Source: Promethearchaeia archaeon (GTDB lineage Archaea; Asgardarchaeota; Lokiarchaeia; Sigyniarchaeales; SOKP01). Taken from it: a stretch of DNA of 64,000 bases. The position numbers and the translations under genes were made by a program. Below the pieces are notes generated by a model, which ran no database searches, was not told the origin of the DNA, and was given only the letters and a program-made list of their open reading frames with translations. The first letter of the stretch is position 1. Each line of letters opens with the position of its first letter. Shown here one piece after another: positions 1 through 64,000 of the stretch. The stretch lies in assembly GCA_029856145.1 (NCBI GenBank), contig JAHQWK010000016.1, positions 1 through 64,000 of the forward strand. Reading direction: 5' to 3'.

Positions 1-90
1 AAAGCATCCACTATTTACCTGTAAAAACTTTATAAGAATTAATTCTAGTTATATTTAAACAAAAAAAGATATTCAAATACTTAGTTTTAC

Positions 91-429
91 ATGTCTATCA
101 TGTTAGATAGAACTACGAATAAAGAAAATGTTAGGCCAATTAAACTTGTCGAAGGAGTTTTTCGGAAAATCTTAACTTATAATGAATCAGTTATGTTATG
201 CCATTTTTTACTCGAAAAAGATGCTAAAATTCCAATACATAATCATAAGGAACACCAAATTGGGTATGTAATTAATGGTAAAATCAAATTTTTAACAGAA
301 AGTGGTGCTTTTATTGCTAAAAAAGGAGATAGTTATGTTTTTGATTCTAATGAAAAACATTGGGCTTTAATAATTGAAAAAGCAGAAGTTATTGAAGTCT
401 TTCATCCTTCTAGAGACGACTATAAATAA
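91..429 (+). CDS. Cupin domain protein
   Basis: PIHNHKEHQIGYVINGKIKF and GDSY...H cupin metal motifs. Confidence 0.85.
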   Translation: MSIMLDRTTNKENVRPIKLVEGVFRKILTYNESVMLCHFLLEKDAKIPIHNHKEHQIGYVINGKIKFLTESGAFIAKKGDSYVFDSNEKHWALIIEKAEVIEVFHPSRDDYK

Positions 430-470
430 TAATAAAATTTTTTTCTTTTTTATTTAAGATATGGAAAAAT

Positions 471-824
471 TTACCATTGATATGCCGCAATTGTAAAGAC
501 TGCTAGCATACAAAAGATAAATTCTCCTAATAACCAATCGAGAAAATATTGTTTTTTCTTATCTCGATTATTTTTTATCTTTGAAGCTAAAGCAAAACTG
601 ATTGCTGAGTTTGTACCAGTAAAAATTATAATAGTGAATTCCACAGCATCCAGCTCTAAATTAATAATATTTAAAATGTTATCTAAGATTAGCCAACCAA
701 CCAAAAATCCTAGAAGCCCCAATAAAAACAACCAGCCTGAAAACTGAACAATTTTTGTAAATTTTATATCTAATTCTGAAATAGCTGAAGAGCTGACAAC
801 TGGTTTTTTCTTAATTTTTGACAT
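471..824 (-). CDS. Small membrane protein (3 TM)
   Basis: Three hydrophobic segments in a 117-aa ORF. Confidence 0.7.
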   Translation of the reverse strand: MSKIKKKPVVSSSAISELDIKFTKIVQFSGWLFLLGLLGFLVGWLILDNILNIINLELDAVEFTIIIFTGTNSAISFALASKIKNNRDKKKQYFLDWLLGEFIFCMLAVFTIAAYQW

Positions 825-903
825 TTAAAATCAAAATGTATGCTTTTTGAATATTAAAAATTTTATAATTCTTAATCTTTATGATTTAAATTATTCTTTC
901 ATA

Positions 904-1383
904 TTAAGGTCTGTTTTTTAAATATAAAATAGCCTTAGCAATATCTCCATTACATTCTTTTAAAACTGTCTCTGCTTCTTGCTTATCTACGTTTGCCTGC
1001 GTAGCAACTAGCATAATATCATTTTCTGTTATAGTTGGCTTTACTTCAGATTCTCCTAAAGGCTCAATTTCTTCATAAGTTTCTCCACTTTCAATTATTA
1101 AACTTTCAGGAGAAACCTCTTCACTTTGTCCAATCACTTGATATATTTCTTGACCTGCTTGTTTCATAAGAAAAACCTCGGGTTGATCGATTACCAACGT
1201 TTTTTCTGCTCCCTCTATAATAACTCTTGTGGCATCAATTTGGTCCATATCTATGCCTTGCTGTGACATTCTTCTTCGCATTTGTCTTGATCCAAATTGT
1301 TGTCCCTCTCGCTTTACAACTGGTTGGGGGCGTTTGGGTTTACTCTTTTCTTTATTTTGCATTTCTTTTGGTAATTTTACCAA
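904..1383 (-). CDS. nac: Nascent polypeptide-associated complex protein (archaeal NAC)
   Basis: RQMRRRMSQQGIDM...RVIIEG NAC domain; C-terminal UBA-like DIMLVATQANV...GDIAKAIL. Confidence 0.9.
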   Translation of the reverse strand: MVKLPKEMQNKEKSKPKRPQPVVKREGQQFGSRQMRRRMSQQGIDMDQIDATRVIIEGAEKTLVIDQPEVFLMKQAGQEIYQVIGQSEEVSPESLIIESGETYEEIEPLGESEVKPTITENDIMLVATQANVDKQEAETVLKECNGDIAKAILYLKNRP

Positions 1384-1435
1384 TTTTTATCACTTTAAAT
1401 TAGGTTATATCTTAATTTATATAATAATCCGAGAT

Positions 1436-1927
1436 TTAAATTTTTGATTTATTAACCCCTTTTCTTATGTTTACTGCAACCCCTATAGAAAAAGCTTTTA
1501 CATATGAAACGGGAACTTTTAGTTTACCAATACCTAGCAGCTCATCGTCTTGATTTACTACAATTACTTCATCTAAGGGTCTTAATTCACCATCAATATC
1601 TACGACATGTTTACAAAAAGCATTTCTTCCTTTTTTAATGAACTCTGAAATTTCATTTAATACAATGACTCTTAATTTAGGAACTGAAGTTTTCTTAATT
1701 ATTTTTTTAGCTGAGAAGAGTGTTAACGTAAAAAAGCCATTTTTAGGCCTTAGTATAAGTAGTAAATTATTTTTATAATAGACATATCTGATTTTATTTG
1801 TGTTTGATGATCTTTCAAAGTAAATCTGATTAATATCATCAAAAAGGATATCAGTAATATCTTTCCCAAATTGATAATCTGAGACTGCCTTAATTTGTCT
1901 TAAGCCTATTAATAAGTTTGTTTCCAT
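1436..1927 (-). CDS. PUA-domain RNA-binding protein (archaeosine TGT C-terminal-like)
   Basis: DYQFG motif; GRNAFCKHVVDID...RPLDEVIVVN...LLGIG PUA signature. Confidence 0.8.
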   Translation of the reverse strand: METNLLIGLRQIKAVSDYQFGKDITDILFDDINQIYFERSSNTNKIRYVYYKNNLLLILRPKNGFFTLTLFSAKKIIKKTSVPKLRVIVLNEISEFIKKGRNAFCKHVVDIDGELRPLDEVIVVNQDDELLGIGKLKVPVSYVKAFSIGVAVNIRKGVNKSKI

Positions 1928-1983
1928 AGATCATGATTAAAATAATTAATTAAATTAAGAAAAGCAAGTGAAATATAAATAAA

Positions 1984-3192
1984 TTATGAGTAGAGTCGGG
2001 ATTCGAAACACTGATCTTTGACTTTATTCATTACTTTGTCTACTGCATCAAAAAAATCTTTATTAATGATCATATCAGCATCTTTTCGAATTGCAAACAT
2101 TCCCGCTTCTGTGCAAATTGCTTTGATATCAGCTCCAGTTGCTCCTTCTGTAAGTTTTACTAATTTTTTGAATTCTATTGTTTCTTCGACATTCAAATTT
2201 CTTGAATGTATTTTAAATATCGCTTCTCGAGCTTCATCATCAGGAATAGGAAATTCAATCATACGATCAAATCTCCCAGGTCTCAATAATGCAGGATCTA
2301 AAATATCCACTCTATTTGTTGCACCAATTATTTTTACATCTCCTCTTTGTTCAAATCCATCTAATTCACTTAATAATTGCATTAGAGTTCTTTGAACTTC
2401 TCTGTCTCCCGAAGTTGCTATCTTAAGTCTTTGAGAGCCAATAGCATCTAATTCATCAATAAATAAGATAGTCGGGGCTTTTCCTTTTGCTAAGTTAAAA
2501 ATTTCTCTAACTAAACGTGCACCTTCACCAATAAACTTTTGCACTAATTCAGAACCAATAATTCTTATAAATGTTGCTTCTGTTTCATGAGCAACAGCTT
2601 TTGCTAATAATGTTTTTCCTGTACCCGGTGGACCGTATAATAATACTCCTTTAGGAGGGTCAATCCCAATTCTTTTGAATAATTCTGGTTTTTTCAAAGG
2701 TAATTCTACAGTCTCTCTAACTTCTAGCATTTGTTCTTCTAAACCTCCAACATCAACATATGAAATATCCGGAATCGAATCAATTACTTCCATACCTTTT
2801 ACAAAAGGATCTAATTTAGTAGGTAAGACTTCCATAATTGCAAATGTTCTTTGATTTAATGCTACCCTCATTCCTGGATCTAACTTTTCATTTTTCACTT
2901 TTCTACTAGCATTGACAACAAAACTGGGTCCTGTTGAACTTTTTACGATAGCTCTCCCCTTTTCATCTAAAAAATCTATGATGGTGGCAGAAACTAATGG
3001 AGGTTCTCTTAATCTGTCAATTTCGTTTCTTAAACTATGTAATTCTTGTTCCAACCTTAGGCGTTCTGCGTCTAATAATTGTTTTTCTGTTTCCAAGTTT
3101 CTGAGTCGCTTCTCTAAATGTCTGGTATAGGTTATAAGATATTCTCCATCTTTTGATTCTTCTTTTTTTCGCTTCTCTTTAGTCGTAGTCAA
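1984..3192 (-). CDS. pan: Proteasome-activating nucleotidase
   Basis: N-terminal coiled coil, OB domain (PPLV), [23 protein letters not shown]-terminal HbYX (LYS). Confidence 0.97.
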
Positions 3193-3436
3193 AAAAAGTA
3201 TACCCCTTCTTCTCTAACTTTGATTTACTTTTTAAAGAAAATGATTTAATTTAATAATAAACTTTTAATCATTTAAATTTAAGGTTAGTTCTGTATTACT
3301 TCCTAAAAATGTCGATTTTTAAAAAATATATACATTATAAAATATAATGAATGTAAACCGTAAATTATAAGAGTATTTAATCAAATTCTATACATATAGA
3401 AGCTTTCTTTCAATAATTTATATTCAAGATATTTTC

Positions 3437-3970
3437 ATGCCAAAATCGCGAATTAATGAAATTGATAAGGAATGCCCTATATGTGGGAGTATTATTTGGG
3501 GTAAGGGGCAAAGAGTTTTATTAGAAGGAGCTAAAATAACTGTTTGTTATAATTGTGCTCAACATGGAATAAAAATTAATAAACCGCCTTCAAGCACGCA
3601 GATTAAAAAATCATACTCCTACGATAAAAACCATTCTCCAAAACGGCAAGTGGTAAAAAAGGATTTTGTTGATGATTTGGAGATAATCCCTGATTACGCA
3701 AAAAAAATAAGAAATAAGAGGAATTCCCTTGGACTCAATCAAGATCAATTCGCTCAGAAACTGAATGAAAAACCTTCATTACTAAGAAGAATTGAAGCTG
3801 GTAAAGCAGAACCTAATATAAAATTGGCTAAAAAAATAGAAGATGTCTACAAAATTAAAATCCTAAAGAAAACTGACGAGATTGAAGCGAATGTTCAAAA
3901 TAATCAATACATGAAAAGATCAACTGGGACTTCCCTTGGCGATATTGCCTTTATTAAAAAGAAAAAATAG
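3437..3970 (+). CDS. mbf1: Multiprotein bridging factor aMBF1
   Basis: CPICG...CYNC zinc ribbon, HTH (LNQDQFAQKLNEKPSLLRRIEAG), C-terminal TSLGD. Confidence 0.9.
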   Translation: MPKSRINEIDKECPICGSIIWGKGQRVLLEGAKITVCYNCAQHGIKINKPPSSTQIKKSYSYDKNHSPKRQVVKKDFVDDLEIIPDYAKKIRNKRNSLGLNQDQFAQKLNEKPSLLRRIEAGKAEPNIKLAKKIEDVYKIKILKKTDEIEANVQNNQYMKRSTGTSLGDIAFIKKKK

Positions 3971-3995
3971 ATTATATTACATAATTGAACCTATT

Positions 3996-6038
3996 TTAAG
4001 AGTCCAATTTTTTAATTTTAACTATAGCAGAATTATATGCTCCAGAAAATCCTAATTCTTCTGGTTTGTCAGGAACAAAATAGTTTACATTTGGACTTTC
4101 ATGTGAAGTTGAAGATAAACCAGAATATATTAATGCTGTTCTAGGCTTTAAAATTGGAGATTCTGTTAAGATGTATATGCCTGAACCATATTCATTAGAA
4201 ACATGAACTTTACCCCCTATTTCTAAATCTATTGTTTCAATATCTTCTGATGTCAAAAAAATTTTATTAAATTCATTCAAATATCTTTGATTTAATTGTC
4301 CTAATTGAGAATGTAAGAAGTATAAATGAGATGGAGAGATGAGTAAAAATTCATTTTTTTTCATATTTACTTTACGCTTCAGTTCCTTTTCTCCAAATTT
4401 AAAATGTGGACCAATCGCTTGAATTCTTTTATTTGGAGTTGGAAATTTTAAATCATTGAAAGGAACAGAATCATTGCCAAATAATAAATAATAACCTTTT
4501 GAATTCAGGTCTTCTTGAATGTTAGAAGGCAACATTCTCACACTATTTTTAAAAATTGTTTCTTCTGATTCATGGAAAATTTGTGTGTTTTCAAGACTAA
4601 TTCCCCACGCTAATTGTTGGAAGAACTCATAGTTCGATAAACAATCTTGATACGGACATGGACCTCCATTATTAATCGATAAACCTGGTATATAATAAGG
4701 AGATATTAAATCATATGATTCTAAATCAAATTTTGCAGGGATAACAATATCTGCATATTTAGTTGTTTCATTAAAAAACATATCTAATACTATTACAAAT
4801 AGATCTTCTCTCAATAATGCTCTTCTTAATAGATTTTGGTTAGGCAGTGAACTTGCGGGATTGAAATTATACACAAATAGCATCTTATATTTCCCAGAAG
4901 ATAAAAATGAACCAAGTTTGATTATAGGAATTTCAGTCATTTTCGATTCTCCTTTAATATTAGTTATATATTCTTGAAGAGGTTGAAGTAGTGGTTTTAT
5001 AAAATCACTCTGAGAATATACCACCCCAGTACCGGGTTTTCCTATATTTCCAAGTATAGTTTGAATTAATGTAATACTTTTAACTATTTTTCCACCAAAA
5101 TAATCTTTCTGAACACCATATCCGATATTGAACAAAGTTTGGTGTTTGAATTTTATTAGTAATTCAACAAAATTTTGAAATGTCTGAAGATCAATTCCAA
5201 TTTGTCTTAATAGCTTCTCTTTATCGATTTTGGCTACTTCCTGAAAAATTGTTGAGTAGGATTCGACATAACTGTTTAAAAAATCTTCATCATGAGCATG
5301 ATAGGCAATTAGTTCATTAATTGTTAATTTAACTAATAAATGTTCAGTACCCGGGAAGATATGTAGAAATAAATGAGCTTTTTGTGCAATTAATGTATGT
5401 CGAGAATCCACAACCACAAGTTTAGTTCCACTTTTTAAGGCTTTTTTTACTAAATAATAAGCATGATTATTACTCTCTGAAAGATTGCTACCCCAAATCA
5501 CAATTAATTTTGTGGAGGGATTCATTATTTGAAAAGGATTTGTAATAGAATATGTACCAAATAACTCTTTAAGTCCAGCACATCCTCCTTCATTGCAGAT
5601 CCCACCACTTGTTATTGTGGCACCTAAATTCTCAAAGAATCTTAATGGCGCATACTGTGATATTATGCCAGAATTACCCGCATAAAATGCCCCCAAAATA
5701 GACGTAGCATTATTACTTTTCTGAATTTTTTTTATTTTTACAACTATAAGATTGATTGCTTCTTTTAGAGAGATTTTTTTGAATATATTTTCAGATTTAG
5801 GTCCAGATCGGATTAATGGGGTTTTCAACCGTTCTTGATGATATACCAAATTTTCTCTTCGCTTCAATTTTGGGCAAAAAAAACCATTAGTAAATGGATG
5901 GTCCTTTGATGGAACTGCAAATAAAAATTTATGTTCTAATGCCTTATCATTCCAATATCCCTTAAAAACACATGAACCATAACAATCTTTTGAGCATGTA
6001 CCAAATCTAATTATTTCAAGAGAGTCTTTTCTTTTCAT
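3996..6038 (-). CDS. Molybdopterin-dependent oxidoreductase (DMSO reductase family)
   Basis: TCSKDCYGSC...CPK Fe-S motif, WGSN, NPA, ETTKYADIVIP. Confidence 0.88.
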   Translation of the reverse strand: MKRKDSLEIIRFGTCSKDCYGSCVFKGYWNDKALEHKFLFAVPSKDHPFTNGFFCPKLKRRENLVYHQERLKTPLIRSGPKSENIFKKISLKEAINLIVVKIKKIQKSNNATSILGAFYAGNSGIISQYAPLRFFENLGATITSGGICNEGGCAGLKELFGTYSITNPFQIMNPSTKLIVIWGSNLSESNNHAYYLVKKALKSGTKLVVVDSRHTLIAQKAHLFLHIFPGTEHLLVKLTINELIAYHAHDEDFLNSYVESYSTIFQEVAKIDKEKLLRQIGIDLQTFQNFVELLIKFKHQTLFNIGYGVQKDYFGGKIVKSITLIQTILGNIGKPGTGVVYSQSDFIKPLLQPLQEYITNIKGESKMTEIPIIKLGSFLSSGKYKMLFVYNFNPASSLPNQNLLRRALLREDLFVIVLDMFFNETTKYADIVIPAKFDLESYDLISPYYIPGLSINNGGPCPYQDCLSNYEFFQQLAWGISLENTQIFHESEETIFKNSVRMLPSNIQEDLNSKGYYLLFGNDSVPFNDLKFPTPNKRIQAIGPHFKFGEKELKRKVNMKKNEFLLISPSHLYFLHSQLGQLNQRYLNEFNKIFLTSEDIETIDLEIGGKVHVSNEYGSGIYILTESPILKPRTALIYSGLSSTSHESPNVNYFVPDKPEELGFSGAYNSAIVKIKKLDS

Positions 6039-6128
6039 GAAAATTTAGATTAAATTTTAAAATAGATAATATTCTAACTAAAAAAATCTTATTGTAATCA
6101 TGTTTTTTGATAACTACCAAGAATCTTC

Positions 6129-6719
6129 TTAATCAACTGAAATTTTTATATTTTGAATTAGAGCAATCTTATTCTTCAAAAATTCAATGATAGTTTGATT
6201 ATCTTGAGCTTCAAGGGGGTCTCCACAATCAGGACATCTAAAATTAAGCTCAAAAGCTTCATCAAAATTATATTTCTTGTTTGACTCTTGGCATTTTTCG
6301 CAAATAAAGAAATAATTGTTTTGTTCGAACTGTAATCTATCTCTTAATTTGCCATCAATCAATTTCTTTTTCTCAAGAAGAATTTCTTCCAGCAAATCAA
6401 ATTCATGCCACCAGTAATAGATAAACCATCCTGTAGATTTATCTCTAATACGCCTAAATTGAGCAAGTTTTTCAGAATATAATTTATAAAGTGTTTTGCG
6501 AACTGTATTCAACTTTAAGATTTCAGAATCATCAGGTTCGAAGTCAATGTCTGTACCTTCAATACTTTCTTTTATGTTTTCAGTTATATCTTCATCAGTT
6601 ATATCTTCAGATTTAGATTTTAAAAGTTCCATCCCAACATATATTGCGATTTCACCGCCAACAATATATAAAAAAGATCGTAAGAAAGGATTCAATTCTT
6701 TAATATGACTTTGCCTCAT
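6129..6719 (-). CDS. tfe: Transcription factor E (TFE alpha)
   Basis: KLNTVRKTLYKL, TGWFIYYW, C-terminal zinc ribbon FRCPDCG. Confidence 0.93.
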   Translation of the reverse strand: MRQSHIKELNPFLRSFLYIVGGEIAIYVGMELLKSKSEDITDEDITENIKESIEGTDIDFEPDDSEILKLNTVRKTLYKLYSEKLAQFRRIRDKSTGWFIYYWWHEFDLLEEILLEKKKLIDGKLRDRLQFEQNNYFFICEKCQESNKKYNFDEAFELNFRCPDCGDPLEAQDNQTIIEFLKNKIALIQNIKISVD

Positions 6720-6809
6720 TCACTTTATAATTTTAACTTTAATAGATATATCTTTGATAAAAATTAAATTTATTTGAAAATTCCCCTTAGAAAAATTTGA
6801 TTTTAATCC

Positions 6810-7592
6810 TTAAACGACAATCGAATACTGTTTTTCTATAATTTCACCATCAATATCAAGGCTACGAAGCATTTTGCCTTTTCTTATTGCCATTATTCTT
6901 AACAACCTTGAATTTGAAACATTCTTAGGGATTTCAATGTCCGTTATTTTATAATTATTAAAAATAATGATTGATTTCCAGTTTTTTGGGAGGTCAGATT
7001 TAAAATCATATAACGCATTTTCTATTAGATTATTGAGATTTTTCTCTGTTTTACTAAGATATCCAGTACAAAAGTGAATTCTTTTATTTACATCATCTTC
7101 TTCTGCTTTCTTTTTAGAGGGTTGTGGTATTTTTTTTTTGGTAGTTACCTTACAAGTTGGATTTAAATTGAATGATAGTAGAAAATAACTATTTTCCCGA
7201 AATGCTTCAATACTCTGCAATATAGAATCTCGATTTGCTGTATCAATAATCTCCGCCTTGAAATTTTTTGTTTGACCTGTAGATTGTTTAAGATCCCAAT
7301 TAAATCCTAAATTAATTATTATATCATTAATATTTGCTCCACTGATTAATCTTCCTTTAATTTCAAATTTTTCATTTGGATCTGAAATCCCACTCACTAC
7401 TACCTCATGAATCAAATCCTCATATTCATGGCTACCTTTTAGTGTTAATTTAGCTTTTGTTTGGGTTATTTTCAAAGCAGGTCCTATAAAATCTCCTCTT
7501 GAATATCTATAAAAGTGCCGATGAATATTCTTATGATTATTGGCTGGATCATCCAGAATTGGGGTTTCAATAATTTTTCTTAGAAAATGCAT
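6810..7592 (-). CDS. Conserved hypothetical protein
   Basis: 260-aa ORF with normal composition; no recognised motif. Confidence 0.65.
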   Translation of the reverse strand: MHFLRKIIETPILDDPANNHKNIHRHFYRYSRGDFIGPALKITQTKAKLTLKGSHEYEDLIHEVVVSGISDPNEKFEIKGRLISGANINDIIINLGFNWDLKQSTGQTKNFKAEIIDTANRDSILQSIEAFRENSYFLLSFNLNPTCKVTTKKKIPQPSKKKAEEDDVNKRIHFCTGYLSKTEKNLNNLIENALYDFKSDLPKNWKSIIIFNNYKITDIEIPKNVSNSRLLRIMAIRKGKMLRSLDIDGEIIEKQYSIVV

Positions 7593-7747
7593 CTCATTTA
7601 TCCATTTAATTTTCTTTAAATTTAATTCTAATTTTATTTATTAAATATCAAAAGATTATAATTATAAATTTTATTCATTAATAAAATTAAAAAAAAATAA
7701 AACATATTTAAAAATATAGATTATAAAAAAAATTTTATTAACGTAAT

Positions 7748-7948
7748 ATGGCTGATATTCCATCTCTAACTATCTGGGTTTTAGCGTGGTTTTTTCTGAT
7801 TATAGGATTAATTTCATTAACAGTTTTAGTCTTATACACTAAGTATGGGAGAGAAATATCAATTAAACTATCGATCCTTAGTGGTGTAATTTCTGCTATA
7901 TTTTTAGCATTTGCTCTTCACTTTTTATTGCTCTCTTGGGGATTATAA
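7748..7948 (+). CDS. Small two-TM membrane protein
   Basis: ATG start, two hydrophobic helices. Confidence 0.65.
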   Translation: MADIPSLTIWVLAWFFLIIGLISLTVLVLYTKYGREISIKLSILSGVISAIFLAFALHFLLLSWGL

Positions 7949-8128
7949 GCTGTAAAATCAAAAGTATTTCTTTTGAATATCTATTTTTTCATTAATTAAA
8001 GGATTTGTAGTTTTAATTCTTAATTTTTCTCTATTATAACTTGTTATGTTAATATTTAAAAAAGAAGAAAAGTTTTCCTCTAATAACTAAAATTTCTTCA
8101 AATTAATATAAAAAAAAGGTTATTTCAA

Positions 8129-8533
8129 ATGGATGCTACTCTTTGGTTTATACTGTGGCTTATCTTAGCGACGATAATTGTAACATTGATTCTATATATT
8201 GCTGTTTTAGTTATCGTGTCAAAGACTAAAGCCTCAGACAAAAAGTTTTTAATTATATTATTGGCTTTCATATGTGTACTTGTAATTCCAATAGTTTTAG
8301 GTGCAATTAGTACGGTATTCGCAATCTTTAATGAAATCCCATGGAGTGATGGAAATTATTTAACACTTTTAATTCCAATTATTGGCTTTCTAATAATATT
8401 GATTCTTGTAAAATTTCTATTAGATGTTGCTTGGGACAATTCTGTATGGATATCCTTATTAACGTTGTTTATTTTATTCCTTCTGTACACTTTAATACCT
8501 GGACTCGCTAGTTTCCTTGGATTTACGTTATAA
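8129..8533 (+). CDS. Membrane protein (4 TM)
   Basis: Highly hydrophobic 134-aa ORF. Confidence 0.7.
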   Translation: MDATLWFILWLILATIIVTLILYIAVLVIVSKTKASDKKFLIILLAFICVLVIPIVLGAISTVFAIFNEIPWSDGNYLTLLIPIIGFLIILILVKFLLDVAWDNSVWISLLTLFILFLLYTLIPGLASFLGFTL

Positions 8534-8682
8534 TTAGCAAAATAATTGACTTAAAAATTAATTTTTATTTTTTTCTTAAACTTGTTTGATTAATATAAAA
8601 TTTTAAGATAAATAGAGAATTTTCTAAGCAATAAAACAAGTACAGAGAGAGTAAAAAAATACAAAAAAAGAAATTTGTTGCT

Positions 8683-11600
8683 TTAAATTTTTTCTTTAAG
8701 TTTTAAACGAGGTGCTAACCCTAAACTCATCATTTCTTGTAATAGCAATTTAAAAGCATAAGAACAAACCACCTTAGAAATAATAGTTCCCTCTCCACAA
8801 ACTGGGCAATATCGTTTATCTCTGTTTCTGTCATAAACAGCTAGAAGTCCACATTTTTCACATACTAATATTACTGTTCGATCAGATTCATCTAAAAGAC
8901 GTTCTTTTAATAATAACGCTGACCCATGTCCAACTAAACAATCCCTCTCCATTTCTCCAAATCTTAAACCTCCCTCACGAGCACGACCTTCTGTAGGTTG
9001 CCTTGTTAAGATCTGTACTGGACCCCTTGCTCTGGCATGAAGTTTATCTGCAACTAAGTGATATAATTTTTGGTAATAAATTGGAGCACAATAAATTCCC
9101 GCTTCATATTTCTCACCAGTAATTCCATTATACATTACTTCTCTTCCATTAAATTCAAAACCCGAAGCTACCAATTGCTCCTGAAGCTTTGTAATATCAG
9201 TCCATTCGAAAGCAGTTGCATCTCCTAATTTTCCTGTCGTACAAGCAATTTTTCCACTGATACCTTCAAAGAGCTGTCCTAAGGTCATTCTTGAAGGCAT
9301 TGCATGTGGATTTACAATGATATCTGGAATTACTCCAGAAGCGGTATAAGGCATATCTGCTTGTTCAACAATTAACCCTAATACCCCCTTTTGACCATGC
9401 CGGGAAGAAAATTTATCTCCTAATTCTGGAATTCTTAAATCTCTAACTTTTATTTTAACTAACTTATTTCCATCAACAGTTTCTGAAATAATTACAGTAT
9501 CAACTATTCCTTTTTCATTATGACGCATATTTTTTGAAGTTTCACGTCTATTTGGTTGCATAAGTTCAAATTCTTCGTATGATTTTATAAATCTAGGCGG
9601 AGATGTTCTTCCTATAAGGACATCTCCTCCATTAACTTGTGTCTCTGGTTCTATAATTCCATCAACTTCGGATAATAATCTATAGGATTCAGCAGATTTG
9701 AATCCTCTTACACCCCTTTCTGGAATCTCAAATTTATCAACCTCTCCACCCGGATACTTTCTTTCTTCAGCATCATATGTCCTAAAAAAATGACTCCGTG
9801 CAAGACCCCTCTCGATTGATGCCTTATTGATGATAATTGCATCTTCTATGTTAAAACCTTCGAAACTCATCATTCCGATGATAAAATTTTGACCCGCGGG
9901 TCTTTTATTTATCCCTATTATCTCCATTGGACTAGTTTTTACTAAGGCCTGTTGAGGATAATGTAAGGTATGTCCTCGAGTGTCTAATCTCAAATGCATA
10001 TTTGCAGCAAATAAACCTAATGCTTGCTTTACCATCCCCGCTTCATAAGTATTTCTAGGAGATTGGTTGTGTTCTGGAAACGGAATAATAGAAGCGCAAA
10101 TTCCCAAAATTGCTGCCGGTGATGTCTCTAAATGAGTATGTTCAGGGCTAATATCTTCTTCGAACATCGCTATATAAGCGTTTTCTTCTTCTTCAGCATC
10201 TAAATATTCAATAACACCCTTTTGAACTAAATCTGACCAAATAAATTTGTTTTGTTTTAATTTTTCAATATCTTCTTTTGAAACAAGTAAGTTCTTATTC
10301 TTTAAAACAAATAAAGGTCTAGTAGCCCTTCCTGCATCACAATTAATTTGAATTTCATTTGAATCATGATAATATCCAATATTTACATGTTGCCCAATCT
10401 CTCCTTTTCTTCGTTTTTCTCTTAATTGGCGTATAAACGGATTATGTTGTTGATGTATACCTACTAATTTTCCGTTTAGAAAAACTTTCACCTTATCTCC
10501 TTTTACATTCTTAACTTCATTTATAGGAATAACCCCTAAATCGATTAAAATGTTTTCAATAATTCGCTCATCAGTTCCAACAGATATTATTGATGCTAAT
10601 CCAAGATTCTTAACCAAACCACAATTAGGACCTTCAGGAGTTTCTGCTGGACAAATTTTACCCCATTGAGTTGGATGTAAATCTCTAGCTTCAAAATGAG
10701 GTTGACTACGACTTAATGGTGATATTACTCTTCTTAAATGGCTTAAAGTCCCGACGTGATTAGTTCTATTTAAAAGTTGGCTAACGCCCGCTTTTCCGCC
10801 AACCCAATTTCCTGTAGCTAATGCATGTCTAATTCTCTCTGTTATTACATCTGCCCTTACTGCAGTTTTAATATTCGGAGCTCTTCCTCTAACAGCAGTT
10901 CTTTCTAATTGATATTTAATATCTTTAACAAGATTTAAAAAGGCTACTCTAAACAAAGAAGTAAATAATTCTCCCGCTAATTTTAATCTTTTATTTGCAT
11001 AATGATCTTTATCATCTGGCTCTCTTAATCCTAAAGCAAGTTCCATTACTTTTTGTGCCATCTGTCCTAAATAATAAGCTTTTTTAATTCTATCTTCTTC
11101 CGCATTTCCGATATGAGGTAAAAGATATCTGTCGAGAACTTGAAGAGCCCTTCTAATACGATAATCTTTCGTTTGTCCAATTGCTACTCTTTTTCCTATA
11201 TAATCAAGTGCATTTTGTTGAGATTTCTCGGGATCCTTTAACACTTGGATTTCAGATGCTACATCTATTACAGGAATTAATTCTTTCTGGATTTCATCAT
11301 TTTCCGATATTGCCTCAAAAATCTCTCTATCTGAATGTAATCCTAAAGCTCTCATAAGAATTGCTAAAGGAATTTTACCTGGAACTGAAGGAAATGAAAC
11401 TCGTAAATTACCATCTTTTTTCCTTTCAATTGTTACCGGTGCACGGAATCCACTTCTTGTTGAAAAGACTTTCGCTTGATGAGTTGCACTAGAACTTCTA
11501 CTGGCTTCTTCAGCAAGAATTCTATTAGGCGCTAAGTCTTCTTGTGTAACGAGAACTCGCTCAGTTCCGTTTATTATAAAATAACCACCTGGATCTAATG

Positions 11601-12054
11601 GGTCTTCACCCCTATTAATTAATTCATGTTCAGAAAGACTTTCTAATGGACATCGGCAACTTTTAAGCATTATTGGAATTTTTCCTATATAAATATCAAG
11701 AGTTTCCTCTGCTTCTTCTCTCTGTGTTCGCTCATCAATTGTTATTGGAGTCATTTCTAATGCAATATCGGCAGCATAACTTAGTTCTCTAATTCTTGCT
11801 TCTATTGGAGTGATCTCCATAGTAGCACCATCTGCCTCTCTTACTTTAGGTACTCCTATTTTAATTTTTCCAAATTTTATTTTAAAACCAGGAATATCAG
11901 GAATTACTTCACTAGATTCATCCACAATCGTCTGCATTTCATATTCAATGAAGTTATTATAAGAATCTAAATGTTGGCGAACTAATCCTTTTTCATCAAA
12001 TAAACTTTTTAAGATAATCCATTTATCTTCATTTGATAATTTTTCAGAACTCAA
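8683..12054 (-). CDS. rpoB: DNA-directed RNA polymerase subunit B (unsplit)
   Basis: GYFIINGTERV, CPAETPEG, GDKFSSRHGQKG, GGLRFGEMERD. Confidence 0.99.
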   Translation of the reverse strand: MSSEKLSNEDKWIILKSLFDEKGLVRQHLDSYNNFIEYEMQTIVDESSEVIPDIPGFKIKFGKIKIGVPKVREADGATMEITPIEARIRELSYAADIALEMTPITIDERTQREEAEETLDIYIGKIPIMLKSCRCPLESLSEHELINRGEDPLDPGGYFIINGTERVLVTQEDLAPNRILAEEASRSSSATHQAKVFSTRSGFRAPVTIERKKDGNLRVSFPSVPGKIPLAILMRALGLHSDREIFEAISENDEIQKELIPVIDVASEIQVLKDPEKSQQNALDYIGKRVAIGQTKDYRIRRALQVLDRYLLPHIGNAEEDRIKKAYYLGQMAQKVMELALGLREPDDKDHYANKRLKLAGELFTSLFRVAFLNLVKDIKYQLERTAVRGRAPNIKTAVRADVITERIRHALATGNWVGGKAGVSQLLNRTNHVGTLSHLRRVISPLSRSQPHFEARDLHPTQWGKICPAETPEGPNCGLVKNLGLASIISVGTDERIIENILIDLGVIPINEVKNVKGDKVKVFLNGKLVGIHQQHNPFIRQLREKRRKGEIGQHVNIGYYHDSNEIQINCDAGRATRPLFVLKNKNLLVSKEDIEKLKQNKFIWSDLVQKGVIEYLDAEEEENAYIAMFEEDISPEHTHLETSPAAILGICASIIPFPEHNQSPRNTYEAGMVKQALGLFAANMHLRLDTRGHTLHYPQQALVKTSPMEIIGINKRPAGQNFIIGMMSFEGFNIEDAIIINKASIERGLARSHFFRTYDAEERKYPGGEVDKFEIPERGVRGFKSAESYRLLSEVDGIIEPETQVNGGDVLIGRTSPPRFIKSYEEFELMQPNRRETSKNMRHNEKGIVDTVIISETVDGNKLVKIKVRDLRIPELGDKFSSRHGQKGVLGLIVEQADMPYTASGVIPDIIVNPHAMPSRMTLGQLFEGISGKIACTTGKLGDATAFEWTDITKLQEQLVASGFEFNGREVMYNGITGEKYEAGIYCAPIYYQKLYHLVADKLHARARGPVQILTRQPTEGRAREGGLRFGEMERDCLVGHGSALLLKERLLDESDRTVILVCEKCGLLAVYDRNRDKRYCPVCGEGTIISKVVCSYAFKLLLQEMMSLGLAPRLKLKEKI

Positions 12055-12100
12055 AATACAATAAACCCTATTAAATTTTATTTTTCATAAAAAAATAATA

Positions 12101-12358
12101 TTAAACTTTTTCCTTTTTTACATATCGATAATAATCTACTGATTTAACGGTTGTCTCTGAATCTCTAATTATTTTTATTATATCCCCTTCTTTTGCTCCG
12201 ATAGCAATCGCAACTGGATCTTTTTCAAATATTTGAGGTAAGTCATTTACATCAATCCGAAATTTTTCCAGAAGATCTTGCGATTCTTCTTTAGTTAAAA
12301 GAACATGTTTAGGAACGAATTTATGGAGTAAAATATCAATAAGTTTCTTTTTAGTCAA
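12101..12358 (-). CDS. rpoH: RNA polymerase subunit H/Rpo5
   Basis: HKFVPKH, LPQI...DPVA, directly upstream of rpoB. Confidence 0.95.
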   Translation of the reverse strand: MTKKKLIDILLHKFVPKHVLLTKEESQDLLEKFRIDVNDLPQIFEKDPVAIAIGAKEGDIIKIIRDSETTVKSVDYYRYVKKEKV

Positions 12359-12472
12359 GGAAAAATCCTCTCTTTTTACGAATTATAAATATTCAAATGA
12401 TACCAATCTAAAAAATTTTTCCATTTTTTCGTTTATTTTATTAAAACTAGCGAGGATTCTTTTAAATTATCT

Positions 12473-13102
12473 TTAATGAAAACATCTAAAAACCCAATAT
12501 CCGCTTCGCTTGCATAGAATCTCGACCTTTTCATCCGGATAGGTATCCTCAAAATATTTTAAGATATAAGCCGCTCCCATTTTTTTCCTTATTACAAATT
12601 GAAAAGCACCATTATTTTTTAAATAATTTTGAATATCATATAACAGATTTAGGAAATCTTTCCTTCCTTGACGTAAAGGAGGATTCATATATATTCCATC
12701 AAATTTTAAATTTTTATTTTTAATAGGTTCAAAATAATTTCCAGATAAAGCAATAACATTTTTTGTTTGATCTGGCAGATTTATCTTGATATTTTCTTTA
12801 GCACACCATATAGCTCGTTTGTTAATATCTATTAGATAAACAGAGCTCTGAAGTGATTTATAACCTAAAACAATTCCTATTGCTCCATAACCACATCCTA
12901 AATCAAGCAAAACAGAAGGCTCTTGTGGAATATACATATGTTCTATTAAAACTTTAGTTCCTAGGTCGATTCTATTAAAGGAGAAAACCCCTGAAATAGT
13001 CTTAAAAATAAAAAGATGCCTTCTTAAACTTTCAGATATAGTATGAATTTTTACAGCAACATCAGGAAATTTACTATAATAATGACTTTTCTTATCTTCC
13101 AT
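12473..13102 (-). CDS. RsmC-like class I SAM methyltransferase
   Basis: GVFS...IDLGT, LDLGCGYG, NPP motif. Confidence 0.88.
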   Translation of the reverse strand: MEDKKSHYYSKFPDVAVKIHTISESLRRHLFIFKTISGVFSFNRIDLGTKVLIEHMYIPQEPSVLLDLGCGYGAIGIVLGYKSLQSSVYLIDINKRAIWCAKENIKINLPDQTKNVIALSGNYFEPIKNKNLKFDGIYMNPPLRQGRKDFLNLLYDIQNYLKNNGAFQFVIRKKMGAAYILKYFEDTYPDEKVEILCKRSGYWVFRCFH

Positions 13103-13130
13103 GATAAAAATTTAGAATAATTTAATTTGT

Positions 13131-14135
13131 TTATTTTTTCTTATTCCAGCGCGGATAAGTTCCCCTCTCCATAAAAATTTTATTAGTTTTTGCAAGGATT
13201 CCTGATTTAGCTTTATAAATTTGTAAAGCATCTTTCAAAGCTGTTCCAAATCCAATTAATTCTTTTTTTAAAGTCATAAATGCAACTAACATATTTTTTT
13301 TTATCCTAGCATCAATATAACAAATACCAGCAGATGCTAAATCCGCTCCATGGCATAATGCATCTATCGCCGTATCTCTAACATAAATTTTTGGCAAATG
13401 AGATACCATCTTTTCCATTGGATATATCAATTTTTTCAAATAATAATCATTACCTTCTAGTTGATAAATTGTATAAGCGTCCTTTAAATTCTGTAGAGAT
13501 ATCAGATTGTCACTTTCTTTAAAATTCCCAACTCTAGTTCTTCTAAGCTCGAGCATATGAGCTCCAGAACAAAGAGCTTCTCCTAAATCAAAGCAAAATT
13601 TCCTCACATACGTTCCAGCTTCACATCCAATTCTGAATAAAATATGATTCTTGTCAACTTCAATAACTTCGCTATAATATATCTCTCTTATCCTTAGTTT
13701 TCTAACGACCGATGATTTTAATGGAGGTCTTTGATAGATCTTTCCAGTGAATAATTTAAATATTTTTTCTATCCTTTGTTGTTTTTCTAGTGTGTGTAAA
13801 TACATTACACCAACATATTCTTTACCGGCACTTAACAGTGCGGATAATACACGAGTTGCATTTCCTAAAGCACATGGTAATAAGCCAGTAACTTTAGGAT
13901 CGAGCGTTCCTCCGTGCCCTGCATTTGAGATACTCAAAATTTTACGAACCCATGAGACGACTTCATGGCTAGTTGGGCCACTGGGTTTGTCTAGATTTAT
14001 TACTCCATAGTGTAGAAGTGATTCAATACTTCTTTTCTCTGGTTCACATCCATAATTTGGGTTAGTTTGATCTTGAGATTTTACCATTAATTGCTCAGGT
14101 TCATCGGAGGGCAATTTAAATTCTAAATTTTCCAT
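13131..14135 (-). CDS. cbf5: H/ACA pseudouridine synthase Cbf5
   Basis: LDKPSGPTSHEV, GHGGTLDP, GTYVR, C-terminal PUA; uninterrupted. Confidence 0.97.
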   Translation of the reverse strand: MENLEFKLPSDEPEQLMVKSQDQTNPNYGCEPEKRSIESLLHYGVINLDKPSGPTSHEVVSWVRKILSISNAGHGGTLDPKVTGLLPCALGNATRVLSALLSAGKEYVGVMYLHTLEKQQRIEKIFKLFTGKIYQRPPLKSSVVRKLRIREIYYSEVIEVDKNHILFRIGCEAGTYVRKFCFDLGEALCSGAHMLELRRTRVGNFKESDNLISLQNLKDAYTIYQLEGNDYYLKKLIYPMEKMVSHLPKIYVRDTAIDALCHGADLASAGICYIDARIKKNMLVAFMTLKKELIGFGTALKDALQIYKAKSGILAKTNKIFMERGTYPRWNKKK

Positions 14136-14250
14136 ATGAAATTGTTATGAAGGGTATTTTTAATTTATTATAAACTTAAAGATCTCATAAATCTTTCTTA
14201 AACTGTAAGTTTCAAATCATAATTGAAATCATGGATAAAAAGGTGAAAAA

Positions 14251-14357
14251 TGGCGGGCTATAGGGGAATCGAACCCCTGACCTTTCTTTTTAAGGGAGAT
14301 CTTCCCATAAATGTCAGGTTAAAAGCCTGCTGCGCTACCTGCCTGCGCCAATAGCCC
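14251..14357 (-). tRNA. tRNA-Lys(UUU) with 30-nt non-canonical intron at about 44/45 (14283-14312); CCA encoded
   Basis: Acceptor GGGCUAU/AUAGCCC, anticodon loop CUUUUAA, T-arm AGGGG-UUCGAUU-CCCCU; hairpin insert at the start of the variable loop. Confidence 0.9.
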
Positions 14358-14482
14358 ATCAAGAATTTTCTTAATGTTTAAGCGTGAATTGTATAAGTAT
14401 AAATCTATTATAATATAAAAATTTTATTTAAATTAGTTTCTTTCCTCCACATATAAATTAACCTATTTAAAACTATCAAGAT

Positions 14483-15508
14483 TTAAGCCCTTTTAATGAA
14501 ATGTTCAAATCCATAATTCTTTATTTCTTTTTTTTCACCCTCTTTAGAAATAGATACATATACCTCAGAAATTACTTTTCCGATTTTAAAAATATGCCCC
14601 CCAATAGATTGAATTTCTTTTTGGGCCTTATTGAAATCTTTAGGATTAATTGTAAAGAGATGAATAAATTCTTCCCCTCCATTTAAAACTAATTCTTCTA
14701 AAGAAACATTAAATTCATTTGAATAATTAATTGCTTCTGTATCAATTAAATTGTCATTAAATTCGATTTCAAATCCTAGACTTGGATTTGAAATCATTAA
14801 ATCTTTTAAAGATTTGTATAGCCCATCAGAGGAATCTATGCTAGCAGTAGCTAAAATCTTTTCTGATAATATAAATGCTTCATTACCAGAGATTACAGGT
14901 TCTAAAACACTCATTATTGATCTTTTATATTCATGAAAATCTTTGAGATCTCCCTTCTTTTTTAAGAGAATATTAAATCCTACACCAGTCAAACCAAACT
15001 TATTATTAGCAACTAAAATATCATCCACCTTTACACCTCTTCTATAGATTATGTCTGAGGGTTTTTTAAAGCCAAAGACAGTAGGACTTATTATTAATTC
15101 TTTTGTTTCATTAAGATCTCCACCAATGTAATCCATATTATATTTCAAACTGCAATCAATAATACCATTCAATAAATCGATGAACTCATGTTTTTTGAGT
15201 TCTTTTGGTAAACCCAAAGATATAATCAAACCCCTTGGTTTAACGCCTTTAACTAATAAATCACTTAGATTCATTATAACCGATTTTCTACCGATTTGAT
15301 AAGAATTCATTTGGGGTAGTACATCAGTTGTAGATACTAGCATATCAGAATTTAAAACAATATTCCCTTCCAAATTCTTATTTTTAAAATCAAAAAAGAA
15401 AGAATCATCGCTCAAAAGTTCTTTTCCAGATTTTTTTAAAACCAAATCTTCTATAATTTTTATTAACTTTTTTTCACCAAGCTTTCCTATCTGAAGATTA
15501 TTTTTCAT
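14483..15508 (-). CDS. thiL: Thiamine-monophosphate kinase
   Basis: LGEKKLI, NLSDL, IGGDLN, SIDSSDGL, GGEEF. Confidence 0.9.
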   Translation of the reverse strand: MKNNLQIGKLGEKKLIKIIEDLVLKKSGKELLSDDSFFFDFKNKNLEGNIVLNSDMLVSTTDVLPQMNSYQIGRKSVIMNLSDLLVKGVKPRGLIISLGLPKELKKHEFIDLLNGIIDCSLKYNMDYIGGDLNETKELIISPTVFGFKKPSDIIYRRGVKVDDILVANNKFGLTGVGFNILLKKKGDLKDFHEYKRSIMSVLEPVISGNEAFILSEKILATASIDSSDGLYKSLKDLMISNPSLGFEIEFNDNLIDTEAINYSNEFNVSLEELVLNGGEEFIHLFTINPKDFNKAQKEIQSIGGHIFKIGKVISEVYVSISKEGEKKEIKNYGFEHFIKRA

Positions 15509-15576
15509 TAGATAAAATTTAAAATTTTTATACGATTATGATTTTTGAATAAACTCGCATTATTAAGAATTACTCT

Positions 15577-15666
15577 GCCTCTGTTGCTTAGTGGTATAGC
15601 GTCAGATTCGTATTTAAATATAGATGAAAAATCTGAAGATCGGGGGTTCAAATCCCCCCAGAGGCT
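15577..15666 (+). tRNA. tRNA-Thr(CGU) with canonical 37/38 intron of 18 nt (15613-15630)
   Basis: Acceptor GCCUCUG/CAGAGGC, anticodon stem UCAGA/UCUGA, central helix UUCG/UGAA, bulges UA|U and AA|A. Confidence 0.92.
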
Positions 15667-15670
15667 CTAT

Positions 15671-16687
15671 TCATACTTCTTCTGTAAAAACATAACGTTT
15701 AATCATTTGTAAGGCAAGCATTTTAAAAGCACCATTTATATTTTCACCCGTTTTAGCCGATGTTTCAATATATGAAAGATTCAATTTTTTTGCGAGTTCT
15801 TCTCCTTGTTCAGTGGATATAACGCGATTATCTTCAAGGTCTATCTTATTTCCAACGAGAATCATTGATATTGTTTGTGAAACGCTTTTGATTTCTTTAA
15901 ACCAACTTTCTAAACTATCAAGAGTTTCTTTACGAGTAACATCATAAACTAAAATACCCGCTTCAGCATTTGCAACATATTTTTGTCTCACTCGTTTAAA
16001 CTGTGCTTGTCCAGCTAAATCCCAGATAACAAAACGAACTTTTGATTCTAATCCTTGAAATTCACATTCTTTTTTCATTATTGATGTGCCTATTGTAGAT
16101 TTATAATCAGTCTGAAACGAATCTTCAACAAAACGATGAACCATACTTGTCTTTCCTACTCCGCCTTCACCACCAAGGATTAGTTTAAATGCATATTCAC
16201 CAGATTGTATCTTAATTTTCTGCAATTTATCTACTTTCCTTTGAATATTTTGAGATTCTCTCTCAACGATTAATTTAGGAATTACTGGGCTTACTGATCT
16301 TCCATCAAATATTCTAGCAATTTTCTCAGCAGCTAAATATGCATAGGGAAAAACGGGATCTACCATAGCAACTGAACTCAATACAGTCACAAAAATTGCC
16401 TCAGGGCCAGCCTCACAAAAAATGAATCTTTGCTCTTCTGTATCAAAGGTTCCAGTTCCAAAAGAACCAGAACTAAACTCTTCTGTGATTCTAGTCAAAA
16501 CAGGTTCTACTAATGCACTGACTCCTCCAATGACATCTTCTTCTACCTCTGCTTCTGAAAATCCTTTTAATGCAGACATTACTAACCCTTCTCTATTTAC
16601 AATAAGAGTCGCGATTAAGTTTTCTCCAACTTCCTGCTTATACCATTTAAGTAGTGCTTCAAGTTTTTTTCGATCGACAGACATCAA
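15671..16687 (-). CDS. Roadblock/LAMTOR-like domain fused to Rab-like small GTPase
   Basis: N-terminal LIVNREGLVM roadblock pattern; GEGGVGKT, STIG, WDLAGQ, GNKID, ETSAK. Confidence 0.9.
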   Translation of the reverse strand: MMSVDRKKLEALLKWYKQEVGENLIATLIVNREGLVMSALKGFSEAEVEEDVIGGVSALVEPVLTRITEEFSSGSFGTGTFDTEEQRFIFCEAGPEAIFVTVLSSVAMVDPVFPYAYLAAEKIARIFDGRSVSPVIPKLIVERESQNIQRKVDKLQKIKIQSGEYAFKLILGGEGGVGKTSMVHRFVEDSFQTDYKSTIGTSIMKKECEFQGLESKVRFVIWDLAGQAQFKRVRQKYVANAEAGILVYDVTRKETLDSLESWFKEIKSVSQTISMILVGNKIDLEDNRVISTEQGEELAKKLNLSYIETSAKTGENINGAFKMLALQMIKRYVFTEEV

Positions 16688-16915
16688 CTCACAACCTTTT
16701 TACTTTGTTTGCAAATGTATTATAAAATAACTGAAATATATTATTTTATATAATACGTTTGTTTTAAAATTTATAGAAAACGAAAATATTCGATAGAATT
16801 AGAATTTAAAGTTCAGATTTAATAAAATAAAATAAAAGTAAAAAAATTTTAAAAATTAATTTCATTATCTTATTTCATCAACTCTAAATGATTAGAGAAA
16901 AAATTGTTTCATAAT

Positions 16916-17088
16916 GCAGGAGTTGCCAAAATACTACGTAATTCTACGTTTATGGCTAAGCCTGGTCTACGGCGCTAGAATAGTACGTAATAATACGTTT
17001 ATGGCGTAACTGAGGCTCTAGTGACATAGGTCTTCGAAGGAAATGCTTCCTCGGCCTAAATTCGTGGGTTCGAATCCCACCTCCTGCA
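16916..17088 (+). tRNA. tRNA-Leu(GAG) with three BHB introns (16930-16959, 16979-17008, 17033-17060)
   Basis: Removing the three inserts gives GCAGGAGTTGCCAAGCCTGGTCTACGGCGCTAGACTGAGGCTCTAGTGACATAGGTCTTCGTGGGTTCGAATCCCACCTCCTGCA, a complete class II cloverleaf. Confidence 0.92.
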
Positions 17089-17318
17089 CATTATTTTTCA
17101 CATTAATATATTTAAATTAATATTGAAAGAACGAGTAAAAAAACCAAATTCTAACCATAAACCTCATTAAACAGCCTAAGGATATTTTATTTTTAATTTC
17201 TTCGCTTTATGTTACCTAACTTAATATTTTGATAAGTTCGATTTCTATAATATGAGAATTTATATTTGTATCAATTCTTTAATTAATGAATTAGAATAAT
17301 ATTTAACAAATTTTTTGA

Positions 17319-18551
17319 GTGATTCCTATTTCAAATTTACAATTATATAATAAGCAGAAAACTATGGAGCATATTCAATCTTTAACATTTAACCGGACAG
17401 CTTCATCTACAGGAGAAACTGAAGCATTAAATTATATAGAGAAAGAACTAATAGAAAAAAATATCCATCCCGAAGTTGAACATTTCAATTGGACAGGCCC
17501 AATAACGGTACTTATGAGGACAAGCTACCTTCTTATAATAGTTAATTTAATACTTTTCCGTATGATTTTGCTTGTTATTGCTTATTTCATTGTAAAATAT
17601 TCGTTTGCAAGCTTACGTGAAATGAGTTTCATAAATAGTGAAGAGTCCAAAAACATCTTTACGTTAATTAAAGCTAAAGAAAAGGTGCCAAATAGACCCT
17701 TGGTAATAATAACTGCTCATTATGATTCCATTTCGGCAAATATACCATATAGATTGCAGGTTGTTATCTTTTTCATTTATAGATTAATAGTATTTTTTTA
17801 CATTATAGTCTTTGCAGTTTTTATAACTATTTTTTTCCTCGATCTTCTTTTAATAATCTCTGTTTCTAATCTATTAGTAGTTTTTATAGCTTTTTCTTCA
17901 GTTGGCGGAGTGTTGATTTCAATCCCCATTTTATATATAGTATTTAAAGAACGCCCATCATCAGGATCAATCGATAATGCAAGTGGAGTAGCAATTTCAA
18001 TTGAATTGGCAAAGATTTTCAAAAAAAATCCACTCGAAAATATGGATATTCTGATTTTATGGCCTGGAGCCGAAGAATGGGGTTTAAAGGGATCAAGAAA
18101 ATTTTGTAAAAGTCATTTTAAAAGTCTGAAAAAGCTTTATGATCTTGACAGGTCATTTAATATAAATATTGACATGGTTGGTTCTTATATAGGGCTTTTA
18201 AATAAATCTGGATTAATTTTTAGAAGTAAAATGAATAACAATTTAAACGAAATATTTGGAGCAACAGCAAATCAATTAAATATTCCATTAGAAATTTATA
18301 ACAAGATTATTAAACCTAAAAGTGATTATAAATCCTTTGAAAAATATGCTAAAAAAACAAAGAGTAAATTTCAAGTAAGTTGTTTTCATTCAAGTAAGGA
18401 TTCAAAATACATCCATTCATTAAGCGATACACCTGACAAATGTTCTTTAGAAAACTTAAATGGTTGCGTAAATATTTGTCATCAAGCTTTAAGAAGTATT
18501 GACTTAAGGATAGAGGGCGTTAAAAGAAATCAGATAACTTATGTTGCCTAA
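17319..18551 (+). CDS. Membrane-embedded M28 family metallopeptidase
   Basis: TAHYDS, DNASG, GAEEWGL, NIDMVG, IHS..D; TM insertions. Confidence 0.88.
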   Translation: MIPISNLQLYNKQKTMEHIQSLTFNRTASSTGETEALNYIEKELIEKNIHPEVEHFNWTGPITVLMRTSYLLIIVNLILFRMILLVIAYFIVKYSFASLREMSFINSEESKNIFTLIKAKEKVPNRPLVIITAHYDSISANIPYRLQVVIFFIYRLIVFFYIIVFAVFITIFFLDLLLIISVSNLLVVFIAFSSVGGVLISIPILYIVFKERPSSGSIDNASGVAISIELAKIFKKNPLENMDILILWPGAEEWGLKGSRKFCKSHFKSLKKLYDLDRSFNINIDMVGSYIGLLNKSGLIFRSKMNNNLNEIFGATANQLNIPLEIYNKIIKPKSDYKSFEKYAKKTKSKFQVSCFHSSKDSKYIHSLSDTPDKCSLENLNGCVNICHQALRSIDLRIEGVKRNQITYVA

Positions 18552-21500
18552 TTTTTGGATTATTTGTTAGGCTTTCTACATATTCCTCAATTAATTCCAT
18601 TCTTTGCTTAGTATAGTTATCTAAATTAAAATCTGTACAAATTTTTAAAGCACGAGGTATATATTTTTCAATACCCCCGCGATTTACTGTCAGAATAATT
18701 CTATTTCCACATTTAGGACATTTTCCACTGTTTACTAAAGGGGGACGTCTGAATTTTTCATTACACTTGACACAACGAAAACCTTGAATAGCAAATTTTC
18801 TCAAATTACCTAGTATATCTGGATTGAAATGAGTTGTTAAAATCTTTTCAGCTACTTTCTTCGCCTCCACTGCTTTAATAAGTTTTGCTAAGTGAAGTTG
18901 AGCTTCAATTTTATCATCCATTGACTCATATAATTTATAAGCTGTTGTCGTTGGGCCCTTATTAATATTTGTTGTTGGGATATTGTATCCAATATTTTCA
19001 TATTGTCCAGATGTTCCTAGACGACTTTTAACTAGGTTCATTAACGATTCTATCTCAGATGGTGTACAATATCGTTCTGTTGCTTCATAAAACTCTAATG
19101 GATATTTATCTAAAGTGTCTAAATTGTGAGCTTCGACATCAATCTCATTAGGATCTATTTTTGTACTAATTACTAAAGTTGCATCCATTCTTCCACCAAT
19201 TTTGCTTGGAAGATAGTGTCTTGAAAAATTCAATAAAGGATCTAAGAGTACCATAACACCATCTTCGTCTCCATCACAGTTTCGTCTTTTTGCTGCATGC
19301 CAATATGGATGAGCATATATGGCTCTCGCAGAGGTAAATCCAATAATTCTACCTATTATTCCGGCACTAGTATGAGGGGCTAATCCTACAGCTAGATGTC
19401 CTAATAGGTCTTCTCTAACTGATACATTATAGAAACGCTCCTTTTTATAAAATAACTCCAATTCGTCATCAAGAAAATTAGCAACTTTAATAAAGTATTT
19501 AGCACAATCATTAGAAAGAAGAATATCTTGAACTTTCAACTCTAAAATCTGATTTTCATCATTGAGAGGATTTCCATTAATATCCTTTTTATATCCCATC
19601 TCTCTTAATTTCTCTATAGGAGTGTCAATTTCTTTTGGTTTAAAATGAGTTAAAGGTATATCTGTAGCATCATATCTTATCTCAGCAGTTTTATAAACTA
19701 AAACATCATTTTTTGCTCTTAATAATCCTTTCTCTATGGGTTCCGGAACTTTATACTCATTAGTTAAACCAATAATACCTTTAAATTTTGGAGGGAATAA
19801 CATATTAAGTGATTTCAAAGCTGAGTTTACATACTTTCTTATATTAAATTTTGCTTCATTTGATGTTTTCAAAGGCTCATGACATCTTGAACATTTTTCT
19901 TCGAAAGTAGGATAAAGTATCTTACATCGTGAACATATTTTCTGTAATTCAGTATGACCTCCACAGCTATGGCAGATATTAAAAATGCTTGATTTTCCAC
20001 AGTTCATACATTTTTTCCTACATACATCAATTTTAACCTTACCGGTTTCTACAGTATTATTTTTACTTCCAAAATCGAAAGATTTCTTTTTTTTGGAGCC
20101 AAAATCATCACCATTTTGTCTTCGTGCACTAAATCCCATTGCTTTTTCAAACAATCTTGAATTACCAACAACATTACTCAAAGGAAATAATGCCTGAATT
20201 CCTTTCATACTTTTTCTTTCTGATTTTTCTGGTCTGCCCATTCGAGATCCCATATAGTATGGGGCTTTATTTTTGATTTTAAGTGAAGAAAGTTTAAAAA
20301 AATACGTAAAAACATCATCATCTTTTTCTATTTCTATTGGTTTTTTATCTTCAAGGTTAAATATTTTTTTATATATAAAACTCCTTTTTAAACTTAACAA
20401 CAATTCATTATCCTTTATTTTATGGGGTATAAATGCTTTTTCTAGAATTTTCTTAATTGTTTTTTCATATTTTAAGGTAATTCTTTGTTCAGATTCTGAA
20501 AAATTCTTGATAAGTGCATTTCGTAATAGGTCCAATTCCTCTAATGTTATATTGCCCCAAAAATCTAAATAATAAGGATGTAAAGGAATATCATAATTCC
20601 TTGAAATCTCAATTGCCTCTGCTGCTGTAGGAATATTTTCAAATGGATTTTCAATCAAATTTTTTAGACTTTCATCAATTATGTCAATATCTTTAATAGA
20701 TTTTTCCAGTTCTAATGCCCACCATTCTTCTACATACCCTGATGGTATTAATATATGGTTATTTTCTGTAAATTCCCCATAGCCAAAGAGTAGATCTCCT
20801 AAGAATAATATTTTTTTAATGTCAGAAAATATTTGTTTGGCTTTTATAACATTTGAAACTTTTATCACATCACCATTCCTCAGTTTTACAATAGGGGGCT
20901 CAATACTATCCACGGGGCATACACTTGTACTTTTTCCAGGACGTTCAATTCTTAATTGCGTTCCAATTGCTACAAATTCATCTAAAATTACCATTGTTGC
21001 GGGATGAATTCCTCCCGCAGCTAAACCAGTATTTCTGGATCGCCCATACCTTATTCTATGACCTCCTATTCTTGAAGGATGACTGAATACTGGCCGTCCG
21101 GCAATAATATCCGCAACATACTTAGAATTTGGGGGGATTTTATTTTCTTCTTTTAAAACTTTTTTTTTTTCTTTTTCTATCTTTTCTTGGTTTTGAGCAA
21201 TTTTTTTCAATTCGGCAAGCCAATTCCAACCTTCTAAATTCATAGCATTAGCAATTTTGAGTAATTTTGGGGCTTTTAGAAGAAAACCATCATTTAATAC
21301 TAAGCATGCTCCACCTCTTATGTGATTTGTTTCAATCCGAGGTAAATCTCTAAATGCAGAGACTTCTTCATCTTCAGTTGAATCACCATTTATTTCTATT
21401 GGCAAATGACTTACAGCATATCTAATTTCTTTGTTCGATGAAGGATATTGTAAATGGACTCTTCTATCATATAGTTTGACTTCTTCCACGTATCTCCCAA

Positions 21501-22041
21501 TTTCAGCTTCAGTGGCTTCATATTTAGGAATTTTTGACTTTCTTCTTACAAAATCTGCAATTAATACACATAAAGCTGCTGTTGTTCCTCCAGCTGCTCT
21601 AATTGGACCTGCAAAATATAAGGATAAATATTTTCTACCAGAACTATCTTCTCGAATTAAGATCTTAGAGATACCTTCAAGCGGTGCACTCACAACTCCC
21701 ATAGTTTTTATAGCTAGTCCAATTCTTATTGCTCTATCTACTCGGGCCTCTATAGATTCAAAATTTCCAATTTTATTATCTAAAATATCAGCAACTACCT
21801 TGAAGACAAGTTCATCTTCAGTTAAACCTTTCCTTTTTAATGTTCTTATTACTTCTGCAACACCTTTTGGACCTACAAGCTTTTCAACTCTACCAGCTAA
21901 ATCTTTTGCTTGAGGAGACTCTACTTCTAATTCAGGATCAAGTCCTTTCTGACGTGCGTGTTCTGCAATTGAATAGCATTCATCAACTTGTTTTTGAATA
22001 GAATTAAAGTATAATTCCATTGTTTTACTAATATCTGCCAT
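18520..22041 (-). CDS. polC: DNA polymerase D large subunit DP2
   Basis: YFAGPIRAAGGT, AAKRRNCDGDED, C-terminal zinc finger and PIP box QHKLSDFF. Confidence 0.98.
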   Translation of the reverse strand: MADISKTMELYFNSIQKQVDECYSIAEHARQKGLDPELEVESPQAKDLAGRVEKLVGPKGVAEVIRTLKRKGLTEDELVFKVVADILDNKIGNFESIEARVDRAIRIGLAIKTMGVVSAPLEGISKILIREDSSGRKYLSLYFAGPIRAAGGTTAALCVLIADFVRRKSKIPKYEATEAEIGRYVEEVKLYDRRVHLQYPSSNKEIRYAVSHLPIEINGDSTEDEEVSAFRDLPRIETNHIRGGACLVLNDGFLLKAPKLLKIANAMNLEGWNWLAELKKIAQNQEKIEKEKKKVLKEENKIPPNSKYVADIIAGRPVFSHPSRIGGHRIRYGRSRNTGLAAGGIHPATMVILDEFVAIGTQLRIERPGKSTSVCPVDSIEPPIVKLRNGDVIKVSNVIKAKQIFSDIKKILFLGDLLFGYGEFTENNHILIPSGYVEEWWALELEKSIKDIDIIDESLKNLIENPFENIPTAAEAIEISRNYDIPLHPYYLDFWGNITLEELDLLRNALIKNFSESEQRITLKYEKTIKKILEKAFIPHKIKDNELLLSLKRSFIYKKIFNLEDKKPIEIEKDDDVFTYFFKLSSLKIKNKAPYYMGSRMGRPEKSERKSMKGIQALFPLSNVVGNSRLFEKAMGFSARRQNGDDFGSKKKKSFDFGSKNNTVETGKVKIDVCRKKCMNCGKSSIFNICHSCGGHTELQKICSRCKILYPTFEEKCSRCHEPLKTSNEAKFNIRKYVNSALKSLNMLFPPKFKGIIGLTNEYKVPEPIEKGLLRAKNDVLVYKTAEIRYDATDIPLTHFKPKEIDTPIEKLREMGYKKDINGNPLNDENQILELKVQDILLSNDCAKYFIKVANFLDDELELFYKKERFYNVSVREDLLGHLAVGLAPHTSAGIIGRIIGFTSARAIYAHPYWHAAKRRNCDGDEDGVMVLLDPLLNFSRHYLPSKIGGRMDATLVISTKIDPNEIDVEAHNLDTLDKYPLEFYEATERYCTPSEIESLMNLVKSRLGTSGQYENIGYNIPTTNINKGPTTTAYKLYESMDDKIEAQLHLAKLIKAVEAKKVAEKILTTHFNPDILGNLRKFAIQGFRCVKCNEKFRRPPLVNSGKCPKCGNRIILTVNRGGIEKYIPRALKICTDFNLDNYTKQRMELIEEYVESLTNNPKIRQHKLSDFF

Positions 22042-22280
22042 AAAATTCCCTATTTTTAAAGTCGAGAAAAACTAATATATTAAAACTAAGAGTTATTATA
22101 CTAATTTTCTGAATTTAATTAAATTCATTTATTAATCAGCTATTTCTTTTATAAATTTAGGGAGAATGCTAATTTTCTACAGACTCTACTTATAAAAGGA
22201 AATTTGTTTTTCCTTTAATAAAAAATGATTTAATTTCATACTTCAATTAATATAATAATTCCATTGTAAACGGTATAACA

Positions 22281-24074
22281 TTGAAAGACGATAATTTAAA
22301 TGAAAAAGAAGATATTATCAAAGAATTAGTTAATTCTGGGATTAATATAACACCTTCAACTTTGAAAATCCTTCTAAATTTAGATGATCCTTTAAAGAAA
22401 GTTAAATCAGTAATTAAGAATGTTAGCTTTCTTCCGAATTTTAATAGTCATCTAACAGAAGAAATTTTACAGAATATTTCAAACAAAAAATCACAGAAAT
22501 CATTAAAAAATGTGTTAATTAAAAATACGGATTCAATAGCCATTCAAGAGAAAGATTTGAAGCAAGATCTTATAAATGAGATATCCGGTTCATTAAATGC
22601 AGCAGCACTTGAAAAGATAAAGATAAAATCTCACGAAATTTCTGAAAATTTTCCTCAAATAAAGAATAATTTAGCTTTAAATACAGAGGAAACAATTTTA
22701 CACAATAATCATAAAGATTTAACTAAAACTGTAATCAAGCATAAACTCCAGAGAACTTCCTTTGAACGATCGAAATCATCGCTAACCTATCGACCTATTG
22801 CAAAAGAATTAGCGTTTTCTTATGATATATTAAAAGATCCTACAGATAAACTTTATACAAACGGAGATTATGAAGATTTCTATAATCTTACTGTAGATAA
22901 ATTCAATAAACTTCGTACTTTAATAAGAAAAAGACCTGAGGTTCTTTCTGCAAATAATATTAATAATATTCTAAGACTGACGAATAGTGTAGAAGTTTCA
23001 GTAATCGGATTAGTCAATGAAATTCGAAAAACTAAAAAAGGAAACTTTTTCCTAACGTTGGAAGATCTTACCAATAATATTAATGTAATTATCCGTAAAG
23101 ATTCAGAGAATCAAGAAAATGTAAAAATAGCGGAAAGAACTATTAATGATCAAATGGTTTATATTGAAGGAACATACAAACCAGCAGAACAAGGTAAAAG
23201 TGGAATTATTTACGGTAATTATATATCCAAAATTGATATTCCAAGAGATTATGAACCTAATATATCACCAGATCCAATATCTATTGTTTTAATTTCAGAT
23301 ACTCACATCGGTAGTAAAGAATTTGAGGAAAAATTATGGACAAGATTTATAAATTTCTTAAATGGGAAACTAGGAAATAAAAATCAACGAGAACGAGCTG
23401 GAAGAATTAAATATATTATAATTAATGGCGATTTAGTTGACGGTATTGGAGTTTATCCAACACAAAAGAGTGACCTTCTTATAACAGATATACACAATCA
23501 ATTTAAAAAAGCAACAGAAATCCTTTCTGGAGTGCCAGATTATATTAAAATTTTTTACAGCTCTGGAAATCATGAACCAGTGAGAAAGGCAATTCCTAGG
23601 CCTGCGGTGCCAAAGAAATACTCCGCAGAACTTATAGACCTTGGTGTATTATGCATTGGAAATCCCTCACTTGTTCAAACACATAATGTTAACACATTAG
23701 TTTTTCATGGTGATAGCATACTTGATTTAAACATGTTGATACCTGGCCTAGAGAACAACAAGCCAGTAGATACGATGATTGAATTATTAAAATGTAGACA
23801 TTTAGCACCTATCTATGGAAAAAAAACACAAATTGCTCCTACAAATAAAGATTGGCTTGTGATAGATAAGATTCCCGATATATTTCATACAGGTCACATT
23901 CACATTAATGGCATGGATTATTATAATAATATCGCATTAGTTAATTCTGGATGCTTTCAGACTCAGACAGATTTTATGAATTCTTTAGGCATACATCCTA
24001 CTCCAGGTATTCTTTCAATTATCGAACTAGATACTTTAAAAGGAATACAATTAGACTTAAAAAATAATATTTAA
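22281..24074 (+). CDS. polB: DNA polymerase D small subunit DP1 (proofreading exonuclease)
   Basis: OB fold plus calcineurin-like motifs SDTHIGS, GDLVDG, GNHE, HG, HTGHIH. Confidence 0.95.
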   Translation: MKDDNLNEKEDIIKELVNSGINITPSTLKILLNLDDPLKKVKSVIKNVSFLPNFNSHLTEEILQNISNKKSQKSLKNVLIKNTDSIAIQEKDLKQDLINEISGSLNAAALEKIKIKSHEISENFPQIKNNLALNTEETILHNNHKDLTKTVIKHKLQRTSFERSKSSLTYRPIAKELAFSYDILKDPTDKLYTNGDYEDFYNLTVDKFNKLRTLIRKRPEVLSANNINNILRLTNSVEVSVIGLVNEIRKTKKGNFFLTLEDLTNNINVIIRKDSENQENVKIAERTINDQMVYIEGTYKPAEQGKSGIIYGNYISKIDIPRDYEPNISPDPISIVLISDTHIGSKEFEEKLWTRFINFLNGKLGNKNQRERAGRIKYIIINGDLVDGIGVYPTQKSDLLITDIHNQFKKATEILSGVPDYIKIFYSSGNHEPVRKAIPRPAVPKKYSAELIDLGVLCIGNPSLVQTHNVNTLVFHGDSILDLNMLIPGLENNKPVDTMIELLKCRHLAPIYGKKTQIAPTNKDWLVIDKIPDIFHTGHIHINGMDYYNNIALVNSGCFQTQTDFMNSLGIHPTPGILSIIELDTLKGIQLDLKNNI

Positions 24075-24113
24075 TTATTCTTCTTAAATTATAAAAAACC
24101 TAAATCAACTACT

Positions 24114-24794
24114 ATGAATTTTGCAATTCCTCGCATAAATATTTCAGAGATGTTATTATATATTTGGAAAATAATCGATCTCCCTTTTATATTACATAAT
24201 GACTTACTATTTAGAATTTCATTTGATTTATTTCTTGATCCCCCAGAAAAAGCTAAAATCTTTATTAATAGATGCATGGAAGATAAAGTGCTTATTAAAG
24301 ACGATAACCAAAATCTTAAATTATCAGAGGATTTGAATAATCAATTAAAAAATTGGCAAAAAAAAAGAAAAATTGAAGTTGTCGAAAAAATTAAGACTGC
24401 AAATAAAGTTAAAAGCTTAAAAAATGATATATCAAAAGAATTATCTAATTTTAGTGTTTTAATTAATGCTTTCGTCGATAAGGGAACACTAAATAGATCT
24501 GTATCTGTTTCTGATGCGGCATTTGAATTATTGAAATGTGATCGTTCTAAAGGAATTATTAAATCAAAAGTCAAGGGTTCTAAAGAAGAGGCCTATCTAA
24601 TAGAAATAGATACTAATAACAAGATATTACGTCATAATTGTAATGATTTTAAAACAAGAAGAGCTGATAACAAAAAATTTTGTAAACACTTAACAAAACT
24701 ATTCTTGTTATTAAAAGATAAAAATGAGAATATTGCTGAGTTTTTTCTTAGTAAACTTGCTGAAAATATTGATAAATGGGATTTTATTACCTAA
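24114..24794 (+). CDS. Hypothetical protein with C-terminal SWIM-type zinc finger
   Basis: VKGSKEEAYLIEID...HNCNDF...FCKHL. Confidence 0.75.
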   Translation: MNFAIPRINISEMLLYIWKIIDLPFILHNDLLFRISFDLFLDPPEKAKIFINRCMEDKVLIKDDNQNLKLSEDLNNQLKNWQKKRKIEVVEKIKTANKVKSLKNDISKELSNFSVLINAFVDKGTLNRSVSVSDAAFELLKCDRSKGIIKSKVKGSKEEAYLIEIDTNNKILRHNCNDFKTRRADNKKFCKHLTKLFLLLKDKNENIAEFFLSKLAENIDKWDFIT

Positions 24795-26098
24795 ATTAAC
24801 TTTTTAAATATATTATTTTTTAACTTTACTTTATCTGTTTGTAAAAAAACGGGTTTATGATTCATAATACCATTTATTTTTTCAATCTCTGACAAAACCT
24901 TCTCTAATAATTCCAGACCTATATCGAATTTAATTATTTTGGTTCTTCCATAATGTCCCATAGATTTTATTTCTGCAGAGATTATCCCTGCTAGTGATAA
25001 CTCATTAATATAATCACTTATTCTTCTTTTAGTCAATTGTCTGACCCCTGGTATCAACCCTCTGATCTCTGAGTGGACGTCATAGATATCTCCAGATATT
25101 ATTATATGTTCAGGGCTGAATCTTGAAATTAGATAAATTGAAGTTAATATCAATTGTGCTTGAAGTGGCATACCTTTAATATATTCCATGATATGATCAT
25201 TTTCTAAATCTTCTTGAGCCTTTTTTACATGCTTAGTTGAGACAATTTTATTTTGATCTCTCTCAGCTAATTCTCCTGCTTTTCTTAATAATTGTAGTGC
25301 TTTTCGAGCATCACCATGTTCCTTTGCTGCAAGCGCTGCGCATAGTGGAATAACTTCCTCTTTCAAAACACTCTCTTGAAAAGCTATTTTTGCTCTTTCA
25401 ATCAATATATCTCTCAACTCATTTGCATCGTAAGAAGGAAAAACAATGTGTTCCTCGCCTAAACTCGATATTATTCTTGGATCTAAGTTCGCTCGAAATT
25501 TCAATTTATTTGAAATACCTATTAAACTTGTTTTGCAATTATCCAAATTCTCATTTAATCTTGTTAAATCATACAAAATTTCATTACCACCTTTCCTATC
25601 AACTAAAATATCTATCTCATCCAAAACCAAGAAACATATTGAATGTCCAACCTTTAAATCTAATAATCCCAGAAGTTTTTTGAAAATAATATCCTTTGGC
25701 AAACCTGTAGGAGGAATTTTATCCCGTCTTGAAATTGTGTTATAAATATGGGCTAAAATACGATAGGGAGTTGAGATAATATTGCAGTTAATATAAATCC
25801 ACCATGGTTTAATTTCTGAGTTTTGTTGTGCTAACTTTTGGCTAACATATCTTATAGTCGCCGTTTTTCCTGTGCCTGTCATCCCATAACATAGAAAATT
25901 TGGAGGCGTATCACCTAATAATGCACACGCAGTCTTTTCGGCAATATATCTTATTTGAGAATCACGATGTGGTAATTCCTCGGGGATATAAGATGAATCT
26001 AAAGCATCTCTATTACTAAAAATTTTTGACCCCTTAAGATAATTCTTATAAAATTTATCGATATTAAATTGATGTTCATGGTTATTATTATTCAACAA
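24791..26098 (-). CDS. cdc6: Orc1/Cdc6 replication initiator
   Basis: YIPEELPHR, GMTGTGKT, VLDEID, GDARKAL, C-terminal wHTH. Confidence 0.96.
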   Translation of the reverse strand: MLNNNNHEHQFNIDKFYKNYLKGSKIFSNRDALDSSYIPEELPHRDSQIRYIAEKTACALLGDTPPNFLCYGMTGTGKTATIRYVSQKLAQQNSEIKPWWIYINCNIISTPYRILAHIYNTISRRDKIPPTGLPKDIIFKKLLGLLDLKVGHSICFLVLDEIDILVDRKGGNEILYDLTRLNENLDNCKTSLIGISNKLKFRANLDPRIISSLGEEHIVFPSYDANELRDILIERAKIAFQESVLKEEVIPLCAALAAKEHGDARKALQLLRKAGELAERDQNKIVSTKHVKKAQEDLENDHIMEYIKGMPLQAQLILTSIYLISRFSPEHIIISGDIYDVHSEIRGLIPGVRQLTKRRISDYINELSLAGIISAEIKSMGHYGRTKIIKFDIGLELLEKVLSEIEKINGIMNHKPVFLQTDKVKLKNNIFKKLI

Positions 26099-26135
26099 TT
26101 ATGACTCCGCTACTCCATCATTTTTTTATAAATTT

Positions 26136-26187
26136 TTGCACTCGAAATTTTTAATATTCAATTACATAATGAAAATTTCAATTGCAT
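26136..26187. promoter_or_regulatory. Inverted pair of mini-ORB-like motifs upstream of cdc6 (candidate Orc1 sites/oriC)
   Basis: TTGCACTCGAAAT at 26136-26148 and ATGCAATTGAAAT on the minus strand at 26175-26187, next to a very AT-rich tract. Confidence 0.4.
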
Positions 26188-26425
26188 ATTTAAAATTAAT
26201 TATTAATCTTTAATTTAGTAGAAAAATGTTAAAGCTTTAATAGCTAATTTTGATGAATCTTTTTAATAATTTATATTATTATTGTCGGTATTTTAAAAGA
26301 TTATTATTTATGAAGCAATATTTATTAAGATTTTATTAATAACTTTTTCTATTAAAAAAAGTTTAATTTAATTAACTATTTATTTTAATAATGTAAAAAC
26401 ACTCTTATTAAGGAATTATTGACTT

Positions 26426-27196
26426 TTGCCAGCTGAAACTAATCTTTCCGATGCTGAAAAAAACCACAAAAAGATTGCTGTTATCTTAGCAATAATTTTT
26501 GCGTGTTTGATTTTAGGTAGTTTCCTAATAATAACATTTTTATTCAATTGGGCTGATTGGGTTGCTTTATTAATATTTAGCCTTCTAATCATTGTTCCCG
26601 CATACATTTCAAATGCTTCGATGGTGATAACTGGGGGAGGTAAACCAATCGATGGTGGGAAATATTTTCGAGATGGTAGGAGAATATTAGGAGATCATAA
26701 AACATGGAATGGATTAAAAGGGCCGTTATACATTGGAATTCCGATATCTTTTTGCATTTTTCTCCTTTTTAATGGATTATGGGAACCAATAAATGGAATA
26801 ATTGTTGATGCAACTACTCAAGGACAATATGCGCTTTATGATAACATTGGAATTTTCAAATACTATTTTATAGGTGGAGAATTTCCAATTAATTTCCTTG
26901 TTTTAATTATACGAATTGTATTGGCTTCATATGGTGCGGTATTAGGCGATTTAATTGGTTCTTTTTTGAAAAGAAGATTCGATATAAAAAGCGGTGCACC
27001 CTTTTGGATAATAGATCAGCTGGATTTCGCATTAGTAGCATTATTATTTGTTTCTATCCCAGGCTTCATAGCACCAAATCTCTTCCTCTTACCTGATATT
27101 TTTATTATAACTTTTCTAATAATTTTAACTCCTGCAGTAAGTATTATAGCGAACACAGTAGCCTTTGTCATTAATTTAAAAGATGTGCCTTGGTAA
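26426..27196 (+). CDS. carS: CDP-archaeol synthase
   Basis: PAYISNA, PIDGG..F.DGRRILGDHKTW, GDLIGSFLKRR, DQLDF. Confidence 0.93.
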   Translation: MPAETNLSDAEKNHKKIAVILAIIFACLILGSFLIITFLFNWADWVALLIFSLLIIVPAYISNASMVITGGGKPIDGGKYFRDGRRILGDHKTWNGLKGPLYIGIPISFCIFLLFNGLWEPINGIIVDATTQGQYALYDNIGIFKYYFIGGEFPINFLVLIIRIVLASYGAVLGDLIGSFLKRRFDIKSGAPFWIIDQLDFALVALLFVSIPGFIAPNLFLLPDIFIITFLIILTPAVSIIANTVAFVINLKDVPW

Positions 27197-27214
27197 GGAG
27201 GCCCTAATTTGACG

Positions 27215-27715
27215 TCATTCCTTGAATTTACACCTAACTATTAATGGAGCATTTTGGTTTTCAAAAACAACATAATTTTCAAACATTTCGTTTACTGCCC
27301 TTATGTAATCTCCATTACGCCCAATAGCAATCCCTCTTTCTTTAAAAAAGAGAAAATATATTGAAATTTCTCTCTTGCTAGATTGATTATCAAACTCTAT
27401 TTTGATATTTTCTATATTTAAATCAGGAAAAAAACTAAATAATATATTGATTAGAGTTTTTTCAATTCTTATAATTATAATCTTTCTATTACCTAGTTCC
27501 CTTCTCATAGAGTCTAAATACACTTTAGAGCTAAAATAGTGTTGCTTCTTAACGAAAAAGAAGATGAATTGCCTTATAACAACTACAAATTCCGGATAGA
27601 TTCCTTGTGTTTTTTCAAAAAAATACTCACGTAGTTTAAGTTCAAAATTTGTATATTTTTTTTTAAATGATACCAATTGATAAAAAATCAAGTCATCCGC
27701 AATCGTATAAAACAT
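27215..27715 (-). CDS. Divergent NusA-like KH-domain protein
   Basis: RGIAIGRNG KH loop. Confidence 0.55.
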   Translation of the reverse strand: MFYTIADDLIFYQLVSFKKKYTNFELKLREYFFEKTQGIYPEFVVVIRQFIFFFVKKQHYFSSKVYLDSMRRELGNRKIIIIRIEKTLINILFSFFPDLNIENIKIEFDNQSSKREISIYFLFFKERGIAIGRNGDYIRAVNEMFENYVVFENQNAPLIVRCKFKE

Positions 27716-27831
27716 ACTGTATAATTTTTTATTATCAATTTAAACTACTAAGAAATTTATATAATTACTAAAATCTTATATATATCAAGGACTTTTAGAT
27801 GATACAATTCTACTCAATTAGCTAAAGGAAG

Positions 27832-28269
27832 ATGAGGAAAGCAGGTTATAAATTTTTAGATCACACCGCTGATGTTTCAGTCGAAGCTAAAGGTACAACC
27901 TTAGAAGAAGCTTTTGAACAAACCGTTTATAGCTTAATGGAAACAATTACTCCTAGTTTAAGATCAATATCACCTGAAATTGAAAGAATCATAACAATTG
28001 AAGCAGAAGATAAAGAAGCTTTATTATTTGACTTTTTAACAGAATTTCTTTACATTTTTGACGTAGACGAACTAATTTTTAATGAAATAAAAATTCATCC
28101 AATAAAAAAAGATCAAAAAAAATATTATCTAAAGGCCGTTGCAAAAGGAGAAAAGTTTGATAAGCTCAAACATGAACCCGGTACTGAAGTTAAGGCTATA
28201 ACTTATTCTTTTATGAATCTTGAAGAAAAAAAGAATAGAGTTAAAATAAATATTGTATTTGATATTTAA
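27832..28269 (+). CDS. Archease (RtcB cofactor)
   Basis: YKFLDHTADV and EVKAITY signature. Confidence 0.95.
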   Translation: MRKAGYKFLDHTADVSVEAKGTTLEEAFEQTVYSLMETITPSLRSISPEIERIITIEAEDKEALLFDFLTEFLYIFDVDELIFNEIKIHPIKKDQKKYYLKAVAKGEKFDKLKHEPGTEVKAITYSFMNLEEKKNRVKINIVFDI

Positions 28270-28293
28270 ATCAAAATTAATAATCAGATAAAA

Positions 28294-29766
28294 TTATCCC
28301 TTTACTACACCTATTGGAACTAGTCTTACTATTTTTTCAACGATTCCAAGATCTTGGCTGACCTGAACAACTTGATCTATATCTTTATATGCACCAGGGG
28401 CCTCTTCAGCGATTATCTTCATCGAAGCAGCTCGTATCATGATACCTTGTTTACTTAAATTGTCTTTAACTCGCTCTCCCCAATATTTCTTAGTAGCTTT
28501 TGTTCTAGACATTACTCTTCCAGCACCATGCGCTGTAGAACCAAATGATAGATCCATTGCATTCTTTTTACCAACACAGAGATAAGATGCAGAACCCATC
28601 GTTCCTGGGATTAATACAGGTTGTCCTATAGATTTATACTCAGGCGGTAGATCAGGATGATTTGGCGGAAATGCTCTTGTAGCACCTTTTCTATGAACAT
28701 TTAATTTCATTTTTTTACCATCAATTTCATGTTCTTCTATTTTTAAAATATTATGGCAAACTCCATAGATTAAATGTAAACCTAAAGTGTCTATATCCTT
28801 TCTTAAGGTATTCTGAAAGGACTCTCTTAACCAATGCGTAATTAATTGACGGTTGGTAAATCCAAAATTAGCTGCACATGCCATTTGTTTTAGATAGTTC
28901 TGTGCTTCAGGTTTATTTGCTGGAACACATGCTAATTCTCTATCAGGAACTTTTATATTGTATTTTTTCATTGCTTGTTCGATATTGCGCAAAGAATCTG
29001 TACATACTTGATGTCCAAGAGCTCTGCTCCCTGTATGAACCATAACAGTAACTTGATTCTTCTCATGTATTCCTAAAGTTTTAGCAATACTTTGATTATA
29101 AATTTCATTAACTTTTTGTATTTCTAGAAAGTGATTTCCACTTCCCAAAGAACCAAGTTGTTTTATAGCACGTTGTTTTGCTTTTTGTGAAACTAAACTA
29201 GCATCTGCATCCTTTAAACATCCATTTTCTTCTAAATGTTTAAGGTCCTCATCAAAAGCATAATCGTTGTCTACTGCCCATTTCACACCATTATTTAAAA
29301 CTTTATCTAATTCTGAATAGCTTATATTTAGTTTACCTTTCGATCCCAAACCTGAAGGAATATTATCAAAGATTGTATTCAACAGATTAGGAAGCACACT
29401 CTTAATATCTTTAAGAAATAAATTTGATCTTAATAATCTTACACCACAATTAATATCATATCCAACACCCCCGGGAGAAATCATTCCATTCTCTGCGTCT
29501 GTCCCAGCAACACCCCCGATACAAAAACCATATCCCTGATGAGCATCTGAAAGAGCAATAGCATGTTTTTGTATCCCAGGTAAACAGGCAACATTACAAA
29601 TTTGATCTAGAGTCCTATCTTGCTTTATTTTCTCTAAAATATATTCATTAGCATAAATTTTTACGGGGACCCTCATCTGAAATTTTTCGATATTTCCTTT
29701 AACCCGTGTCATTAATGTCTTTGGAGGAATCTCATAGATATTGTCATCAATTTTATTAACATTCAT
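28294..29766 (-). CDS. rtcB: RNA-splicing ligase RtcB
   Basis: DAHQGYGF, GVGYDINCG, GSGNHFLE, HTGSR, HRKGAT, HGAGR. Confidence 0.98.
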   Translation of the reverse strand: MNVNKIDDNIYEIPPKTLMTRVKGNIEKFQMRVPVKIYANEYILEKIKQDRTLDQICNVACLPGIQKHAIALSDAHQGYGFCIGGVAGTDAENGMISPGGVGYDINCGVRLLRSNLFLKDIKSVLPNLLNTIFDNIPSGLGSKGKLNISYSELDKVLNNGVKWAVDNDYAFDEDLKHLEENGCLKDADASLVSQKAKQRAIKQLGSLGSGNHFLEIQKVNEIYNQSIAKTLGIHEKNQVTVMVHTGSRALGHQVCTDSLRNIEQAMKKYNIKVPDRELACVPANKPEAQNYLKQMACAANFGFTNRQLITHWLRESFQNTLRKDIDTLGLHLIYGVCHNILKIEEHEIDGKKMKLNVHRKGATRAFPPNHPDLPPEYKSIGQPVLIPGTMGSASYLCVGKKNAMDLSFGSTAHGAGRVMSRTKATKKYWGERVKDNLSKQGIMIRAASMKIIAEEAPGAYKDIDQVVQVSQDLGIVEKIVRLVPIGVVKG

Positions 29767-29927
29767 ACTAACTTTATAAGTAAAACAGTTTTGAAAAATC
29801 TTTTCCTTTATTCTTATAAAATGTCAAAAATTAATAAAATCAATGAAATAACAAAATTTATGGGGCTTCTTTGAAAATTAAATCGATATCAATTAAAAAA
29901 GAGTTGGTAAAAAAATCAAAAAGAGTC

Positions 29928-30653
29928 TTATTTTATATCGATAAACGAAATTAAACCCAAGTCATCTAAACTTTTCATTATTTTCTGGATCTCTGACTCT
30001 GGCCGGCCTCCTTCCTCAGCGATCTCACCAATCGTATGAAATCCATCCGCTAAATGCGCAATCTTATACTCCTTCTTGTTTACAAATCCCTGTGTAATAA
30101 CTTGCTTGGGAAGCCTCTTCGCTGTCCACTCCGGTTTCTGATCCCGAACCTGACGCAAATCTTCATCCGATAACATTAAACCCTTCTTTGCAATCTGCTT
30201 CTGAGATTTCTGAAAATCTTTCTTAAAAATCTTCAAAATTGGAAGTTTTAATTGGATCTCAGCAAGTTTACCATTTTCTAAAATCTTGTCAATAATTTGG
30301 TCAAAATCTCGGAAGATTCGGACGTCTCCGGACCAATTTTCAATCTGATCGCCATATTTGGCTATAAATTTATCAATGATATCGGTTAGAGCTTTGTGTG
30401 TTATTTTAGCATCGTCATTCTTATCAGCAGCAGCAGTTATTAACACACCCTCTTTAAAAACTAATAATAAATAAAATACCTGCATGTCAATTACTTTCAA
30501 TTCTCCAGATCCCTTCGAAAATTCGACACTGAAATCCTTTAATGCCGTTAGAAAGCCGCTAACTAAATCTTGATTAAATTCAATCCTCCCATACTTCCGA
30601 TGGATTAAGCAAATTCCTGTGTATTGGTGGATAAGGTAAACATTATGTAACAA
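29928..30653 (-). CDS. Longin-like domain plus C-terminal winged helix protein
   Basis: N-terminal VYLIHQYTGICLI...DLVSGFLTAL longin pattern; C-terminal ADGFHTIGEIAEE...LDDLGLISF wHTH. Confidence 0.7.
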   Translation of the reverse strand: MLHNVYLIHQYTGICLIHRKYGRIEFNQDLVSGFLTALKDFSVEFSKGSGELKVIDMQVFYLLLVFKEGVLITAAADKNDDAKITHKALTDIIDKFIAKYGDQIENWSGDVRIFRDFDQIIDKILENGKLAEIQLKLPILKIFKKDFQKSQKQIAKKGLMLSDEDLRQVRDQKPEWTAKRLPKQVITQGFVNKKEYKIAHLADGFHTIGEIAEEGGRPESEIQKIMKSLDDLGLISFIDIK

Positions 30654-30984
30654 GTTTTTACATACCTCAGTTATAATATTTTAATTGTATATTTAATAGA
30701 ATTATACTAATTTAAATTTCTTTATAAGACATTTAGATCATTTTTTTTTTATTATATATTTGAAATTAAATTATTAATTAACTCTTGATTAAATATAGTA
30801 CGCTGCATTTCTATTTTCTAATAAGGAGCGTAAGTTATCACATCAGATTACCTAATGGAACTTCTCTTAAGTAGTCTATAAAAAAGTTAATGTTGATCTA
30901 TTATTATAAAATCGGTTTATGACAAATAAAAATTAAAAAAAAAGGAATTTAGTTAGTAGTTTTTTATATTTCTTTATATTTCAT

Positions 30985-32742
30985 TTATGCGGTTTCGCGA
31001 TAAGTTGGATACCAGTATAAGTTCCTCATAGTATTATATGGGAAACCCTTCAAGGATGCAGCGTGCACAAAATAGAGTTTATCATACTCTAAGCCCATAT
31101 GGTATCGATATTTGTCCATAATTAAATATTGAAGTTTCATATAGTATCCATATCTCGTTTCAGTATCGGTTTCAGAAGCAGCGAGATCTAAATACATGTT
31201 TATTTGAGGATTATTAATTCGAGCAAAATTTGATGAAGATGCTGGATTTACTAATGGATCAATCATATTGAAGGTTTCAAAGTAATCAGGGCCCCATCCG
31301 ACATAATAGATATGGAGTCTTTCAGGATGATTTTGTCCCAATAGTATGAATTGGCTCCAAGTCAATATTTGTATGTTAATTTCAATTCCAATTAAGTCCA
31401 TATCATATGTAAATCGTTGAATTAGGAGTTCCATGAAATGACTTCCTTGTCTATGACGGAAATTAAACTGATTTGCAGTAAAGTTACCTACATCTGGAAC
31501 CCATGCGGATGCTTTCCATAGAGCTTCATCAAGACCAGGAGTAAAGATATCTCCAACCTGACTGCCAATTTCCCATCCTACACCAAAACCCATTTTCTGC
31601 ATTTGTTGTCTGGCATAGGGAATATTAAAAACACCACCTTTAACTGAAGCATTATGAGCAGGAAAACCGGGAGGAACTAAGGAATTAGCTTTCACAGTAG
31701 TGCCTTCATCTATTTCTTCGTTAAGATATGTAAAGTTAAAGGCAGATGATATAGCTTTTCTCCATGTAATATTTATATAAGGGGAGTTAAAAGCAATATA
31801 CCAATAGATAGAACCATTGATAAAATCATTAACTCCATCTCCAGTTACCGTGATAGCAGTACTCGCATTAAAGGATTCTTGTAGTGCAGCAATACCCTGG
31901 CCTAAGTAGTCAATATCTCCAGCCAACATAGCATTATTAGCGGTGACAGCATCTCTATAATAGAGATAGACAATTTCATCCCAATAAGCGGGTTCTCTCC
32001 AATATCTATCCCAACGCTCAAATCTAATCTCTGAATTTGGCACATAACTAACAAATTTGAATGGACCAGTCCCTATGGCTAGATCCGTGCCGAGTTCTAA
32101 CATCTCATTTACAGGAGTAGAATCAGGATGCACAATTGAACTTGCTGCATAGGCTAATAGTCCTTCAGCAGGAGCAAATGGACCATTTAATACAAGAGTA
32201 ACTTCTAAGTTATCAGTTGGATTAACAAAACTGAGAGATTCATTAAAAATTGGTGTTTCATCGGCAAATTTATAAAGAGAGTGTGGAAACGCCATATGAT
32301 GAGGATCTGTTAAAGTTCCTGTCCAGTTGCCAAAAAAATTTATTCTTGTAAAGGTATGGATAACACATTCTCCAGTAAGTAATTCACCATCATGGAAATA
32401 TACATTTGGTCGTAATTGGAATGTGATATTTGTGCCTAAAGGCGTGCTTTGGAAGTCCCAAGATGAGGCAAGTCTTCCTACAAGTGGAAATTCAGGGTCA
32501 GATAAATTTTAAGCGATTAAAGGTTCAACTACCTGACGAAGCATATCATTTGAAACACCGTCCCATGTATCACATGGATCCATGGTAACGGGGTTGGAAA
32601 CTGCTGCTATTTTAACTACTTCAAAAGTAGGAATTGGTTTAATTAATCCAAGCATCACAGCCATCATAACGTTTCCAACACCAGAGGCTGCTAATACTAC
32701 TGCTAAGATGATTATCGCTAAATTTTTTTTCTCCATTTCCAT
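30985..32742 (-). pseudogene. Peptide/nickel ABC substrate-binding protein (family 5) interrupted by one in-frame TAA at 32509-32511
   Basis: ORFs 32509-32742 and 30985-32295 are in one frame (VEPLIA*NLSDPEFP...HDGE...GTGPF). Confidence 0.8.
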
Positions 32743-33734
32743 AATAAATACACGATATATTTTTTTTGATTTTTTGTTAAAAATTTTGTTTTTTTATAAG
32801 TAAACCTTTTCAGTTTTTACTTTATTTTTATATGTAAATTATAGATTAATTAAAACACGAAGATCTTTTATTTAAATATTATTCTTAATCTCTTTGGAAA
32901 ATCTAGATTCCCTACATATCAAGATATTCTGAAATAATTGATTCTTCCGAATTTTCAAGATATTAGCGAAGAATTAGGTTTTCCTCCCTAATTCCCATAT
33001 TTCAAAATTCTCCTGATATTGATATGATTTTGATATATAGATATTTCTTCTTGAAGGTATACTTCCAGGAGAATATCTCATATCTCTCAATACGAAAATG
33101 GAAAAGAAGAAAGAGAGAGAATAAATAGGCGGATATAAACAAAACTTTTTCAATACAGTATTATCATTTTTCATATTATTGACGATTTGTGTGATCTATA
33201 ATTTATTTAATAACATAATTAACAAGGTACAATCCTAAGAAAATTATTAAATTGCAAAGACATGAAAGATCTCTACTGATTTCTAAAAATTTAATTCTTC
33301 AATATCCCTATTTATTAACACTCTCTATTTTAATTAGCTTGATAGTATTTTAAATTTTAAAGATGTATTTTTAGAGTTTTACTTCCGTTTAAATTGTTAA
33401 TTTCGTTAGAATTAAATCATGAAGATCATTTATTTAAATCTTCTTTTTGATGTTTTCTTAAAATCTGTTTTTCCAACATTTCTAAATATTAGTATAAAAT
33501 TAATTTTTCCATAGCTTCGAGAAATTAGAGAAAAATGATTCCATTTTGAATTATTCTTTCTTATCAAAATATATTAACACAATAGAAATTTTAAAAAATA
33601 TCAATATCTCCTTCTAGCTTATATGCAAATAAATTAGATTCTAATTTATTGAAATGCCAAACCAATAAATCTTAAAAAAGTTGATATTAAGTATTACATT
33701 AATCAGAACTATAAATATCAAAAAAAGATCTAAT

Positions 33735-34049
33735 ATGAATCACTATATTTTCCTTGTAACTGTACCCAATATAGAAGAAGGTAAAAAAATAGCAAAACTT
33801 TTAGTTGAAAGTAAACTCGCTGCATGCGTAAATATTATTCATAATATTTTATCCATTTATAGATGGAAGGGAGAAATTGAGGAAGACAATGAGTACTTAT
33901 TACTTATTAAAACAATTGAAGAAAATAATAAACTCATAATACAAAAAATTAATGAAATTCACAGTTATGAAACACCAGAATGTATTGGATTTAAAATTGA
34001 AAAAGGTTCTGAAAAATATTTAAACTGGATCACTGAAGTTGTAGAATAA
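33735..34049 (+). CDS. cutA: Divalent-cation tolerance protein CutA
   Basis: LAACVNI, SIYRWKG, HSYETPE; ATG at 33735 preferred over the TTG at 33681. Confidence 0.93.
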   Translation: MNHYIFLVTVPNIEEGKKIAKLLVESKLAACVNIIHNILSIYRWKGEIEEDNEYLLLIKTIEENNKLIIQKINEIHSYETPECIGFKIEKGSEKYLNWITEVVE

Positions 34050-34072
34050 TACCAAATTTGATTTTTTAAAAC

Positions 34073-34906
34073 ATGACAAGTATTTTTCAAATAGATTGGA
34101 TTTCTGTTGACATTATCATAATTATCTTATTACTTCTATTACTTTTTAGTGTGAAAATGTTCAAAATTACTCATCGATGGCGTTATTCTTTTTCAAATCA
34201 AGCCTTAGAACATATATGCTTCTCGCAAGCGCGTAAAAAATCGAAAAATCAAATATTTTTAACAAAGAAATGGTGTCTGACTAGGAATTCATCTCTTAAA
34301 GAAAACTTTAGTAATCTTCCTCTAATTCTAATATTTAGAACGAATTATAAAAGAAAGCTCTTAAGAGTTTTTACTGAAGGTTTAAGTAGTTATGGTTTTA
34401 ATGTTATAAACATCAAAGCTAAAATCAACCATATTCCAGATAGCAGGATATTGGAAAAAACATTGATTGATGAGTGGAATTCACTTATTTCAGCAATATT
34501 TGATGATTTCAAATTAACAGAAGTTCTGATAAAATCAAAATATATTCTTATAAGTCATTCAAAATCTATTATTTCTTACAAACAAATTTTATCAGGTTCT
34601 GATATTAAGGGTGCTATTTTGATTAATCCAAAGCTAAACAAAAAAATTTCTTCTGATTATTATAATATATTTAAAAATAACTCTATAAATGGTCAAATAT
34701 ATACAATTTTTAGTAGAAAATCAACATTTATCTTTAAAAATAAACATTTAATTAAGTTTTTAAAAGAAATCACTCCTCAAAAAAATAATATTTTAAAGCA
34801 TTTAACCATAGAGAAAGCCACATATTCCTTTAAGTATTACGAAACTATTGTATTAGGCATGATTATTGATATTATAGAGAATAAATTACTAAAATCAAAA
34901 ATCTAA
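34073..34906 (+). CDS. Membrane-anchored hypothetical protein, possibly degenerate alpha/beta-hydrolase fold
   Basis: N-terminal TM; LSSYGFNVI, ILISHSKS, GAILINP. Confidence 0.5.
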   Translation: MTSIFQIDWISVDIIIIILLLLLLFSVKMFKITHRWRYSFSNQALEHICFSQARKKSKNQIFLTKKWCLTRNSSLKENFSNLPLILIFRTNYKRKLLRVFTEGLSSYGFNVINIKAKINHIPDSRILEKTLIDEWNSLISAIFDDFKLTEVLIKSKYILISHSKSIISYKQILSGSDIKGAILINPKLNKKISSDYYNIFKNNSINGQIYTIFSRKSTFIFKNKHLIKFLKEITPQKNNILKHLTIEKATYSFKYYETIVLGMIIDIIENKLLKSKI

Positions 34907-34915
34907 TTTTGAGTT

Positions 34916-35623
34916 ATGAAAAAAGAAAATATCTTAAGAGATCATTTTGAAAAAATAACCTATTCTAAAGAAGATTGGATTCTCTTAAGACAAAAAAGGA
35001 ATTATGCTATTAATTTATTAGATATGTTCGTTAAAGAAGGTTTCAATCCATTTATCCACGGAAGCATTGCCCGTGGCGATATCCATGAAAATAGCGATAT
35101 CGATCTCATCTTTTTTCAACAAATTCCTCCATTTCAAATAGAACTTATTTTAGAAAAAAATGGTTTTAAAAACTATTTTAGAGAAATAATAATGGCTACT
35201 CCCTTAGATTCTATTAAACTTTATATCCATTTAAGTGAATTAGAGAATATTACATTACCTTTATCCAAATTTGAGAAAAAAACAATGGAATTCTATGATT
35301 TTGGGGGAAAAATGGATATGCATCAATTGAAATTGGATGTAAGAGTAACTGGTATCGACAAAAGATTAGTATTAATCAAACCAAATTCTCAAGGGCACGA
35401 AGAAATTTCTATTATTGGCAATGAAGTTAATGCCGCGAAAGAAGTAGGGATTAGTATTAATACATTAAATGAAAGAAAAAAAGTACTTCTAAGAAGAGAA
35501 AAGTATGGAAGAACTGGAGTATTTCTAAAAAGACACCTTCAGATTAATGAAACTACAGAGGAAGTTTTAAAAAAATTAGCAGATAGAAAATCAATCATAA
35601 GAAAAAAATTATTTAAAAAATGA
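34916..35623 (+). CDS. Archaeal nucleotidyltransferase (pol-beta superfamily)
   Basis: HGSIARGDIHENSDIDL, EFYDFGG, GRTGVF. Confidence 0.88.
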   Translation: MKKENILRDHFEKITYSKEDWILLRQKRNYAINLLDMFVKEGFNPFIHGSIARGDIHENSDIDLIFFQQIPPFQIELILEKNGFKNYFREIIMATPLDSIKLYIHLSELENITLPLSKFEKKTMEFYDFGGKMDMHQLKLDVRVTGIDKRLVLIKPNSQGHEEISIIGNEVNAAKEVGISINTLNERKKVLLRREKYGRTGVFLKRHLQINETTEEVLKKLADRKSIIRKKLFKK

Positions 35624-36771
35624 AAAAAGTAAAATTAGAAAAATCAAAAGGCGAAACTTACTATATTAAAGGAAAGGGTATTCCTAAAGGATGCAAATAT
35701 TGTTTAAAAGGATCTAAAGTAGTTTTATTTTTAAATGGTATCTGCCAAAAACCAGATCATTGTTCTTGGTACTGTCCAATTTCAGAAGAAAGGAGAGGGA
35801 AAGATATAACATTTGCTGATGAAATACAAATTAAAAATAAAGAAGAATTACTCCAAGAAATTGATATAATTAATGCTCAAGGAATGAGTATTACTGGGGG
35901 AGAACCACTTTCAGAATTAAATCTTGAAAAAACTATTGATTATATTAATTATGTTAAAGCAGCGAAAGGAAAAAAGTTCCACATCCATTTATATACAAAT
36001 GGTATTGATTTTAATGAAAATATTGCTAAAAGACTTTCTCTTGCGGGATTAGATGAAATAAGATTCCACCCTGCAAGAAAACACTGGTTAAATATTAAAA
36101 AGGCTCTAAATAAAAAAATAAGTGTAGGAGCAGAAGTTCCAGTTATCCCAGGAAATAAAAATAAAAAGTATCTTGAGGAATTTATACGTTATTTAGACAA
36201 TATCGGTGTAGATTTTATTAATTTAAATGAATTTGAATTTTGTTTTCCTAATAGTCAGTCACTTAAGGATCGAGGATTCAAATTGAAAAAAGATTCAATT
36301 GCTGCTGTTGTCAATAGTCAAGAAACAGCTTTTAATCTAATTCGAAAATTAGGGACTGAAGTTAATATAAAGATGCATTTCTGTTCAATAAGAGCTAAAG
36401 ATTATCATCAATTGAAGAATAGATATATTCGGAGAGCTAATAATGTTAAATTACCTTATGAAGTAATTACTGAAGAAGGACTTTTACTATATGCACAAAT
36501 TGAAGGAGAAGAAAAAGAACTGGATAAATTTTATGAAAATCTATTATTTGATCTCAAAATTCATGATAAATTGTTATCCTATGAAGAAAAATATATTAGA
36601 ATGCCCTTCTATATTTCAATCGAAGATCATGTCATATCCTTAATAGAAAGATATGAGCTAAAAGGATATATAATAGAAACTTTACCTTTTAGACGTTTAA
36701 AATACAAACAAATAACAGAAAAGACTCCTATAAAAGTATTTAAGAATGAAAATGGTCTTAATGGAAATTAA
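35620..36771 (+). CDS. Radical SAM protein
   Basis: GCKYC, variant cluster motif CQKPDHCSWYC, ITGGEP, HLYTNG, GLDEIRFH. Confidence 0.88.
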   Translation: MKKVKLEKSKGETYYIKGKGIPKGCKYCLKGSKVVLFLNGICQKPDHCSWYCPISEERRGKDITFADEIQIKNKEELLQEIDIINAQGMSITGGEPLSELNLEKTIDYINYVKAAKGKKFHIHLYTNGIDFNENIAKRLSLAGLDEIRFHPARKHWLNIKKALNKKISVGAEVPVIPGNKNKKYLEEFIRYLDNIGVDFINLNEFEFCFPNSQSLKDRGFKLKKDSIAAVVNSQETAFNLIRKLGTEVNIKMHFCSIRAKDYHQLKNRYIRRANNVKLPYEVITEEGLLLYAQIEGEEKELDKFYENLLFDLKIHDKLLSYEEKYIRMPFYISIEDHVISLIERYELKGYIIETLPFRRLKYKQITEKTPIKVFKNENGLNGN

Positions 36772-37219
36772 AAAGGTAACTTTAAAAGATTTAAAGCGAA
36801 TCGTAAATCTTGAGCAAAAAATTTTTAAAAAGAATGCATTTTCAAAGGATTTAATAAAAAATTTGATTGAAAATAATGCACTCTTTTTAAAATTGGAAAT
36901 TGGTAACGTAAAAAAAAAATTAATTGGTTTTATAATAGTTATAATGGATAAAAAGGATAGAGCCAATATGATTAATTTTCTTATTAAACCAGAATTTCAA
37001 AATAAAGGTTTTGGTTCATATATTCTTCAAAAAACTATAGATAAAATAAAAGATTTAAAGGGAATTAAAAAAATAGTATTAAATGTTCAAATAAGTAATT
37101 CTGCTGCTATTAAATTGTATGAAAAATTTAAATTCAAAAAAAATCCAGCAATTCTTGAAAATTACTATCCATCTGGAGAATCTGCGTTTCTTATGGAATT
37201 GAAATTAGAAATTAACTAA
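36746..37219 (+). CDS. rimI: RimI/Ard1-like GNAT N-acetyltransferase
   Basis: QNKGFGS, NSAAIKLYEKF, NYYPSGESA. Confidence 0.85.
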   Translation: MKMVLMEIKKVTLKDLKRIVNLEQKIFKKNAFSKDLIKNLIENNALFLKLEIGNVKKKLIGFIIVIMDKKDRANMINFLIKPEFQNKGFGSYILQKTIDKIKDLKGIKKIVLNVQISNSAAIKLYEKFKFKKNPAILENYYPSGESAFLMELKLEIN

Positions 37220-37313
37220 AACTAAAACTTATAAATAAATTCTATTATATTTTTTGTAAATATATCAATTTAATTATTTTACGAGAATTTAAAATAAAAG
37301 GTGTTAAATAAAA

Positions 37314-37466
37314 GTGGCTCCAGCAGATAAAGAACTACAAGAAGAAATTAAAAAAGGCGTTTCACTTCAAAAGGTCGATGAAGCAGAGTTAAAGAAAAGA
37401 GAAGAAGAAAAAAAGAAACGCATGGAAGAATTAGAAAAAGTTAAAGAAGCTTTAGGAGAAAAGTAA
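37314..37466 (+). CDS. Unannotated 50-aa peptide with WH2-like motif and charged helix
   Basis: GTG start after AGGTG SD-like site; MAPADKELQEEIKKGVSLQKVDEAELKKREEEKKKRMEELEKVKEALGEK; T-rich tract downstream. Confidence 0.75.
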   Translation: MAPADKELQEEIKKGVSLQKVDEAELKKREEEKKKRMEELEKVKEALGEK

Positions 37467-37618
37467 ACGGCTTTACATATTTAATAGAGTTAGTTTTTAT
37501 CTTTTTTATTTATTTTATTTTTCTTAGCAATAATCTTCAAGTCAAATTGAATTAAGCTTTTCTTAAATTTTGAATTAATTATAAATAAATAGAATTTTTT
37601 GATGAGTCAGTTTTAGAT

Positions 37619-38692
37619 TTGAAAATTCTCAACATAGATCAAAAACATGGAGAAGTTACAGTTAAGACTGAAAGCCTTAACGATCTGTGGTCATTATATA
37701 ATATTATCATTAAAGATGATCAAGTGTCTTCCCTAACTCAAAGAAGAGTTGTTCTTAAAGAAGGAACTTCAGGCGAGCGTAAATTAATGAAATTAAAACT
37801 CAAAGTTGAATCTGTGTCTTTTCATGAATTTTCAAATCGATTAAGAATAAAAGGTAAAATTTTAGAAGGACCAGAGGATTATGTTAGCTTTGGAACTTAT
37901 CATACATTTAATATAGAAGTTTCTCAAAAGTTAACAATAATTAAAGAAAATTGGTTAAAAAATGAATTAAGAAGACTAAAAGAGACCTCAAAATTCGAAT
38001 CAAACTTTATTACATTAATTATTGGAATTGAAACCGGTTTGGCAACCTTAGCTCTTATCACAAATTTTAGCCATAATAGGATAGCTACAATTAGAAAAAA
38101 CATACCAGGTAAAAGATATAAACAAACTTATAGAAATAAGGCATTAAATGAATTTTTTACAGATATTCAGAAAGTAGTAATAGAAAATATTAAAAACTTG
38201 GAGATAAATTTAATCATTGTATGTGGACCTGGAAATACCAAAGATAATTTTATAAATTTTCTTCAAAAAACACCTAGTTTTGACTTTAAAGGTAAAATTG
38301 AGACTTGTCATGCAAGTTCTGGGACTGAAAGCGCAATTAGAGAAACTCTAAAATCAAAAAAGTTAGATAGTCTTAAAAATAAAATTAAAGTTTTACAAGA
38401 AGCTGAGAAGATAGAAAATATAATGACACAATTTGCCACAGATGCTGATCTTATTGTTATAGGCCTTGATGAGGTGTCTAAAGCTTCTGAAAAAGGAGCA
38501 ATTAAAGAGTTATTGATAGCGGATGTATTAATTAGAGGATCTTCAAAAAAAAATAAACTAAAAATTGAAGAAATTATAACAAGTGTTGAAGATACTGGTG
38601 GAAAAATTAGTATTATGAGCACAGAAAATCTAACTGGAGAACAATTAGTAGGTCTAGGATCAATAATAGGAATTTTACGATATAAACTCTGA
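37619..38692 (+). CDS. pelA: mRNA surveillance protein Pelota
   Basis: ESLNDLWSL, RLRIKGKI, GTYHT, CGPGNTK, GIIGILRY-like C-terminus. Confidence 0.95.
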   Translation: MKILNIDQKHGEVTVKTESLNDLWSLYNIIIKDDQVSSLTQRRVVLKEGTSGERKLMKLKLKVESVSFHEFSNRLRIKGKILEGPEDYVSFGTYHTFNIEVSQKLTIIKENWLKNELRRLKETSKFESNFITLIIGIETGLATLALITNFSHNRIATIRKNIPGKRYKQTYRNKALNEFFTDIQKVVIENIKNLEINLIIVCGPGNTKDNFINFLQKTPSFDFKGKIETCHASSGTESAIRETLKSKKLDSLKNKIKVLQEAEKIENIMTQFATDADLIVIGLDEVSKASEKGAIKELLIADVLIRGSSKKNKLKIEEIITSVEDTGGKISIMSTENLTGEQLVGLGSIIGILRYKL

Positions 38693-38700
38693 AAAATCTT

Positions 38701-39735
38701 ATGACTAATGAAATTATTTATGTAGATGAAAACTCGGAGATTCCCTTATTTGGTGTAGATTTTCTTGGCATAATCGATAGAGGGACTAATGTTATTGAAA
38801 TAAAACCTTTAACACTATGTAACTTGAAATGTAAGTATTGTTTTGTAAGTGCTGGAGATTATGATACAAATTTTACTGTCGATCCTAACTATTTAGTTAA
38901 GAAAATAAAAGAAGTTGTTAATATAAAAGGAAATTATAAAATAGAAATTCATTTTGCTCCATATGGAGAAATACTCCTCTACCCAAATTTATTCAATTTA
39001 ATTAGAGAAATTTGGAAAATAAAAGGAATTGAAATTATATCATTACAGACAAATGGGCTATTACTTAATGAAGAGATAATTAGTCAATTAGAAGAAGTTA
39101 AAATAACACGAATAAATATTAGTTTAAATTCACTGCGCTCAGAAAAAGCTAATTACCTATGCAACAATATGAATTATGATTTAGATACTCTATTGAAAAA
39201 TATCTCACGTTTATTGAATACTACAATTGATGTGTTAATCGCCCCTGTCTGGTTTCCAGGAGAAAATGATGAAGATATTGAAGATATCATTAGATTTATC
39301 AAAGATTTAAGGAAAAAGGGCTATTCTGAAAAGAAAATTCAAATAGGCATCCAAAAATATTTGATCTATAAAACAGGTAGAAAATTGAAGAAAATTAGAC
39401 CAAAAAGTTGGGGTTATTTCTATGATCAATTATCCTTTCTTGAAAAGAAGTATAACATCAAATTAAAATTGGGACCATTTGATTTTGGAATTCACAAACG
39501 GAAAACAGCCGCATTCTTGAAAGTACGAAAAAATGACTTATTAAGATTAAAAGTTATTTCTAAAGGGCGATGGAAAAAAGAATATATTGGGAAAATTAAT
39601 ACTAATTTTGGTATCAAGGTACTCTTAAACAAACCAATCATTCAATCTGAAAAATTTATTGGAAAAGATATTAAAGCAAAAATTATAAAAGCTAATTACA
39701 AAGATAATATTTTAACAGCATCCTTTTCAATATAA
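38701..39735 (+). CDS. Radical SAM protein with C-terminal TRAM-like domain
   Basis: GIIDRGTNVIEIKP, CNLKCKYC, SLQTNG. Confidence 0.88.
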   Translation: MTNEIIYVDENSEIPLFGVDFLGIIDRGTNVIEIKPLTLCNLKCKYCFVSAGDYDTNFTVDPNYLVKKIKEVVNIKGNYKIEIHFAPYGEILLYPNLFNLIREIWKIKGIEIISLQTNGLLLNEEIISQLEEVKITRINISLNSLRSEKANYLCNNMNYDLDTLLKNISRLLNTTIDVLIAPVWFPGENDEDIEDIIRFIKDLRKKGYSEKKIQIGIQKYLIYKTGRKLKKIRPKSWGYFYDQLSFLEKKYNIKLKLGPFDFGIHKRKTAAFLKVRKNDLLRLKVISKGRWKKEYIGKINTNFGIKVLLNKPIIQSEKFIGKDIKAKIIKANYKDNILTASFSI

Positions 39736-39816
39736 ACTTAAATATTAATAATATTATATTATTCAAAATAAGTAAATCATATATGAAATTTATCAAATAC
39801 TATAAAAACCAATAGA

Positions 39817-40452
39817 GTGGGATTGAAAATGAGTCCAATTATAACCCATGAGGATGAATTAGAACTTGCTAAAATGGAAAAAGAATTAGTCTCCCAATTT
39901 AAGAAATTGGCTAAAGCACAGAATTCACTTATTAGTTCTCAAATTAAATACGCGGAAAATATAACTAAAGCAAATAATATTCGAGAAATGTTAACCCGAA
40001 CTTTTAGAGATGTATTAAAACAAATGCAGACTCTTGCTCGAGAGCATAGATCTAACATTAAAGATGAGGAAGTAAACTTATATAAAGATATAATCTCAAA
40101 AAATGACGATTATGTTAAAGCAAATAATACTTATTTAAATGCGATTAAAGACATTGCAGTACAAAAAGAATATCTAGTGCAAAAAAAAGAAGAATTTGTC
40201 GATGCATTAGCAGAACTCGCTGATAAAAGATCAATAGTGATAAAAAAAGCATTAGATGCTGAGAAAGCGAAAAATAAATTAATTGACGGCGATAAATTAA
40301 ACATCCTCGACCAACAATTAAATGATGTTCAAAGAGATTTTGACAGAGCTCGAGATATATTAATAAAAAAAATATATCAATTTACTGAGGTAAGAGATGA
40401 AATTAATACTCTCTGGATTAAATTAAAAGACACTATTACTGAATTAAGCTAG
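39817..40452 (+). CDS. All-helical coiled-coil protein (possible BAR-like bundle)
   Basis: About 210 aa, continuous heptads, almost no Pro/Gly. Confidence 0.6.
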   Translation: MGLKMSPIITHEDELELAKMEKELVSQFKKLAKAQNSLISSQIKYAENITKANNIREMLTRTFRDVLKQMQTLAREHRSNIKDEEVNLYKDIISKNDDYVKANNTYLNAIKDIAVQKEYLVQKKEEFVDALAELADKRSIVIKKALDAEKAKNKLIDGDKLNILDQQLNDVQRDFDRARDILIKKIYQFTEVRDEINTLWIKLKDTITELS

Positions 40453-40580
40453 AAAAAACTTTTCTTTTCTTTTATATACTTTATTTAAAAAAATTAATTG
40501 AGCTTAAACTTAAATTTATTAAACTAAAATCTATTAAATTACTAGATAACATAAAAAATTACCAGACTTAAAGAGTTAAT

Positions 40581-41030
40581 ATGTGTGCTGAAGAATTTGC
40601 AAGCTTCTTAGATAGTACTCGAAAAGCACCATTGGAAGAAAAACTAAATGCTTTTGGTGATATTATTGAAAAGATAATGTCTATTATCTTACGCATCCCT
40701 GATTTGGTTGATCAATCCTTAGGCTCAGTAAATGAGAAAGTATCAAATTTACAAAACCAAATTAATTCTCTGAATAGTCAAATAACATCAGGTCAATTAA
40801 GATCTGGAGGTGCTCCAGCAACAGCGACTCTTGCACCAGCTGGTCCAGCGGCAGCACGTGCACCCGGAGGTCCACCTCCACCACCACCTAGTGGTCCACC
40901 CGGAGGTCCACCCGGAGGTCCAGGTCCTGCCCCTACTCCTGCCCGTCCGGCAAGTCCAGTATCACTTAGAGGGGCAATTATGGGAGAATTAAAGAGTCTA
41001 TTTGCTAAGCGTAAGACCCAATCTGGATAA
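40581..41030 (+). CDS. Coiled-coil, polyproline and C-terminal WH2-like helix protein
   Basis: GGPPPPPPSGPPGGPPGGPGP tract followed by SLRGAIMGELKSLFAKRK. Confidence 0.7.
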   Translation: MCAEEFASFLDSTRKAPLEEKLNAFGDIIEKIMSIILRIPDLVDQSLGSVNEKVSNLQNQINSLNSQITSGQLRSGGAPATATLAPAGPAAARAPGGPPPPPPSGPPGGPPGGPGPAPTPARPASPVSLRGAIMGELKSLFAKRKTQSG

Positions 41031-41310
41031 GAAGCATTCCCCAACATTAAAAATGATTAATATTCTTTCTAAATTTAAAAATTATAATTCATATTTTAAA
41101 TTTAATACCTAATCTGGTTAAATTTTCTTTTATTATTGAAAAAATTTACCAAATGAATCAAAAATTATGTTAAGAAGGGATTTAGGAAATTATTTAGATT
41201 GTTCTCCAGATAATACGATTTATGATTTAATCCAACAATTAACAACAAAAGAATAAGTAAATATTTGATATTGATTTTTTTAAGAGGATTTTCATTAAAA
41301 TAGTAAATTT

Positions 41311-41921
41311 TTAGAACTCTAAAAATCCAGGATCATCAAAAATATCATCAATTTTTCGTTCTTTCTTTATCTTTGTATCCGTTTCAGCAAATAAGGATTC
41401 TTCATCAGTTCTAACCCCCCGTTCTAGTTCTTCAGTATCACGTTTTAATAATGCATCTTTTTCAAGCTGTTTATATTTTTCCGATCGTATTTTCCAATTA
41501 TCAACTTCATCCAAATTAACATTATCTTCTTCTAATAATATCGCTGCTTTTGTTTTACATAGATCTGATAAAATAGAATAGGATAGAATAATATCTCCCC
41601 ACTCATTATCTTCTTTTAAACTAACAATCCGTTTTTCTAATCTTAGTAATTCTTGGTCTGCATAATATATATCAATAAAATCCCCAAAAGCATCAACGGG
41701 TTCTGAGATTGAATTTACTAATACTTCTTTTGTTAAATCACAATTTCCACATTTTACAGTAGCAAAGGCACCTTTCTTCTTAATATCAGTGACTTTTACG
41801 CTTTTTTCACCGCATTCCATGAAAAATTGGAAATCAATTATTTTCATTCTGGACAGGTGAAAATTTTTGGTACTCTCTTAACTCTTTTTGGTGATACTTG
41901 TTTACGTTTTCTTCTTCCCAT
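41311..41921 (-). CDS. elf1: Transcription elongation factor Elf1 with C-terminal extension; two exons (41847-41921, 41311-41814), 192 aa after splicing
   Basis: Exon 1 MGRRKRKQVSPKRVKRVPKIFTCPE; exon 2 CGEKSVKV...CGNC...EPVDAFGDFID. Confidence 0.9.
41815..41846 (-). other. 32-nt BHB intron in elf1 mRNA
   Basis: Exon helix UUUUCACC/GGUGAAAA, central CCAG/AUGG, bulges AA|U and AA|U, inner hairpin GAAAA-U-AAUUG/CAAU-UUUUC. Confidence 0.85.
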
Positions 41922-42120
41922 TATTATCACTACGCAAATATGTAATTAAATTATCTGTCATCATTTAGAATAAAGAAAAGGAAAACTAAAATATTTTTGC
42001 TTTTATGTGAAAACATTTGAAGGCTTTTAGCAAAATTTTTTAGGAATGATTAATTATTTCACTTACTTTTTTTTACTGAAATAATTTAGCAATTTTAATA
42101 ATGGTGAGTGGATTTTAGGT

Positions 42121-43221
42121 ATGGAACATAAAAATTTAACATTGGAACATGATAAAAACTTAATAGATAACGTTCTAGATAATATAGACATGAGATACAT
42201 AATTCTTTTCTTATATGTCATTAGAAATGATTTATTTAAAGACTTAACCGACAATACTCTAATTGAATCTTATGAAAGAGTACTCATATTAGATGATATT
42301 TATAAAAGCAATATTATAACATTTTGGAACGAAGAATTTATCGAAATTTATATAGATTTAGGATTAATAAAAAATATTCGAAGCTTGAGAGAGTTTGAGC
42401 AAAAAGAGGATGATTTTAATCTAAAGTTAGGAGAAGAAACTATAACTATTGAAAAAGATACAATCTCTGTTCCAGATGATACAATATATTTAATAATAAA
42501 TAAGAAATTTAAATTTTTAAATAGAAGGAATTTTAATTTAGCCCTCACCAGGCTAAAAGGGGTACGATGTGAAAAAAGCAATATGATTCATTCATTAATT
42601 CTTGGAATTGGTGAACATGATTATACATTACCAGATGATTTTTATTATATTTTAGACCAATATGGGAATATTTATCAAGCTATTAAAATTGAGGTTACAA
42701 TTGAAGGGTTCTTTCAAAGGTTTAAAGAAATCCAAGAAAAAATCAATGGATTCGTTAAAATTTTTGATCCTGCACTAAATACAAAATTAGTTATGAAAAA
42801 AATCAACAAAGCAATAGAAGAAAGTAAAGAGATAATTCAATTTCTTAAAGATGAGAAGGTAGAACTTTCTGATAAATTTAACTTTGATAAAATTAATAAA
42901 AATGTTGACATCTTTAAAGAATGGAATTCTAAATTATTGTCATTATTAAAATATAGGAACCAGCTTGAAGAAATTGATACAAAATTGATAGATTTGAAAA
43001 AAAATTATTCTAGTAAGGAAAAAAAATATAGTTATTTAGAATTTATTGAAAAAATCTCTTTCAATGAAGAAGGGATAGTAGATAATATTCAAAATGCTTT
43101 GATCGAATTACGAAAAGAATTGGTTAAAATTAATGAACATATTACTAAACTAACAGAAAAAGAATTAAAATTATTAAATTTGGATTATGAAAGATTAATA
43201 ATAATGAGTAGTGATGAATAA
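42121..43221 (+). CDS. Hypothetical protein with C-terminal coiled coil
   Basis: Long ORF, first of an eight-gene co-oriented cluster. Confidence 0.65.
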   Translation: MEHKNLTLEHDKNLIDNVLDNIDMRYIILFLYVIRNDLFKDLTDNTLIESYERVLILDDIYKSNIITFWNEEFIEIYIDLGLIKNIRSLREFEQKEDDFNLKLGEETITIEKDTISVPDDTIYLIINKKFKFLNRRNFNLALTRLKGVRCEKSNMIHSLILGIGEHDYTLPDDFYYILDQYGNIYQAIKIEVTIEGFFQRFKEIQEKINGFVKIFDPALNTKLVMKKINKAIEESKEIIQFLKDEKVELSDKFNFDKINKNVDIFKEWNSKLLSLLKYRNQLEEIDTKLIDLKKNYSSKEKKYSYLEFIEKISFNEEGIVDNIQNALIELRKELVKINEHITKLTEKELKLLNLDYERLIIMSSDE

Positions 43222-43223
43222 AA

Positions 43224-44192
43224 TTGAAATGTCCTGCTTGTGATATCAAGATGGAACCTTTAGTAGCAGGGATTTTTCAATGTCCACAATGCAAAAAAAT
43301 TATTAAACAAAAAGATAAAGAAACAGAAACAACAGAAAAAAAAGAAATTGAAGTAGGAGATTTTCAAGAGGGTGAATTTTTTCACAAAAATGCAAGTTTG
43401 AATAAGCAATATGAAATTTGTGAAAAAGGAATTACAATAAATAAAACTGAAAATCGTTTATTCGCTGCATTAATTTGTCATAGCGCCTATTTAAAGGAAG
43501 AAAAATATATGAGACTATCTTGGTGGAAGAATTATCAACATGCTGGTATGTTCAAAATTTATGATAAATATGTTTTAAATAATATTATTATGGCTTTGGA
43601 AAAAATCGATGAGTCATTTGATGATATCTGGAGTTGGAGGGGAAAATATGGAAAGCAAAAACAAAAAACAGAAGAAGATTTAGAAAAAGAAAAAAATTTA
43701 GAGATAATAAAATATAGGATTATTGAAAATAGAACCTGTCCTAAGTGTCAGAAAAAAATGAACAAAATGAAATCCCATTATGAATGCCAACACTGTGGAG
43801 AAATTGTTATATTAGAAGGTTATAACCAACCGATTTTTAATATTCTCTCAGAAAATCTTGACCTACGATTTCATGCAAATTTTCCCATAAATTTTTACTT
43901 ACCTGTGAGTGGTATAACTCTTAAATGGTTGATGGGCGAATGGAAAGCATTGGCGGTGATTTATTCTAAGGATAATCCAAATAAAAAATGGCTAAGGTTC
44001 TATTGGTGGGTTCGAGATTTGAGTAATATTTTAAAATATGGCCAGAGAGTGATGGGAAATGGTACTCAGATGGGTTGGAAAGCCCAGAAAGGGATGTCAT
44101 CTCCAAATCTTTATGATAAAAAGCTTATTCGGCCATTAATCAATGCGTTAAAAAATATATCAATTGAATTAAATTGGACAATAACTAATTAA
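43224..44192 (+). CDS. Tandem (zinc ribbon + PC4-like domain) protein
   Basis: CPAC..CPQC and CPKC..CQHC, each followed by similar YMRLSWW / WLRFYWW...YDK..L..LI.AL units. Confidence 0.6.
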   Translation: MKCPACDIKMEPLVAGIFQCPQCKKIIKQKDKETETTEKKEIEVGDFQEGEFFHKNASLNKQYEICEKGITINKTENRLFAALICHSAYLKEEKYMRLSWWKNYQHAGMFKIYDKYVLNNIIMALEKIDESFDDIWSWRGKYGKQKQKTEEDLEKEKNLEIIKYRIIENRTCPKCQKKMNKMKSHYECQHCGEIVILEGYNQPIFNILSENLDLRFHANFPINFYLPVSGITLKWLMGEWKALAVIYSKDNPNKKWLRFYWWVRDLSNILKYGQRVMGNGTQMGWKAQKGMSSPNLYDKKLIRPLINALKNISIELNWTITN

Positions 44193-44216
44193 AAAGTATT
44201 AAAAATTGAGAAAAAC

Positions 44217-45356
44217 ATGACAGAAGTTCAAGATACAATATGGAAAGGAATTTTAAATGATTTCCAAGTGAATCTTGAAAAAGCTATAGAAGAACTACAA
44301 AAAAGAGATGTAGAAAATATTCCAGGCGCAAAAGAAGCTTTGATCCAAAGATTAAACAATATGAAAATTCATTTTCCGAAAAATAATGGAGATATCCTAA
44401 TAAAATCGATCAATGATAAAATACAAAATGCTTTTTTTCCAAACACTAAGAGTTTTTCCGAGTCCTTAAAAAAAATTTTGAAATCAAGAACTCACGAGCA
44501 AGATTTTATTATCAATGAATTACTAAATGGATTTGTTACTTCTAAAGCGAAAGCTATAGCATCTGGAACTCAAGGGCCCATAATAGATAGAATGGTCGGA
44601 GCGTTTAGTAAGAGAAATGACTTCCATATCGTTGATCATCAATTTTTTGCTATGTTTGGAGATCCAAATAAACCACATCATTATGTGAAAAATCAACTTG
44701 AAGAACTTATAAACATGTTTGGACTTATTTCAAAAGAACTTGTAATAAAAAAAGACGTAAGAAGGAGCGAAGAAAAAGTATATGTTTTTTACACATTTCC
44801 AGATGAAATCATTAAAATTCTTGAAGAAAAATATTTGATTATTGATGAAGAATTAGGTTATGCTATTGTTTCAAAAGAGTTTGATAGGAATGTTTTTATA
44901 AGCATGTTCTTAGCAAATATGGCTATAAACAGGGATGATATTGATAAAATTGGTGGTTCTTACACAATTAATGGGATTTCAGCAATATTCGCATTAATCT
45001 TGTTGCTTAGTTTCATGCCGAAATTAAGTGTTGATGAAACTAATCCCATTTTAAATGATCCTAATTTTAATGAGAAAAATATGAGTGTAATTCCAAAATC
45101 TTGGATGATAAAACAAGTTTTAGAACTATTATTCGAACCACTCATCAAAATCATAGCTTATAGAATAGGAGGCGGATTGTGGTTATCTAAAATAATTAAT
45201 TCAAAAATTAATAAGAAAATTCACAATCAAATAAGATTTCTTCTCAAGGATGTTAATAAATGGATATTAGGAAATTTATGCCGAGTTGAAATACCTATCT
45301 TCGTTGAGATCTCCAATATATTTACTGAAATTTTAGTAGGATATGATGAGGAATAA
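44217..45356 (+). CDS. Hypothetical protein
   Basis: 379-aa ORF inside the cluster. Confidence 0.65.
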   Translation: MTEVQDTIWKGILNDFQVNLEKAIEELQKRDVENIPGAKEALIQRLNNMKIHFPKNNGDILIKSINDKIQNAFFPNTKSFSESLKKILKSRTHEQDFIINELLNGFVTSKAKAIASGTQGPIIDRMVGAFSKRNDFHIVDHQFFAMFGDPNKPHHYVKNQLEELINMFGLISKELVIKKDVRRSEEKVYVFYTFPDEIIKILEEKYLIIDEELGYAIVSKEFDRNVFISMFLANMAINRDDIDKIGGSYTINGISAIFALILLLSFMPKLSVDETNPILNDPNFNEKNMSVIPKSWMIKQVLELLFEPLIKIIAYRIGGGLWLSKIINSKINKKIHNQIRFLLKDVNKWILGNLCRVEIPIFVEISNIFTEILVGYDEE

Positions 45357-45381
45357 AATTATTATAAATTAGGGTAAAGGA

Positions 45382-46692
45382 ATGAGCTATAAAAAAAAAT
45401 CTACGAGAACAGTAAAACCAGGAAGAAAAAGAGAGAAATGGACAGATATTTTACCAAGGTACTTAACTTTTTTAAGTCACATGCGCCCAATCCTAAGAGA
45501 AACAAGAAGAATAATTCTTTATTTGGATGCAGATTTATTACTTGATATAGAAATTTTAGATAAAATACGTCAAGAAGAAGAAAAAAGGAATATTCGTAAA
45601 GTTAGAGCACTTTCAGAATTTTCTGCTATGTATAGATCCAATATTTATGAAATTATTAAAGATTTTATTGTTAAATATCGAGAAAAAATCCCTATAATAG
45701 ATATCAAAGATTATATTGTAGATTTTCTTCACGAATCCATTGATGCATTGAATGTTCTACGTCATATCACTAATCCTGATGAATCGAATTTAGAAAACAC
45801 ATATTTATATCAATTAGTTAAATTTATTGAAGATAAACTATTGCCCAGAGGTGCGAACCTAGCAATCATCTATGGTAATTTATTACAGCATTCCACTGAT
45901 TTCTATGAGTGTCAAAGACATCTTTTACAATCTCATACATATTATCGAGAAAATTTAGAAAATCCGAATTATTTTGAAATTCCTGGAATATCACCAAAGA
46001 TTTATCAAATAATAAACAATATAACATCATTGTATAATTTAGACCCTAATTTTGGGGAATTCCCAGAAAAACAAAATCATGAAATTCCTATGATCTTAAA
46101 AAATGATGTATTTTTGCCCTATATTGACTCGATTGCCAATGCAGAAGAAGAAGCCTTAGAGAAAGTTGCTGAACGAATTGGTTTACGTCTCATTGATGGG
46201 ATATTTTTAGCGCCACAAGAAGATTTTGTAGATATTTTATTAGAAAACAACTTTTTGCGTGATAATAAGCAATCAGATGGAACAATAAGATTTTATCCAC
46301 AATTTAGTAATGAAACTTTAATACTATACTATTTGGCTTTTGCCTCTCAAAGACGAGGTTTTTTGTCGAAGGAATTAGTTAATTGGATTTCAATGAATTA
46401 TGCATTCTTGATATATATGGGTATTTTAAAATGGAAATTATCTGATGAAAATATATTTTATACTATCTTTAAAGATCTTCAAACAAATGAAAAAGTACTT
46501 CCATATTTAATGAAATTAATATGTTTTCCGAATTATTTGGGATTAGATAAAATGAAAATTAGAGATTCTATTCAATATCGAAAAGAAATTTTTAATTTTA
46601 TTGGATCCCAAATAGATAATCTTAAAATTTTAATTAATGAAATTGCACTGTTTTGTGAGAGTTTTGAAAATAGAAATAAAAAAAAAAAATAA
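45382..46692 (+). CDS. Hypothetical helical protein
   Basis: 436-aa ORF with basic N-terminus. Confidence 0.65.
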   Translation: MSYKKKSTRTVKPGRKREKWTDILPRYLTFLSHMRPILRETRRIILYLDADLLLDIEILDKIRQEEEKRNIRKVRALSEFSAMYRSNIYEIIKDFIVKYREKIPIIDIKDYIVDFLHESIDALNVLRHITNPDESNLENTYLYQLVKFIEDKLLPRGANLAIIYGNLLQHSTDFYECQRHLLQSHTYYRENLENPNYFEIPGISPKIYQIINNITSLYNLDPNFGEFPEKQNHEIPMILKNDVFLPYIDSIANAEEEALEKVAERIGLRLIDGIFLAPQEDFVDILLENNFLRDNKQSDGTIRFYPQFSNETLILYYLAFASQRRGFLSKELVNWISMNYAFLIYMGILKWKLSDENIFYTIFKDLQTNEKVLPYLMKLICFPNYLGLDKMKIRDSIQYRKEIFNFIGSQIDNLKILINEIALFCESFENRNKKKK

Positions 46693-46721
46693 AATATTTT
46701 TAAAAAAAGAGTTGAAATTAT

Positions 46722-47831
46722 ATGCCTAAATCTAATATTGAGAAGGAAGATAAATTAATATATTCTGATGATGTTATTAAAGAACGACTTGGAAAATATG
46801 GAGCAATTTATTTTCCTTCAGACATTAAAGAAACCGTAGATGATATTTTAGGAAATGAAATTAAAAAAGAAGTTTTAGATGATTTTTTTAAGGCCCTAAA
46901 AAAATATAATGAATTTACTGAAAATTTAAAAAATACAAATTTAGCTCCAAACCTAACTGTCCTTCTTTATGGACCCCCAGGTACAGGAAAAACTTCCTTA
47001 ACAAGAGGATTTGCTAAGAAATATAATATCCCATTATGCGTCGTAGAGTCTGATAGGCTTGTTTCACCTTTACTTGGAGATACCATCAAAAATATTCGTG
47101 GAGTTGTAGAATTAGCCGCTGAAATTTCTAAAGAACGAAATGCTTTTGTTTTATTTTTTGATGAAATTGATGCAATCGGCTCGGAGAGATCTAACATTCA
47201 TGAAGTAGGAGAAATTAAACGAGCTGTAATTTCTTTCCTCCAAGTCATTGACAGAATAAATTATGAGGGGGTACCTCTTGCGATTTTTGGTGCTACAAAT
47301 CATCAACATCAGCTAGATTCAGCAATATGGCGTCGATTTACATTCCATTTTAAATTTGATTTTCCTGATTTTCATTTAAGAAAAAAAATTATCGAATCTT
47401 TTATTAACAAAGTAAAAAATGCGAAAATCGGGGTAGACGACTTAATTTTTTCAAATCTAAACAATGAATATAAAAAAGTTCAAACAGTATCAAAAGAATT
47501 AGAAGCAAAATTAGGACGATTTGTATCTGAATTTGAAAACGGTCTTTTATGGGAAGAATTCAAGAAAAAAAATAAATCTGGAGGCCTTTTAGAATTATCA
47601 TATGGATATTCTGGATCAGATATTGAAAGGGGTACAAGGGTCGCCTTATTAAAATCAATCAATACAGGATTATTAAACTATGATATTTTTTATAATTCTT
47701 TAAAGTTAGTTGGGGGTACTGCAATTCATGTTGAAAGACAAGATATTTTAAGTACCACTAAAAAAACCTCGACGCATACAAGAATTTACGAGAAAAATAG
47801 AAATAAGTCCCCTGGACCTCCTGAAATATAA
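46722..47831 (+). CDS. AAA+ ATPase (classical AAA clade)
   Basis: [35 protein letters not shown]. Confidence 0.92.
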   Translation: MPKSNIEKEDKLIYSDDVIKERLGKYGAIYFPSDIKETVDDILGNEIKKEVLDDFFKALKKYNEFTENLKNTNLAPNLTVLLYGPPGTGKTSLTRGFAKKYNIPLCVVESDRLVSPLLGDTIKNIRGVVELAAEISKERNAFVLFFDEIDAIGSERSNIHEVGEIKRAVISFLQVIDRINYEGVPLAIFGATNHQHQLDSAIWRRFTFHFKFDFPDFHLRKKIIESFINKVKNAKIGVDDLIFSNLNNEYKKVQTVSKELEAKLGRFVSEFENGLLWEEFKKKNKSGGLLELSYGYSGSDIERGTRVALLKSINTGLLNYDIFYNSLKLVGGTAIHVERQDILSTTKKTSTHTRIYEKNRNKSPGPPEI

Positions 47832-47860
47832 AAATAATAAAATTTACTAAATTAAAACTT

Positions 47861-48901
47861 ATGAGCAATAACCAAATATTTAATCTAGAAAAAATAAAGG
47901 AATTGACAAGTCCAATTGAAGATCTACAAGTAGAATTAAATCAATTAAATGATACTTCGTTAAAAATTACAGAAAATATGCAATTTATTGAACATGAATT
48001 TAATGATAAGAATTTTCTCTCCCAGATAGCAACATTAAAGGAATTGCTACAAAATGTAAATAATAGGTTGAATAAAATTTCAAAAATTAATCTCAATAGA
48101 TTCCTGGATTTTCAGGACCAGTTAATTAAAAAATATAAAGAAGATTTTAAAAATAATTTAAAAAAATTAAACATCAATAAAGAAATAACAAAAAAAATAG
48201 GATTAAATCTAATTGAACGCAAAAAAATTAGTAAAATCATCGATTTTATGTCATTCGTTCCTTCAATTGAAATTGCACGATGGTTGGAACTTCTAGATTC
48301 ATTAAAACACAATACAATTTTCTTAAAAACCATAAAGAAAACTAAACGTTATTATCAAAACTTAATCCAAGTAAAACTTAAAAAAGAATTAAGCAGAATT
48401 CCTGAAGATATTGATCCAAATTTAATAAAAGATTATGAAAAGTTTTTCAAAGAGGATCCTACTTTGACATTTAATGAGTTTTTCCAAACTATTGAGAATC
48501 AGTTAACTCAACAAGAGTTAAGCGCTAAAAGAGCAGTTACAAAAAAGGTAAAAGAGAAAGAGGAATTAGAAAAATTAAAAAAGAAACAAGAAGAACAAAA
48601 AAAGGCTTATGTAAATTATTTAAAACTCTCTGATAGAGAATTTAAAAGGCTCAGGCGGAAGAAAAGCAGAGAAAAATTAACTGACATTTCCAAAGAACCT
48701 ACTGAAAATAATTCAATTGAGATTAGTGATGAAGTTTCTGAAAAGATTAAAAAATTTAAATCTCAATTTGAAAAGAGCTTTAATGAAAAATATATGATTC
48801 AAAAGGATGAAGATAAAAATCCTATTGATTTAATTCGAGAAAGAAAGAAAAAAAAAGATAAAGAGTATAAGGAATTTGAAGACCATTTCGAAAACAATTA
48901 A
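47861..48901 (+). CDS. Coiled-coil protein with charged C-terminus
   Basis: Heptad-rich, K/E-rich. Confidence 0.65.
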   Translation: MSNNQIFNLEKIKELTSPIEDLQVELNQLNDTSLKITENMQFIEHEFNDKNFLSQIATLKELLQNVNNRLNKISKINLNRFLDFQDQLIKKYKEDFKNNLKKLNINKEITKKIGLNLIERKKISKIIDFMSFVPSIEIARWLELLDSLKHNTIFLKTIKKTKRYYQNLIQVKLKKELSRIPEDIDPNLIKDYEKFFKEDPTLTFNEFFQTIENQLTQQELSAKRAVTKKVKEKEELEKLKKKQEEQKKAYVNYLKLSDREFKRLRRKKSREKLTDISKEPTENNSIEISDEVSEKIKKFKSQFEKSFNEKYMIQKDEDKNPIDLIRERKKKKDKEYKEFEDHFENN

Positions 48902-48919
48902 TAAAAACAAAAGGTATAA

Positions 48920-50536
48920 AATATTCTAAAAAACAATTTTAAGGTATCCATCGGCTCAAAAGAAGTTTTAATTAAGGATAAATTCACTTTAATTAATGGA
49001 AAATTTAAAAAGAATTTATTAACTGAATATAAAAGTGATTTATTTCTTGAGATTTCTCAAGATTTAAATATTATTCCTATTGAAAAATTTGTGGGTTTTC
49101 TACAAGAAAAAACTCAAGAATTCCATTATTTACTGAAAGCTAATGAGTTATTAGATTTTTTACATGAATACCGTAAAATCATATCAAATAATATAACCAT
49201 TTCTTCTCAATTTAATGAGATTATTCAAAATTTATTTCTCATTCTTCGATACAATGAGCTATTAAAAGAAAAAGAATCTCTGTCGAGAGAATTAGAATTA
49301 TCAAATCAATATAAAAAATCAAGTGATAGTGCTGCTAGTAAAGATCTATTGAATAAATTGAATGAATCGTTAACCCTAAACATGAAAAAATTGAAGCTTT
49401 TCGAAGAAGATTTTTTTCAACGTAAAAACCAGATTAATCAGATCAAAAAAACATTGGATAATTATAATATAATAATTCAGCAATTAACTAACCAAAAAAA
49501 GCAATGTTTTAGCCAAATTAATCGGATCACAAGAGAAATGGCAGGAGATAAACAAGAATCAAAAAATGATATAAAAATTAATATCATAGAGTCTAAAAAT
49601 AATTTATCAAATGCAGAAAAAATACGAGCTATTCAAAAGAAAGCAAAAGAAATACAATCTGAAATTACTAATATAAAGTCGAAGAAAAGCCAAACTCAAT
49701 TAAGACTAGAAGAACTAACCCCTCTTTTCGAAATATTTGAAAAGGATCATCAATCACTATTAGAACTAATTAATACTGATAAAAAAAAAATAAATGATTT
49801 ACAATCTGAACTTAAAAAGAGTATTAAAGATGATAAAAGTACAGAAATTCAGGATATTGATTTAGTTGATTTAGTATTTCTAAGACCCTTAGAAGAAATT
49901 AAAAATGATATTGAAAAAACTGATACTGAAATTGATAAATTTACCTTTCCAGAAAATTGTTTTAATCCTCAAAATCCTTGTGATTTATCTCCAATTATTG
50001 GAAAACTGACGAAGTTTGATGAAAAAATAAAGAATAAAGAATCAGAAATTATTATTACCATAAATGAAAAAGAAATTTCCAATTGTTTCAAACAATTTAA
50101 AGAATTAGAGAATTCTCTTTCTAATATCGAAACCTTAATGAATAAGTTTCTAGTAGGGATAAATATAAAATCTCAAATTAGAATCATATTAAGTGATGAT
50201 CATAAGAGCTTTTTCATCAGTTTAATATTTATTAAAAAGGACAAAGAACAAGCCAAATTTGAGGAATTAACTACTCCAGAAAAAATCTTTTTCATGATTG
50301 TGTTTTACATCTCAATTAAACTACATATTAATAAAGATAATATTATTTTTTCAAATGTATCAATCTTAAGCCAATTTAATAAAGCAGGTTCTATTTATCG
50401 AACGATAAGAAAAATTTTGCCAATTTTCGAAATGGAAGATGCCTTATCAAAATTTAATTTAATTTTTATTATCTCTAACTTAGAATTAAAAAAAACAATC
50501 AAAAATTTAAATATTATAACTATCAAAGAGAGTTGA
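48920..50536 (+). CDS. Degenerate SMC/Rad50-like coiled-coil protein; true start uncertain (frame open from 48920, GTG at 49091)
   Basis: LKNNFK..DKFTLING and FLQE at the N-terminus, long coiled coil, C-terminal FEELTTPEK resembling the ABC signature LSGGE. Confidence 0.55.
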   Translation, partial: NILKNNFKVSIGSKEVLIKDKFTLINGKFKKNLLTEYKSDLFLEISQDLNIIPIEKFVGFLQEKTQEFHYLLKANELLDFLHEYRKIISNNITISSQFNEIIQNLFLILRYNELLKEKESLSRELELSNQYKKSSDSAASKDLLNKLNESLTLNMKKLKLFEEDFFQRKNQINQIKKTLDNYNIIIQQLTNQKKQCFSQINRITREMAGDKQESKNDIKINIIESKNNLSNAEKIRAIQKKAKEIQSEITNIKSKKSQTQLRLEELTPLFEIFEKDHQSLLELINTDKKKINDLQSELKKSIKDDKSTEIQDIDLVDLVFLRPLEEIKNDIEKTDTEIDKFTFPENCFNPQNPCDLSPIIGKLTKFDEKIKNKESEIIITINEKEISNCFKQFKELENSLSNIETLMNKFLVGINIKSQIRIILSDDHKSFFISLIFIKKDKEQAKFEELTTPEKIFFMIVFYISIKLHINKDNIIFSNVSILSQFNKAGSIYRTIRKILPIFEMEDALSKFNLIFIISNLELKKTIKNLNIITIKES

Positions 50537-51042
50537 ATTTATTGACGATTAATAGTAATGAAATTGACGAAATTGTAAAAAATATTACAAGACTTATTTT
50601 AACAAATCCTCAAAAAATTATTCGAGAAGAAGATCTTAAAAACCTAAGCAAAGAATTCAATTTTGAAGAAATTATGAGCGAAGTTTATTTGAATTTAAGA
50701 AATGTAGGCTTTGAGCTCATAAAAACCAAATTTCTTGAACAACAATTTTATATTCTAACTTCTGAGGGAAAAGATGATAATATTACGCCATCTCAGTATG
50801 GTACTTTAGCCTTAATAATTGCATTAAGCAAAGAGGTTGATGAGAATATAAAAATTGAGGATTTAAAAGAAATCTTTGATGAAACATGGGATACAGATAT
50901 TCAATTTTTAATTGATAATGATTATATCAGAAAATTTGATGAGTTAGGAATAATTAAAATATCACCATTAGGAAAAGCTGTTATGAAAAACATAATTATG
51001 GATATAGGATTAAAGAATTTATTGAATTTATTTACAGAATAA
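50533..51042 (+). CDS. Tandem winged-helix protein, KITE (MAGE/Nse3/Nse1/ScpB)-like
   Basis: FEEIMSEVYLNLRNVGFELI...FYILTS...GTLALIIAL...LIDNDYI...ISPLG pattern; overlaps the SMC-like stop. Confidence 0.55.
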   Translation: MNLLTINSNEIDEIVKNITRLILTNPQKIIREEDLKNLSKEFNFEEIMSEVYLNLRNVGFELIKTKFLEQQFYILTSEGKDDNITPSQYGTLALIIALSKEVDENIKIEDLKEIFDETWDTDIQFLIDNDYIRKFDELGIIKISPLGKAVMKNIIMDIGLKNLLNLFTE

Positions 51043-51070
51043 AAGTAATAAAAAAATTTAATATAAAAAA

Positions 51071-51490
51071 TTAATCTGTTTCCAAATCCATTTTAAATTG
51101 CTCATAAATTTTCCTAACTCTATCAGCTGAAGGACCTTCTCCTCTCACTCCGTTTTCGTCAACAATAATTTTCCCACTTAAGATTGATATTATATTCTGA
51201 TCTTCAATATAATCTACATGCCCTTTTGTAAAAATAGTTGCAATTCTATCTGCTAAAGCCTGCATAGGAAAAGGTTCTTCTTCTAAACTTACGAATTTGT
51301 AAAAATTACTTCTTATAAACAATTTTGGAAACGATTTGCTTTTTTCGTTTTTAACATTAATAAGAATTAAATTGGAGTCTTCTGAAATTCCCTTTAATTG
51401 GCCAACAAAAAATTTATCCTTATCAACGTATACCTTAACTATTTTATCAATTAAAGTTCCTAACTCCGTATTATATTGCCTTATTGACAT
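51071..51490 (-). CDS. Lsm/SmAP3-type RNA-binding protein
   Basis: LIDKIVKV...GQLKGI...NLIL Sm1 motif plus C-terminal domain. Confidence 0.8.
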   Translation of the reverse strand: MSIRQYNTELGTLIDKIVKVYVDKDKFFVGQLKGISEDSNLILINVKNEKSKSFPKLFIRSNFYKFVSLEEEPFPMQALADRIATIFTKGHVDYIEDQNIISILSGKIIVDENGVRGEGPSADRVRKIYEQFKMDLETD

Positions 51491-51554
51491 AATCCATCAG
51501 AACTTTTTTAGTTATTAATAATATTATACTCTTTTGCTTTTATTCTTATTTTAA

Positions 51555-52211
51555 CTAATTTAAGATATAATTTATAAGTTTGGAGATATTTTCTCCAGTT
51601 GTAGCGCTTGTAACAAAAATTTTGAGATTTGGATTAATTTCTCTAGCATCTTTTACCATATCTTCAATATTTACATCCATAACATCTTTTAAATCAATCT
51701 TATTAATAATAGCAACATCAGAAAATTTAAACAACATTGGATGTTTACGAATTACCCATGGACCTTCTGTTATTGATACTATTACAATCCGTTTCTCAAC
51801 ACCTAAAATAAAATCAGAAGGACAAATCAAATTTCCTACGTTTTCTATAAATACTACGTTGACTTCATTTAAATCATAATTCTTTAAAACTTGGGAGATA
51901 TGATATGAATTCAATGCACATTCGCGCCCAGTATTAATCTGAATTGTCCGTACACCATGTTTTTCAATTCTATCAGCATCTATTCTGGTAGCTACATCAC
52001 CATTGATAACAAGAATATTATAATCTCGTGAAATTTTTTCTACAATATTTTCAATAATCGCCGTTTTTCCCGCCCCTATAGCACCAACAAAATCATAGCT
52101 TCTAATATTTTTTTCTTTCAATATTTGTTTATTTTCTTCTGCTAATCTATCATTATTTTCTATTAAATCTTCATTTAATTCTATTATTCTAGACGTTTTA
52201 TTTCCGGGCAT
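51555..52211 (-). CDS. hypB: Hydrogenase nickel-incorporation GTPase HypB
   Basis: GAIGAGKT, ENVGNLICP, NKID, TSA. Confidence 0.92.
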   Translation of the reverse strand: MPGNKTSRIIELNEDLIENNDRLAEENKQILKEKNIRSYDFVGAIGAGKTAIIENIVEKISRDYNILVINGDVATRIDADRIEKHGVRTIQINTGRECALNSYHISQVLKNYDLNEVNVVFIENVGNLICPSDFILGVEKRIVIVSITEGPWVIRKHPMLFKFSDVAIINKIDLKDVMDVNIEDMVKDAREINPNLKIFVTSATTGENISKLINYILN

Positions 52212-52312
52212 TTTTAATGTTCAGATAATATTGTGAATTCAATAGGATATAAAAATAAAGACTTATTCCTTGATAATTTTTATGAATTCGAATAAGAAAT
52301 ATAGGTATGAAT

Positions 52313-53248
52313 TTATCTTAAGTTAAATTGATATTTATATACGATATAAGCCCCTAATATTCCACCTAATTCTGGCAAGTAAAACACAATAACATAAGGG
52401 TCAGTCCAAACAAAAAATATTACTGGAAATAACCTAAGAAGTACAATTAGTAACAAAAAAGATCTCCCATTCATTCTAATTGGAAGGAAATACATTAAAG
52501 CCGTTATTTTTCGATTCATAATTGGAAAAAGGGAATATGAGAATAATCCTAGTATGCCGCCCCACGCTAATCCAATATAAAGGTTATATGAATTTAAGGG
52601 ATATATTGATATGAGTGAAATTCTCAATAAGAAATAGAAAAGAGCTGTAAATAAGCAACTTATTATATACAATATTATTAAAAATTTAGTTCCTTGGCTG
52701 GCTTCAATATTTCTAGCCATAAAATATAAAATCAATAACATAATAAACAAGAAAAACAAACTTAACCAATCATCAGTTCCAACAAAAAGACTAGTAAAAA
52801 AAGTATGGTATGTGAATTTATGTACTATTCCATGTAAACTTAAAGATATATATTCAGGGATCTCATAATAACTAAAAAATAAAGCTATAATAGAGAATAC
52901 TATGATTGTAAAAAAGAGTGTTTTAGTTCCCTGATATTGAGATATTTTTTTATAAGGTTTCTGATATAACCTTAATGTTCTTTCATTTTGTTTTTCTTGT
53001 CTTCTTAAGTATTTTTTGAACGCTTTAGGTTCTTTATCTAAATAAACCCTAGATACCGGTTTTTTCATTGTAGTATCTTGGTATCTTTGATTAGTTTGAG
53101 TAGTAGGGACTACAGGTACATGTTTTAATTCAAATGTACATTCGTGATTTTCAGGTAATCGATGTTTTTTACAAAAAGTACTTCCACAGTATTTACAAGT
53201 AAATGGTAAATAAGTAATTTGTTCGCCGCAAAATTCGCAATAAGTCAG
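52313..53248 (-). CDS. AN1 zinc finger plus rhomboid-like membrane domain (probably inactive); CTG start at 53248
   Basis: Frame extends 60 codons above 53068: [37 protein letters not shown]; rhomboid-like TM region lacks GxSG and His. Confidence 0.75.
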
Positions 53249-53434
53249 CTTAAATCACTTTATATTGTTTTCGTGCTTCTATTAAATTAATTATAAAACT
53301 CAAAAATTTAATAATTTAAAATTATCATCCTTCATAATTTTTACTTTTTGTTTTTCTCTCGTTATTAATTTACTCTTTAGGATTTCAATATATAAAAATT
53401 AAAGAAAAATAAAGATTCAATTAAAATTATAAGA

Positions 53435-54436
53435 TTAAGGAATATATGGGTTTGTACTAATTGGAGCGTAGATAAGCATATACGTTATTATTAAAAGCGT
53501 TAGTAATGAACCACATAACGCGATATATACTTTTTTGTTCCATTTCCAAATATTTTGTCCATCTAAAATACCAATAGGAATCATATTAAAAGTACCTAAC
53601 ATAAAATTCAAATTCGCGGCTAACCCTATTAACATATTAAGTGGGTATATTGGAATTATAAAAGAGATTATGAATAGGATGATACCATAAACTAGATTAA
53701 CTGTGGGACCTGCAGCTTTGCACAATCCTGTAGTTTTATCTATTTTACTTAAACCTAAAACAACAACAGCACCAGGTAAGGCCAAGGAAGGGAAACTATT
53801 TCCACCAGAGATTAATGAATATATGTTAATTACAACGCCAAAAACTGTTAAAATCATCCCAAAGGTTAATAGTCTAAATTTTGTTTGAAGATTAAAATGA
53901 GCTGCTACTTGTCTATGTCCTAATTCATGAAAGAGAAAAGCTGTAGCATAAAAACCAGCTAACATGAAAATTGCCCATTCATATCCCGTATTAATTAAAT
54001 TAGGAGTGAAAGTTATAATGCCGATAATATAAATTAGTGAGACTCCGATTATAAAATGGAATAATTCTGATTTATGAGGCAATAAGATTCCTTTAAACTT
54101 AATTCCAGAATCAGGGTCAAATGCATTTACTGGTACTTGACTTTCTTGACGATACCAGGTATATGTGCCGTCTGTGGTCCCTCGAACTACTCCCGGGGTG
54201 TATGGTTGTTGATATGCTTGCTCTTGAGGGACTGGTGATTGCTGTGGCATTTGACTGTAAGATTGGATAACCGTTGGTGATTGTTGTAATCTTAGACTCT
54301 CTCTTACAATATTGCAATCGTGATTTACTGGGTCTTTATGTATTGCACAATAATCATACCCACATTCACTACAGTGAAAAGGATCTCCAATTATTTCTCC
54401 CCCACAATGTGCGCAATTTGCCATAATTATTACCAA
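53435..54436 (-). CDS. AN1 zinc finger plus site-2 protease (M50)
   Basis: CAHC...CSEC..YCAIH...HDC; HELGH, AAGP, NMIPIGILDG. Confidence 0.88.
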   Translation of the reverse strand: MVIIMANCAHCGGEIIGDPFHCSECGYDYCAIHKDPVNHDCNIVRESLRLQQSPTVIQSYSQMPQQSPVPQEQAYQQPYTPGVVRGTTDGTYTWYRQESQVPVNAFDPDSGIKFKGILLPHKSELFHFIIGVSLIYIIGIITFTPNLINTGYEWAIFMLAGFYATAFLFHELGHRQVAAHFNLQTKFRLLTFGMILTVFGVVINIYSLISGGNSFPSLALPGAVVVLGLSKIDKTTGLCKAAGPTVNLVYGIILFIISFIIPIYPLNMLIGLAANLNFMLGTFNMIPIGILDGQNIWKWNKKVYIALCGSLLTLLIITYMLIYAPISTNPYIP

Positions 54437-54642
54437 ATTTGGAATATTTAATTTTTTAAAAGAATGATTTTTTAATAAAATATAAAATTAAAGATTTAAA
54501 ATTTTATTGAGTATTGTCTTGCTAATTTTTTCTTACGTTTACTAAAATATTCTCCTAATACTTATTAATCTTAAATTAAGAAAAATATATTAAGCCGAAC
54601 TATACTAGGTTATTAAAGTTAAAGATTTTGTTGGTGTATTTT

Positions 54643-54810
54643 ATGAGTGAAGATGAAATTGAAGATGAGAATGAAGATGATATATCATTGGATGAAGAGC
54701 GAAAGAAATTAAAAGAGATGGGTGTCAATAGTACCTGGGATATCTTAACAACTGGTGAAAAGAAAAAGAAAGAACCGGAAGAAAAAAAAGAATTTATAGG
54801 ATTCAATTAA
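54643..54810 (+). CDS. Small acidic/charged protein
   Basis: ATG at 54643 after GGTG; MSEDEIEDENEDD... Confidence 0.55.
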   Translation: MSEDEIEDENEDDISLDEERKKLKEMGVNSTWDILTTGEKKKKEPEEKKEFIGFN

Positions 54811-54935
54811 TTTCTTTGATTCTTGTAATCTCTATTTATTCTAAATATAATAATAAACTCATATATGCAAAAAATTTAATTGCTAACCAATATAATAATC
54901 TAACAATTTAACATGAAATTTAAATTGATGGATAA

Positions 54936-56561
54936 TTGTCTACTCCTGTTTCAATTCACGATGGACCATTTACCACTAATACATTAGTATCAAAAATTTT
55001 TCTTGTTTTTTATAGTATTATCATCTGGTGCTCAATATTACCATTGCTTTTGGAATTATATTTTTTTTGGAAAATAATTGAATTTAATATATCCTTATTC
55101 ATTTGTTTATTACCAATTCAAATTTATTTTGGGTATCTAATTTTAGTTTTCACTTCCATTTTAATAGCAAAACTTTTTTTGATCACAATCAACCTCATTC
55201 ATAAACCTAAGGAAGGAGTCTTTAAGAGAATTAACCAGGACCCTGATTACTATTTTTGGAGCCTAAGAGCAGTTATTAAAAAGTGGCCAATATGGGTTTC
55301 TAAATTCATTCCTTTACCGTTTACTGATAAAATAAACTCAAGATGGTTTGAAAATGATTCAGAATTTATTAAATATGGAAAAAATATTTCAATCGGTAAA
55401 GGAAGTTCAGTAAAAGCGAGTATGGTTTTTAGCGATTTTTTAATTATTAAAAAAGTCAATATTGGAGAAAATGTAATCATTGGCTCAAATTCTTTCATTG
55501 CCCCTGGAACTCAAATCGGTAAAAATGTTATTATTGGAACGATGTCTGCTACTAAATTCAGTCAAACCTTAAAATCAGATTCCATTTACGCAGGTTTTCC
55601 CATTGAACGATTAAAAAACCAAGATTATTCCACATATGATTCCATTGAAAAATTAAGAGAAACCTTAACGAGCACAATTAATTTTAAAGATGATAGTTGC
55701 GATGATGTTAAATTAAATCTAAATCGTCTACAAGGAGAGAAATTTATGAAGAATCTAAAGTATGATTTGCTAATCTTTGGTTTAATCTATTTTTTATCTA
55801 ATGCAATACCCATTTTAGGAATAATCTATTTTGGATCAGAATTATTCATTCCATTTTTTCTCCAAAATCCCAATTTATTTTCTATTTTTACAAACGTACT
55901 CTCACTCACAGTTTTTCTTTTAACTCCTTTAATTCTTATCATCTTTTATATAATAAACTTATTAGGAGTAATCTTCTTTGGAAAATTATTTTATAGAATC
56001 ATGCTGTATATAAAACCTAGTGAAGAAGGAATTTTAGATTGGCAGAATAAAGATAAGGACTTTATATATTACTTCAGACGCTCTTTTCTAATAAGATATG
56101 TCAAATGGAAAGTACAAAAAAGTCCCTTTCCATGGTTAATAAAATTCGCTTATAATAATATTGGGAATTGCCAAATTGGTAGAAATACGGTGATCGAAGA
56201 TTCCTTTTTAGCAAAAGAATTTTTAGAAGTGGGAAACAATGTATATTTAGGAAAAGTATTAATAGCAACTCATTTATGGGATAAAAATTTATCTATAAAA
56301 AAGATTATTATAGGAGATAATGTAGTCATTCAAGATAATTCCTGCATTGCTCCAGGTACAGAAATTGAGGAAAATGTATCTTTATTTCCATTATCAATAA
56401 CGGTTAAATGTGAAAAACTTATAGCAAATTCATTTTACTTAAATACTCCTTTAGTAAAAATTAGCAACGAGGAATTAATCAATGCTTTTAATCTAAACTT
56501 GTATGATATAAATCCTAAAAAAATCAGTTTAAAAAGAGATGAATCCTATTATAATTACTAA
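54936..56561 (+). CDS. Membrane protein with two left-handed beta-helix (hexapeptide) modules
   Basis: Repeated TM + KPKEG + IGENVIIGSNSFIAPG units. Confidence 0.8.
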   Translation: MSTPVSIHDGPFTTNTLVSKIFLVFYSIIIWCSILPLLLELYFFWKIIEFNISLFICLLPIQIYFGYLILVFTSILIAKLFLITINLIHKPKEGVFKRINQDPDYYFWSLRAVIKKWPIWVSKFIPLPFTDKINSRWFENDSEFIKYGKNISIGKGSSVKASMVFSDFLIIKKVNIGENVIIGSNSFIAPGTQIGKNVIIGTMSATKFSQTLKSDSIYAGFPIERLKNQDYSTYDSIEKLRETLTSTINFKDDSCDDVKLNLNRLQGEKFMKNLKYDLLIFGLIYFLSNAIPILGIIYFGSELFIPFFLQNPNLFSIFTNVLSLTVFLLTPLILIIFYIINLLGVIFFGKLFYRIMLYIKPSEEGILDWQNKDKDFIYYFRRSFLIRYVKWKVQKSPFPWLIKFAYNNIGNCQIGRNTVIEDSFLAKEFLEVGNNVYLGKVLIATHLWDKNLSIKKIIIGDNVVIQDNSCIAPGTEIEENVSLFPLSITVKCEKLIANSFYLNTPLVKISNEELINAFNLNLYDINPKKISLKRDESYYNY

Positions 56562-57282
56562 CAATTTAGTAGAAGAAAAGAAGATTTACTGGCTCTATCC
56601 CATTTTAATTTGGTTATCATTTTTTCCTACAAGTCTAATTTATCTGTTTTTCTTTAATTTTTTCTCATTTTGGATTGATCCTATATTTATTATTTGCTTT
56701 TTACCAATTTCACTTGTTTTATATTATCTAGTTTTTATTCTCTTTCTTCTACTATTTGCTAAATTAATTTTAATCCTTCTTAATATGATTAATAAACCAA
56801 AAGAGGGGATATTTCAGAGAAATTTCCAAGATAAAAATTATCGTTTTTTTGTTATAAGAACATGTCTAAAGCGGTTTGTTCTAAAAATATATAATTATTT
56901 TCCTTTACCTTGGGCAAAAATTCTTGCGTTGAGATTATTTGGGGTAAAAATCTCTAATAACACAGGGATATTAGACAGTTTTATTGATTCCGATTTTATT
57001 GTAATCGGTGATAATGTTATACTAGGGGAAGGTTCACTTGTAATGAATTCAATGATTTTAGGGGATTATTTATTAGTAAGAAAAGTTATTTTAAACCGAG
57101 GGTGCACTATTGGCGCATTCAGTGTAATTGCTCCTGGAACTATCGTAGAAGAAGGAGCAATTCTGGGAATGGGAAGTTATACATATTTAAACCAACGACT
57201 TGAAAAGAATTATATTCATTTTGGAAGACCTGCGAAGAGATGGAAAAAAATTGAAGATAATTTTACATTTTCCAAAAAATAA
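56539..57282 (+). CDS. Membrane protein with one hexapeptide-repeat module (paralog of upstream gene)
   Basis: KPKEGIF, IGDNVILGEG, IGAFSVIAPG, GRPA. Confidence 0.8.
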   Translation: MNPIIITNNLVEEKKIYWLYPILIWLSFFPTSLIYLFFFNFFSFWIDPIFIICFLPISLVLYYLVFILFLLLFAKLILILLNMINKPKEGIFQRNFQDKNYRFFVIRTCLKRFVLKIYNYFPLPWAKILALRLFGVKISNNTGILDSFIDSDFIVIGDNVILGEGSLVMNSMILGDYLLVRKVILNRGCTIGAFSVIAPGTIVEEGAILGMGSYTYLNQRLEKNYIHFGRPAKRWKKIEDNFTFSKK

Positions 57283-57339
57283 TTATACTTCATAAAATTA
57301 GATTAAAATATTAATATAATAATTTCGGAAGAAAATCAA

Positions 57340-57606
57340 ATGAGGCATAGGGTATATTGTCCTACATGTGAGCAAGAGGTTGTATTACGTAGAAAAAATT
57401 TTGATCACATCTATCACGAGGTACTCTTATTCCTCGTTATCCTAACATTAGGTTTAGGTTTTATTATTTACCTTATTTTGAAATATAGTAAAAAACCAAA
57501 CACGTGCCCAAATTGCGAAACTGCATTTGATTTAGATAACCTTCCCTCCCAAAATATAAAAGTCACTAAGACTTTAGGTACAAGAAGTAACTTTATGCCT
57601 CCTTAA
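57340..57606 (+). CDS. LITAF-like zinc-ribbon membrane protein
   Basis: CPTC, hydrophobic segment, CPNC. Confidence 0.7.
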   Translation: MRHRVYCPTCEQEVVLRRKNFDHIYHEVLLFLVILTLGLGFIIYLILKYSKKPNTCPNCETAFDLDNLPSQNIKVTKTLGTRSNFMPP

Positions 57607-57859
57607 CTTTCATTTGTTTATTACATCTAGGACAAGTTTTATCAATATCAGTGAGCTCCTTTTTCATGATAGTTTTTTGATATTTGCATTTTGCACTTGA
57701 ACAAACAAGTGTATATTTTGTCAACTGAATTGATGGTTTTTCATGATGTTTCTTTTGTACATTTTCACTTTTACTTTTTTTGGTTTGATCGGGCGATTCT
57801 TTATTTTTCTTTGTTTTCTTAGTGTCATCTTCTGACTTGAGCCATTTATCTAAACCCAA
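57593..57859 (-). CDS. Small basic protein with C-terminal zinc ribbon
   Basis: MGLDKWL N-terminus; CSSAKC...CPRC. Confidence 0.65.
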   Translation of the reverse strand: MGLDKWLKSEDDTKKTKKNKESPDQTKKSKSENVQKKHHEKPSIQLTKYTLVCSSAKCKYQKTIMKKELTDIDKTCPRCNKQMKVKEA

Positions 57860-57977
57860 TTGAACTCACTTTAGAAATTTCTTATTTTATAAAAACTTAA
57901 GATATGAAATTAATTAATTGCTTCTTATAAATAAAAGAAGAGAAAAAAATAAAAATTTGTTTATCAAGAATGATTTG

Positions 57978-59222
57978 TTAAAAGACTTGAACCTTACCTG
58001 CAATAAGTCTTTTTCTTAAATCAATGAAATTCTCCTTACTAAGGCTTTCAGCTGAAACTTCTTCTGCTATTTTCTTTACTGAATCAAAGTTTACATTATC
58101 AGCTGGGATCAATTCGATAGAATTAACCCAAGGGTCCGTTATGGGGCGTCCTATTTGAGATAATAATTTAACATGTGCTTCTATGATATCGCCTTGACCT
58201 CTTTTAATGATCTCTCTTGCCATCTCTGTACCTAATACATTATATAGTTTTCCTACATGGTTTATAGGATTCTTTCCACAAACAGCTTCTAAACTCATTG
58301 GTCTACAAGGAGTAATAAGTCCGTTAGATCTATTGCCACGACCTACTTCTCCGTCATCACCAGCTTCAGCAGATGTCCCAGTAATTGTCAAATACACAAT
58401 ACCCTTTTCGATCTTATCAGCAACATTTACTTGGCATGTTACATCGCGTTCTGGGATAATATCTGCGGCTAAATCTAAAACTGCTTCTTTGATTTGATTG
58501 GTGTAACTTATATATTCACTGGCATCGTTGATATATTTGCTAATCATTGCAGCGGCAACAGTAATTCCGACTTCATTTCCATTTCTCTCAACCATTATCT
58601 TAACATCTTCCCCTGAAGCATTACATTTATCTTTGAATTTATCGGAATTAATCAACCTTTCTGCTTCTAAAGTTATCTTCTCAACATCCGAATTAGGAGC
58701 ATATCCTACTCCAAAACTAGTATCATTTGCAAGTGGAACTTCTTCAGTATGATGAGATTCATCAAAAACCCCTGTTAAATCTATTGAACCAGGTCGGACA
58801 GCATAGTCAAATTGGATATCCTTGTTTAAATCGAGGTTTCTAAAAATATTGGAAAGTACTTCACGTTGGGTTTCTATACAAATAATCGGAATAGGAATAT
58901 ATTCCAGTTTATTTGTGCCATCACCGCATTCTATAAGAATTTGATTTATTGCTCGTCCAACAATCAGAAAATATTGTGGTTGGATTATTAGACCCCCACC
59001 ATACTCTGGTTTCGCAGTCCCTCCAACTAAAGCTGCCTTATCAACATTATGGTGGTATATTCGGTCAAAATTCTCAAGATAATAAAGGCACAGAGCTCTA
59101 GAGCAAGCATCAGCAACTGCGTCACAAACAGTATCAGGATGTCCGATTCCTTTCCTTTCACAGAGTTCTGGGAAGTCACTCTTTTCAATTGGTAAAAAAT
59201 GAGCCTTCGAAATTTTCAACAT
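57978..59222 (-). CDS. mat: S-adenosylmethionine synthetase (archaeal type)
   Basis: [33 protein letters not shown]. Confidence 0.96.
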
Positions 59223-59396
59223 TTCAATTAACCATCTTATATAAATAGTTCTTTTAAATATGTTTTTAAATTAATTATCAGTTAAATTCCTTATTAAATG
59301 AAAAATGCAATTAATACATTTCATTATAATTTTTAATTAATAACTTTTATAAATATTTCGTAATTATAATATGCATAAAAAGCATAAAACTAATTC

Positions 59397-59993
59397 TTGG
59401 AAATAATGGAAAAATTACCTGATTTGAGCAAAATCAAAGAATTACGAAAAAAGTTAAATATTAGCCAAAAAGAACTAGCAGAAGAGCTTTCAAAGATTGA
59501 AGAATTAAATGTTCCTCAATCTACAATTTCTAGAATAGAAAGGGGAACAATTGATCCTCCATATACCAAATTCAAAAGAATTTTTGAATATTTAATTAGT
59601 AAACGTAAGGAAAAAGAAGAGTCAATTAAAATTGCCGAAGATTTTATGACCCAAAATATCAAATCCATAAATTCTAGCTCTACAATAAGAGAAGCAGTTA
59701 ACTTAATGAATGAAAATGAAATCTCACAATTGCCTATAATAGAAAATAATCAGAATATTGGAAGTATAACATCAAAAAAAATACAAAAATACATCACAGA
59801 TAATCCAAAAATTATCAATATGGATGTATCGCTAATAAAAGAATTACCATTTCCAGAAATTGATAAAAATTGGAATGTGAAGGATATATCTGATTTACTT
59901 CTAAAATATCCTGCTGTTTTGGTGAGAAAAAATAATGATTATATTGGAATAATCACTGATTCAGATCTTCTTAGATTACCTAATAAAAAATAA
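59397..59993 (+). CDS. HTH-CBS domain transcriptional regulator
   Basis: SQKELA...QSTISRIERG HTH; CBS pair (ISQLP, GIIT.SD). Confidence 0.9.
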   Translation: MEIMEKLPDLSKIKELRKKLNISQKELAEELSKIEELNVPQSTISRIERGTIDPPYTKFKRIFEYLISKRKEKEESIKIAEDFMTQNIKSINSSSTIREAVNLMNENEISQLPIIENNQNIGSITSKKIQKYITDNPKIINMDVSLIKELPFPEIDKNWNVKDISDLLLKYPAVLVRKNNDYIGIITDSDLLRLPNKK

Positions 59994-60110
59994 GAAAATT
60001 TCGAAAATCTATCAATTTTCCAAGGTAAAAGCTATATATTTGTAAATTGATATTACTTAATACAAAAAAGAATAATTTTTTTATGCAATATTGATTTTTA
60101 AAGATTAGAT

Positions 60111-61112
60111 TTGACGATTGAAAAAATCCTTCAAAGGATTGATGGTTTATTAAAGAAGGCTAATTATGAAACATTAGCACTGGGAAATTTTGCTATTAAT
60201 AAATGTAAATTCTGTTTTGATCTTTTAGTTAAAAAGGAAGATTTGGTCTTTAGTGTTAAAATCTTTCCCAATATAGATAACTTAAACCAAAGCGTTATTC
60301 ATGATATTAAATCTTTATCCTTAATCCTTAAATCAAAGCCCTTATTAATTGGAATCAGAAATCGGTATCAAAAATTAGAAGACAATACAATTTATGTAAG
60401 AGAAGGCTTACCCTTTATAACACTTAATACATTTGAGAATATACTCAATGAACAGTACCCTCATATCTTAGCAAGAAGAGGTGGTGGAGTAGTATTTTTA
60501 GATGGTACATTAATGAAAATTTTAAGAGAGAAACATTTAATAACACGAAAAGAACTTTCAGAAATCTTAGGAGTGACCAAGCGAACTATTTCTTCATATG
60601 AAAATGAATCTATGCGACCTTCCGAGAAAATTGCTGAAAAAATATTAGAAATCTTAGAAAATAATAATCTCTTTAAGAAAATGAATCTTTTTGAATGGAC
60701 TATTAAAGATAATATAGATGAAAAAGGAGTCTTAGAAGAAAAAGAATTAAGCCAATTTGAATCGCATGTTCAAGATATAATAAAAGATATTGGGCTTTCT
60801 TCTTATTGGTATAAAAAAGGATCTATTCCTTTCAAATTATCTTTATACTCTCAATCAGATAAAATAAGGTTAGATGACTTTTATCCTCTATTTTCTGGTA
60901 TATCTGAAGAACAGGGAAAAATTAATCAAATGAGCTTTCAATGCTTGAAGTTGTTTACAGATTTATTCCATAAAAATTCACTTTTCATAATTGATAATGA
61001 TATTAAAATTCCTGAGCCGTTTAAAAATGCAAATATCCCTATAGTTAAAATTAAAAATTTAGAAAAAGTTGATGACGAGGAAGAATTCGTTGAACTCATT
61101 CAAGAATCTTGA
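60111..61112 (+). CDS. Archaeal HTH transcriptional regulator (nuclease-like domains flanking an XRE HTH)
   Basis: CFDL...NIDNL, ARRGG, TRKELSEILGVTKRTISSYEN. Confidence 0.85.
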   Translation: MTIEKILQRIDGLLKKANYETLALGNFAINKCKFCFDLLVKKEDLVFSVKIFPNIDNLNQSVIHDIKSLSLILKSKPLLIGIRNRYQKLEDNTIYVREGLPFITLNTFENILNEQYPHILARRGGGVVFLDGTLMKILREKHLITRKELSEILGVTKRTISSYENESMRPSEKIAEKILEILENNNLFKKMNLFEWTIKDNIDEKGVLEEKELSQFESHVQDIIKDIGLSSYWYKKGSIPFKLSLYSQSDKIRLDDFYPLFSGISEEQGKINQMSFQCLKLFTDLFHKNSLFIIDNDIKIPEPFKNANIPIVKIKNLEKVDDEEEFVELIQES

Positions 61113-61818
61113 GGATGAAATAGAACTAATATGTGGGATAGACGAGGCTGGTAGAATTTAATTCGCTTCGAATTATATGTTAAAAGGCTCTGTCTTAGGC
61201 CCTATGGTTTTATGTGGAATTTGTTTCAATAAATCAAAAATAAACTTATTATCTGAAATAGGTGTTAAAGACTCAAAAAAATTATCTCCTATAAGGAGGA
61301 ATAAATTAGCTAATCTCTTGAAAAATTACTGCCACTCATATAAAATCGTTATAATTAGTCCTCAGGAGATTGATGAGAGAGAAAGTAAAAAAATTACATT
61401 GAATCGACTTGAAGAATTAAAAATGGCAGAGATTATCAACACACTGAAACCAGATGTCATTTTTATAGATGCTGTGGATGTAAATGAAGAAAGATTTGGA
61501 CATTCTATAAAAAAATTATTGAATTATATTCCTAAAAAAATAATTTCTGAACATAAGGCTGATGACATATATCCAATAGTTTCAGCAGGTTCTATTATGG
61601 CTAAAGTTAAAAGAGATTCTCTAATTGAAGAACTTCATAAAAAATATGGAAATTTTGGTTCAGGATACCCTTCTGATATTAGAACAATTGAATTTCTTAG
61701 AAATTATGTAAAAAATAATAAGAAACCACCTAAAATCGCAAGGAAATCATGGAATACAACTAAAAGAATAATAAATGAAGAGTTATCTACAAAAAAAATA
61801 ACTGATTTTCTTAATTAA
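61090..61818 (+). CDS. rnhB: Ribonuclease HII; two exons (61090-61154, 61185-61818), about 232 aa after splicing; start codon uncertain
   Basis: Spliced ICGIDEAGRGSVLGPMV, VKDSKKLS, IDAVD, HKADD, GSGYPSD, RKSW, PIP-like KITDF. Confidence 0.93.
61155..61184 (+). other. 30-nt BHB intron in rnhB mRNA
   Basis: Central UGGU/GUUA, bulges AG|A and AA|A, hairpin AUUUAAUUCG-CUU-CGAAUUAUAU; contains in-frame TAA. Confidence 0.85.
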
Positions 61819-62509
61819 TAACTTTTTTAACTATTAATACAATATGATTAGCAGCATATTTATAGATCTTTATACTTTCTAAGATCTTATATCCCGCTTT
61901 TTCTATTATCTCTTTCTCTTTTGCATAAGTAAGTTCAGATTTTTGAATACTGTCAATTGACTGAGACTTAATCAAAAGAATTAAAATTCCCTCATCCTTT
62001 AAATAATAATTGCAATTTTCTAACGCAATCTCAGCTTGCCGTGGCTGTGCAACATCTTGATAAATTAAATCTACATAAGTAAAAACGTATTTAGCATATT
62101 TATCTGGAAAGCGCGCATCTCCCAATATTGGAATAATATTTGTCCTATTTGAGATATTTTGGATTAATTGTCTCATACTTCTTTCAGCAAACTCTACACC
62201 ATAAATAATTCCAGAATTTATAATATCAGAAAGGTGAGAAATGGTGGTGCCTGAAGATGCTCCTAAATACAAGCATTTTAAATTTTCTGATAAAAAGCTT
62301 GTGATAGGGTTTGCTAGAATTAATGCTGCTAATTTACTTCTAAATGGATCCCATTCTCGATATTCTATACCCTTGTAAGTAATTAATTTCTCTCCAGATA
62401 TTCTTTTTCCTACATCTAAATTTTTTGTATAGAGTTTTAATCTTTCTTGAGGTCCTGAAATAAACACATTGTGAAATTTAGGATGTTTTCTAATCTCCAT
62501 TTTATACAT
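61811..62509 (-). CDS. flpA: Fibrillarin-like 2'-O-methyltransferase
   Basis: YREWDPFRSKLAA, LYLGASSGTT, YQDVAQP. Confidence 0.96.
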   Translation of the reverse strand: MYKMEIRKHPKFHNVFISGPQERLKLYTKNLDVGKRISGEKLITYKGIEYREWDPFRSKLAALILANPITSFLSENLKCLYLGASSGTTISHLSDIINSGIIYGVEFAERSMRQLIQNISNRTNIIPILGDARFPDKYAKYVFTYVDLIYQDVAQPRQAEIALENCNYYLKDEGILILLIKSQSIDSIQKSELTYAKEKEIIEKAGYKILESIKIYKYAANHIVLIVKKVIN

Positions 62510-62529
62510 TTTTTAACAGTTTTATCATA

Positions 62530-63735
62530 TTATCTTTTTTTCTTTGATTTCTTTTTTATACTCTTTACTGGTGGCGCTTTTTTAGGAGGATTTGGATATT
62601 TAATTTCAATTTCTTTGATTTTTTCTTCAATTCCTTGCGATAATTTATCACCTAAGAATTCACCTCCGAAATGATCTAATTTAGCAGCAACACCAATTTT
62701 CCCTGCAACAACTCTAGCAATCTTACCTCTAGTCCATGGTTTCGCCGATCTGATTTGGTTCCATTGAAATATTAAACCATGTTTCGGTCTTTTTTCACCT
62801 GTTTTAAGAAATCGATATAAAGCCTTTTCCGCGCCTAATAATTGAATTCTCGATGCTGGCATATAAGCTAATTTTTGTAAACTACCTGCCTTCGCTATTA
62901 ATTTTGCTCCAATCAAGGAACCAATTAAAGAGTTAATATTAGGAGCGAATTTTTCTAATATTTCTTCTAAATACTTCTCTAATTGTAAGCGATAATTATC
63001 TAATGAAATAATTTGATCTGCATAATTTTGTATCATAGAGAGATCAAAATTTGCACCCATTGATTCTAAAGCGTATTGCTCCAAAGCTTTAATTTTCCTT
63101 TCTTTTAAATCTACCTTATTTTTAATATTTTCATATGTAAAATTTTCTCTAGATCCTAAATTTGTAATCAAATTTGCCAAAGTAATATTATCTTCAATAA
63201 TTTTATCAGTTAATTCAGGAAAATGTAATCCATACCATTCCCTAAGATGACTTGAAAAGAGACTTATTGATTTTTTAATCACATCTAAAACCGTAATAAT
63301 ATGAGTAATTATATTATCTAAATGCCCGCTTGCCTCACTAACTTTTCTTCTTGTTAATTTATCGCTTATATCTTTATATTGTGTAAGGATCTCTTCACTT
63401 GTTTTATTTATTCCAACTTTCTTTAAGTGGTCTTCTAGACTTAAACGAAAAGCTTTGAGTTCTAACGATTTACTTTCGAAAAAAGTTTTATATCCTAATT
63501 TTTCTGAGGTAAGTGATTCTAATTTTATATTATCAAATATAAATTCATTAAAACCAGAATTTTTCAAATCTAATAAAAAGTCCTCAAATACTTTTTGAAT
63601 AATATCACTATCTAATGCATTATAAAATTCAATAATTTTCTCATAATCATCATCAAAATCAATGAAATTTAAGATGTTCCCAGACTCATCAAATGCAAAA
63701 ATTCCAATTAAAGTATCTGCTATGTACGACTTCAT
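62530..63735 (-). CDS. nop5: C/D box RNP subunit Nop5 (Nop56/58)
   Basis: REWYGLHFPEL, PASRIQLLGAEKAL, PKHGLIF, RGKIAR. Confidence 0.96.
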   Translation of the reverse strand: MKSYIADTLIGIFAFDESGNILNFIDFDDDYEKIIEFYNALDSDIIQKVFEDFLLDLKNSGFNEFIFDNIKLESLTSEKLGYKTFFESKSLELKAFRLSLEDHLKKVGINKTSEEILTQYKDISDKLTRRKVSEASGHLDNIITHIITVLDVIKKSISLFSSHLREWYGLHFPELTDKIIEDNITLANLITNLGSRENFTYENIKNKVDLKERKIKALEQYALESMGANFDLSMIQNYADQIISLDNYRLQLEKYLEEILEKFAPNINSLIGSLIGAKLIAKAGSLQKLAYMPASRIQLLGAEKALYRFLKTGEKRPKHGLIFQWNQIRSAKPWTRGKIARVVAGKIGVAAKLDHFGGEFLGDKLSQGIEEKIKEIEIKYPNPPKKAPPVKSIKKKSKKKR

Positions 63736-63813
63736 TTTGGTTGGTCAATTTATACTTATTTTTCCTTCATTAATAATTATTATAAAACTATAATCATTAT
63801 TGTCTTTTAAAAA

Positions 63814-64000
63814 ATGCTAGAAGTAAATCTTTCTGGTTTAAAATTAAAATCTCCTATTATTTTAGCTTCAGGTATTTTAGGAGTTTCTTTTTCTTCAATG
63901 AAAAGAGTTATTGATGCGGGAGCTGGTGCCGTTACTACGAAATCTATCGGACCAAAACCAAGGAAGGGATACAAAAATCCATCGATAATTGAGATATCTC
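63814..64000 (+). CDS. pyrD: Dihydroorotate dehydrogenase, 5' part (runs off window)
   Basis: MLEVNLSGLKLKSPIILASGILG...GAGAVTTKSIGPKPRKGYKNP. Confidence 0.85.
   Translation, partial: MLEVNLSGLKLKSPIILASGILGVSFSSMKRVIDAGAGAVTTKSIGPKPRKGYKNPSIIEIS

Follow-up and report, generated by a model that had tools for sequence, protein, structure and literature searches.

Probable BHB introns of about 30 nt in tRNA and protein-coding genes of a Lokiarchaeia genome, and an elf1 intron located in a foreign recombination patch

As far as we are aware, archaeal protein genes are taught to be intron-free, with the exception of cbf5. In the literature that we searched (most subscription journals lie outside its scope), cbf5 was the only other archaeal gene reported to carry a coding-region mRNA intron, and there was no paper on mRNA introns of Asgard archaea. 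The cbf5 pre-mRNA intron occurs in Desulfurococcales and Sulfolobales, and its splicing has been proven (Watanabe 2002; Yokobori 2009, PMC2738675). We analyzed a window of 64 kb from a Lokiarchaeia/Promethearchaeia MAG (97% complete, 5% contamination), and followed the inserts found there through the genome. The crenarchaeal cbf5 intron is the precise precedent for them, and the Asgard introns are probably a variant of cbf5-type splicing. Both are short BHB introns in a conserved catalytic motif, with hetero-oligomeric EndA, relaxed motifs, a variable interior, and gains and losses. Whereas cbf5 is one gene, the Asgard archaeon has 15 or more unrelated host genes, and its introns have a uniform length of 28-32 nt and a UC loop; splicing was proven for cbf5, whereas we infer it for the Asgard mRNAs. 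In the same genome cbf5 is intron-less (13131-14135).

Thermoproteales tRNA genes are said to have several introns at non-canonical positions with BHB boundaries. The introns of Asgard multi-intron tRNAs (10.64898/2026.10.13.758758) resemble those described here: they lie at non-canonical positions with BHB boundaries, one tRNA can have several of them, annotators miss them, and there is little copying between tRNA types; their median lengths are 22-23 nt, in contrast to 30 nt here. That 2026 preprint calls the arrival of BHB introns the central open problem; it never mentions "mRNA" or "Loki", and describes no strain-level recombination patch. In Haloferax, a single gene, HVO_1309, has a BHB intron in its 5' UTR (PMC7714728). 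It is likewise an EndA substrate in an mRNA, but lies in an untranslated region and leaves the frame unbroken.

In HAC1/XBP1, protein-only cutting and joining of the mRNA shifts the reading frame; in animals the ligase for XBP1 is RtcB, and the XBP1 intron is similarly short. The likeness to HAC1/XBP1 drawn in the original prediction is loose, since the ligase is of the same type but the nuclease and the cut signal differ. Ire1 cuts two stem-loops and is stress-regulated, whereas the junctions of the Asgard inserts form one BHB and not two separate stem-loops. Homing introns and inteins occupy conserved motifs, are patchily distributed and co-convert a short foreign flank. Unlike these, introns of 30 nt encode nothing and are too short for an intron-encoded ORF; LAGLIDADG_3, reverse transcriptase and Y1 transposase were not found in the genome.

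All seven introns predicted in the window were present at the predicted lengths (Table 1). The 23-nt inner segment of the four 30-nt introns and the AA end of six were confirmed as well. Intron removal yielded three complete tRNAs according to ARAGORN, tRNA-Leu being complete only with all three introns excised, and intact Elf1 (CPE^CG) and RNase HII (DEAG^RG), both aligning across the joint with intron-less homologues. The proposed parse of 1 nt, hairpin, 4 nt and 2 nt is not distinctive alone (1.7 million relaxed-descriptor matches), and BHB criteria are passed by 0.46% of random segments; it carries weight because it coincides exactly with the breaks defined by homology.

Table 1. Features of the window, with strand and supporting evidence.
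Feature	Positions	Strand	Evidence
tRNA-Lys(UUU) gene	14254..14357	-	Rfam; complete ARAGORN tRNA once spliced
tRNA-Lys intron, 30 nt, start of variable loop, relaxed BHB, loop AGAUC	14283..14312	-	
tRNA-Thr(CGU) gene	15577..15667	+	Rfam; complete ARAGORN tRNA after intron removal
tRNA-Thr intron, 18 nt, canonical 37/38, central helix 4/4	15613..15630	+	
tRNA-Leu(GAG) gene, three introns, overlooked by Rfam and ARAGORN	16916..17089	+	
tRNA-Leu intron 1, 30 nt, in the D-arm; 83% identity to intron 2	16930..16959	+	
tRNA-Leu intron 2, anticodon stem, 30 nt	16979..17008	+	
tRNA-Leu intron 3, variable arm, 28 nt	17033..17060	+	
Archease (RtcB cofactor)	27832..28269	+	Pfam PF01951, E 7e-43
RtcB RNA ligase, presumed exon ligase	28294..29766	-	Pfam PF01139, E 2e-170
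elf1 exon 1, 25 codons, ends CPE	41847..41921	-	
elf1 intron, 32 nt, frame-shifting BHB, interrupts first zinc knuckle, stop is first codon	41815..41846	-	
elf1 exon 2	41311..41814	-	Pfam PF05129
Recombination patch surrounding elf1 intron	41768..41921	-	Allele comparison
rnhB exon 1, includes the catalytic D and E residues of DEAGR; approximate start codon	61120..61154	+	
rnhB intron, 30 nt, in-frame BHB, TAA is second codon	61155..61184	+	
rnhB exon 2	61185..61818	+	Pfam PF01351, E 2e-42

The two 3-nt bulges on opposite strands and the 4-bp helix between exon and intron helices were found, in a relaxed form in tRNA-Lys, and a cut after the second bulge base restored the RNA or the frame, the homology boundaries agreeing with the BHB register. 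The central helix was perfect (4/4) in Thr, Leu2, Leu3 and rnhB (the last with three G-U pairs), 3/4 in Leu1 and elf1, and 2/4 in tRNA-Lys, whose relatives return to 3/4 or 4/4 in the identical register. The inner hairpin of the tRNA-Thr intron had no stable fold. Compensating changes were observed, with few both-side changes and related sequences. The tRNA-Lys intron site was shared by 8/8 related loci reaching it, and its hairpin covaried; five loci related to tRNA-Thr lack an intron at the Thr site and have one elsewhere. Group I, group II and spliceosomal introns were ruled out (the introns are 18-43 nt long, start with A or U and end mostly with AA or AU), and no Rfam intron family matched in the 64-kb window. 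Judging from the sequence, all seven inserts are very probably genuine archaeal BHB introns, in tRNA as well as in mRNA, their splicing included.

The host appears to encode the necessary enzymes, namely an EndA suited to relaxed motifs and a ligase (RtcB with archease). EndA alpha has the Tyr/His/Lys catalytic triad and a crenarchaeal-type loop (best match PDB 3p1z chain B, E 1e-34), and a beta subunit is also present, which indicates a two-subunit EndA. Such a loop has a role in cutting relaxed motifs (PMC2724299). Anatomy, frame restoration, conservation and enzyme genes argue for introns of the predicted EndA/RtcB type in mRNAs, which would be spliced as follows. Before splicing, the 3'-terminal bases of the intron would pair with the four exon bases preceding the 5' bulge. 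The two-subunit EndA would cleave both 3-nt bulges behind their second base, and RtcB, together with archease, would ligate the exons and restore the frame; an unspliced mRNA would reach a stop within a few codons. Introns would be retained since they are seldom deleted exactly, and an inexact deletion within a conserved motif ruins the protein. Precise gain or loss would also occur, and same-site transfer between lineages would take place inside short patches of homologous recombination, as shown for elf1. Copying to a new site would be occasional, with the pair of Leu introns 1 and 2 as the one case, and would most probably happen where the 3' strand of the intron can pair with the target, with stems drifting afterwards. 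We regard this account, cutting by EndA, joining by RtcB/archease and mainly same-site movement by recombination, as highly likely.

Further, we surveyed protein genes by motif-free protein-to-DNA alignment, allowing insert lengths of 1-120, over 373,700 aligned codons (from 2.8 Mb of the 4.36-Mb reference genome). The best seven frame-breaking inserts were all 28-32 nt long and BHB-shaped, while 267,721 codons of one genome from another family contained none. Eight more genes bring the intron-bearing protein genes to at least 15, so the further frame-restoring BHB inserts expected genome-wide do exist, and the set bears out the claim that mRNA introns lie in conserved motifs. The carriers include single-copy genes for eIF2-gamma, PyrG, uL11, UppS and mevalonate kinase (MVK); for these and for Elf1, the 97%-complete genome contains a single copy. 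Spliced proteins of the census genes aligned across the joints. It follows almost certainly from these sequences that the mRNAs of these genes must be spliced. The idea that many split or frameshifted genes contain introns holds for the kind of error, truncated or split annotation, but its extent is modest, probably <1% of genes. The recommended BHB descriptor search was too noisy alone, also with ORF rescue and energy ranking. A descriptor with the UC loop gave 5-6 frame-rescuing matches, compared with 0-3 when control loops were used, and failed to recover known cases. Genome searches yielded no convincing stop-free in-frame intron, and the intron patterns were not found in viral contigs.

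The original prediction described a uniform family spreading from tRNA genes into mRNAs. Uniformity of size and shape was confirmed, with a 30-nt mode common to both classes (12/26 tRNA and 7/14 mRNA introns). Manual curation of the 26 tRNA introns, after automatic parsing had mis-set several boundaries, may favour neat BHBs, and some tRNAs of the genome were not found. Stem sequences were no more alike than shuffles: mean tRNA-mRNA identity was 0.350, compared with 0.350 in hairpin-preserving shuffles (best pair 0.66, p ~0.07), and no tRNA/mRNA pair reached 70%. The sole related pair, Leu1/Leu2, lies in one tRNA gene, the identity of at least 80% across different host genes that marks a Thermoproteales-type transposing family was not seen, and no free intron copies were found elsewhere in the genome. 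The introns are therefore a class by size (~30 nt, 9-bp stem, 5-nt loop) and not a sequence family. Active spread of a single mobile family from tRNA genes to mRNAs would fit the shared mode, the AA ends, the UC loop of some tRNA introns and the one copied pair; given the identity values, and the near absence of copying between tRNA types in Asgard archaea (10.64898/2026.10.13.758758), we consider it unlikely. Both classes may instead have an old common origin, their likeness erased by drift.

Mobility was supported in another form, as same-site exchange between lineages at elf1. Within the species this intron is polymorphic, as conspecific strains lack it, and it is missing from 59/79 related loci. 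Its distribution is scattered (14 changes; a single clade is rejected, p-AU 7e-8), and intron-bearing and intron-less neighbours show four independent flank exchanges. The patch of ~150 bases around the intron has 2 differences to an intron-less allele of another species and ~80% identity to the conspecific allele. The exon-exon helix is -10.1 kcal/mol in intron-bearing and -4.9 in intron-less alleles. A search for the joined elf1 junction returned two long DNA contigs, which are genomic intron-less alleles and not transcripts. The patch was imported from another lineage, so recombination can carry introns from one strain to the corresponding site in another. What is new here is the within-species polymorphism of the elf1 intron and its location in a foreign patch. 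Flanking exon is co-converted in the patch, as with homing introns; the region is mosaic beyond the intron, and the patch may reflect general recombination and not intron-driven homing. That the 30-nt introns are actively mobile, with a UC-hairpin factor inserting them at conserved 5'-proximal sites and driving interspecies homing without an intron-encoded nuclease, seems to us rather unlikely.

The same loop could make the mRNA introns a regulon, in which a factor reads UC and gates splicing of 5'-proximal introns in a UPR-like switch. Apical loops ending in UC were seen in 7/7 introns of the census and in 12/14 of all mRNA introns, compared with 6/21 tRNA introns. In rnhB, UC is invariant across 21/21 orthologues and the three remaining loop bases differ; 14/15 mRNA introns lie within the first 46 codons. 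However, the host genes have mixed functions, the strains and loci mentioned above do without the elf1 intron, its loop in orthologues mostly ends in CC, and a 5' bias is also expected from cDNA-mediated loss starting at the 3' end. We find such a switch improbable.

The rnhB intron was kept in 23/23 readable genomes of the genus and in 0/6 loci of other families. In its alignment 79/84 central and 171/189 inner cells were paired (21-39 and 62-82 in slid register); relatives are not independent and p-values across them are overstated. A 29-nt variant exists among orthologues, and therefore the insert is not protein-coding. Among the best 120 RNase HII matches, 79 begin inside the intron and none has the joined DEAGRGS. 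A second RNase H-family domain is encoded in the genome. It is very improbable that the inserts stay unspliced and ribosomes bypass them (hopping, read-through) or restart within them. ATGs in the rnhB and elf1 inserts do yield the truncated ORFs found in databases, but lengths of 28-32 nt demand different frame shifts, a restart loses the catalytic D/E and the zinc cysteines, and exact BHB geometry with exon-intron pairing is left unexplained. Pseudogenes or assembly artefacts, which a perhaps dispensable rnhB (given that second domain) and the 5% contamination might suggest, are scarcely credible and refuted by conservation, as the same insert recurs in dozens of independent assemblies, both exons are conserved and essential single-copy genes are hit.

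In summary, this Asgard archaeon appears to rely on tRNA-type splicing for core genes of translation, nucleotides and lipids. This would mean routine mRNA splicing, independent of the spliceosome, in the prokaryotic group closest to eukaryotes. Annotation pipelines shorten intron-containing genes and so distort Asgard gene inventories. The polymorphic elf1 intron in a foreign patch makes the question of intron arrival testable in population metagenomes. If these introns were actively mobile, protein genes would have become intron-rich a second time, and independently, beside the eukaryotic root.

The source MAG comprises 3.55 Mb at 30% GC and is 97% complete; the window covers the initial 64 kb of its contig C18, and related loci carry the labels Promethearchaeota/Lokiarchaeia. 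All seven predicted bulge-helix-bulge (BHB) inserts were confirmed at their predicted sizes in tRNA-Lys (30 nt), tRNA-Thr (18), tRNA-Leu (30, 30 and 28), elf1 (32) and rnhB (30). After their removal ARAGORN returned complete tRNA-Lys(UUU), tRNA-Thr(CGU) and tRNA-Leu(GAG), the last of which was undetected by Rfam and ARAGORN unless all three introns were excised. The rnhB insert is in frame, has TAA as its second codon and splits DEAG from RG; that of elf1 causes a frameshift and separates CPE from CG. Pairing in the central helix was 4/4 in four inserts, 3/4 in two and 2/4 in one, that of tRNA-Lys, which reaches 3/4 or 4/4 in relatives with the register unchanged.

The BHB parse by itself was weak (a relaxed descriptor gave 1.7 million matches). 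Therefore, we used a motif-free protein alignment, in which proteins from 2.8 Mb of G032, a genome of another family, were aligned to the source genome (G000) with a flat penalty and inserts of 1-120 nt allowed. The alignment covered 373,700 codons, and the seven frame-breaking inserts with the best flanks were all 28-32 nt long (census introns); 7/7 passed the BHB criteria, compared with 0.46% of random segments. The reciprocal census found no such insert in 267,721 codons of G032. A BHB descriptor combined with frame rescue, among other leads, added uppS, mevalonate kinase (MVK), a histone, an FAD oxidoreductase, an acyl-CoA mutase subunit, a zinc-ribbon gene, a membrane gene (contig C32) and, less securely, an ABC ATPase (contig C9). 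In 13 spliced products the alignment to homologues or paralogues runs across the joint; those of UppS and MVK were assessed by known motifs. The original prediction that more protein genes carry BHB inserts holds genome-wide, with 15 genes as a lower bound, seven of them from the motif-free census. We estimate a total of a few tens, below 1% of genes. A pseudogene reading is untenable, because eIF2-gamma, PyrG, uL11, UppS, MVK and Elf1 each lack a second copy in the genome.

Census introns and other features in the source genome (C-numbers are its contigs)
Feature	Location	Intron	Remark
eIF2-gamma	C5:34200	30 nt	census; gene C5:33824-35422; intron splits P-loop; N-terminal extension ~110 residues, paralogous stretch on C3
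pyrG	C23:64816	30 nt	census
rpl11	C28:14768	28 nt	census
elf1	window	32 nt	census
rnhB	window	30 nt	census
cold-shock protein	C6:11627	30 nt	census
NifU-like gene	C10:33334	30 nt	census
cbf5	window 13131-14135 (-)		uninterrupted; immediately downstream of intron-bearing tRNA-Lys
tRNA-Thr(CGU), first gene	window 15577-15667	18 nt	
tRNA-Thr(CGU), second gene	C22:988-886		
tRNA, anticodon UAU	C8:10419-10595	three	anticodon-loop intron long, poor parse; may be nested
Rab-like small GTPase	window 15671-16687 (-)		Roadblock domain; between tRNA-Thr and tRNA-Leu; eukaryotic-signature-type
GC-rich stretch	window 40766-41021		71% GC (genome 30%)
149-aa ORF	window 40581-41030		contains GC-rich stretch; Ala/Pro/Gly-rich tail
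RNase HII-family domain, second	C18:144667-145191 (-)		in 587-codon open frame; RNase HIII-like motif

We compared 26 curated tRNA introns with 14 mRNA introns. The claim of one family spreading from tRNA to mRNA genes stood for size and ends but not for sequence. tRNA introns were 18-43 nt long (30 nt in 12/26) and mRNA introns 28-32 nt, and most in both sets start with A and end in AA or AU, but mean identity between the sets (0.350) equalled that of hairpin-preserving shuffles (0.350), with 0.66 for the best cross pair. The sole exception to this unrelatedness was found within a single gene: tRNA-Leu introns 1 and 2 are 83% alike, the 3' strand of each fits its own target, and the resemblance is kept in relatives. 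The pair represents a single instance of copying to a new site; an Asgard tRNA preprint (10.64898/2026.10.13.758758) also found copying between tRNA types to be almost absent. In five loci syntenic to the window tRNA-Thr (L275-L279), exon sequence differs from the window's, and in place of the canonical 18-nt intron there is one of 28-29 nt close to the D-arm/anticodon junction.

A five-base apical loop ending in UC was observed in 7/7 census introns, 12/14 mRNA introns overall and 6/21 tRNA introns. This end is kept in 21/21 rnhB copies, with the remaining loop bases varying; in elf1 orthologues it is mostly CC. Introns lie within the first 46 codons in 14 of the 15 protein genes (KS p = 0.002 for the 5' bias of the census introns). 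We regard the introns as a structural class, and a tRNA-derived mobile family as a candidate reading only.

The rnhB intron occupied the identical site in 23/23 readable genomes of the genus and was missing from six loci of other families; intron-less alleles are present among more distant homologues. One copy is 29 nt long, therefore the insert cannot be coding. Pairing was found in 79/84 central and 171/189 inner cells of the 21 distinct copies, compared with 21-39 and 62-82, respectively, in slid registers. The stop codon is kept, as TAA, TAG or TGA. Past the joint, a Pro-to-Ser change (GP to GS) was seen in intron-bearing alleles only (protein matches P0121-P0240), with GP in 23/23 intron-less matches; the site falls within the exon-exon helix. 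At the 5' end of rnhB in genome G021 (L020), the usual intron is followed by an N run, additional AT-rich sequence and then exon 2, which may reflect a second insert or a gap in the assembly.

The elf1 intron was present in 20/79 related loci (30-32 nt, hairpins homologous and covarying), and the exon-exon helix is much stronger in intron-bearing than in intron-less alleles. The elf1 intron is absent from conspecific strains (L260-L263, L266, L267), which share 99.8% identity with the window over codons 45-190 and show about 10 differences in the following 3.4 kb, but are only ~80% identical in exon 1. The window allele also occurs in an independent assembly (L265, 99.7%). The patch starts at the start codon and ends 47 bases beyond the intron; it differs by two bases and the intron from intron-less L271, of another species, which is 80% identical elsewhere. 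The conspecific 5' type agrees with that of the nearest relatives, therefore it is the patch in the window that was imported; the direction of exchange is clear for the window only. In a tree built from the 3' part of elf1, intron-bearing alleles require 14 changes and their single clade was rejected (p-AU = 7e-8). Among nearest intron/intron-less pairs, ~4 independent ones show flank exchange and ~6 differ with matching flanks, that is, by precise gain or loss. The region upstream is mosaic as well. In L264 (JGI 3300032170), of another species, exon 2 is 99% identical to the window, with ~80% on both sides; here the entire elf1 gene appears to have passed between lineages too. No RT, Y1 transposase or LAGLIDADG_3 genes were found in the genome. 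Horizontal exchange has occurred at the same elf1 site between lineages, and drive is a candidate only.

Catalytic and structural EndA subunits are encoded. The catalytic subunit (best match PDB 3p1z chain B) has the Tyr, His and Lys, together with a loop that corresponds to the crenarchaeal-specific one, which is required for activity of broad-specificity EndA enzymes (PMC2724299); the structural subunit lacks the His. RtcB and archease genes adjoin each other in the window. The mechanism matches that of the cbf5 intron (PMC2738675). By the count of a 2020 paper, cbf5 was previously the sole mRNA-intron gene, and that paper added one 5' UTR mRNA intron (PMC7714728). The Asgard preprint (October 2026) covers tRNA introns only, and our literature searches returned no description of mRNA introns in Asgard archaea.

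New here are the genome-wide motif-free census with its negative control, the negative outcome of the sequence-family test, the biases of mRNA introns in loop and position, and the strain-level recombination patch. In summary, many mRNAs of this archaeon contain real BHB introns, and these mRNAs are very probably spliced.

Follow-up and report, generated by a model that had tools for sequence, protein, structure and literature searches.

According to a 2026 preprint on the tRNA introns of Asgard archaea (10.64898/2026.10.13.758758), it is open by which route intron DNA arrives in these genes. The question is raised in a particular form by a tRNA-Leu(GAG) gene of a Lokiarchaeia archaeon, in which two of three introns are nearly identical: where did the younger of the two come from, and by what route?

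Gene architecture and splicing motifs

The gene was found in a window of 64,000 nucleotides (the whole stretch of DNA analyzed) from a genome of 3.55 Mb with 30% GC (Promethearchaeota, Lokiarchaeia), flanked by a roadblock/small-GTPase gene on one side and a peptidase-like gene on the other; relatives with matching loci include Loki_b32. It was detected by neither ARAGORN nor Rfam. Excision of the three inserts (Table 1) gave a cloverleaf tRNA-Leu(GAG) that matches the intron-free alleles of relatives, and the structure of the introns, together with the gene being essential, makes their splicing likely. Two EndA genes were present in the genome, both on contigs other than this one; judged from gene count, these paralogues would be akin to the broad-specificity enzymes.

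Table 1. Features of the window discussed in the text, numbered from its first letter.
Feature	Position	Strand	Remarks
tRNA-Leu(GAG) gene, three introns	16916..17088	+	discriminator A73 at 17088; CCA not encoded; intron-free orthologue alleles occur in relatives
Exon 1 (tRNA positions 1-14)	16916..16929	+	UGCC at 16924-16927 forms the exon strand of the intron 1 central helix; pair probabilities ~0.8, three pairs
Intron 1, D-loop 14/15, 30 nt, derived copy (very probable)	16930..16959	+	relaxed HBh' motif, 3/4 central pairs
Exon 2 (positions 15-30, 19 nt)	16960..16978	+	CGCU at 16973-16976 forms the exon strand of the intron 2 central helix
Intron 2, anticodon stem 30/31, 30 nt, donor	16979..17008	+	hBHBh' complete
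Anticodon GAG (Leu)	17012..17014	+	
Intron 3, variable arm, 28 nt	17033..17060	+	4/4 central helix; 39% identity to introns 1 and 2, hence unrelated
RtcB tRNA-splicing ligase gene	28297..29604	-	context
tRNA-Lys(TTT)	14255-14357	-	30-nt insert at ~44/45; central helix only 2/4 in the register tested
tRNA, anticodon CGT	15577-15665	+	18-nt canonical intron; second CGT-anticodon tRNA on contig C22, which makes the identity of one of the two questionable
BHB-type mini-intron, 30 nt, in rnhB	61155-61184	+	removal restores RNase HII motif
BHB-type mini-intron, 32 nt, in elf1-like gene	41846-41815	-	removal restores CxxC pair

Intron 2 displayed the full hBHBh' geometry (4-bp central helix, 3-nt bulges, flanking helix), with four central pairs, four intron pairs, and three possible exon pairs. 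Its strand GGCG pairs with exon positions 25-28 (CGCU); among 39 alleles the four central pairs were kept through G-U variants, two of the three pairs of the intron helix were kept in 37-38, and compensatory changes occurred in the stem. In intron 1 the strand GGCU faces exon positions 9-12 (UGCC), the outer pair being U-U and the exon helix being absent, and the motif corresponded to the relaxed HBh' form and not to the canonical BHB, as for other D-arm introns; two other D-arm introns of this genome likewise lacked the outer central pair. Alternative registers at 12/13 and 13/14, read from the sequence, would give the same mature tRNA without a central helix. Both insertion sites offered the GC(C/U) partner pointed out in an initial annotation of this DNA, the match being complete (4/4) at intron 2 and limited to 3/4 at intron 1.

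Relatedness of introns 1 and 2

Introns 1 and 2, each 30 nt long and spaced 49 nt, were identical at 25/30 bases and differed at positions 5, 14, 15, 28, and 29, in agreement with the near-identity described in the initial annotation. No other of the 990 intron pairs in the genome was as similar (83% vs. 40.5 ± 6.7% for unrelated positions), these pairs being formed by the 45 introns of a hand-curated, incomplete census that covered about 40 recovered tRNA genes; the next best unrelated pair in this census reached 70%. The likeness started at the first intron base, and the exon flanks showed none beyond a 3-of-6 match, itself imposed by complementarity. The identity of 83% at 14/15 and 30/31 lies above the level of 80% at different positions that is taken as the mark of Thermoproteales-type transposition.

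Two AT-rich 30-nt hairpins shaped by identical structural demands might have become alike by convergence, and many introns of this genome are indeed 30 nt long, start with A, and end in AA. However, hairpins simulated with an identical fold and GGC strand reached 25/30 with P = 1.2e-5, and this null, the ranking of the pair above the 70% noted earlier, and the closeness of the intron 1 consensus to the intron 2 alleles found in its own clade effectively refuted convergence, which is scarcely credible as an explanation. Intron 1 is very probably an in-gene copy of intron 2.

Direction and age of the copy

Intron 1 was present in 11 of the 54 genomes (species) of the genus and in eight metagenome contigs, always at the same site, with 30 nt, and accompanied by introns 2 and 3. 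Among the tips of the flanking-protein tree, 27 carried intron 2 without intron 1, 18 both, 13 neither, and none intron 1 alone, and the intron 1 consensus was closest to the intron 2 alleles from the carrier clade. This indicated that intron 2 was the donor and intron 1 the younger copy, so that the intron copying proposed in the initial annotation was supported, with the direction 30/31 to 14/15.

Sixteen carriers formed one clade (0.99 with FastTree, only 69 with SH-aLRT). The mean copy-to-copy distance within a genome was 6.1/27, as compared to 4.8/27 and 6.3/27 between orthologues of introns 1 and 2, respectively; with 3/27 differences, the pair of this genome is at the conserved end of the range. 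No signal of concerted evolution between copies was obtained, within-genome pairs being no closer than permuted ones (p = 0.14), and a sister-swap test gave one case for and two against it; in two lineages the own copies were identical at 26/27 bases. Since the copy is common to 11 species and paralogue distances are about those of orthologues, it was single and older than these species. Intron 1 had a single origin, in the common ancestor of one clade within this Lokiarchaeia genus, and its sequence has diverged independently since then; the copying had been called recent in the initial annotation, a term that does not suit an event predating at least 11 species.

The 26/27 identity in two lineages would also be accommodated if introns 1 and 2 each derived from a third donor (a virus, a mobile element, or a tRNA other than this one), or if an unrelated 14/15 intron had later been homogenized with intron 2; the passage of intron alleles between species and the similar end of a 30-nt 14/15 intron in tRNA-Thr(TGT) point the same way. 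However, the body of the Thr intron is dissimilar and outside the top pairs, no such donor was found in the 54 genomes and viral contigs, and the permutations gave no sign of concerted evolution. We consider this explanation very improbable.

Later spread of intron 1

On the tree, intron 1 of contigs L042 and L045 was placed on a separate branch, and a single clade for all carriers was rejected (delta lnL 281; AU p = 0.0003 with 5000 replicates). Their own introns 1 and 2 differed at 9/27 bases. The first 150 nt upstream showed 84-86% identity to the carrier clade (vs. 66-68%), and the regions farther upstream and the downstream flanks matched their intron-1-free relatives. These two contigs thus obtained intron 1 by a short homologous-recombination patch comprising the promoter region and the 5' part of the tRNA, with one crossover within or beside the 19-nt exon 2, the crossover interval of the recombinant allele. 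An assembly chimera seems unlikely, since the outer flanks on either side again match one and the same set of relatives; the two contigs may share one source sample. At least one other lineage received intron 1 later, through a DNA patch, and this patch, along with the rejection of a single carrier clade in the AU test, makes DNA-level exchange evident at the locus.

Further intron alleles were also distributed patchily over the genus. The 14/15 intron of tRNA-Thr(TGT) (L117, L125-L154) was near-identical in scattered species and missing from close relatives of this genome, whose own tRNA-Thr(TGT) allele looks chimeric, a pattern suggestive of tRNA alleles having been exchanged laterally. A different allele of Leu-GAG, distinguished by A9, G6, and a D-loop insert of 59-60 nt (possibly two or nested introns), was scattered over the tree (L050, L060, L068, L074, L076, L078, L083, and L091). 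One relative (L105) harbored a second, partial Leu-GAG fragment bearing intron 2 at about 600 bases from the full gene.

Target site and search for further copies

Full pairing with the donor strand GGCG was possible for 45 tetramers, which were distributed over 27 of the 38 mature tRNAs. Leu-GAG holds two of these tetramers, the donor's own site and the recipient at positions 9-12, which the unusual U9 makes a full 4/4 partner of the donor strand. The recipient is therefore one among 44 compatible sites besides the donor's own, yet the sole copy lies in the donor's own gene, which indicated that copying was local.

No further copy was present within six mismatches in the whole genome, tRNAs and mRNAs included, and a scan with all introns gave seven BHB-compatible matches as compared to seven in shuffled controls. 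A search with the intron core over the 53 relatives in the genus detected no copy outside Leu-GAG, those off-target matches that were inspected not being tRNA introns; the core was absent from viral contigs, where the exon matches were unrelated. No family spanning at least two tRNA types, as in the Thermoproteales, was found in this genome and the 53 relatives. Among the observations that the initial annotation had named as speaking against its reading, the absence of other copies was thus encountered in the genome and its relatives, and retained duplicated exon sequence was not.

That annotation had also explained the insertion sites by complementarity to the central strand of the intron. 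Positions 9-12 are indeed the only other fully pairing tetramer in this tRNA, which upholds the complementarity itself but does not separate targeting from selection after insertion. Because sites that pair with one strand are also alike as DNA (3/6), RNA targeting, DNA microhomology, and selection for spliceability cannot be told apart from sequence alone; the point about spliceability is made in the Asgard preprint too (10.64898/2026.10.13.758758).

Route of the copy

A short-range copy at the DNA level, kept because it was spliceable, is the most likely route and on balance a probable one. A template switch or misaligned repair, inside the gene or between two gene copies, would have copied the intron over 49 bases, aided by the short stretch over which the sequences upstream of the two sites are alike, and by the GC that the intron central strand has in common with exon positions 10-11. 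The copy would then have been retained, with EndA and RtcB removing it, because U9-C12 is, apart from the donor's own site, the only stretch of the tRNA at which the central strand rebuilds a bulge-helix-bulge; complementarity would act here as a survival filter and not necessarily as a targeting step. The top pair of the 990 falls within one gene, which only 19 of the pairs do, and the second-best pair joins adjacent genes.

The 3' end of intron 1 was GGCTAA in 17/17 alleles, 11 of these found without bias. A switch-back to exon 10-11 via the shared GC predicts a 30-nt insert ending in GGCCAA, one transition from this end, and an exact copy of the present donor ends in GGCGTA, with the fourth central pair, two transversions away. 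The 3' junction therefore leans to a DNA template switch, although weakly, since 23/45 introns end in AA and that pair is missing from other D-arm introns as well; GGCTAA may equally be drift after an exact copy, and donors ending in GCGAA exist. Against the DNA route, the 5' boundary and the length match the donor exactly, which this route gives only through selection; moreover, it explains one event read after the fact, with flank likeness at just 3/6 bases. No intermediate between donor and copy occurred among the alleles examined.

The exact 5' boundary and length would come at no extra cost by reverse splicing, the mechanism put forward in the initial annotation. The excised, probably circular intron 2 would pair via GGCG with U9-C12, EndA would cut and RtcB join crosswise, and a reverse-transcribed copy would recombine into the gene. 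The full pairing of the recipient due to U9 agrees with this route, both EndA and RtcB are encoded, and reverse transcriptases were found in 7/54 genomes of the genus. However, RVT_1 was found in none of the 11 carriers, this genome included, and the copy is confined to its own gene, which is not favored in principle among the 44 compatible sites; the carriers thus showed neither of the two marks of a retro-mobile intron, a reverse transcriptase and dispersed copies, and dispersed copies were also missing from the 53 relatives and the viral contigs. The fourth 3' pair was lacking in 17/17 alleles. In addition, the Asgard preprint (10.64898/2026.10.13.758758) found no cDNA signature and a review (PMC4090602) supposes intron gain at the DNA level. 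Given carriers in which no RVT_1 was detected, a copy in its own gene only, and the missing pair, reverse splicing is unproven, and we consider it rather unlikely. A wider version, in which EndA and the ligase can run backwards and insert 30-nt introns at pairing RNA sites, this pair being a preserved case and the same eroded route having made the uniform 30-nt introns of tRNAs and mRNAs, is doubtful.

The 49-nt period, equal to exon 2 plus an intron, would also fit a tandem duplication of exon 2 and intron 2, tolerated as 49 nt spliceable at 14/15 via GGCG/U9-C12 and followed by exact deletion of the spare 19-nt exon; the fold model gave some weight (0.07-0.29) to cross pairing between intron 2 and exon 9-12. 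However, no allele contained an exon remnant and none of about 60 loci the 49-nt insert, two precise events would be required, and the end predicted is GGCGTA. Such a two-step origin is improbable.

Comparison with known systems

The in-gene copy resembles the transposed introns of Thermoproteales (Fujishima et al. 2010, as presented in PMC4090602 and PMC4033280) in that related short BHB introns occupy differing non-canonical positions, constrained by rebuilding of the BHB motif. In those accounts the families span many tRNA types, and transposed families make up 28% of Thermoproteales introns (10.64898/2026.10.13.758758); in contrast, the present case comprises one copy in one gene of an Asgard lineage, with no family elsewhere. 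As in Asgard multi-intron tRNA genes (PMC11291895; 10.64898/2026.10.13.758758), several non-canonical introns occur per gene, gains are repeated on the tree, and relaxed-motif D-arm introns are overlooked by annotators. The preprint (10.64898/2026.10.13.758758) reports families across at least two isotypes at 1.5% and gives no general arrival route, and its text names neither Lokiarchaeia nor tandem copies; since only cross-isotype families were counted, an in-gene copy would be invisible to it.

The movement of an intron-bearing tRNA segment between close relatives by DNA recombination recalls the intron gain in Caldiarchaeum tRNA-Thr via mobile elements (PMC3293823), but no integrase, att site, or element was seen here, and the patch, with the promoter and the tRNA 5' part, measures a few hundred bases. 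The proposed route shares with template-switch mutations in RNA genes (PMC8794818) a replication-linked short-range copying by which hairpins are built or repaired in one step; the likeness is an analogy only, because those copies are reverse-complement and this one is direct. No published in-gene copy of a tRNA intron was found in the literature, and the primary papers (Fujishima 2010, Sugahara 2007, Tocchini-Valentini 2011) may list such cases. It is rarely possible, as it is here, to name the source of a newly gained tRNA intron in an Asgard archaeon. With a polarized gain, a named donor, a single compatible recipient, and a later spread by a short recombination patch, the locus offers a compact system in which DNA copying and reverse splicing can be tested against each other.

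Other intron pairs and mini-introns in mRNAs

Without the focal pair, in-gene intron pairs were no more alike than others (p = 0.53). The in-gene pairs of Gln-TTG and His-GTG were rejected as a second case (ranks 33 and 7 of 990, weak across relatives), and no second clear one appeared among some 87 long tRNA genes of relatives, the best direct repeat being 16/24. In-gene copying, with one event and no second among the 18 other pairs and those ~87 genes, therefore does not account for most of the introns. The second-best pair of the census was again local and consisted of the T-loop introns (59/60) of the adjacent Ser-TGA and Lys-CTT genes (L124; contig C18, 78294-78565), 73% alike with identical 3' ends; the Ser-TGA intron has an 11-nt loop in common with Leu intron 3. 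In Leu-GAG of L050, L078, and L088, the T-loop intron and the 30/31 intron had an ACGT...TTATACG hairpin top in common, a possible second in-gene exchange that is below the direct-repeat threshold used.

An origin of introns templated by exons was not above chance in the genome (3/45 and 1/45 at p < 0.05). The 3' arm of the basal 30/31 intron in L053, L062, L066, and L121 repeats 9/10 bases of the adjoining upstream exon, and the 21/22 intron of Ile-TAT also repeats its upstream exon, as might follow from an exon-templated origin, without genome-wide significance.

The introns of the mini-intron candidates in rnhB and the elf1-like gene (Table 1) matched introns 1 and 2 at 12-15/30 bases, which is background, and other candidates did likewise. 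The family of introns 1 and 2 thus did not invade mRNAs, an invasion that the initial annotation had thought reverse splicing could explain. A genome-wide scan for mRNA introns gave 179 matches vs. 99 in the control and was too noisy for a census. A split rpoA suspected at 3996-8600 was ruled out, the region containing unrelated intact genes. Similar mini-intron candidates were seen in pyrG (contig C23, 64816) and in a mutase subunit gene (C19, 57732).

Non-canonical tRNA introns measured exactly 30 nt in 19/36 cases and 27-33 nt in 33/36, though unrelated in sequence, as compared to 17-48 nt for the canonical 37/38 introns of the genome and medians of 22-23 nt in other Asgard groups (10.64898/2026.10.13.758758). 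This suggests a length ruler, acting at insertion or at splicing.

Follow-up and report, generated by a model that had tools for sequence, protein, structure and literature searches.

The actin regulators known from Asgard archaea are profilins and gelsolins (PMC9433394; 10.1101/2025.11.30.690169). The two-domain gelsolins of these organisms carry a WH2-like motif (LVDV, LKDV or LRRV), a described archaeal actin-binding element (PMC9433394; 10.1101/2025.11.30.690169). A search of the accessible literature found no description of a free-standing WH2- or thymosin-like archaeal protein. The gene analyzed here lies in a 64,000-nucleotide stretch of DNA from a Promethearchaeia archaeon (the window) and encodes a 50-aa protein that a preliminary description, made from the sequence alone, had proposed as a WH2/beta-thymosin-like regulator binding actin monomers. 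As a so far undescribed actin regulator of archaea it is a good candidate, though an unproven one, and we put the probability that its product is a single actin-binding module working like WH2 or beta-thymosin at about 0.5.

The gene, its signals and its neighbors

The coordinates of the gene, its parts and its surroundings are given in Table 1. Comparison across 20 congeneric genomes (190 pairs) yielded a mean dN of 0.057, a mean dS of 0.83 and a dN/dS of 0.068, and the gene is under strong purifying selection. Congeneric identity amounts to 82-94% for the peptide, which exceeds the 72-87% of Pelota and the 63-80% of the neighboring GNAT gene. The start codon is ATG, GTG or TTG among these genomes, and the two that lack the exact Shine-Dalgarno-like site carry one-base variants of it. 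The upstream block, whose conservation contrasts with the coding dS, includes the TATA-like element TTATAAATA and is probably the gene's own promoter, and the oligo-T tracts are a probable archaeal terminator. All three non-coding features are conserved far above synonymous sites. A standalone ORF with a Shine-Dalgarno-like site and a T-rich tract downstream had been noted before, and each of these elements is present and conserved among congeners. Because the frame is kept, dN/dS is low and the non-coding signals are conserved, the gene is real and translated, and the promoter-like block, the Shine-Dalgarno-like site and the oligo-T tracts make it probably its own transcription unit. The gene had also been called unannotated, which is true of the list of open reading frames used for the preliminary description but not of the public collections, where the identical protein is found on 15 contigs; its relatives there are labeled 'hypothetical protein' (Promethearchaeota). 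No RNA data set is listed as containing the stretch, and in a single run labeled metatranscriptomic coverage was limited to parts of the Pelota gene.

Table 1. Positions of the 50-codon gene, its signals, its two neighbors and a ten-repeat relative (window coordinates except for the last line).
Feature	Position	Strand	Details
GNAT acetyltransferase, upstream syntenic neighbor	36746..37219	+	Pfam Acetyltransf_1, E 2.5e-14
Upstream block AAACTAAAACTTATAAATAAATTCTATTATA	37219..37249	+	contains TATA-like element 37228-37239; at least 90% conserved in 20 congeneric loci
Shine-Dalgarno-like AAGGTG	37298..37303	+	10 nt 5' of start; 18 of 20 congeneric loci
50-aa protein CDS	37314..37466	+	GTG start, TAA stop, 50 codons
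WH2-like part DKELQEEIKKGVSLQKV, residues 5-21	37326..37376	+	amphipathic helix, then G-x-x-L-x-K-V; aligned to N-WASP WH2, E 0.012
E/K/R-rich helix, residues 22-47, core REEEKKKRMEEL	37377..37454	+	most conserved part across families
Oligo-T tracts	37493..37524	+	conserved in 20 congeneric loci
Pelota/eRF1-like, downstream syntenic neighbor	37619..38692	+	Pfam eRF1_1/2/3
Ten-repeat protein, Lokiarchaeum ossiferum	L039:1477-2943	-	adjoins a YggS-like gene and a thermosome gene

The spacers as a whole (37219-37313 and 37467-37618) are conserved across the 20 species far above synonymous sites, and beside the TATA-like block and the T tracts they hold the further conserved elements TGTAA..ATATCAATTTA.ATTATTTT and AATTAAGCTTTTCTT.

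The gene is separated from its neighbors by 94 and 152 nt. The order rSAM-GNAT-peptide-Pelota is found at all 20 congeneric loci, and its GNAT-peptide-Pelota core is complete in six of eight loci from other genera of the same family. Within a second family some members retain this core, and in a third Pelota adjoins the gene; adjacency to GNAT and Pelota is gone in several genera still carrying the 50-aa gene. Because the promoter block and the terminator appear to belong to this gene alone, we take the synteny for retained gene order, and an operon that includes Pelota seems unlikely.

The module and its resemblance to WH2 and beta-thymosin

About 248 homologous clusters of 49-51 aa were returned by a word-indexed search, and 81 cluster representatives at E<=0.001 by an exhaustive profile search. 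The range of the module was surveyed in 301 sampled genomes of the phylum. It was found in 63 of the 68 that belong to the window's family and in all 7 that belong to a second one (70 of 75, Loki-type); the 225 other genomes gave no match (0/225). One further weak match among the 301 genomes was confined to the E/K helix. Two further families of the same order also have the module, and as far as these searches reach the family is confined to one archaeal order (Loki-type Asgard). The genome of the window holds the 50-aa form only, and a search of it with module profiles did not detect the ten-repeat form described below.

Residues 6-21 of the protein read KELQEEIKKGVSLQKV. The earlier reading of the peptide as an amphipathic helix, an LxKV motif and an E/K helix holds, and the residues of the pattern L..I..G..L.KV, whose conservation in homologs had been made the touchstone of the proposal, were found to be kept: within the close family I12, G15, L18, K20 and V21 do not vary, nor do K14 and V16. 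Further along, all 29 small proteins compared from four families share E32, K35 and R36, and the stretch equivalent to residues 22-47 is helical in AF2 models of homologous modules. Orthologs from other families carry LKKV (ELKKAIEAGASLKKV), and in the type found in L. ossiferum and Harpocratesius repetitus the spacer is longer by two residues and reads MSDDELRKEIEEHDKSKMAKV.

The Pfam check that the preliminary description had suggested came out negative, the WH2 model PF02205 (gathering cut-off 23.1 bits) giving no match on the window peptide at E<=10. The best relative reached 13.1 bits (E 0.079, below that cut-off), and matches were confined to two of the 29 small relatives and two of the 43 repeat units, with best E-values of 0.023-0.031. 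A six-frame scan of the window's genome with PF02205 returned one weak match, in an unrelated 291-aa helical ORF, and DUF3006 and DUF7067 match more of the small proteins than WH2 does. Pfam Thymosin (PF01290) did not match the peptide or ten orthologs at E<=10, and the signature LKKTETQEKN is not present in the family alignments. When the peptide, these ten orthologs, the fusions and the repeat proteins were scanned with Pfam and NCBIfam, no family scored above threshold for the module. Judged on sequence, membership of the peptide in Pfam WH2 (PF02205) or Pfam Thymosin (PF01290) could not be established.

Profile comparisons against the PDB gave marginal matches to both kinds of protein. With the close-family profile, the tandem WH2 of N-WASP was the second match of 177,635 sequences (E 0.012), and L8, I12, G15, V16, L18, K20 and V21 fell in register with the N-WASP pattern LLxxIxxGIxLKKV. 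The arrangement by which WH2 is recognized, an amphipathic helix followed at canonical spacing by an LKK[TV]-type motif, is found in the peptide family. A sister subfamily (EIEEHDKSKMAKV) has beta-thymosin spacing, and its profile had thymosin beta-4 as top PDB match (E 0.022). By language-model features the nearest named clusters of the peptide were Thymosin (0.87 and 0.86, below the tool's 0.9 line), which serves as a lead only. The repeat-unit profile matched no WH2 or thymosin chain in the PDB. The strict pattern L...I..G..L.KV would turn up by chance 0.15 times in 1.07 million residues, and a loosened form of it occurs at chance level, at about 8 per proteome; the bare motif is only modestly unusual, and such a short motif is low in information. 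The resemblance to WH2 and thymosin is thus consistent and in register, yet marginal in statistical terms.

A motif of this kind was also seen in P0191, a 762-aa eukaryote-like protein from a JGI metagenome contig of 2448 bases, which has FHA, PP1-binding and two SAP domains and a weak Pfam WH2 match (E 0.0021). It contains more than a dozen TPLRNEIKAGxxLRxV repeats, whose match covers the initial half of the Asgard profile (E 4.2e-5), and therefore the short motif also occurs in a nuclear-looking context.

Ten-repeat and fused relatives

Genome searches of the second family revealed proteins of 480-500 aa composed of about ten tandem 46-residue units with the consensus ELLKEIKEGPKLKKIDEEELKEYEKEKQKRLKEISKLKEKL. 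Homology between the 50-aa family and this unit spans the entire module (hhalign probability 97.9%, E 5.6e-13). Over 43 repeat units a single column is invariant, the Leu of LxK[VI], equivalent to L18, and the Arg of K-R-[LM] comes close to invariance. Besides the L. ossiferum locus of Table 1, ten-repeat proteins are encoded at L037, L038, L040 and L042-L045, likewise beside a YggS-like gene and a thermosome gene. In AF2 models of the ten-repeat protein, helices of about 37 residues (pLDDT ~80) alternate with loops of about 9 residues (pLDDT <50) that contain GxxLxKID; at a pTM of 0.17 there is no confident compact fold, and a compact alpha-solenoid of repeats is not supported.

Proteins co-immunoprecipitated with a Lokiactin antibody from L. 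ossiferum have been reported in a study that discusses gelsolins, profilins and an Arf GTPase (10.1101/2025.11.30.690169). They are listed under private locus tags with masses in its Supplementary Table 2, and 11 tags are linked to named proteins in its Supplementary Table 3 (10.1101/2025.11.30.690169). As an exact look-up of the ten-repeat sequences gave no match, the ten-repeat protein was mapped by mass and gene order: two gelsolins were placed in the L. ossiferum genome, giving 1127 bp per tag, and candidates were assigned by interpolation and mass. The L. ossiferum protein (488 aa, monoisotopic mass 56.414 kDa) has an interpolated tag of 4086 and matches GNAMCCOK_04085 (56.41 kDa) by mass and gene order. 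That entry had a log2 ratio of 4.53 (adjusted p 0.0021), higher than those of Lokiactin (4.44) and 2DGel1 (3.97), and was identified by 44 peptides with 70.5% coverage and 366 spectra, a spectral count second only to actin (10.1101/2025.11.30.690169); it goes unmentioned by the authors of that study. We read the enrichment of the ten-repeat protein as association with Lokiactin; co-immunoprecipitation does not by itself establish direct contact, and direct binding is putative.

The small L. ossiferum ortholog is probably GNAMCCOK_02436 (8.24 kDa), whose mass equals that of a 69-aa form starting at an upstream GTG; the interpolated tag of the ortholog is 2437.5. This entry was detected in the proteome and by 5 peptides in the Lokiactin co-immunoprecipitation, where its enrichment was not significant (log2 0.57, adjusted p 0.105) (10.1101/2025.11.30.690169). 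For the top entry, GNAMCCOK_04250 (20.61 kDa), two ORFs near the expected place have the right mass, one ribosomal protein L1-like and the other GTP cyclohydrolase I-like by eye; the mapping is ambiguous, and the entry may be a housekeeping protein. Strongly enriched entries that the published text does not discuss include GNAMCCOK_00333, 02751, 04250, 02875 and 02871 (10.1101/2025.11.30.690169).

A word-indexed search for longer homologs had found none and was too insensitive, since fused forms exist. In about 35 clusters the module stands C-terminal to a domain of 130-140 residues that matches Pfam Profilin below threshold (E 2.5e-4), is modeled by AF2 as a profilin fold (pLDDT ~85) and has OdinProfilin (E 5.6e-10, TM 0.88, rmsd 1.6 Å) and LokiProfilin 1 and 2 as top Foldseek matches. 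At the level of predicted structure, fusion of the module to an Asgard profilin fold is confirmed. The module in this fusion is modeled as two helices, the first LREELMNGLIDFFKKG and the second 24 residues long, joined by a low-confidence loop (GKLEKPDDF). In the AF2 models of homologous modules (pTM 0.17 and 0.47) the helix ends before the GxxLxK loop, where pLDDT falls below 50-60, and tertiary packing is not confidently predicted, a picture that fits a peptide ordering on its partner and not a stable solenoid.

The proteins of these roughly 35 clusters (P0212, P0174, P0185 and alignment A5) are 250-300 aa long; the profilin fold is followed by one to four copies of the module and then, at the C-terminus, by a conserved domain of about 45 residues (TDYIYDDFQLLRVKHKI), which also follows single modules in proteins of 99 and 163 aa (P0182, P0204). 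In the window's genus, single modules are flanked by leucine-rich repeats or a small GTPase on one side and a ribbon-helix-helix domain on the other. Proteins with this arrangement (L046-L053, P0183, P0186) have a longer-spacer module, RSxIMSELKK...GxYLEKPDEEE, and their ribbon-helix-helix domain shows weak NCBIfam matches to aCcr1/RelB-type proteins. A differently arranged related module was found at L054 in the same genus, where the FIRTAIR helix of a 148-aa ORF lies upstream of the module.

The window's genome encodes four actin-family proteins, the best actin at G000:C7:58279-59391, and has two profilin-like ORFs. The latter (142-143 aa; G000:C18:81846-82085 and G000:C4:5958-6332; below threshold in Pfam, E 0.013 and 8.5e-5) include one, at G000:C18:81846-82085, that is on the window's contig about 18 kb past the window end.

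Proposed mode of action, rival readings and comparison with known systems

The actin link of the module is supported by the homology of the repeat unit, by the enrichment of the ten-repeat protein with Lokiactin and by the profilin fusion. The 50-aa protein is a single copy, encoded on its own, of a module that only Loki-type Asgard archaea were found to have and that is made up of a short amphipathic helix (L8, I12), the Gly-x-x-Leu-x-Lys-Val stretch and a charged helix of 25 residues. Most likely each module binds one molecule of the archaeon's own actin. On this reading the geometry would be that of eukaryotic WH2 and beta-thymosin, with the amphipathic helix placed in the barbed-face cleft, the LxKV stretch extended along the actin surface and the long conserved helix supplying additional contacts. 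The single module may hold or shuttle actin monomers, and the ten-repeat relatives may line up or decorate several actin subunits; we infer an effect of the module on actin polymerization. The wider proposition, that Loki-type Asgard archaea have a true WH2/beta-thymosin-type monomer-binding module, either homologous or independently invented and used as a free peptide, in ten-repeat proteins and in profilin, LRR and GTPase fusions, is put forward tentatively, at somewhat less than even odds.

The main rival to actin binding is that the module is a charged helix-loop-helix adaptor for another partner (profilin, a GTPase-pathway protein, or another module through a coiled coil), in which case the ten-repeat protein would have co-purified with Lokiactin indirectly or non-specifically and the resemblance to WH2 would be due to chance. 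Conservation does peak outside the WH2-like part, in the E/K/R helix (EEKKKRMEEL), and a helix of this kind does not characterize WH2; the module also stands in non-actin contexts, between LRR or small-GTPase and ribbon-helix-helix domains, the Pfam WH2 threshold is not reached, the motif is low in information, and the small ortholog is not enriched with Lokiactin. We nevertheless hold such an adaptor to be unlikely, given that the ten-repeat protein had a ratio above that of actin itself and the next spectral count after it, that three independent weak signals of similarity (N-WASP, thymosin beta-4 and the language model) converge on WH2/thymosin, and that the profilin fusion parallels the profilin-gelsolin fusions of Asgard archaea (Supplementary Table 3, 10.1101/2025.11.30.690169).

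Two lesser rivals concern where, and in which process, the protein acts. Co-immunoprecipitation does not distinguish G-actin from F-actin, and a repeat helix of about 37 residues would measure about 5.5 nm, near the axial subunit spacing of one actin strand, with ten such helices joined in a row by flexible loops in the AF2 model; the module could then bind the filament side with one copy on each subunit, much as nebulin or tropomyosin does, and the 50-aa protein would be a weak filament binder or stabilizer. This seems quite improbable to us, as a single module would hold a filament only weakly, the register of the motif is that of monomer-binding WH2, and the fusion partner profilin binds monomers. 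Small Lys/Glu-rich proteins are often ribosome binders, and the gene order with GNAT and Pelota has long been kept (20 of 20 congeneric and 6 of 8 other-genus loci), as would suit a role in translation or ribosome rescue with Pelota and the RimI-like acetyltransferase. The likelihood of such a role is very slight: the gene is probably monocistronic (its own promoter-like block, Shine-Dalgarno-like site and terminator; 94 and 152 nt to the neighboring genes), several genera that retain it have lost the adjacency, the Pfam and NCBIfam scans gave no match to a translation-related family, and the paralogous forms of the module point to actin.

Should the wider proposition be true, a third class would join the profilins and gelsolins among the actin regulators of archaea. 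If the module binds actin, the pre-eukaryotic cytoskeleton would gain monomer-holding peptides and multi-module proteins, possibly nucleators, and the origin of the WH2 motif would become testable with a 50-residue synthetic peptide. Because the range is a single order, the finding bears on how Loki-type archaea build protrusions and not necessarily on the eukaryotic ancestor.

The likeness to WH2 (PF02205; N-WASP, WAVE, WIP, MIM) resides in a short amphipathic helix, a Gly and L-x-K-V at canonical spacing, the family reading LQEEIKKGVSLQKV where N-WASP-type sequences have LLDQIRQGIQLKKV in the PDB profile search, and more tentatively in the position of LxKV, in AF2 models of homologous modules, within a low-confidence loop after the helix. 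Unlike WH2, the peptide family scores below the Pfam threshold, has Gln in place of the second Leu of the LL pair, is restricted to one archaeal order and has an obligatory, highly conserved charged helix of 25 residues after the motif; its actin binding is putative. It resembles beta-thymosins (thymosin beta-4, Ciboulot, tetrathymosin; PF01290) in layout, as a free acidic peptide of 45-55 residues in which an LKK[TV]-type motif would separate an N-terminal from a C-terminal helix, and in the existence, as in animals, of both single-module and multi-repeat versions; sister-family orthologs start MSDDELRKEIEEHDKSKMAKV, with thymosin beta-4 as top PDB match only at E 0.022. The Asgard peptides differ from them in having neither a Pfam Thymosin match nor LKKTETQEKN, in a C-terminal helix that is much longer and of different sequence, and, in the window's subfamily, in the shorter WH2 spacing.

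Tandem-WH2 proteins (Spire, Cordon-bleu, VopL/VopF) find a possible counterpart in the relatives of about 490 aa with ten modules, one of which co-purifies with Lokiactin and which share the architecture of proteins that gather several actin monomers, whereas the units of these relatives recur every 46 residues and each include a long helix, and nucleation by them is putative. The motif of the Asgard gelsolins is a four-residue linker element inside a folded protein, unlike the independent module and free gene described here, and the ProGel proteins offer a precedent for a profilin fused to an actin-binding element (10.1101/2025.11.30.690169). Given its obligatory charged helix, its free and ten-repeat forms and its single-order range, the module would be at most a variant of the WH2/thymosin kind.

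What the first reader, a model, noticed from the sequence alone, without database searches (positions are those of the whole stretch)
41815..41846. Second mRNA intron: 32-nt BHB insert splitting the Elf1 zinc knuckle
Seen on the minus strand: MGRRKRK...IFTCPE is followed at once by TGA AAA TAA, and CGEKSV resumes 32 nt later in another frame. The structure is an 8-bp exon helix UUUUCACC/GGUGAAAA plus GU/GC, a central CCAG/AUGG (3 pairs + G.A), bulges AA|U and AA|U, and an inner hairpin. Cutting after bulge nucleotide 2 yields TGT CCA GAA|TGC GGT = CPECG. A competing register (UCCA/UGGA) would remove 34 nt and be out of frame, so splice-site choice matters. A GAATG direct repeat flanks the insert. 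Inference: splicing is obligatory for Elf1 expression.
Basis: partly seen in the sequence, partly recalled or inferred. Interest (0 to 1): 0.93.

Follow-up and report, generated by a model that had tools for sequence, protein, structure and literature searches.

The report
tRNA-type mini-intron in Asgard elf1 gene
The only gene for transcription elongation factor Elf1 in this Loki-type Asgard archaeon is split by a 32-base insert shaped like the introns that archaea cut out of tRNAs, so its mRNA very probably has to be spliced, which the papers I could search show inside an archaeal coding sequence only for cbf5.

Summary
Confirmed. A 32-nt insert (41815-41846, minus strand) splits the genome's single elf1 inside its first zinc-binding CxxC; removal restores CPE|CG. 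Homologous, diverged 31-32-nt inserts sit at the same codon boundary in 19 of 54 same-genus genomes. The in-frame bulge-helix-bulge register holds in 25 of 26 distinct junctions, with exon-intron compensatory changes. Exon-helix codons are fixed in 24/25 intron-bearing versus 3/45 intronless genes, and dN/dS is about 0.1. [quoted passage not shown] Best reading: an EndA/RtcB-spliced pre-mRNA intron of the cbf5 kind. No RNA evidence was obtained. Caveats: in this strain alone a perfect out-of-frame (34-nt) register folds about 2.3 kcal/mol better, and an AUG overlapping the stop opens a truncated 178-aa frame. Added here: near-identical intronless haplotypes show that the intron lies in a patch of about 180 nt, probably imported by recombination. 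This scan already noted such Asgard mRNA introns in this and other genomes; I found no paper on them.

The parts
41847..41921 (-). elf1 exon 1 (25 codons: basic N-terminal tail and first Cys, ends CPE)
   Evidence: PF05129 positions 1-26; dN/dS 0.08 in intron-bearing sister pairs
41815..41846 (-). 32-nt BHB intron; starts with UGA stop; inner hairpin
41311..41814 (-). elf1 exon 2 (167 codons + stop): three remaining Cys, rest of the Zn ribbon, long acidic C-terminal extension
41853..41863 (-). 5' arm of the exon-exon helix h (UUUUCACC, bulged U, GU)
   Evidence: helix 1 99% paired; TTC 25/25, ACC 24/25 in intron-bearing genes
41804..41813 (-). 3' arm of the exon-exon helix h (GC GGUGAAAA)
   Evidence: GGT GAA 25/25
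41846..41852 (-). 5' strand of the central helix (CCAG) and 5' bulge AA|U; predicted 5' cut between 41847 and 41846
   Evidence: Pro wobble base pairs as A-U 12, U-A 4, G-C 1 of 17
41814..41820 (-). 3' strand of the central helix (AUGG) and 3' bulge AA|U; predicted 3' cut between 41815 and 41814
41814..41847 (-). competing perfect BHB register (UCCA/UGGA); 34-nt excision would give a 26-aa product ending CPER-stop; 4/4 only in this strain
41845..41849 (-). GAATG direct repeat, copy 1 (holds the AUG at 41847 that overlaps the UGA stop)
41813..41817 (-). GAATG direct repeat, copy 2
41806..41982 (-). inferred recombination patch (5' leader, exon 1, intron, junction) that differs from near-identical intronless haplotypes; ends approximate
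28297..29604 (-). rtcB RNA ligase (extent of the Pfam PF01139 match), the likely ligase
   Evidence: E 1e-170, no stops
61155..61184 (+). second coding intron of the window: 30-nt BHB insert in rnhB (GIDEAG|R), same system

Best explanation
The insert is a true pre-mRNA intron of the tRNA type. The elf1 transcript folds into a relaxed helix-bulge-helix-bulge-helix (h-B-H-B-h') with an 8+2-bp exon helix, a four-position central helix closed by G.A, two 3-nt bulges and an intron hairpin. The cell's (alpha-beta)2 splicing endonuclease EndA cuts after the second base of each bulge and RtcB joins the exons, giving the 192-aa Elf1 with an intact C23-x2-C26 knuckle. Shown: the insert, the single gene copy, the conserved fold, covariation, selection on both exons, and the presence of the enzymes. 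Inferred: cleavage, ligation and the register actually used. Separately inferred (about 0.7): this strain's allele received the intron in a patch of about 180 nt by homologous recombination from another lineage of the genus.
For: Only elf1 match in a 97%-complete genome. Same-site inserts in 19/54 genus genomes. In-frame register best of 49 tested: central 3/4 in 25/26, and all three helices in 21/26 versus 4/26 for the next register. Covariation: 92% of cells paired, 7 pairs with two-sided change, score 0.22 against 0.12 for shuffled and 0.07 or less for slid controls; the exon-intron pair at the Pro wobble is A-U/U-A/G-C and never broken. Exon-helix codons fixed in 24/25 intron-bearing versus 3/45 intronless genes; 10 of 12 independent pairs go the same way and none the other, p 0.002. 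dN/dS 0.10 in 8 intron-bearing sister pairs, 0.08 in exon 1. The 31-nt relatives cannot use this strain's AUG overlap, and some have a stop in the exon-2 frame inside the insert, so splicing is the one rescue common to all. EndA alpha matches Aeropyrum EndA best and carries the specific loop with its Lys and the Tyr/His/Lys triad; a second EndA paralogue and RtcB are present. Nine more coding inserts with in-frame BHB registers in this genome, several in single-copy core genes. A terminal G.A in the central helix alternates with G-C in the eIF2-gamma intron of relatives, so it appears tolerated. Precedent: cbf5 (PMC2738675).
Against: No spliced RNA or excised intron was observed. In this strain the out-of-frame register is a perfect 4/4 BHB and about 2.3 kcal/mol better in ViennaRNA, which does not score G.A. 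No elf1 intron has a 4/4 in-frame central helix, and RNAalifold does not predict the central helix. A 178-aa frame from the overlapping AUG exists here. Changes private to this genome are 12.5 synonymous and 9.5 non-synonymous, about twice the group's dN/dS. Related sequences are not independent, so shuffle counts are not probabilities.
Confidence: 0.82

Rival explanations
1. The element is an EndA intron in the genus, but in this strain a C-to-U change at the Cys23 wobble created a perfect out-of-frame BHB, so most transcripts lose 34 nt and give a 26-aa dead peptide; the allele is weak or null.
For: The competing register is the MFE, 4/4 only here and 2.3 kcal/mol better. Intronless alleles exist in near-identical haplotypes. 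Yeast ELF1 is non-essential (my own knowledge), so a weak allele may be tolerated.
Against: The allele is unchanged in six other contigs, and exon 2 has no lesion. Terminal G.A is seen in the eIF2-gamma, pyrG and cspA introns. The energy model ignores G.A pairing and enzyme binding.
Confidence: 0.09
2. No splicing: the mRNA is read as two peptides by stop and restart at the AUGA overlap (25 aa + 178 aa), or by a -1 frameshift through the open 11-codon insert.
For: AUG at 41847 overlaps the UGA and is in frame with exon 2; a second AUG lies two codons before Cys26. Gene callers annotate the 178-aa form.
Against: It works only for a 32-nt insert; 24 of 26 distinct junctions are 31 nt. The product lacks Cys23 and the basic tail that aligns with solved Elf1 structures. 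It does not explain exon-intron covariation or the fixed exon helix.
Confidence: 0.05
3. A disabling insertion (pseudogene) or an assembly artefact.
For: The insert carries in-frame stops; many relatives lack it.
Against: Diverged homologous inserts in 19 genomes; identical in independent contigs; dN/dS about 0.1 in intron-bearing lineages.
Confidence: 0.02
4. The RNA is processed but not to make Elf1: EndA cuts it for decay, or a nuclease other than EndA removes the hairpin.
For: Yeast TSEN cleaves mRNAs for decay (PMC10485636). The central helix is never perfect.
Against: The conserved register restores the frame exactly, and there is no second elf1. The geometry matches EndA's known substrate.
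Confidence: 0.02

Closest known systems
BHB intron in the cbf5 pre-mRNA of Crenarchaeota (Desulfurococcales, Sulfolobales; PMC2738675)
   Same: Short intron inside a coding sequence; relaxed BHB with predicted cuts between bulge bases 2 and 3; host has hetero-oligomeric EndA; patchy presence among relatives; variable interior with conserved borders.
   Different: Different lineage (Asgard, Promethearchaeota/Lokiarchaeia) and gene. At least ten coding genes in one genome rather than one. At least 12-15 state changes within one genus and signs of short-patch recombination. cbf5 splicing was shown by cDNA and enzyme assays; this one is not.
46-nt BHB intron of Haloferax volcanii HVO_1309 (PMC7714728; PMC10485636)
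   Same: mRNA substrate of archaeal EndA, small hairpin intron.
   Different: Lies in the 5' UTR and does not break a reading frame; homodimeric EndA.
Non-canonical tRNA introns of Asgard archaea (bioRxiv 10.64898/2026.10.13.758758)
   Same: Similar size and BHB borders, same enzymes expected, repeated gains, not yet shown spliced in an Asgard cell.
   Different: That study covers tRNA genes only (no occurrence of 'mRNA' or 'cbf5') and leaves the route of arrival open; here the host is a protein gene and flanking exon codons travel with the intron.
Elf1/ELOF1 transcription elongation factor (PF05129; NF011482; PMC7289017)
   Same: Basic N-terminal tail, four-cysteine Zn ribbon and acidic tail; aligns with solved yeast and human Elf1.
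   Different: Needs splicing to be whole; C-terminal extension of about 110 aa. Its function in archaea is untested.

Membership tests
EndA-spliced BHB pre-mRNA introns (cbf5 type) | Interrupts a protein-coding frame; precise removal restores the conserved protein | tested here: met
   the spliced product is 192 aa and collinear with intronless orthologues
EndA-spliced BHB pre-mRNA introns (cbf5 type) | Two 3-nt bulges on opposite strands around a 4-position central helix, cuts after bulge base 2 (relaxed forms allowed) | tested here: met
   relaxed form, 3 of 4 pairs in 25/26
EndA-spliced BHB pre-mRNA introns (cbf5 type) | Strict canonical motif (4 of 4 central pairs) in the frame-restoring register | tested here: not met
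   0 of 26; not required for the cbf5 type, whose motifs are described as unconventional (PMC2738675)
EndA-spliced BHB pre-mRNA introns (cbf5 type) | Flanking exon helix h and intron helix h' | tested here: met
EndA-spliced BHB pre-mRNA introns (cbf5 type) | Host encodes hetero-oligomeric EndA with the specific (CSL/L1) loop, and RtcB | tested here: met
   (by sequence; oligomeric state inferred)
EndA-spliced BHB pre-mRNA introns (cbf5 type) | Spliced mRNA or circular intron detected | tested here: inconclusive
   no read data could be laid
EndA-spliced BHB pre-mRNA introns (cbf5 type) | Cleavage by EndA in vitro at the predicted sites | not testable with these tools
   needs biochemistry
Group I, group II or spliceosomal introns | Catalytic RNA core of hundreds of bases, or GU-AG borders | tested here: not met
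   32 nt, borders UG...AA; no Rfam intron family in the window
Miniature transposon with target-site duplication | Several copies in the genome | tested here: not met
   no other copy with fewer than 8 mismatches
Miniature transposon with target-site duplication | Exact direct repeat at the borders in all carriers | tested here: not met
   5 nt here but imperfect in L009, L060, L087, L226; 0-5 nt in other introns of this genome
Elf1 family (PF05129) | Zn ribbon with two CxxC knuckles after a basic tail | tested here: met
   (met only after splicing)

The most novel reading that the evidence does not exclude
Lokiarchaeia run genome-wide tRNA-type splicing of core mRNAs, and the intron moves as a cassette: the insert plus the synonymous exon bases that build its helix spread between lineages by short-patch homologous recombination (from about 20 to about 180 nt of flank). 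The always-imperfect central helix, and in this strain a competing out-of-frame register, let EndA activity set the level of a transcription elongation factor.
Probability: 0.3. Interest if true: 0.92.

Novelty: new variant of a known kind. Interest (0 to 1): 0.8.

Why it matters
The papers I could search record one EndA-spliced intron inside an archaeal coding sequence (cbf5) and one in a 5' UTR. If ten or more core genes of a close prokaryotic relative of eukaryotes need protein-catalysed splicing, genes in pieces predate the spliceosome in this lineage by an unrelated chemistry, and annotation of Asgard genomes is truncating core proteins (the 178-aa Elf1 call here). The near-identical haplotypes with and without the intron bear on what a 2026 preprint calls the central open problem, how such introns arrive: they point to recombination for spread, though not for first origin. 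The competing register gives a natural test of how EndA picks its sites.

Tried and rejected
RNA data: the look-up of sequencing runs listed no RNA holder, only four 'probably DNA' runs with small shares; this says nothing about expression. Looking for spliced forms among database proteins: full-length near-identical proteins P0001, P0002, P0004, P0085, P0067 and P0033 all come from contigs with different synonymous bases at the junction, so they are intronless alleles and not spliced copies. A structure-only genome scan was no better than frame-shifted controls (189 vs 156 and 194); true cases were recognised by motif and family match, so ten introns is a floor and not a census. A homology census against 400 kb of G005 and the elf1 neighbourhoods recovered only elf1. 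Two scan candidates (C11 111974, C3 66556) were not supported. Automatic tRNA-intron extraction was too noisy to use. Motif searches for the rps3 and Zn-ribbon leads returned nothing, so they are not counted. Copying from another site in this genome: not found. Sigma-70 promoter scan: at chance level and not suited to archaea. Nine literature searches found no report of Asgard coding introns; subscription journals are largely not covered.

Full report
Observation. The minus strand has an ATG at 41921 followed by 25 codons ending FTCPE, then TGA AAA TAA; CGEKSV resumes at 41814. The two parts match adjacent portions of the Elf1 Zn-ribbon profile, and removing 41846-41815 gives a 192-aa protein collinear with relatives. 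This is the only elf1 match in the genome (G000, 3.55 Mb, 97% complete). Named relatives are Promethearchaeota (Loki-type Asgard) MAGs. The junction folds well (z -3.13).

Distribution. Of 54 genomes of the genus, 19 carry an insert at exactly this codon boundary; none of the 81 genomes of other genera in the family matched this pattern, which depends on the local peptide. Across all loci there are 26 distinct junctions: 24 with 31 nt and 2 with 32 nt. Intronless orthologues read CPECG or CPDCG without a gap. On a tree built without the junction codons, presence needs 15 changes, 12 forced by well-supported branches. Recombination (below) means that this tree is an average.

Structure. Of 49 cut registers tested, only the frame-restoring one holds across the set: 3 of 4 central pairs in 25/26, with all three helices in 21/26. 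The competing register reaches 3 or more pairs in 5/26 and 4/4 only in this strain. On 17 distinct rows, 92% of cells pair, seven pairs change on both sides, and the pair between the exon's Pro wobble base and the intron is A-U (12), U-A (4) or G-C (1), never broken. That pair is shared by both registers; what separates them is the end pair, G-C in most relatives and G.A here. No junction has a perfect in-frame central helix, and the mismatch falls at position 1, 2 or 4. RNAalifold recovers the exon and intron helices but leaves the centre open.

Selection. The synonymous codons that build the exon helix (TTC ACC ... GGT GAA) are fixed in 24/25 intron-bearing genes and 3/45 intronless ones; 10 of 12 independent pairs agree and none disagree. 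Eight sister pairs that both carry the intron have dN/dS 0.10 overall and 0.08 in exon 1. A dead gene would not show this.

Machinery and system. The genome has two EndA paralogues. One aligns best with Aeropyrum EndA alpha, with the specific loop and its Lys and the catalytic Tyr, His and Lys; PMC5829648 reports this loop in Asgard (alpha-beta)2 EndA and links it to relaxed substrates. RtcB lies in this window. I verified by sequence nine more coding inserts of 28-31 nt with in-frame BHB registers: rnhB, eIF2-gamma, uppS, rpl11, cspA, an acyltransferase, nfu, pyrG and mvk. rnhB, nfu, pyrG and mvk were leads from earlier scan notes. eIF2-gamma, uppS, rpl11 and rnhB are single-copy. The eIF2-gamma insert occurs in 24 genomes of 7 genera and the rnhB insert in 36 (leaving out one unrelated match). 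In eIF2-gamma the end pair alternates between G-C and G.A, so G.A at that position appears compatible with productive splicing of an essential gene.

Strain-specific problems. Here the Cys23 codon is TGT (TGC in 23/25), which makes UCCA/UGGA a perfect BHB. It is the MFE and about 2.3 kcal/mol better than the in-frame fold in a model that cannot score G.A; cutting it removes 34 nt and ends the protein at CPER-stop. The extra base also puts an AUG overlapping the stop in frame with exon 2 (178 aa, lacking Cys23 and the basic tail). Neither feature is shared by most relatives, so neither explains the element, but the share of correctly spliced mRNA in this strain is open.

Mobility. Database proteins 98-99% identical to this Elf1 come from contigs that match the window at about 99.8% for up to 10 kb downstream yet lack the intron and differ densely over the leader, exon 1 and junction. 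The window's leader and exon 1 are 86-95% identical to a distant intron-bearing clade (L074, L078, L080, L086, L148) and 59-89% to its exon-2 relatives, whereas the intronless exon 1 agrees with exon 2. Trees of the two segments conflict (AU p 0.016 and 0.0001; groups were chosen after seeing identities). The simplest reading is a recent import of about 180 nt (41982-41806) holding the intron. The intron sequence itself resembles other hosts (L072, L226, L087), so the donor is unsampled. In a second case, L160 and L301 are identical for 194 nt upstream and 457 nt downstream but differ by the intron and five synonymous bases within 20 nt of it. L150 holds this strain's junction without the intron (45+30 nt identical), either a precise loss or a pre-insertion allele. 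Direction is inferred, not shown, and repeated loss also fits part of the tree.

Mechanism. Shown: anatomy, conservation, covariation, selection, enzymes. Inferred: EndA cuts at AA|U and AA|U, RtcB ligates, 192-aa Elf1 results (0.82). Rivals: mis-splicing in this strain (0.09), restart or frameshift (0.05), dead insert or artefact (0.02), cleavage for decay or by another enzyme (0.02). No RNA evidence was obtained.

Known systems and novelty. It works like the crenarchaeal cbf5 intron (PMC2738675) and meets every sequence-level test for that class except a strict 4/4 helix, which cbf5 introns often lack too; the RNA-level tests are open. PMC7714728 and PMC10485636 list only cbf5 and the HVO_1309 leader as spliced archaeal mRNAs; the 2026 Asgard preprint treats tRNA genes only. 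I found no paper on Asgard coding introns, within the limits of the library. This scan noted the same kind of intron in other Asgard genomes, one note claiming RNA-derived support that I did not check. Verdict: a real feature; a new variant of a known kind by lineage, scale and apparent mobility; interest 0.8.

Noticed in passing
window 61155-61184 (+): 30-nt BHB insert with an in-frame stop in the RNase HII catalytic motif; present in 36 family genomes.
   Followed up: yes
G000 C5:34200-34229 (+), L253: 30-nt insert with stops in the P-loop of single-copy eIF2-gamma; in 24 genomes of 7 genera, mostly 29 nt.
   Followed up: yes
G000 C28:14741-14768 (-), C3:195586-195615 (-), C6:11598-11627 (-), C32:34945-34974 (+), C10:33334-33363 (+), C23:64787-64816 (-), C3:203065-203095 (+): Further BHB inserts in rpl11, uppS, cspA, an acyltransferase, nfu, pyrG and mvk.
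   Followed up: partly
window 28297-29604 (-): rtcB RNA ligase lies on the same contig, 12 kb from elf1.
   Followed up: partly
window 14251-14357 (-) and 15577-15667 (+): Two intron-containing tRNA genes (Rfam tRNA hits). By eye the first is tRNA-Lys with an insert of about 30 nt beyond the anticodon arm; the second has an 18-nt insert at the canonical 37/38 site and anticodon CGT.
   Followed up: partly
G000 C2 near 191778 (+): tRNA-Arg(GCG) with a 30-nt 4/4 BHB intron in the T loop.
   Followed up: no
L196 1-3000; L282 1-280: A haplotype with elf1 exon 2 near-identical to the window carries a version of the neighbouring eight-gene operon (window 42121 onward) only about 70% identical, suggesting whole-operon replacement by recombination.
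   Followed up: partly
window 41311-41690 (-): Loki Elf1 has an acidic C-terminal extension of about 110 aa, conserved in this order (dN/dS about 0.08) and missing from several same-class relatives.
   Followed up: no
L011/L049 (G011 C7:29687-30121), L044 (G006 C183): Some relatives have a second, divergent elf1-like gene; none was found in this genome.
   Followed up: no
L007, L012, L017, L020, L026, L282 elf1 start: Many relatives start elf1 with TTG, GTG or an ATA/ATC-like codon in place of ATG.
   Followed up: no
window 40581-41030 (+): 149-aa polyproline protein converging on elf1, preceded by a 211-aa coiled-coil gene; earlier notes suggest a WH2/BAR-like pair.
   Followed up: no
G000 C8:12915-13007 (-): ARAGORN calls a tRNA-Sec.
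   Followed up: no

What the first reader, a model, noticed from the sequence alone, without database searches (positions are those of the whole stretch)
61155..61184. BHB intron interrupting the RNase HII catalytic motif (mRNA intron in an Asgard-like archaeon)
Seen: GIDEAGR and GSVLGPMV are separated by a 30-nt insert (AATTTAATTCGCTTCGAATTATATGTTAAA) with an in-frame TAA. It folds as an outer exon helix (GACGAGGC/GGCUCUGUC, imperfect), a 4-bp central helix UGGU/GUUA (three G-U pairs), two 3-nt bulges (AG|A, AA|A) and a 10-bp inner hairpin with one mismatch. Established: archaeal EndA cuts after the second bulge nucleotide. Applying that rule gives GGT AG|A GGC = G-R-G, restoring DEAGRG. The best-known archaeal mRNA intron is in crenarchaeal cbf5; I know of none in rnhB. 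Inference: this organism splices mRNAs with its tRNA-splicing machinery. The ORF track starts inside the insert and misses the catalytic Asp/Glu.
Basis: partly seen in the sequence, partly recalled or inferred. Interest (0 to 1): 0.95.

Follow-up and report, generated by a model that had tools for sequence, protein, structure and literature searches.

The report
Mini-intron splitting Asgard RNase HII gene
The RNase HII gene of this Asgard archaeon is cut inside its active-site codons by a 30-base insert shaped like a tRNA intron and kept at the same spot in about 80 related genomes, so the message very probably has to be spliced, which the papers I could search report inside a coding sequence for only one archaeal gene (cbf5).

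Summary
The 30-nt, stop-containing insert (61155-61184) is real, and removing it restores DEAGRG. It is no artefact or decay: it sits at the same site in 81 of 135 genomes of one Lokiarchaeia family. Unrelated 21-37-nt inserts occupy the same site in several non-Asgard archaea. Across 100 distinct junctions the 4-bp central helix is 96% paired at the predicted cut register (6-54% when shifted). All 86 in-frame inserts carry a stop and the other 14 shift the frame. Exon 1 is under purifying selection. The genome encodes a two-subunit EndA and RtcB. Verdict: a cbf5-like mRNA intron cut by the tRNA-splicing enzymes (about 88%). No spliced RNA was seen, and this genome's copy folds weakly (three G-U pairs). 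Extra findings: one close relative lacks the intron through a roughly 36-nt DNA patch matching a distant intronless allele, and five non-Asgard loci have a LAGLIDADG-like gene directly upstream. I found no paper on it, but this scan has noted the same rnhB intron in at least 14 other genomes.

The parts
61072..61154 (+). rnhB exon 1, ending ...I-C-G-I-D-E-A-G and the first two bases of the Arg codon. Start uncertain: TTG 61069, ATG 61072 or TTG 61090 (all overlapping the upstream gene), or a near-cognate codon near 61120-61129
   Evidence: last six codons vary almost only synonymously (0.91 of differences) in 89 family sequences
61141..61146 (+). codons of the first two catalytic acidic residues (Asp, Glu of DEAGRG)
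   Evidence: TIGR00729 210.6 bits from model position 1; catalytic role from my own knowledge of RNase HII
61155..61184 (+). 30-nt intron, cut AG|A ... AA|A
61159..61161 (+). in-frame stop TAA (TAA, TAG or TGA at this or a nearby codon in relatives)
   Evidence: 86 of 86 inserts of in-frame length carry a stop
61149..61152 (+). 5' strand of the 4-bp central helix (UGGU); followed by the 5' bulge 61153-61155
61179..61182 (+). 3' strand of the central helix (GUUA here; ACCA, GCCA, GCUA in relatives); followed by the 3' bulge 61183-61185
61156..61178 (+). inner hairpin: 61156-61164 with 61170-61178, one U-U mismatch, variable loop
   Evidence: three pairs with two-sided changes
61141..61194 (+). 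imperfect exon-exon outer helix, 61141-61148 with 61186-61194
61177..61179 (+). ATG inside the intron that gene callers take as the start, giving a 213-aa product without the catalytic Asp and Glu
   Evidence: 82 of 122 database proteins start inside the intron
61185..61818 (+). rnhB exon 2
   Evidence: (PF01351 from model position 8)
60111..61112 (+). upstream HTH transcriptional regulator (PRK04140-like), overlapping exon 1; not a homing endonuclease
28297..29604 (-). RtcB RNA ligase, the presumed joining enzyme (the EndA subunits lie on contigs C11 and C24)

Best explanation
The insert is a tRNA-type (bulge-helix-bulge) intron in the rnhB mRNA. Shown: its borders can form a 4-bp helix between two bulges; cutting after the second base of each bulge restores the Arg codon of DEAGRG; unspliced RNA stops or shifts frame; both exons are under selection; EndA and RtcB are encoded. 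Inferred: the transcript folds into a relaxed BHB, the two-subunit EndA cuts at AG|A and AA|A, RtcB joins the exons, and only then is active RNase HII made. The stop keeps unspliced message from yielding an enzyme with ten extra residues in the active site. Inferred with less certainty: intron-bearing and intron-free alleles replace each other by short DNA recombination patches.
For: 81 of 135 family genomes and 50 of 54 in the genus carry the insert, with no hit in the reversed-pattern control. 100 distinct junctions of 21-37 nt, found with patterns that hold no structure term, pair the central helix in 96% of cells at the predicted register and 6-54% at shifts of 1-4. Pair counts on 34 genus sequences: 92% paired, 4 pairs with two-sided change, 0 of 500 shuffles as high, slid controls 24-44%. 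86 of 86 in-frame inserts carry a stop and 14 shift the frame. Synonymous share of codon differences: 0.91 in exon 1, 0.44 in exon 2, 0.14 in the insert. Intronless relatives show the clean empty site. EndA alpha keeps the catalytic Tyr/His/Lys and the loop with the Lys that aligns to Aeropyrum EndA; PMC5829648 ties that loop to relaxed substrates and reports it in Asgard. Three further BHB-bounded, frame-restoring inserts came out of my own genome scan.
Against: No spliced RNA, peptide or in vitro cut was seen. In this genome the BHB fold is 8.6 kcal/mol above the minimum; the median over 99 junctions is 3.4 when the 3' bulge may be 4 nt. One central pair is broken in 11 of 100 junctions. An RNase HIII-like gene exists, so rnhB may be dispensable. 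Related genomes are not independent samples.
Confidence: 0.88

Rival explanations
1. Split protein without splicing: exon 1 is made as a short peptide ending at the stop, translation restarts at the ATG inside the insert, and the two pieces assemble into an enzyme.
For: An ATG, GTG or TTG in the exon-2 frame lies inside the insert in 54 of 99 junctions; database proteins mostly start there.
Against: 45 of 99 junctions have no such start. The ATG bases are paired positions of the motif. The idea does not explain why the 4-bp helix is kept at one register in unrelated sequences.
Confidence: 0.04
2. The gene is inactive or nearly so (splicing absent or negligible in this lineage, whose fold is weak), and the RNase HIII-like protein does its job.
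For: A second RNase H2-family gene is present; this copy has the weakest fold class.
Against: Both exons stay open and under purifying selection across the family, at 62-84% protein identity within the genus; dead genes do not keep this pattern.
Confidence: 0.04
3. Ribosomal recoding: the ribosome hops over the hairpin (as in T4 gene 60) or reads through the stop.
For: A stop-containing hairpin follows the Arg codon directly.
Against: Take-off and landing codons match in only 4 of 99 junctions. Lengths of 26, 28, 29, 31, 32 and 37 nt rule out simple read-through, and the insert does not evolve like protein.
Confidence: 0.03
4. Assembly or sequencing artefact.
For: The genome is a metagenome assembly with 5% contamination.
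Against: An independent contig is identical across the site, and about 80 other genomes have diverged copies.
Confidence: 0.005

Closest known systems
cbf5 pre-mRNA intron of Desulfurococcales and Sulfolobales (Watanabe 2002; Yoshinari 2006; Yokobori 2009, PMC2738675)
   Same: Short insert in a coding sequence; unconventional BHB at the borders; predicted cuts after the second bulge base restore the frame; host has a hetero-oligomeric EndA; lost in some lineages.
   Different: Different gene and phylum. The rnhB site is occupied in several phyla by inserts of unrelated sequence. It is one of several such inserts in the genome. Splicing is shown for cbf5 but not here.
BHB intron in the 5' UTR of Haloferax volcanii HVO_1309 (PMC7714728)
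   Same: An mRNA cut by the tRNA splicing endonuclease.
   Different: Lies outside the coding sequence; that paper names cbf5 as the only other mRNA case.
Non-canonical tRNA introns of Asgard archaea (bioRxiv 10.64898/2026.10.13.758758)
   Same: Similar size and motif; same presumed enzymes; repeated gains with unknown route.
   Different: That study covers tRNA genes only (the word mRNA does not occur in its text). I found no copy of the rnhB intron elsewhere in this genome.
Collaborative homing of phage introns with free-standing endonuclease genes (described in PMC10448857); LAGLIDADG-carrying BHB introns of archaeal rRNA genes (own knowledge; see PMC3082918)
   Same: A LAGLIDADG-like gene lies directly upstream of intron-bearing rnhB in five non-Asgard loci.
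   Different: The intron is enzyme-spliced, not group I. No such gene was found in this family. Cleavage was not tested.

Membership tests
Archaeal BHB (EndA-spliced) mRNA intron, cbf5 type | 4-bp central helix between exon 1 and the intron 3' end, flanked by bulges | tested here: met
   96% of cells paired at the predicted register in 100 junctions; shifted registers 6-54%
Archaeal BHB (EndA-spliced) mRNA intron, cbf5 type | Cuts after the second base of each bulge restore the reading frame and conserved motif | tested here: met
   DEAGRG restored in all 35 genus loci first examined and for lengths 21-37 nt
Archaeal BHB (EndA-spliced) mRNA intron, cbf5 type | Flanking inner and outer helices | tested here: met
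   Inner helix 9 bp with two-sided changes; outer helix present but imperfect
Strict canonical hBHBh' motif | Two 3-nt bulges with continuous helices, as the favoured fold | tested here: inconclusive
   Strict fold 8.6 kcal/mol above the minimum here; a relaxed form with a 4-nt 3' bulge is within 1 kcal/mol of the minimum in 34 of 99 junctions
Archaeal BHB (EndA-spliced) mRNA intron, cbf5 type | Host encodes a hetero-oligomeric EndA with the broad-specificity loop, and an RNA ligase | tested here: met
   Two EndA subunits; alpha aligns to Aeropyrum EndA through the loop; RtcB full length (PMC5829648)
Archaeal BHB (EndA-spliced) mRNA intron, cbf5 type | Spliced mRNA, or in vitro cleavage at the predicted sites | not testable with these tools
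   No RNA run holding this gene was listed
Group I or group II intron | Ribozyme core of several hundred bases | tested here: not met
   30 nt, one hairpin; Rfam finds only two tRNAs in the window
Homing (mobile) intron | Associated endonuclease gene in or beside the intron | tested here: inconclusive
   Present beside five non-Asgard copies; not found with this query in 135 family genomes
Homing (mobile) intron | Endonuclease cuts the intron-free allele and flanks are co-converted | tested here: inconclusive
   Flanks travel with intron state, but pairing constraints also explain part of this; cleavage untested
RNase HII (TIGR00729) | Full-length match including the N-terminal DEAGRG motif | tested here: met
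   210.6 bits against a cut-off of 123.3, model positions 1-205, when read through the insert

The most novel reading that the evidence does not exclude
The rnhB mini-intron is a mobile, enzyme-spliced element that has entered the same catalytic codon in several archaeal phyla by DNA-level homing with a free-standing LAGLIDADG nuclease. In this Asgard family it persists without the nuclease as one of many BHB introns in mRNAs, so routine mRNA splicing by the tRNA machinery exists in close archaeal relatives of eukaryotes.
Probability: 0.5. Interest if true: 0.9.

Novelty: new member of a known kind. Interest (0 to 1): 0.74.

Why it matters
In the literature I could search, splicing inside an archaeal coding sequence is documented for cbf5 only. 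A conserved second case in a core DNA-maintenance gene of Asgard archaea, with more in the same genome, makes EndA/RtcB a general step in gene expression there and a possible control point. It offers a prokaryotic parallel to eukaryotic RtcB-joined mRNA splicing (XBP1/HAC1). It gives a handle on the open question of how BHB introns arrive and leave, because filled and empty alleles of one site can be compared across phyla. In practice, public annotations of these genomes carry a truncated RNase HII without its catalytic residues.

Tried and rejected
RNA evidence: no RNA holder was listed for this stretch. Two runs labelled metatranscriptomic (probably DNA) did not cover the gene. The joined junction of this clade's type was not in the JGI contigs, and no full-length protein of that type was among the homologues or cluster members; none of this bears on expression. 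Full-length proteins close to intron-bearing ones have altered flanks and read as intron-free DNA alleles, not transcripts. A protein that seemed to read through the insert (P0284) came from a gene caller reading TAG as Gln; the DNA has the stop. Idea that the intron was copied from a tRNA D-loop intron, because UGGUAGA resembles a D-loop: no similar sequence in the genome; unsupported. A motif-only genome census was weak: 185 frame-rescuing candidates against 189 in a reversed control, 16 against 9 with a strong hairpin, 5 against 1 after a filter chosen afterwards, so I give no genome-wide count. The homing-nuclease search in the family was empty and had no positive control genome in the same run. 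The bacterial promoter scan was at chance level. One weak joint in a DNA run (skip of 83, one contig, depth 2) came from a related strain and was ignored. Several scripts and look-ups failed on slips.

Full report
Observation. In frame it reads G-I-D-E-A-G-R-I-stop, and nine codons later G-S-V-L-G-P-M-V. Removing 30 nt from 61155 or from 61156 gives D-E-A-G-R-G; other positions give G-K-G or lose residues. The annotated ORF begins at an ATG inside the insert and matches Pfam RNase_HII only from position 8. Read through the insert, the gene scores 210.6 bits on TIGR00729 from position 1 and aligns to solved RNase HII structures with a 10-residue gap inside the motif. From ATG 61072 the spliced product is 238 aa; the true start is uncertain.

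Not an artefact. A contig from a 2016 study that is not flagged as the source spans 60812-61423 with no difference. The genome has one rnhB; the only other family hit is a 581-aa RNase HIII-like protein below the rnhC cut-off. Close relatives are recorded as Promethearchaeota (Lokiarchaeia), for example Loki_b32 and AMARA_1S.

Conservation. All 35 genus loci first examined carry the insert with an in-frame stop; one is 29 nt. Fifteen rnhB genes from other families of the class have none. A gapped pattern over 400 Asgard genomes matched 81 of 135 in this family (50 of 54 in the genus) and none of 265 others; the reversed pattern matched nothing. The pattern can miss diverged genes, so this means not found, not absent. 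Intronless family members show a clean empty site. In databases, 82 of the 122 closest proteins start inside the insert.

Structure. With the cut after AG, exon bases -6 to -3 pair with intron bases -3 to -6. This genome has UGGU/GUUA; relatives have ACCA, GCCA or GCUA, and when the exon reads UGGC the partner is G. On 34 genus sequences 92% of cells pair, four pairs change on both sides, no shuffle of 500 reaches this and slid controls give 24-44% (kin inflate the shuffle test). A JGI search with only codon patterns and a free gap found 68 loci. Pooled, 100 distinct junctions of 21-37 nt pair the central helix in 96% of cells at this register and 6-54% at shifts of 1 to 4; the 5' bulge is AG|A in 97 (the AG is part of that pattern, but the pattern allowed CG and all 81 hits had AG). 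All 86 inserts of in-frame length carry a stop and the other 14 shift the frame. A caveat: the strict fold is 8.6 kcal/mol above the predicted minimum here, against 2.8-4.3 for three tRNA introns of the genome. In lineages with G-P-V after the site, a relaxed form with a 4-nt 3' bulge is often the minimum itself; the cut position, two bases after the helix, is the same. The cbf5 introns also have unconventional motifs (PMC2738675).

Selection. Among 89 family sequences the synonymous share of codon differences is 0.91 for G-I-D-E-A-G in exon 1, 0.44 for exon 2 and 0.14 for the insert. Exon 1 is therefore read as protein and the insert is not. An in-frame start inside the insert exists in only 54 of 99 junctions, and matching hop codons in 4 of 99, which counts against restart and ribosomal bypass.

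Machinery. The genome encodes two EndA subunits. The alpha subunit keeps the catalytic Tyr, His and Lys and the loop aligned with Aeropyrum EndA, which PMC5829648 links to relaxed substrates and reports in Asgard. RtcB lies in this window. That these enzymes act on this mRNA is inference.

History of the site. Within the family the intron is patchy: a protein tree needs 8 changes, at least 4 forced by strong branches. One intron-free allele (GCA_019057915.1) nests among intron-bearing ones (98/92) and is 96.6% identical to its sister in exon 2. Yet it differs from that sister at 14 of 36 bases around the empty site, where it differs from an 84%-identical intronless gene at only 2 (Fisher p about 2e-10, window chosen after seeing the data). 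The intron state was thus exchanged with a short DNA patch. One loss is more parsimonious than two gains, and it did not come from a copy of the gene's own spliced mRNA, so such losses do not prove splicing. It rests on one contig and a chimera is not excluded. Most close intron-free alleles use CGN for the split Arg.

Other phyla. The same site holds inserts of unrelated sequence in contigs whose neighbours are named Bathyarchaeota, Nitrososphaerota and Altiarchaeales by their sources, in a group joined to a Thermoplasmatota gene (99), and in DPANN-like contigs. In five of these a gene of about 344 aa with weak to passing LAGLIDADG_3 matches and winged helices lies directly upstream (44-69% identical to each other). 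It was not found with this query in the 135 family genomes. This resembles collaborative homing in phages (PMC10448857) but is untested.

Same genome. My scan recovered further motif-bounded inserts that restore known motifs: uL11, a B12-binding domain and a third gene. The elf1 gene in this window has a 32-nt insert, shared at the same site by 4 of 22 related loci. The scan was too noisy for a count.

Literature and earlier notes. Six searches found no report of an rnhB intron or of Asgard mRNA introns. PMC7714728 names cbf5 and one Haloferax 5' UTR as the known mRNA cases. Subscription papers are largely missing from the library. Earlier notes of this scan describe the same rnhB intron in at least 14 genomes and the neighbouring nuclease; I reached both from my own data and do not count the notes as support.

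Verdict. A real, conserved, very probably spliced BHB intron in rnhB (0.88): a new member of the cbf5 kind in a new gene and lineage, lacking RNA-level proof.

Noticed in passing
window 41815-41846 (-): elf1 is split inside its first CxxC motif by a 32-nt frameshifting insert; 4 of 22 related loci have 31-nt inserts at the same site and the rest are intact. The central helix is only 3 of 4 paired.
   Followed up: partly
G000 C28:14768 (-, 28 nt), C19:57732 (+, 32 nt), C32:34945 (+, 30 nt): Further BHB-bounded inserts whose removal restores uL11 (GPTGINIK), a B12-binding motif (KPGIDGH) and a third ORF.
   Followed up: partly
L218 (GCA_019057915.1), about 370-410: Intron-free rnhB allele made of a roughly 36-nt patch that matches a distant intronless relative inside an otherwise 96.6%-identical gene.
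   Followed up: yes
L122:810-1841, L127:6327-7379, L148:193-1224, L154:884-1915, L177:416-1447: About 344-aa LAGLIDADG-like plus winged-helix gene directly upstream of intron-bearing rnhB in non-Asgard archaea.
   Followed up: partly
G000 C18:143749-145494 region (L002:583-2328, -): 581-aa RNase HIII-like protein with a long unexplained C-terminal part; scores below the rnhC cut-off.
   Followed up: no
window 14251-14357 (-) and 15577-15667 (+): tRNA-Lys and tRNA-Phe genes with inserts; ARAGORN found only 17 tRNAs in this 97%-complete genome, so many are probably hidden by introns.
   Followed up: no
window 61069-61112: The exon-1 frame stays open through the last 14 codons of the upstream regulator gene in many relatives, so the two genes may overlap or rnhB may start at a near-cognate codon.
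   Followed up: partly
L224 (SRR14702244 contig), 555-1226: A database protein reads through the intron only because the gene caller translated TAG as Gln.
   Followed up: yes
L028 (G021), just after the rnhB junction: The assembly has a run of N right after the intron, followed by a diverged stretch with a TGA; this copy cannot be judged.
   Followed up: no
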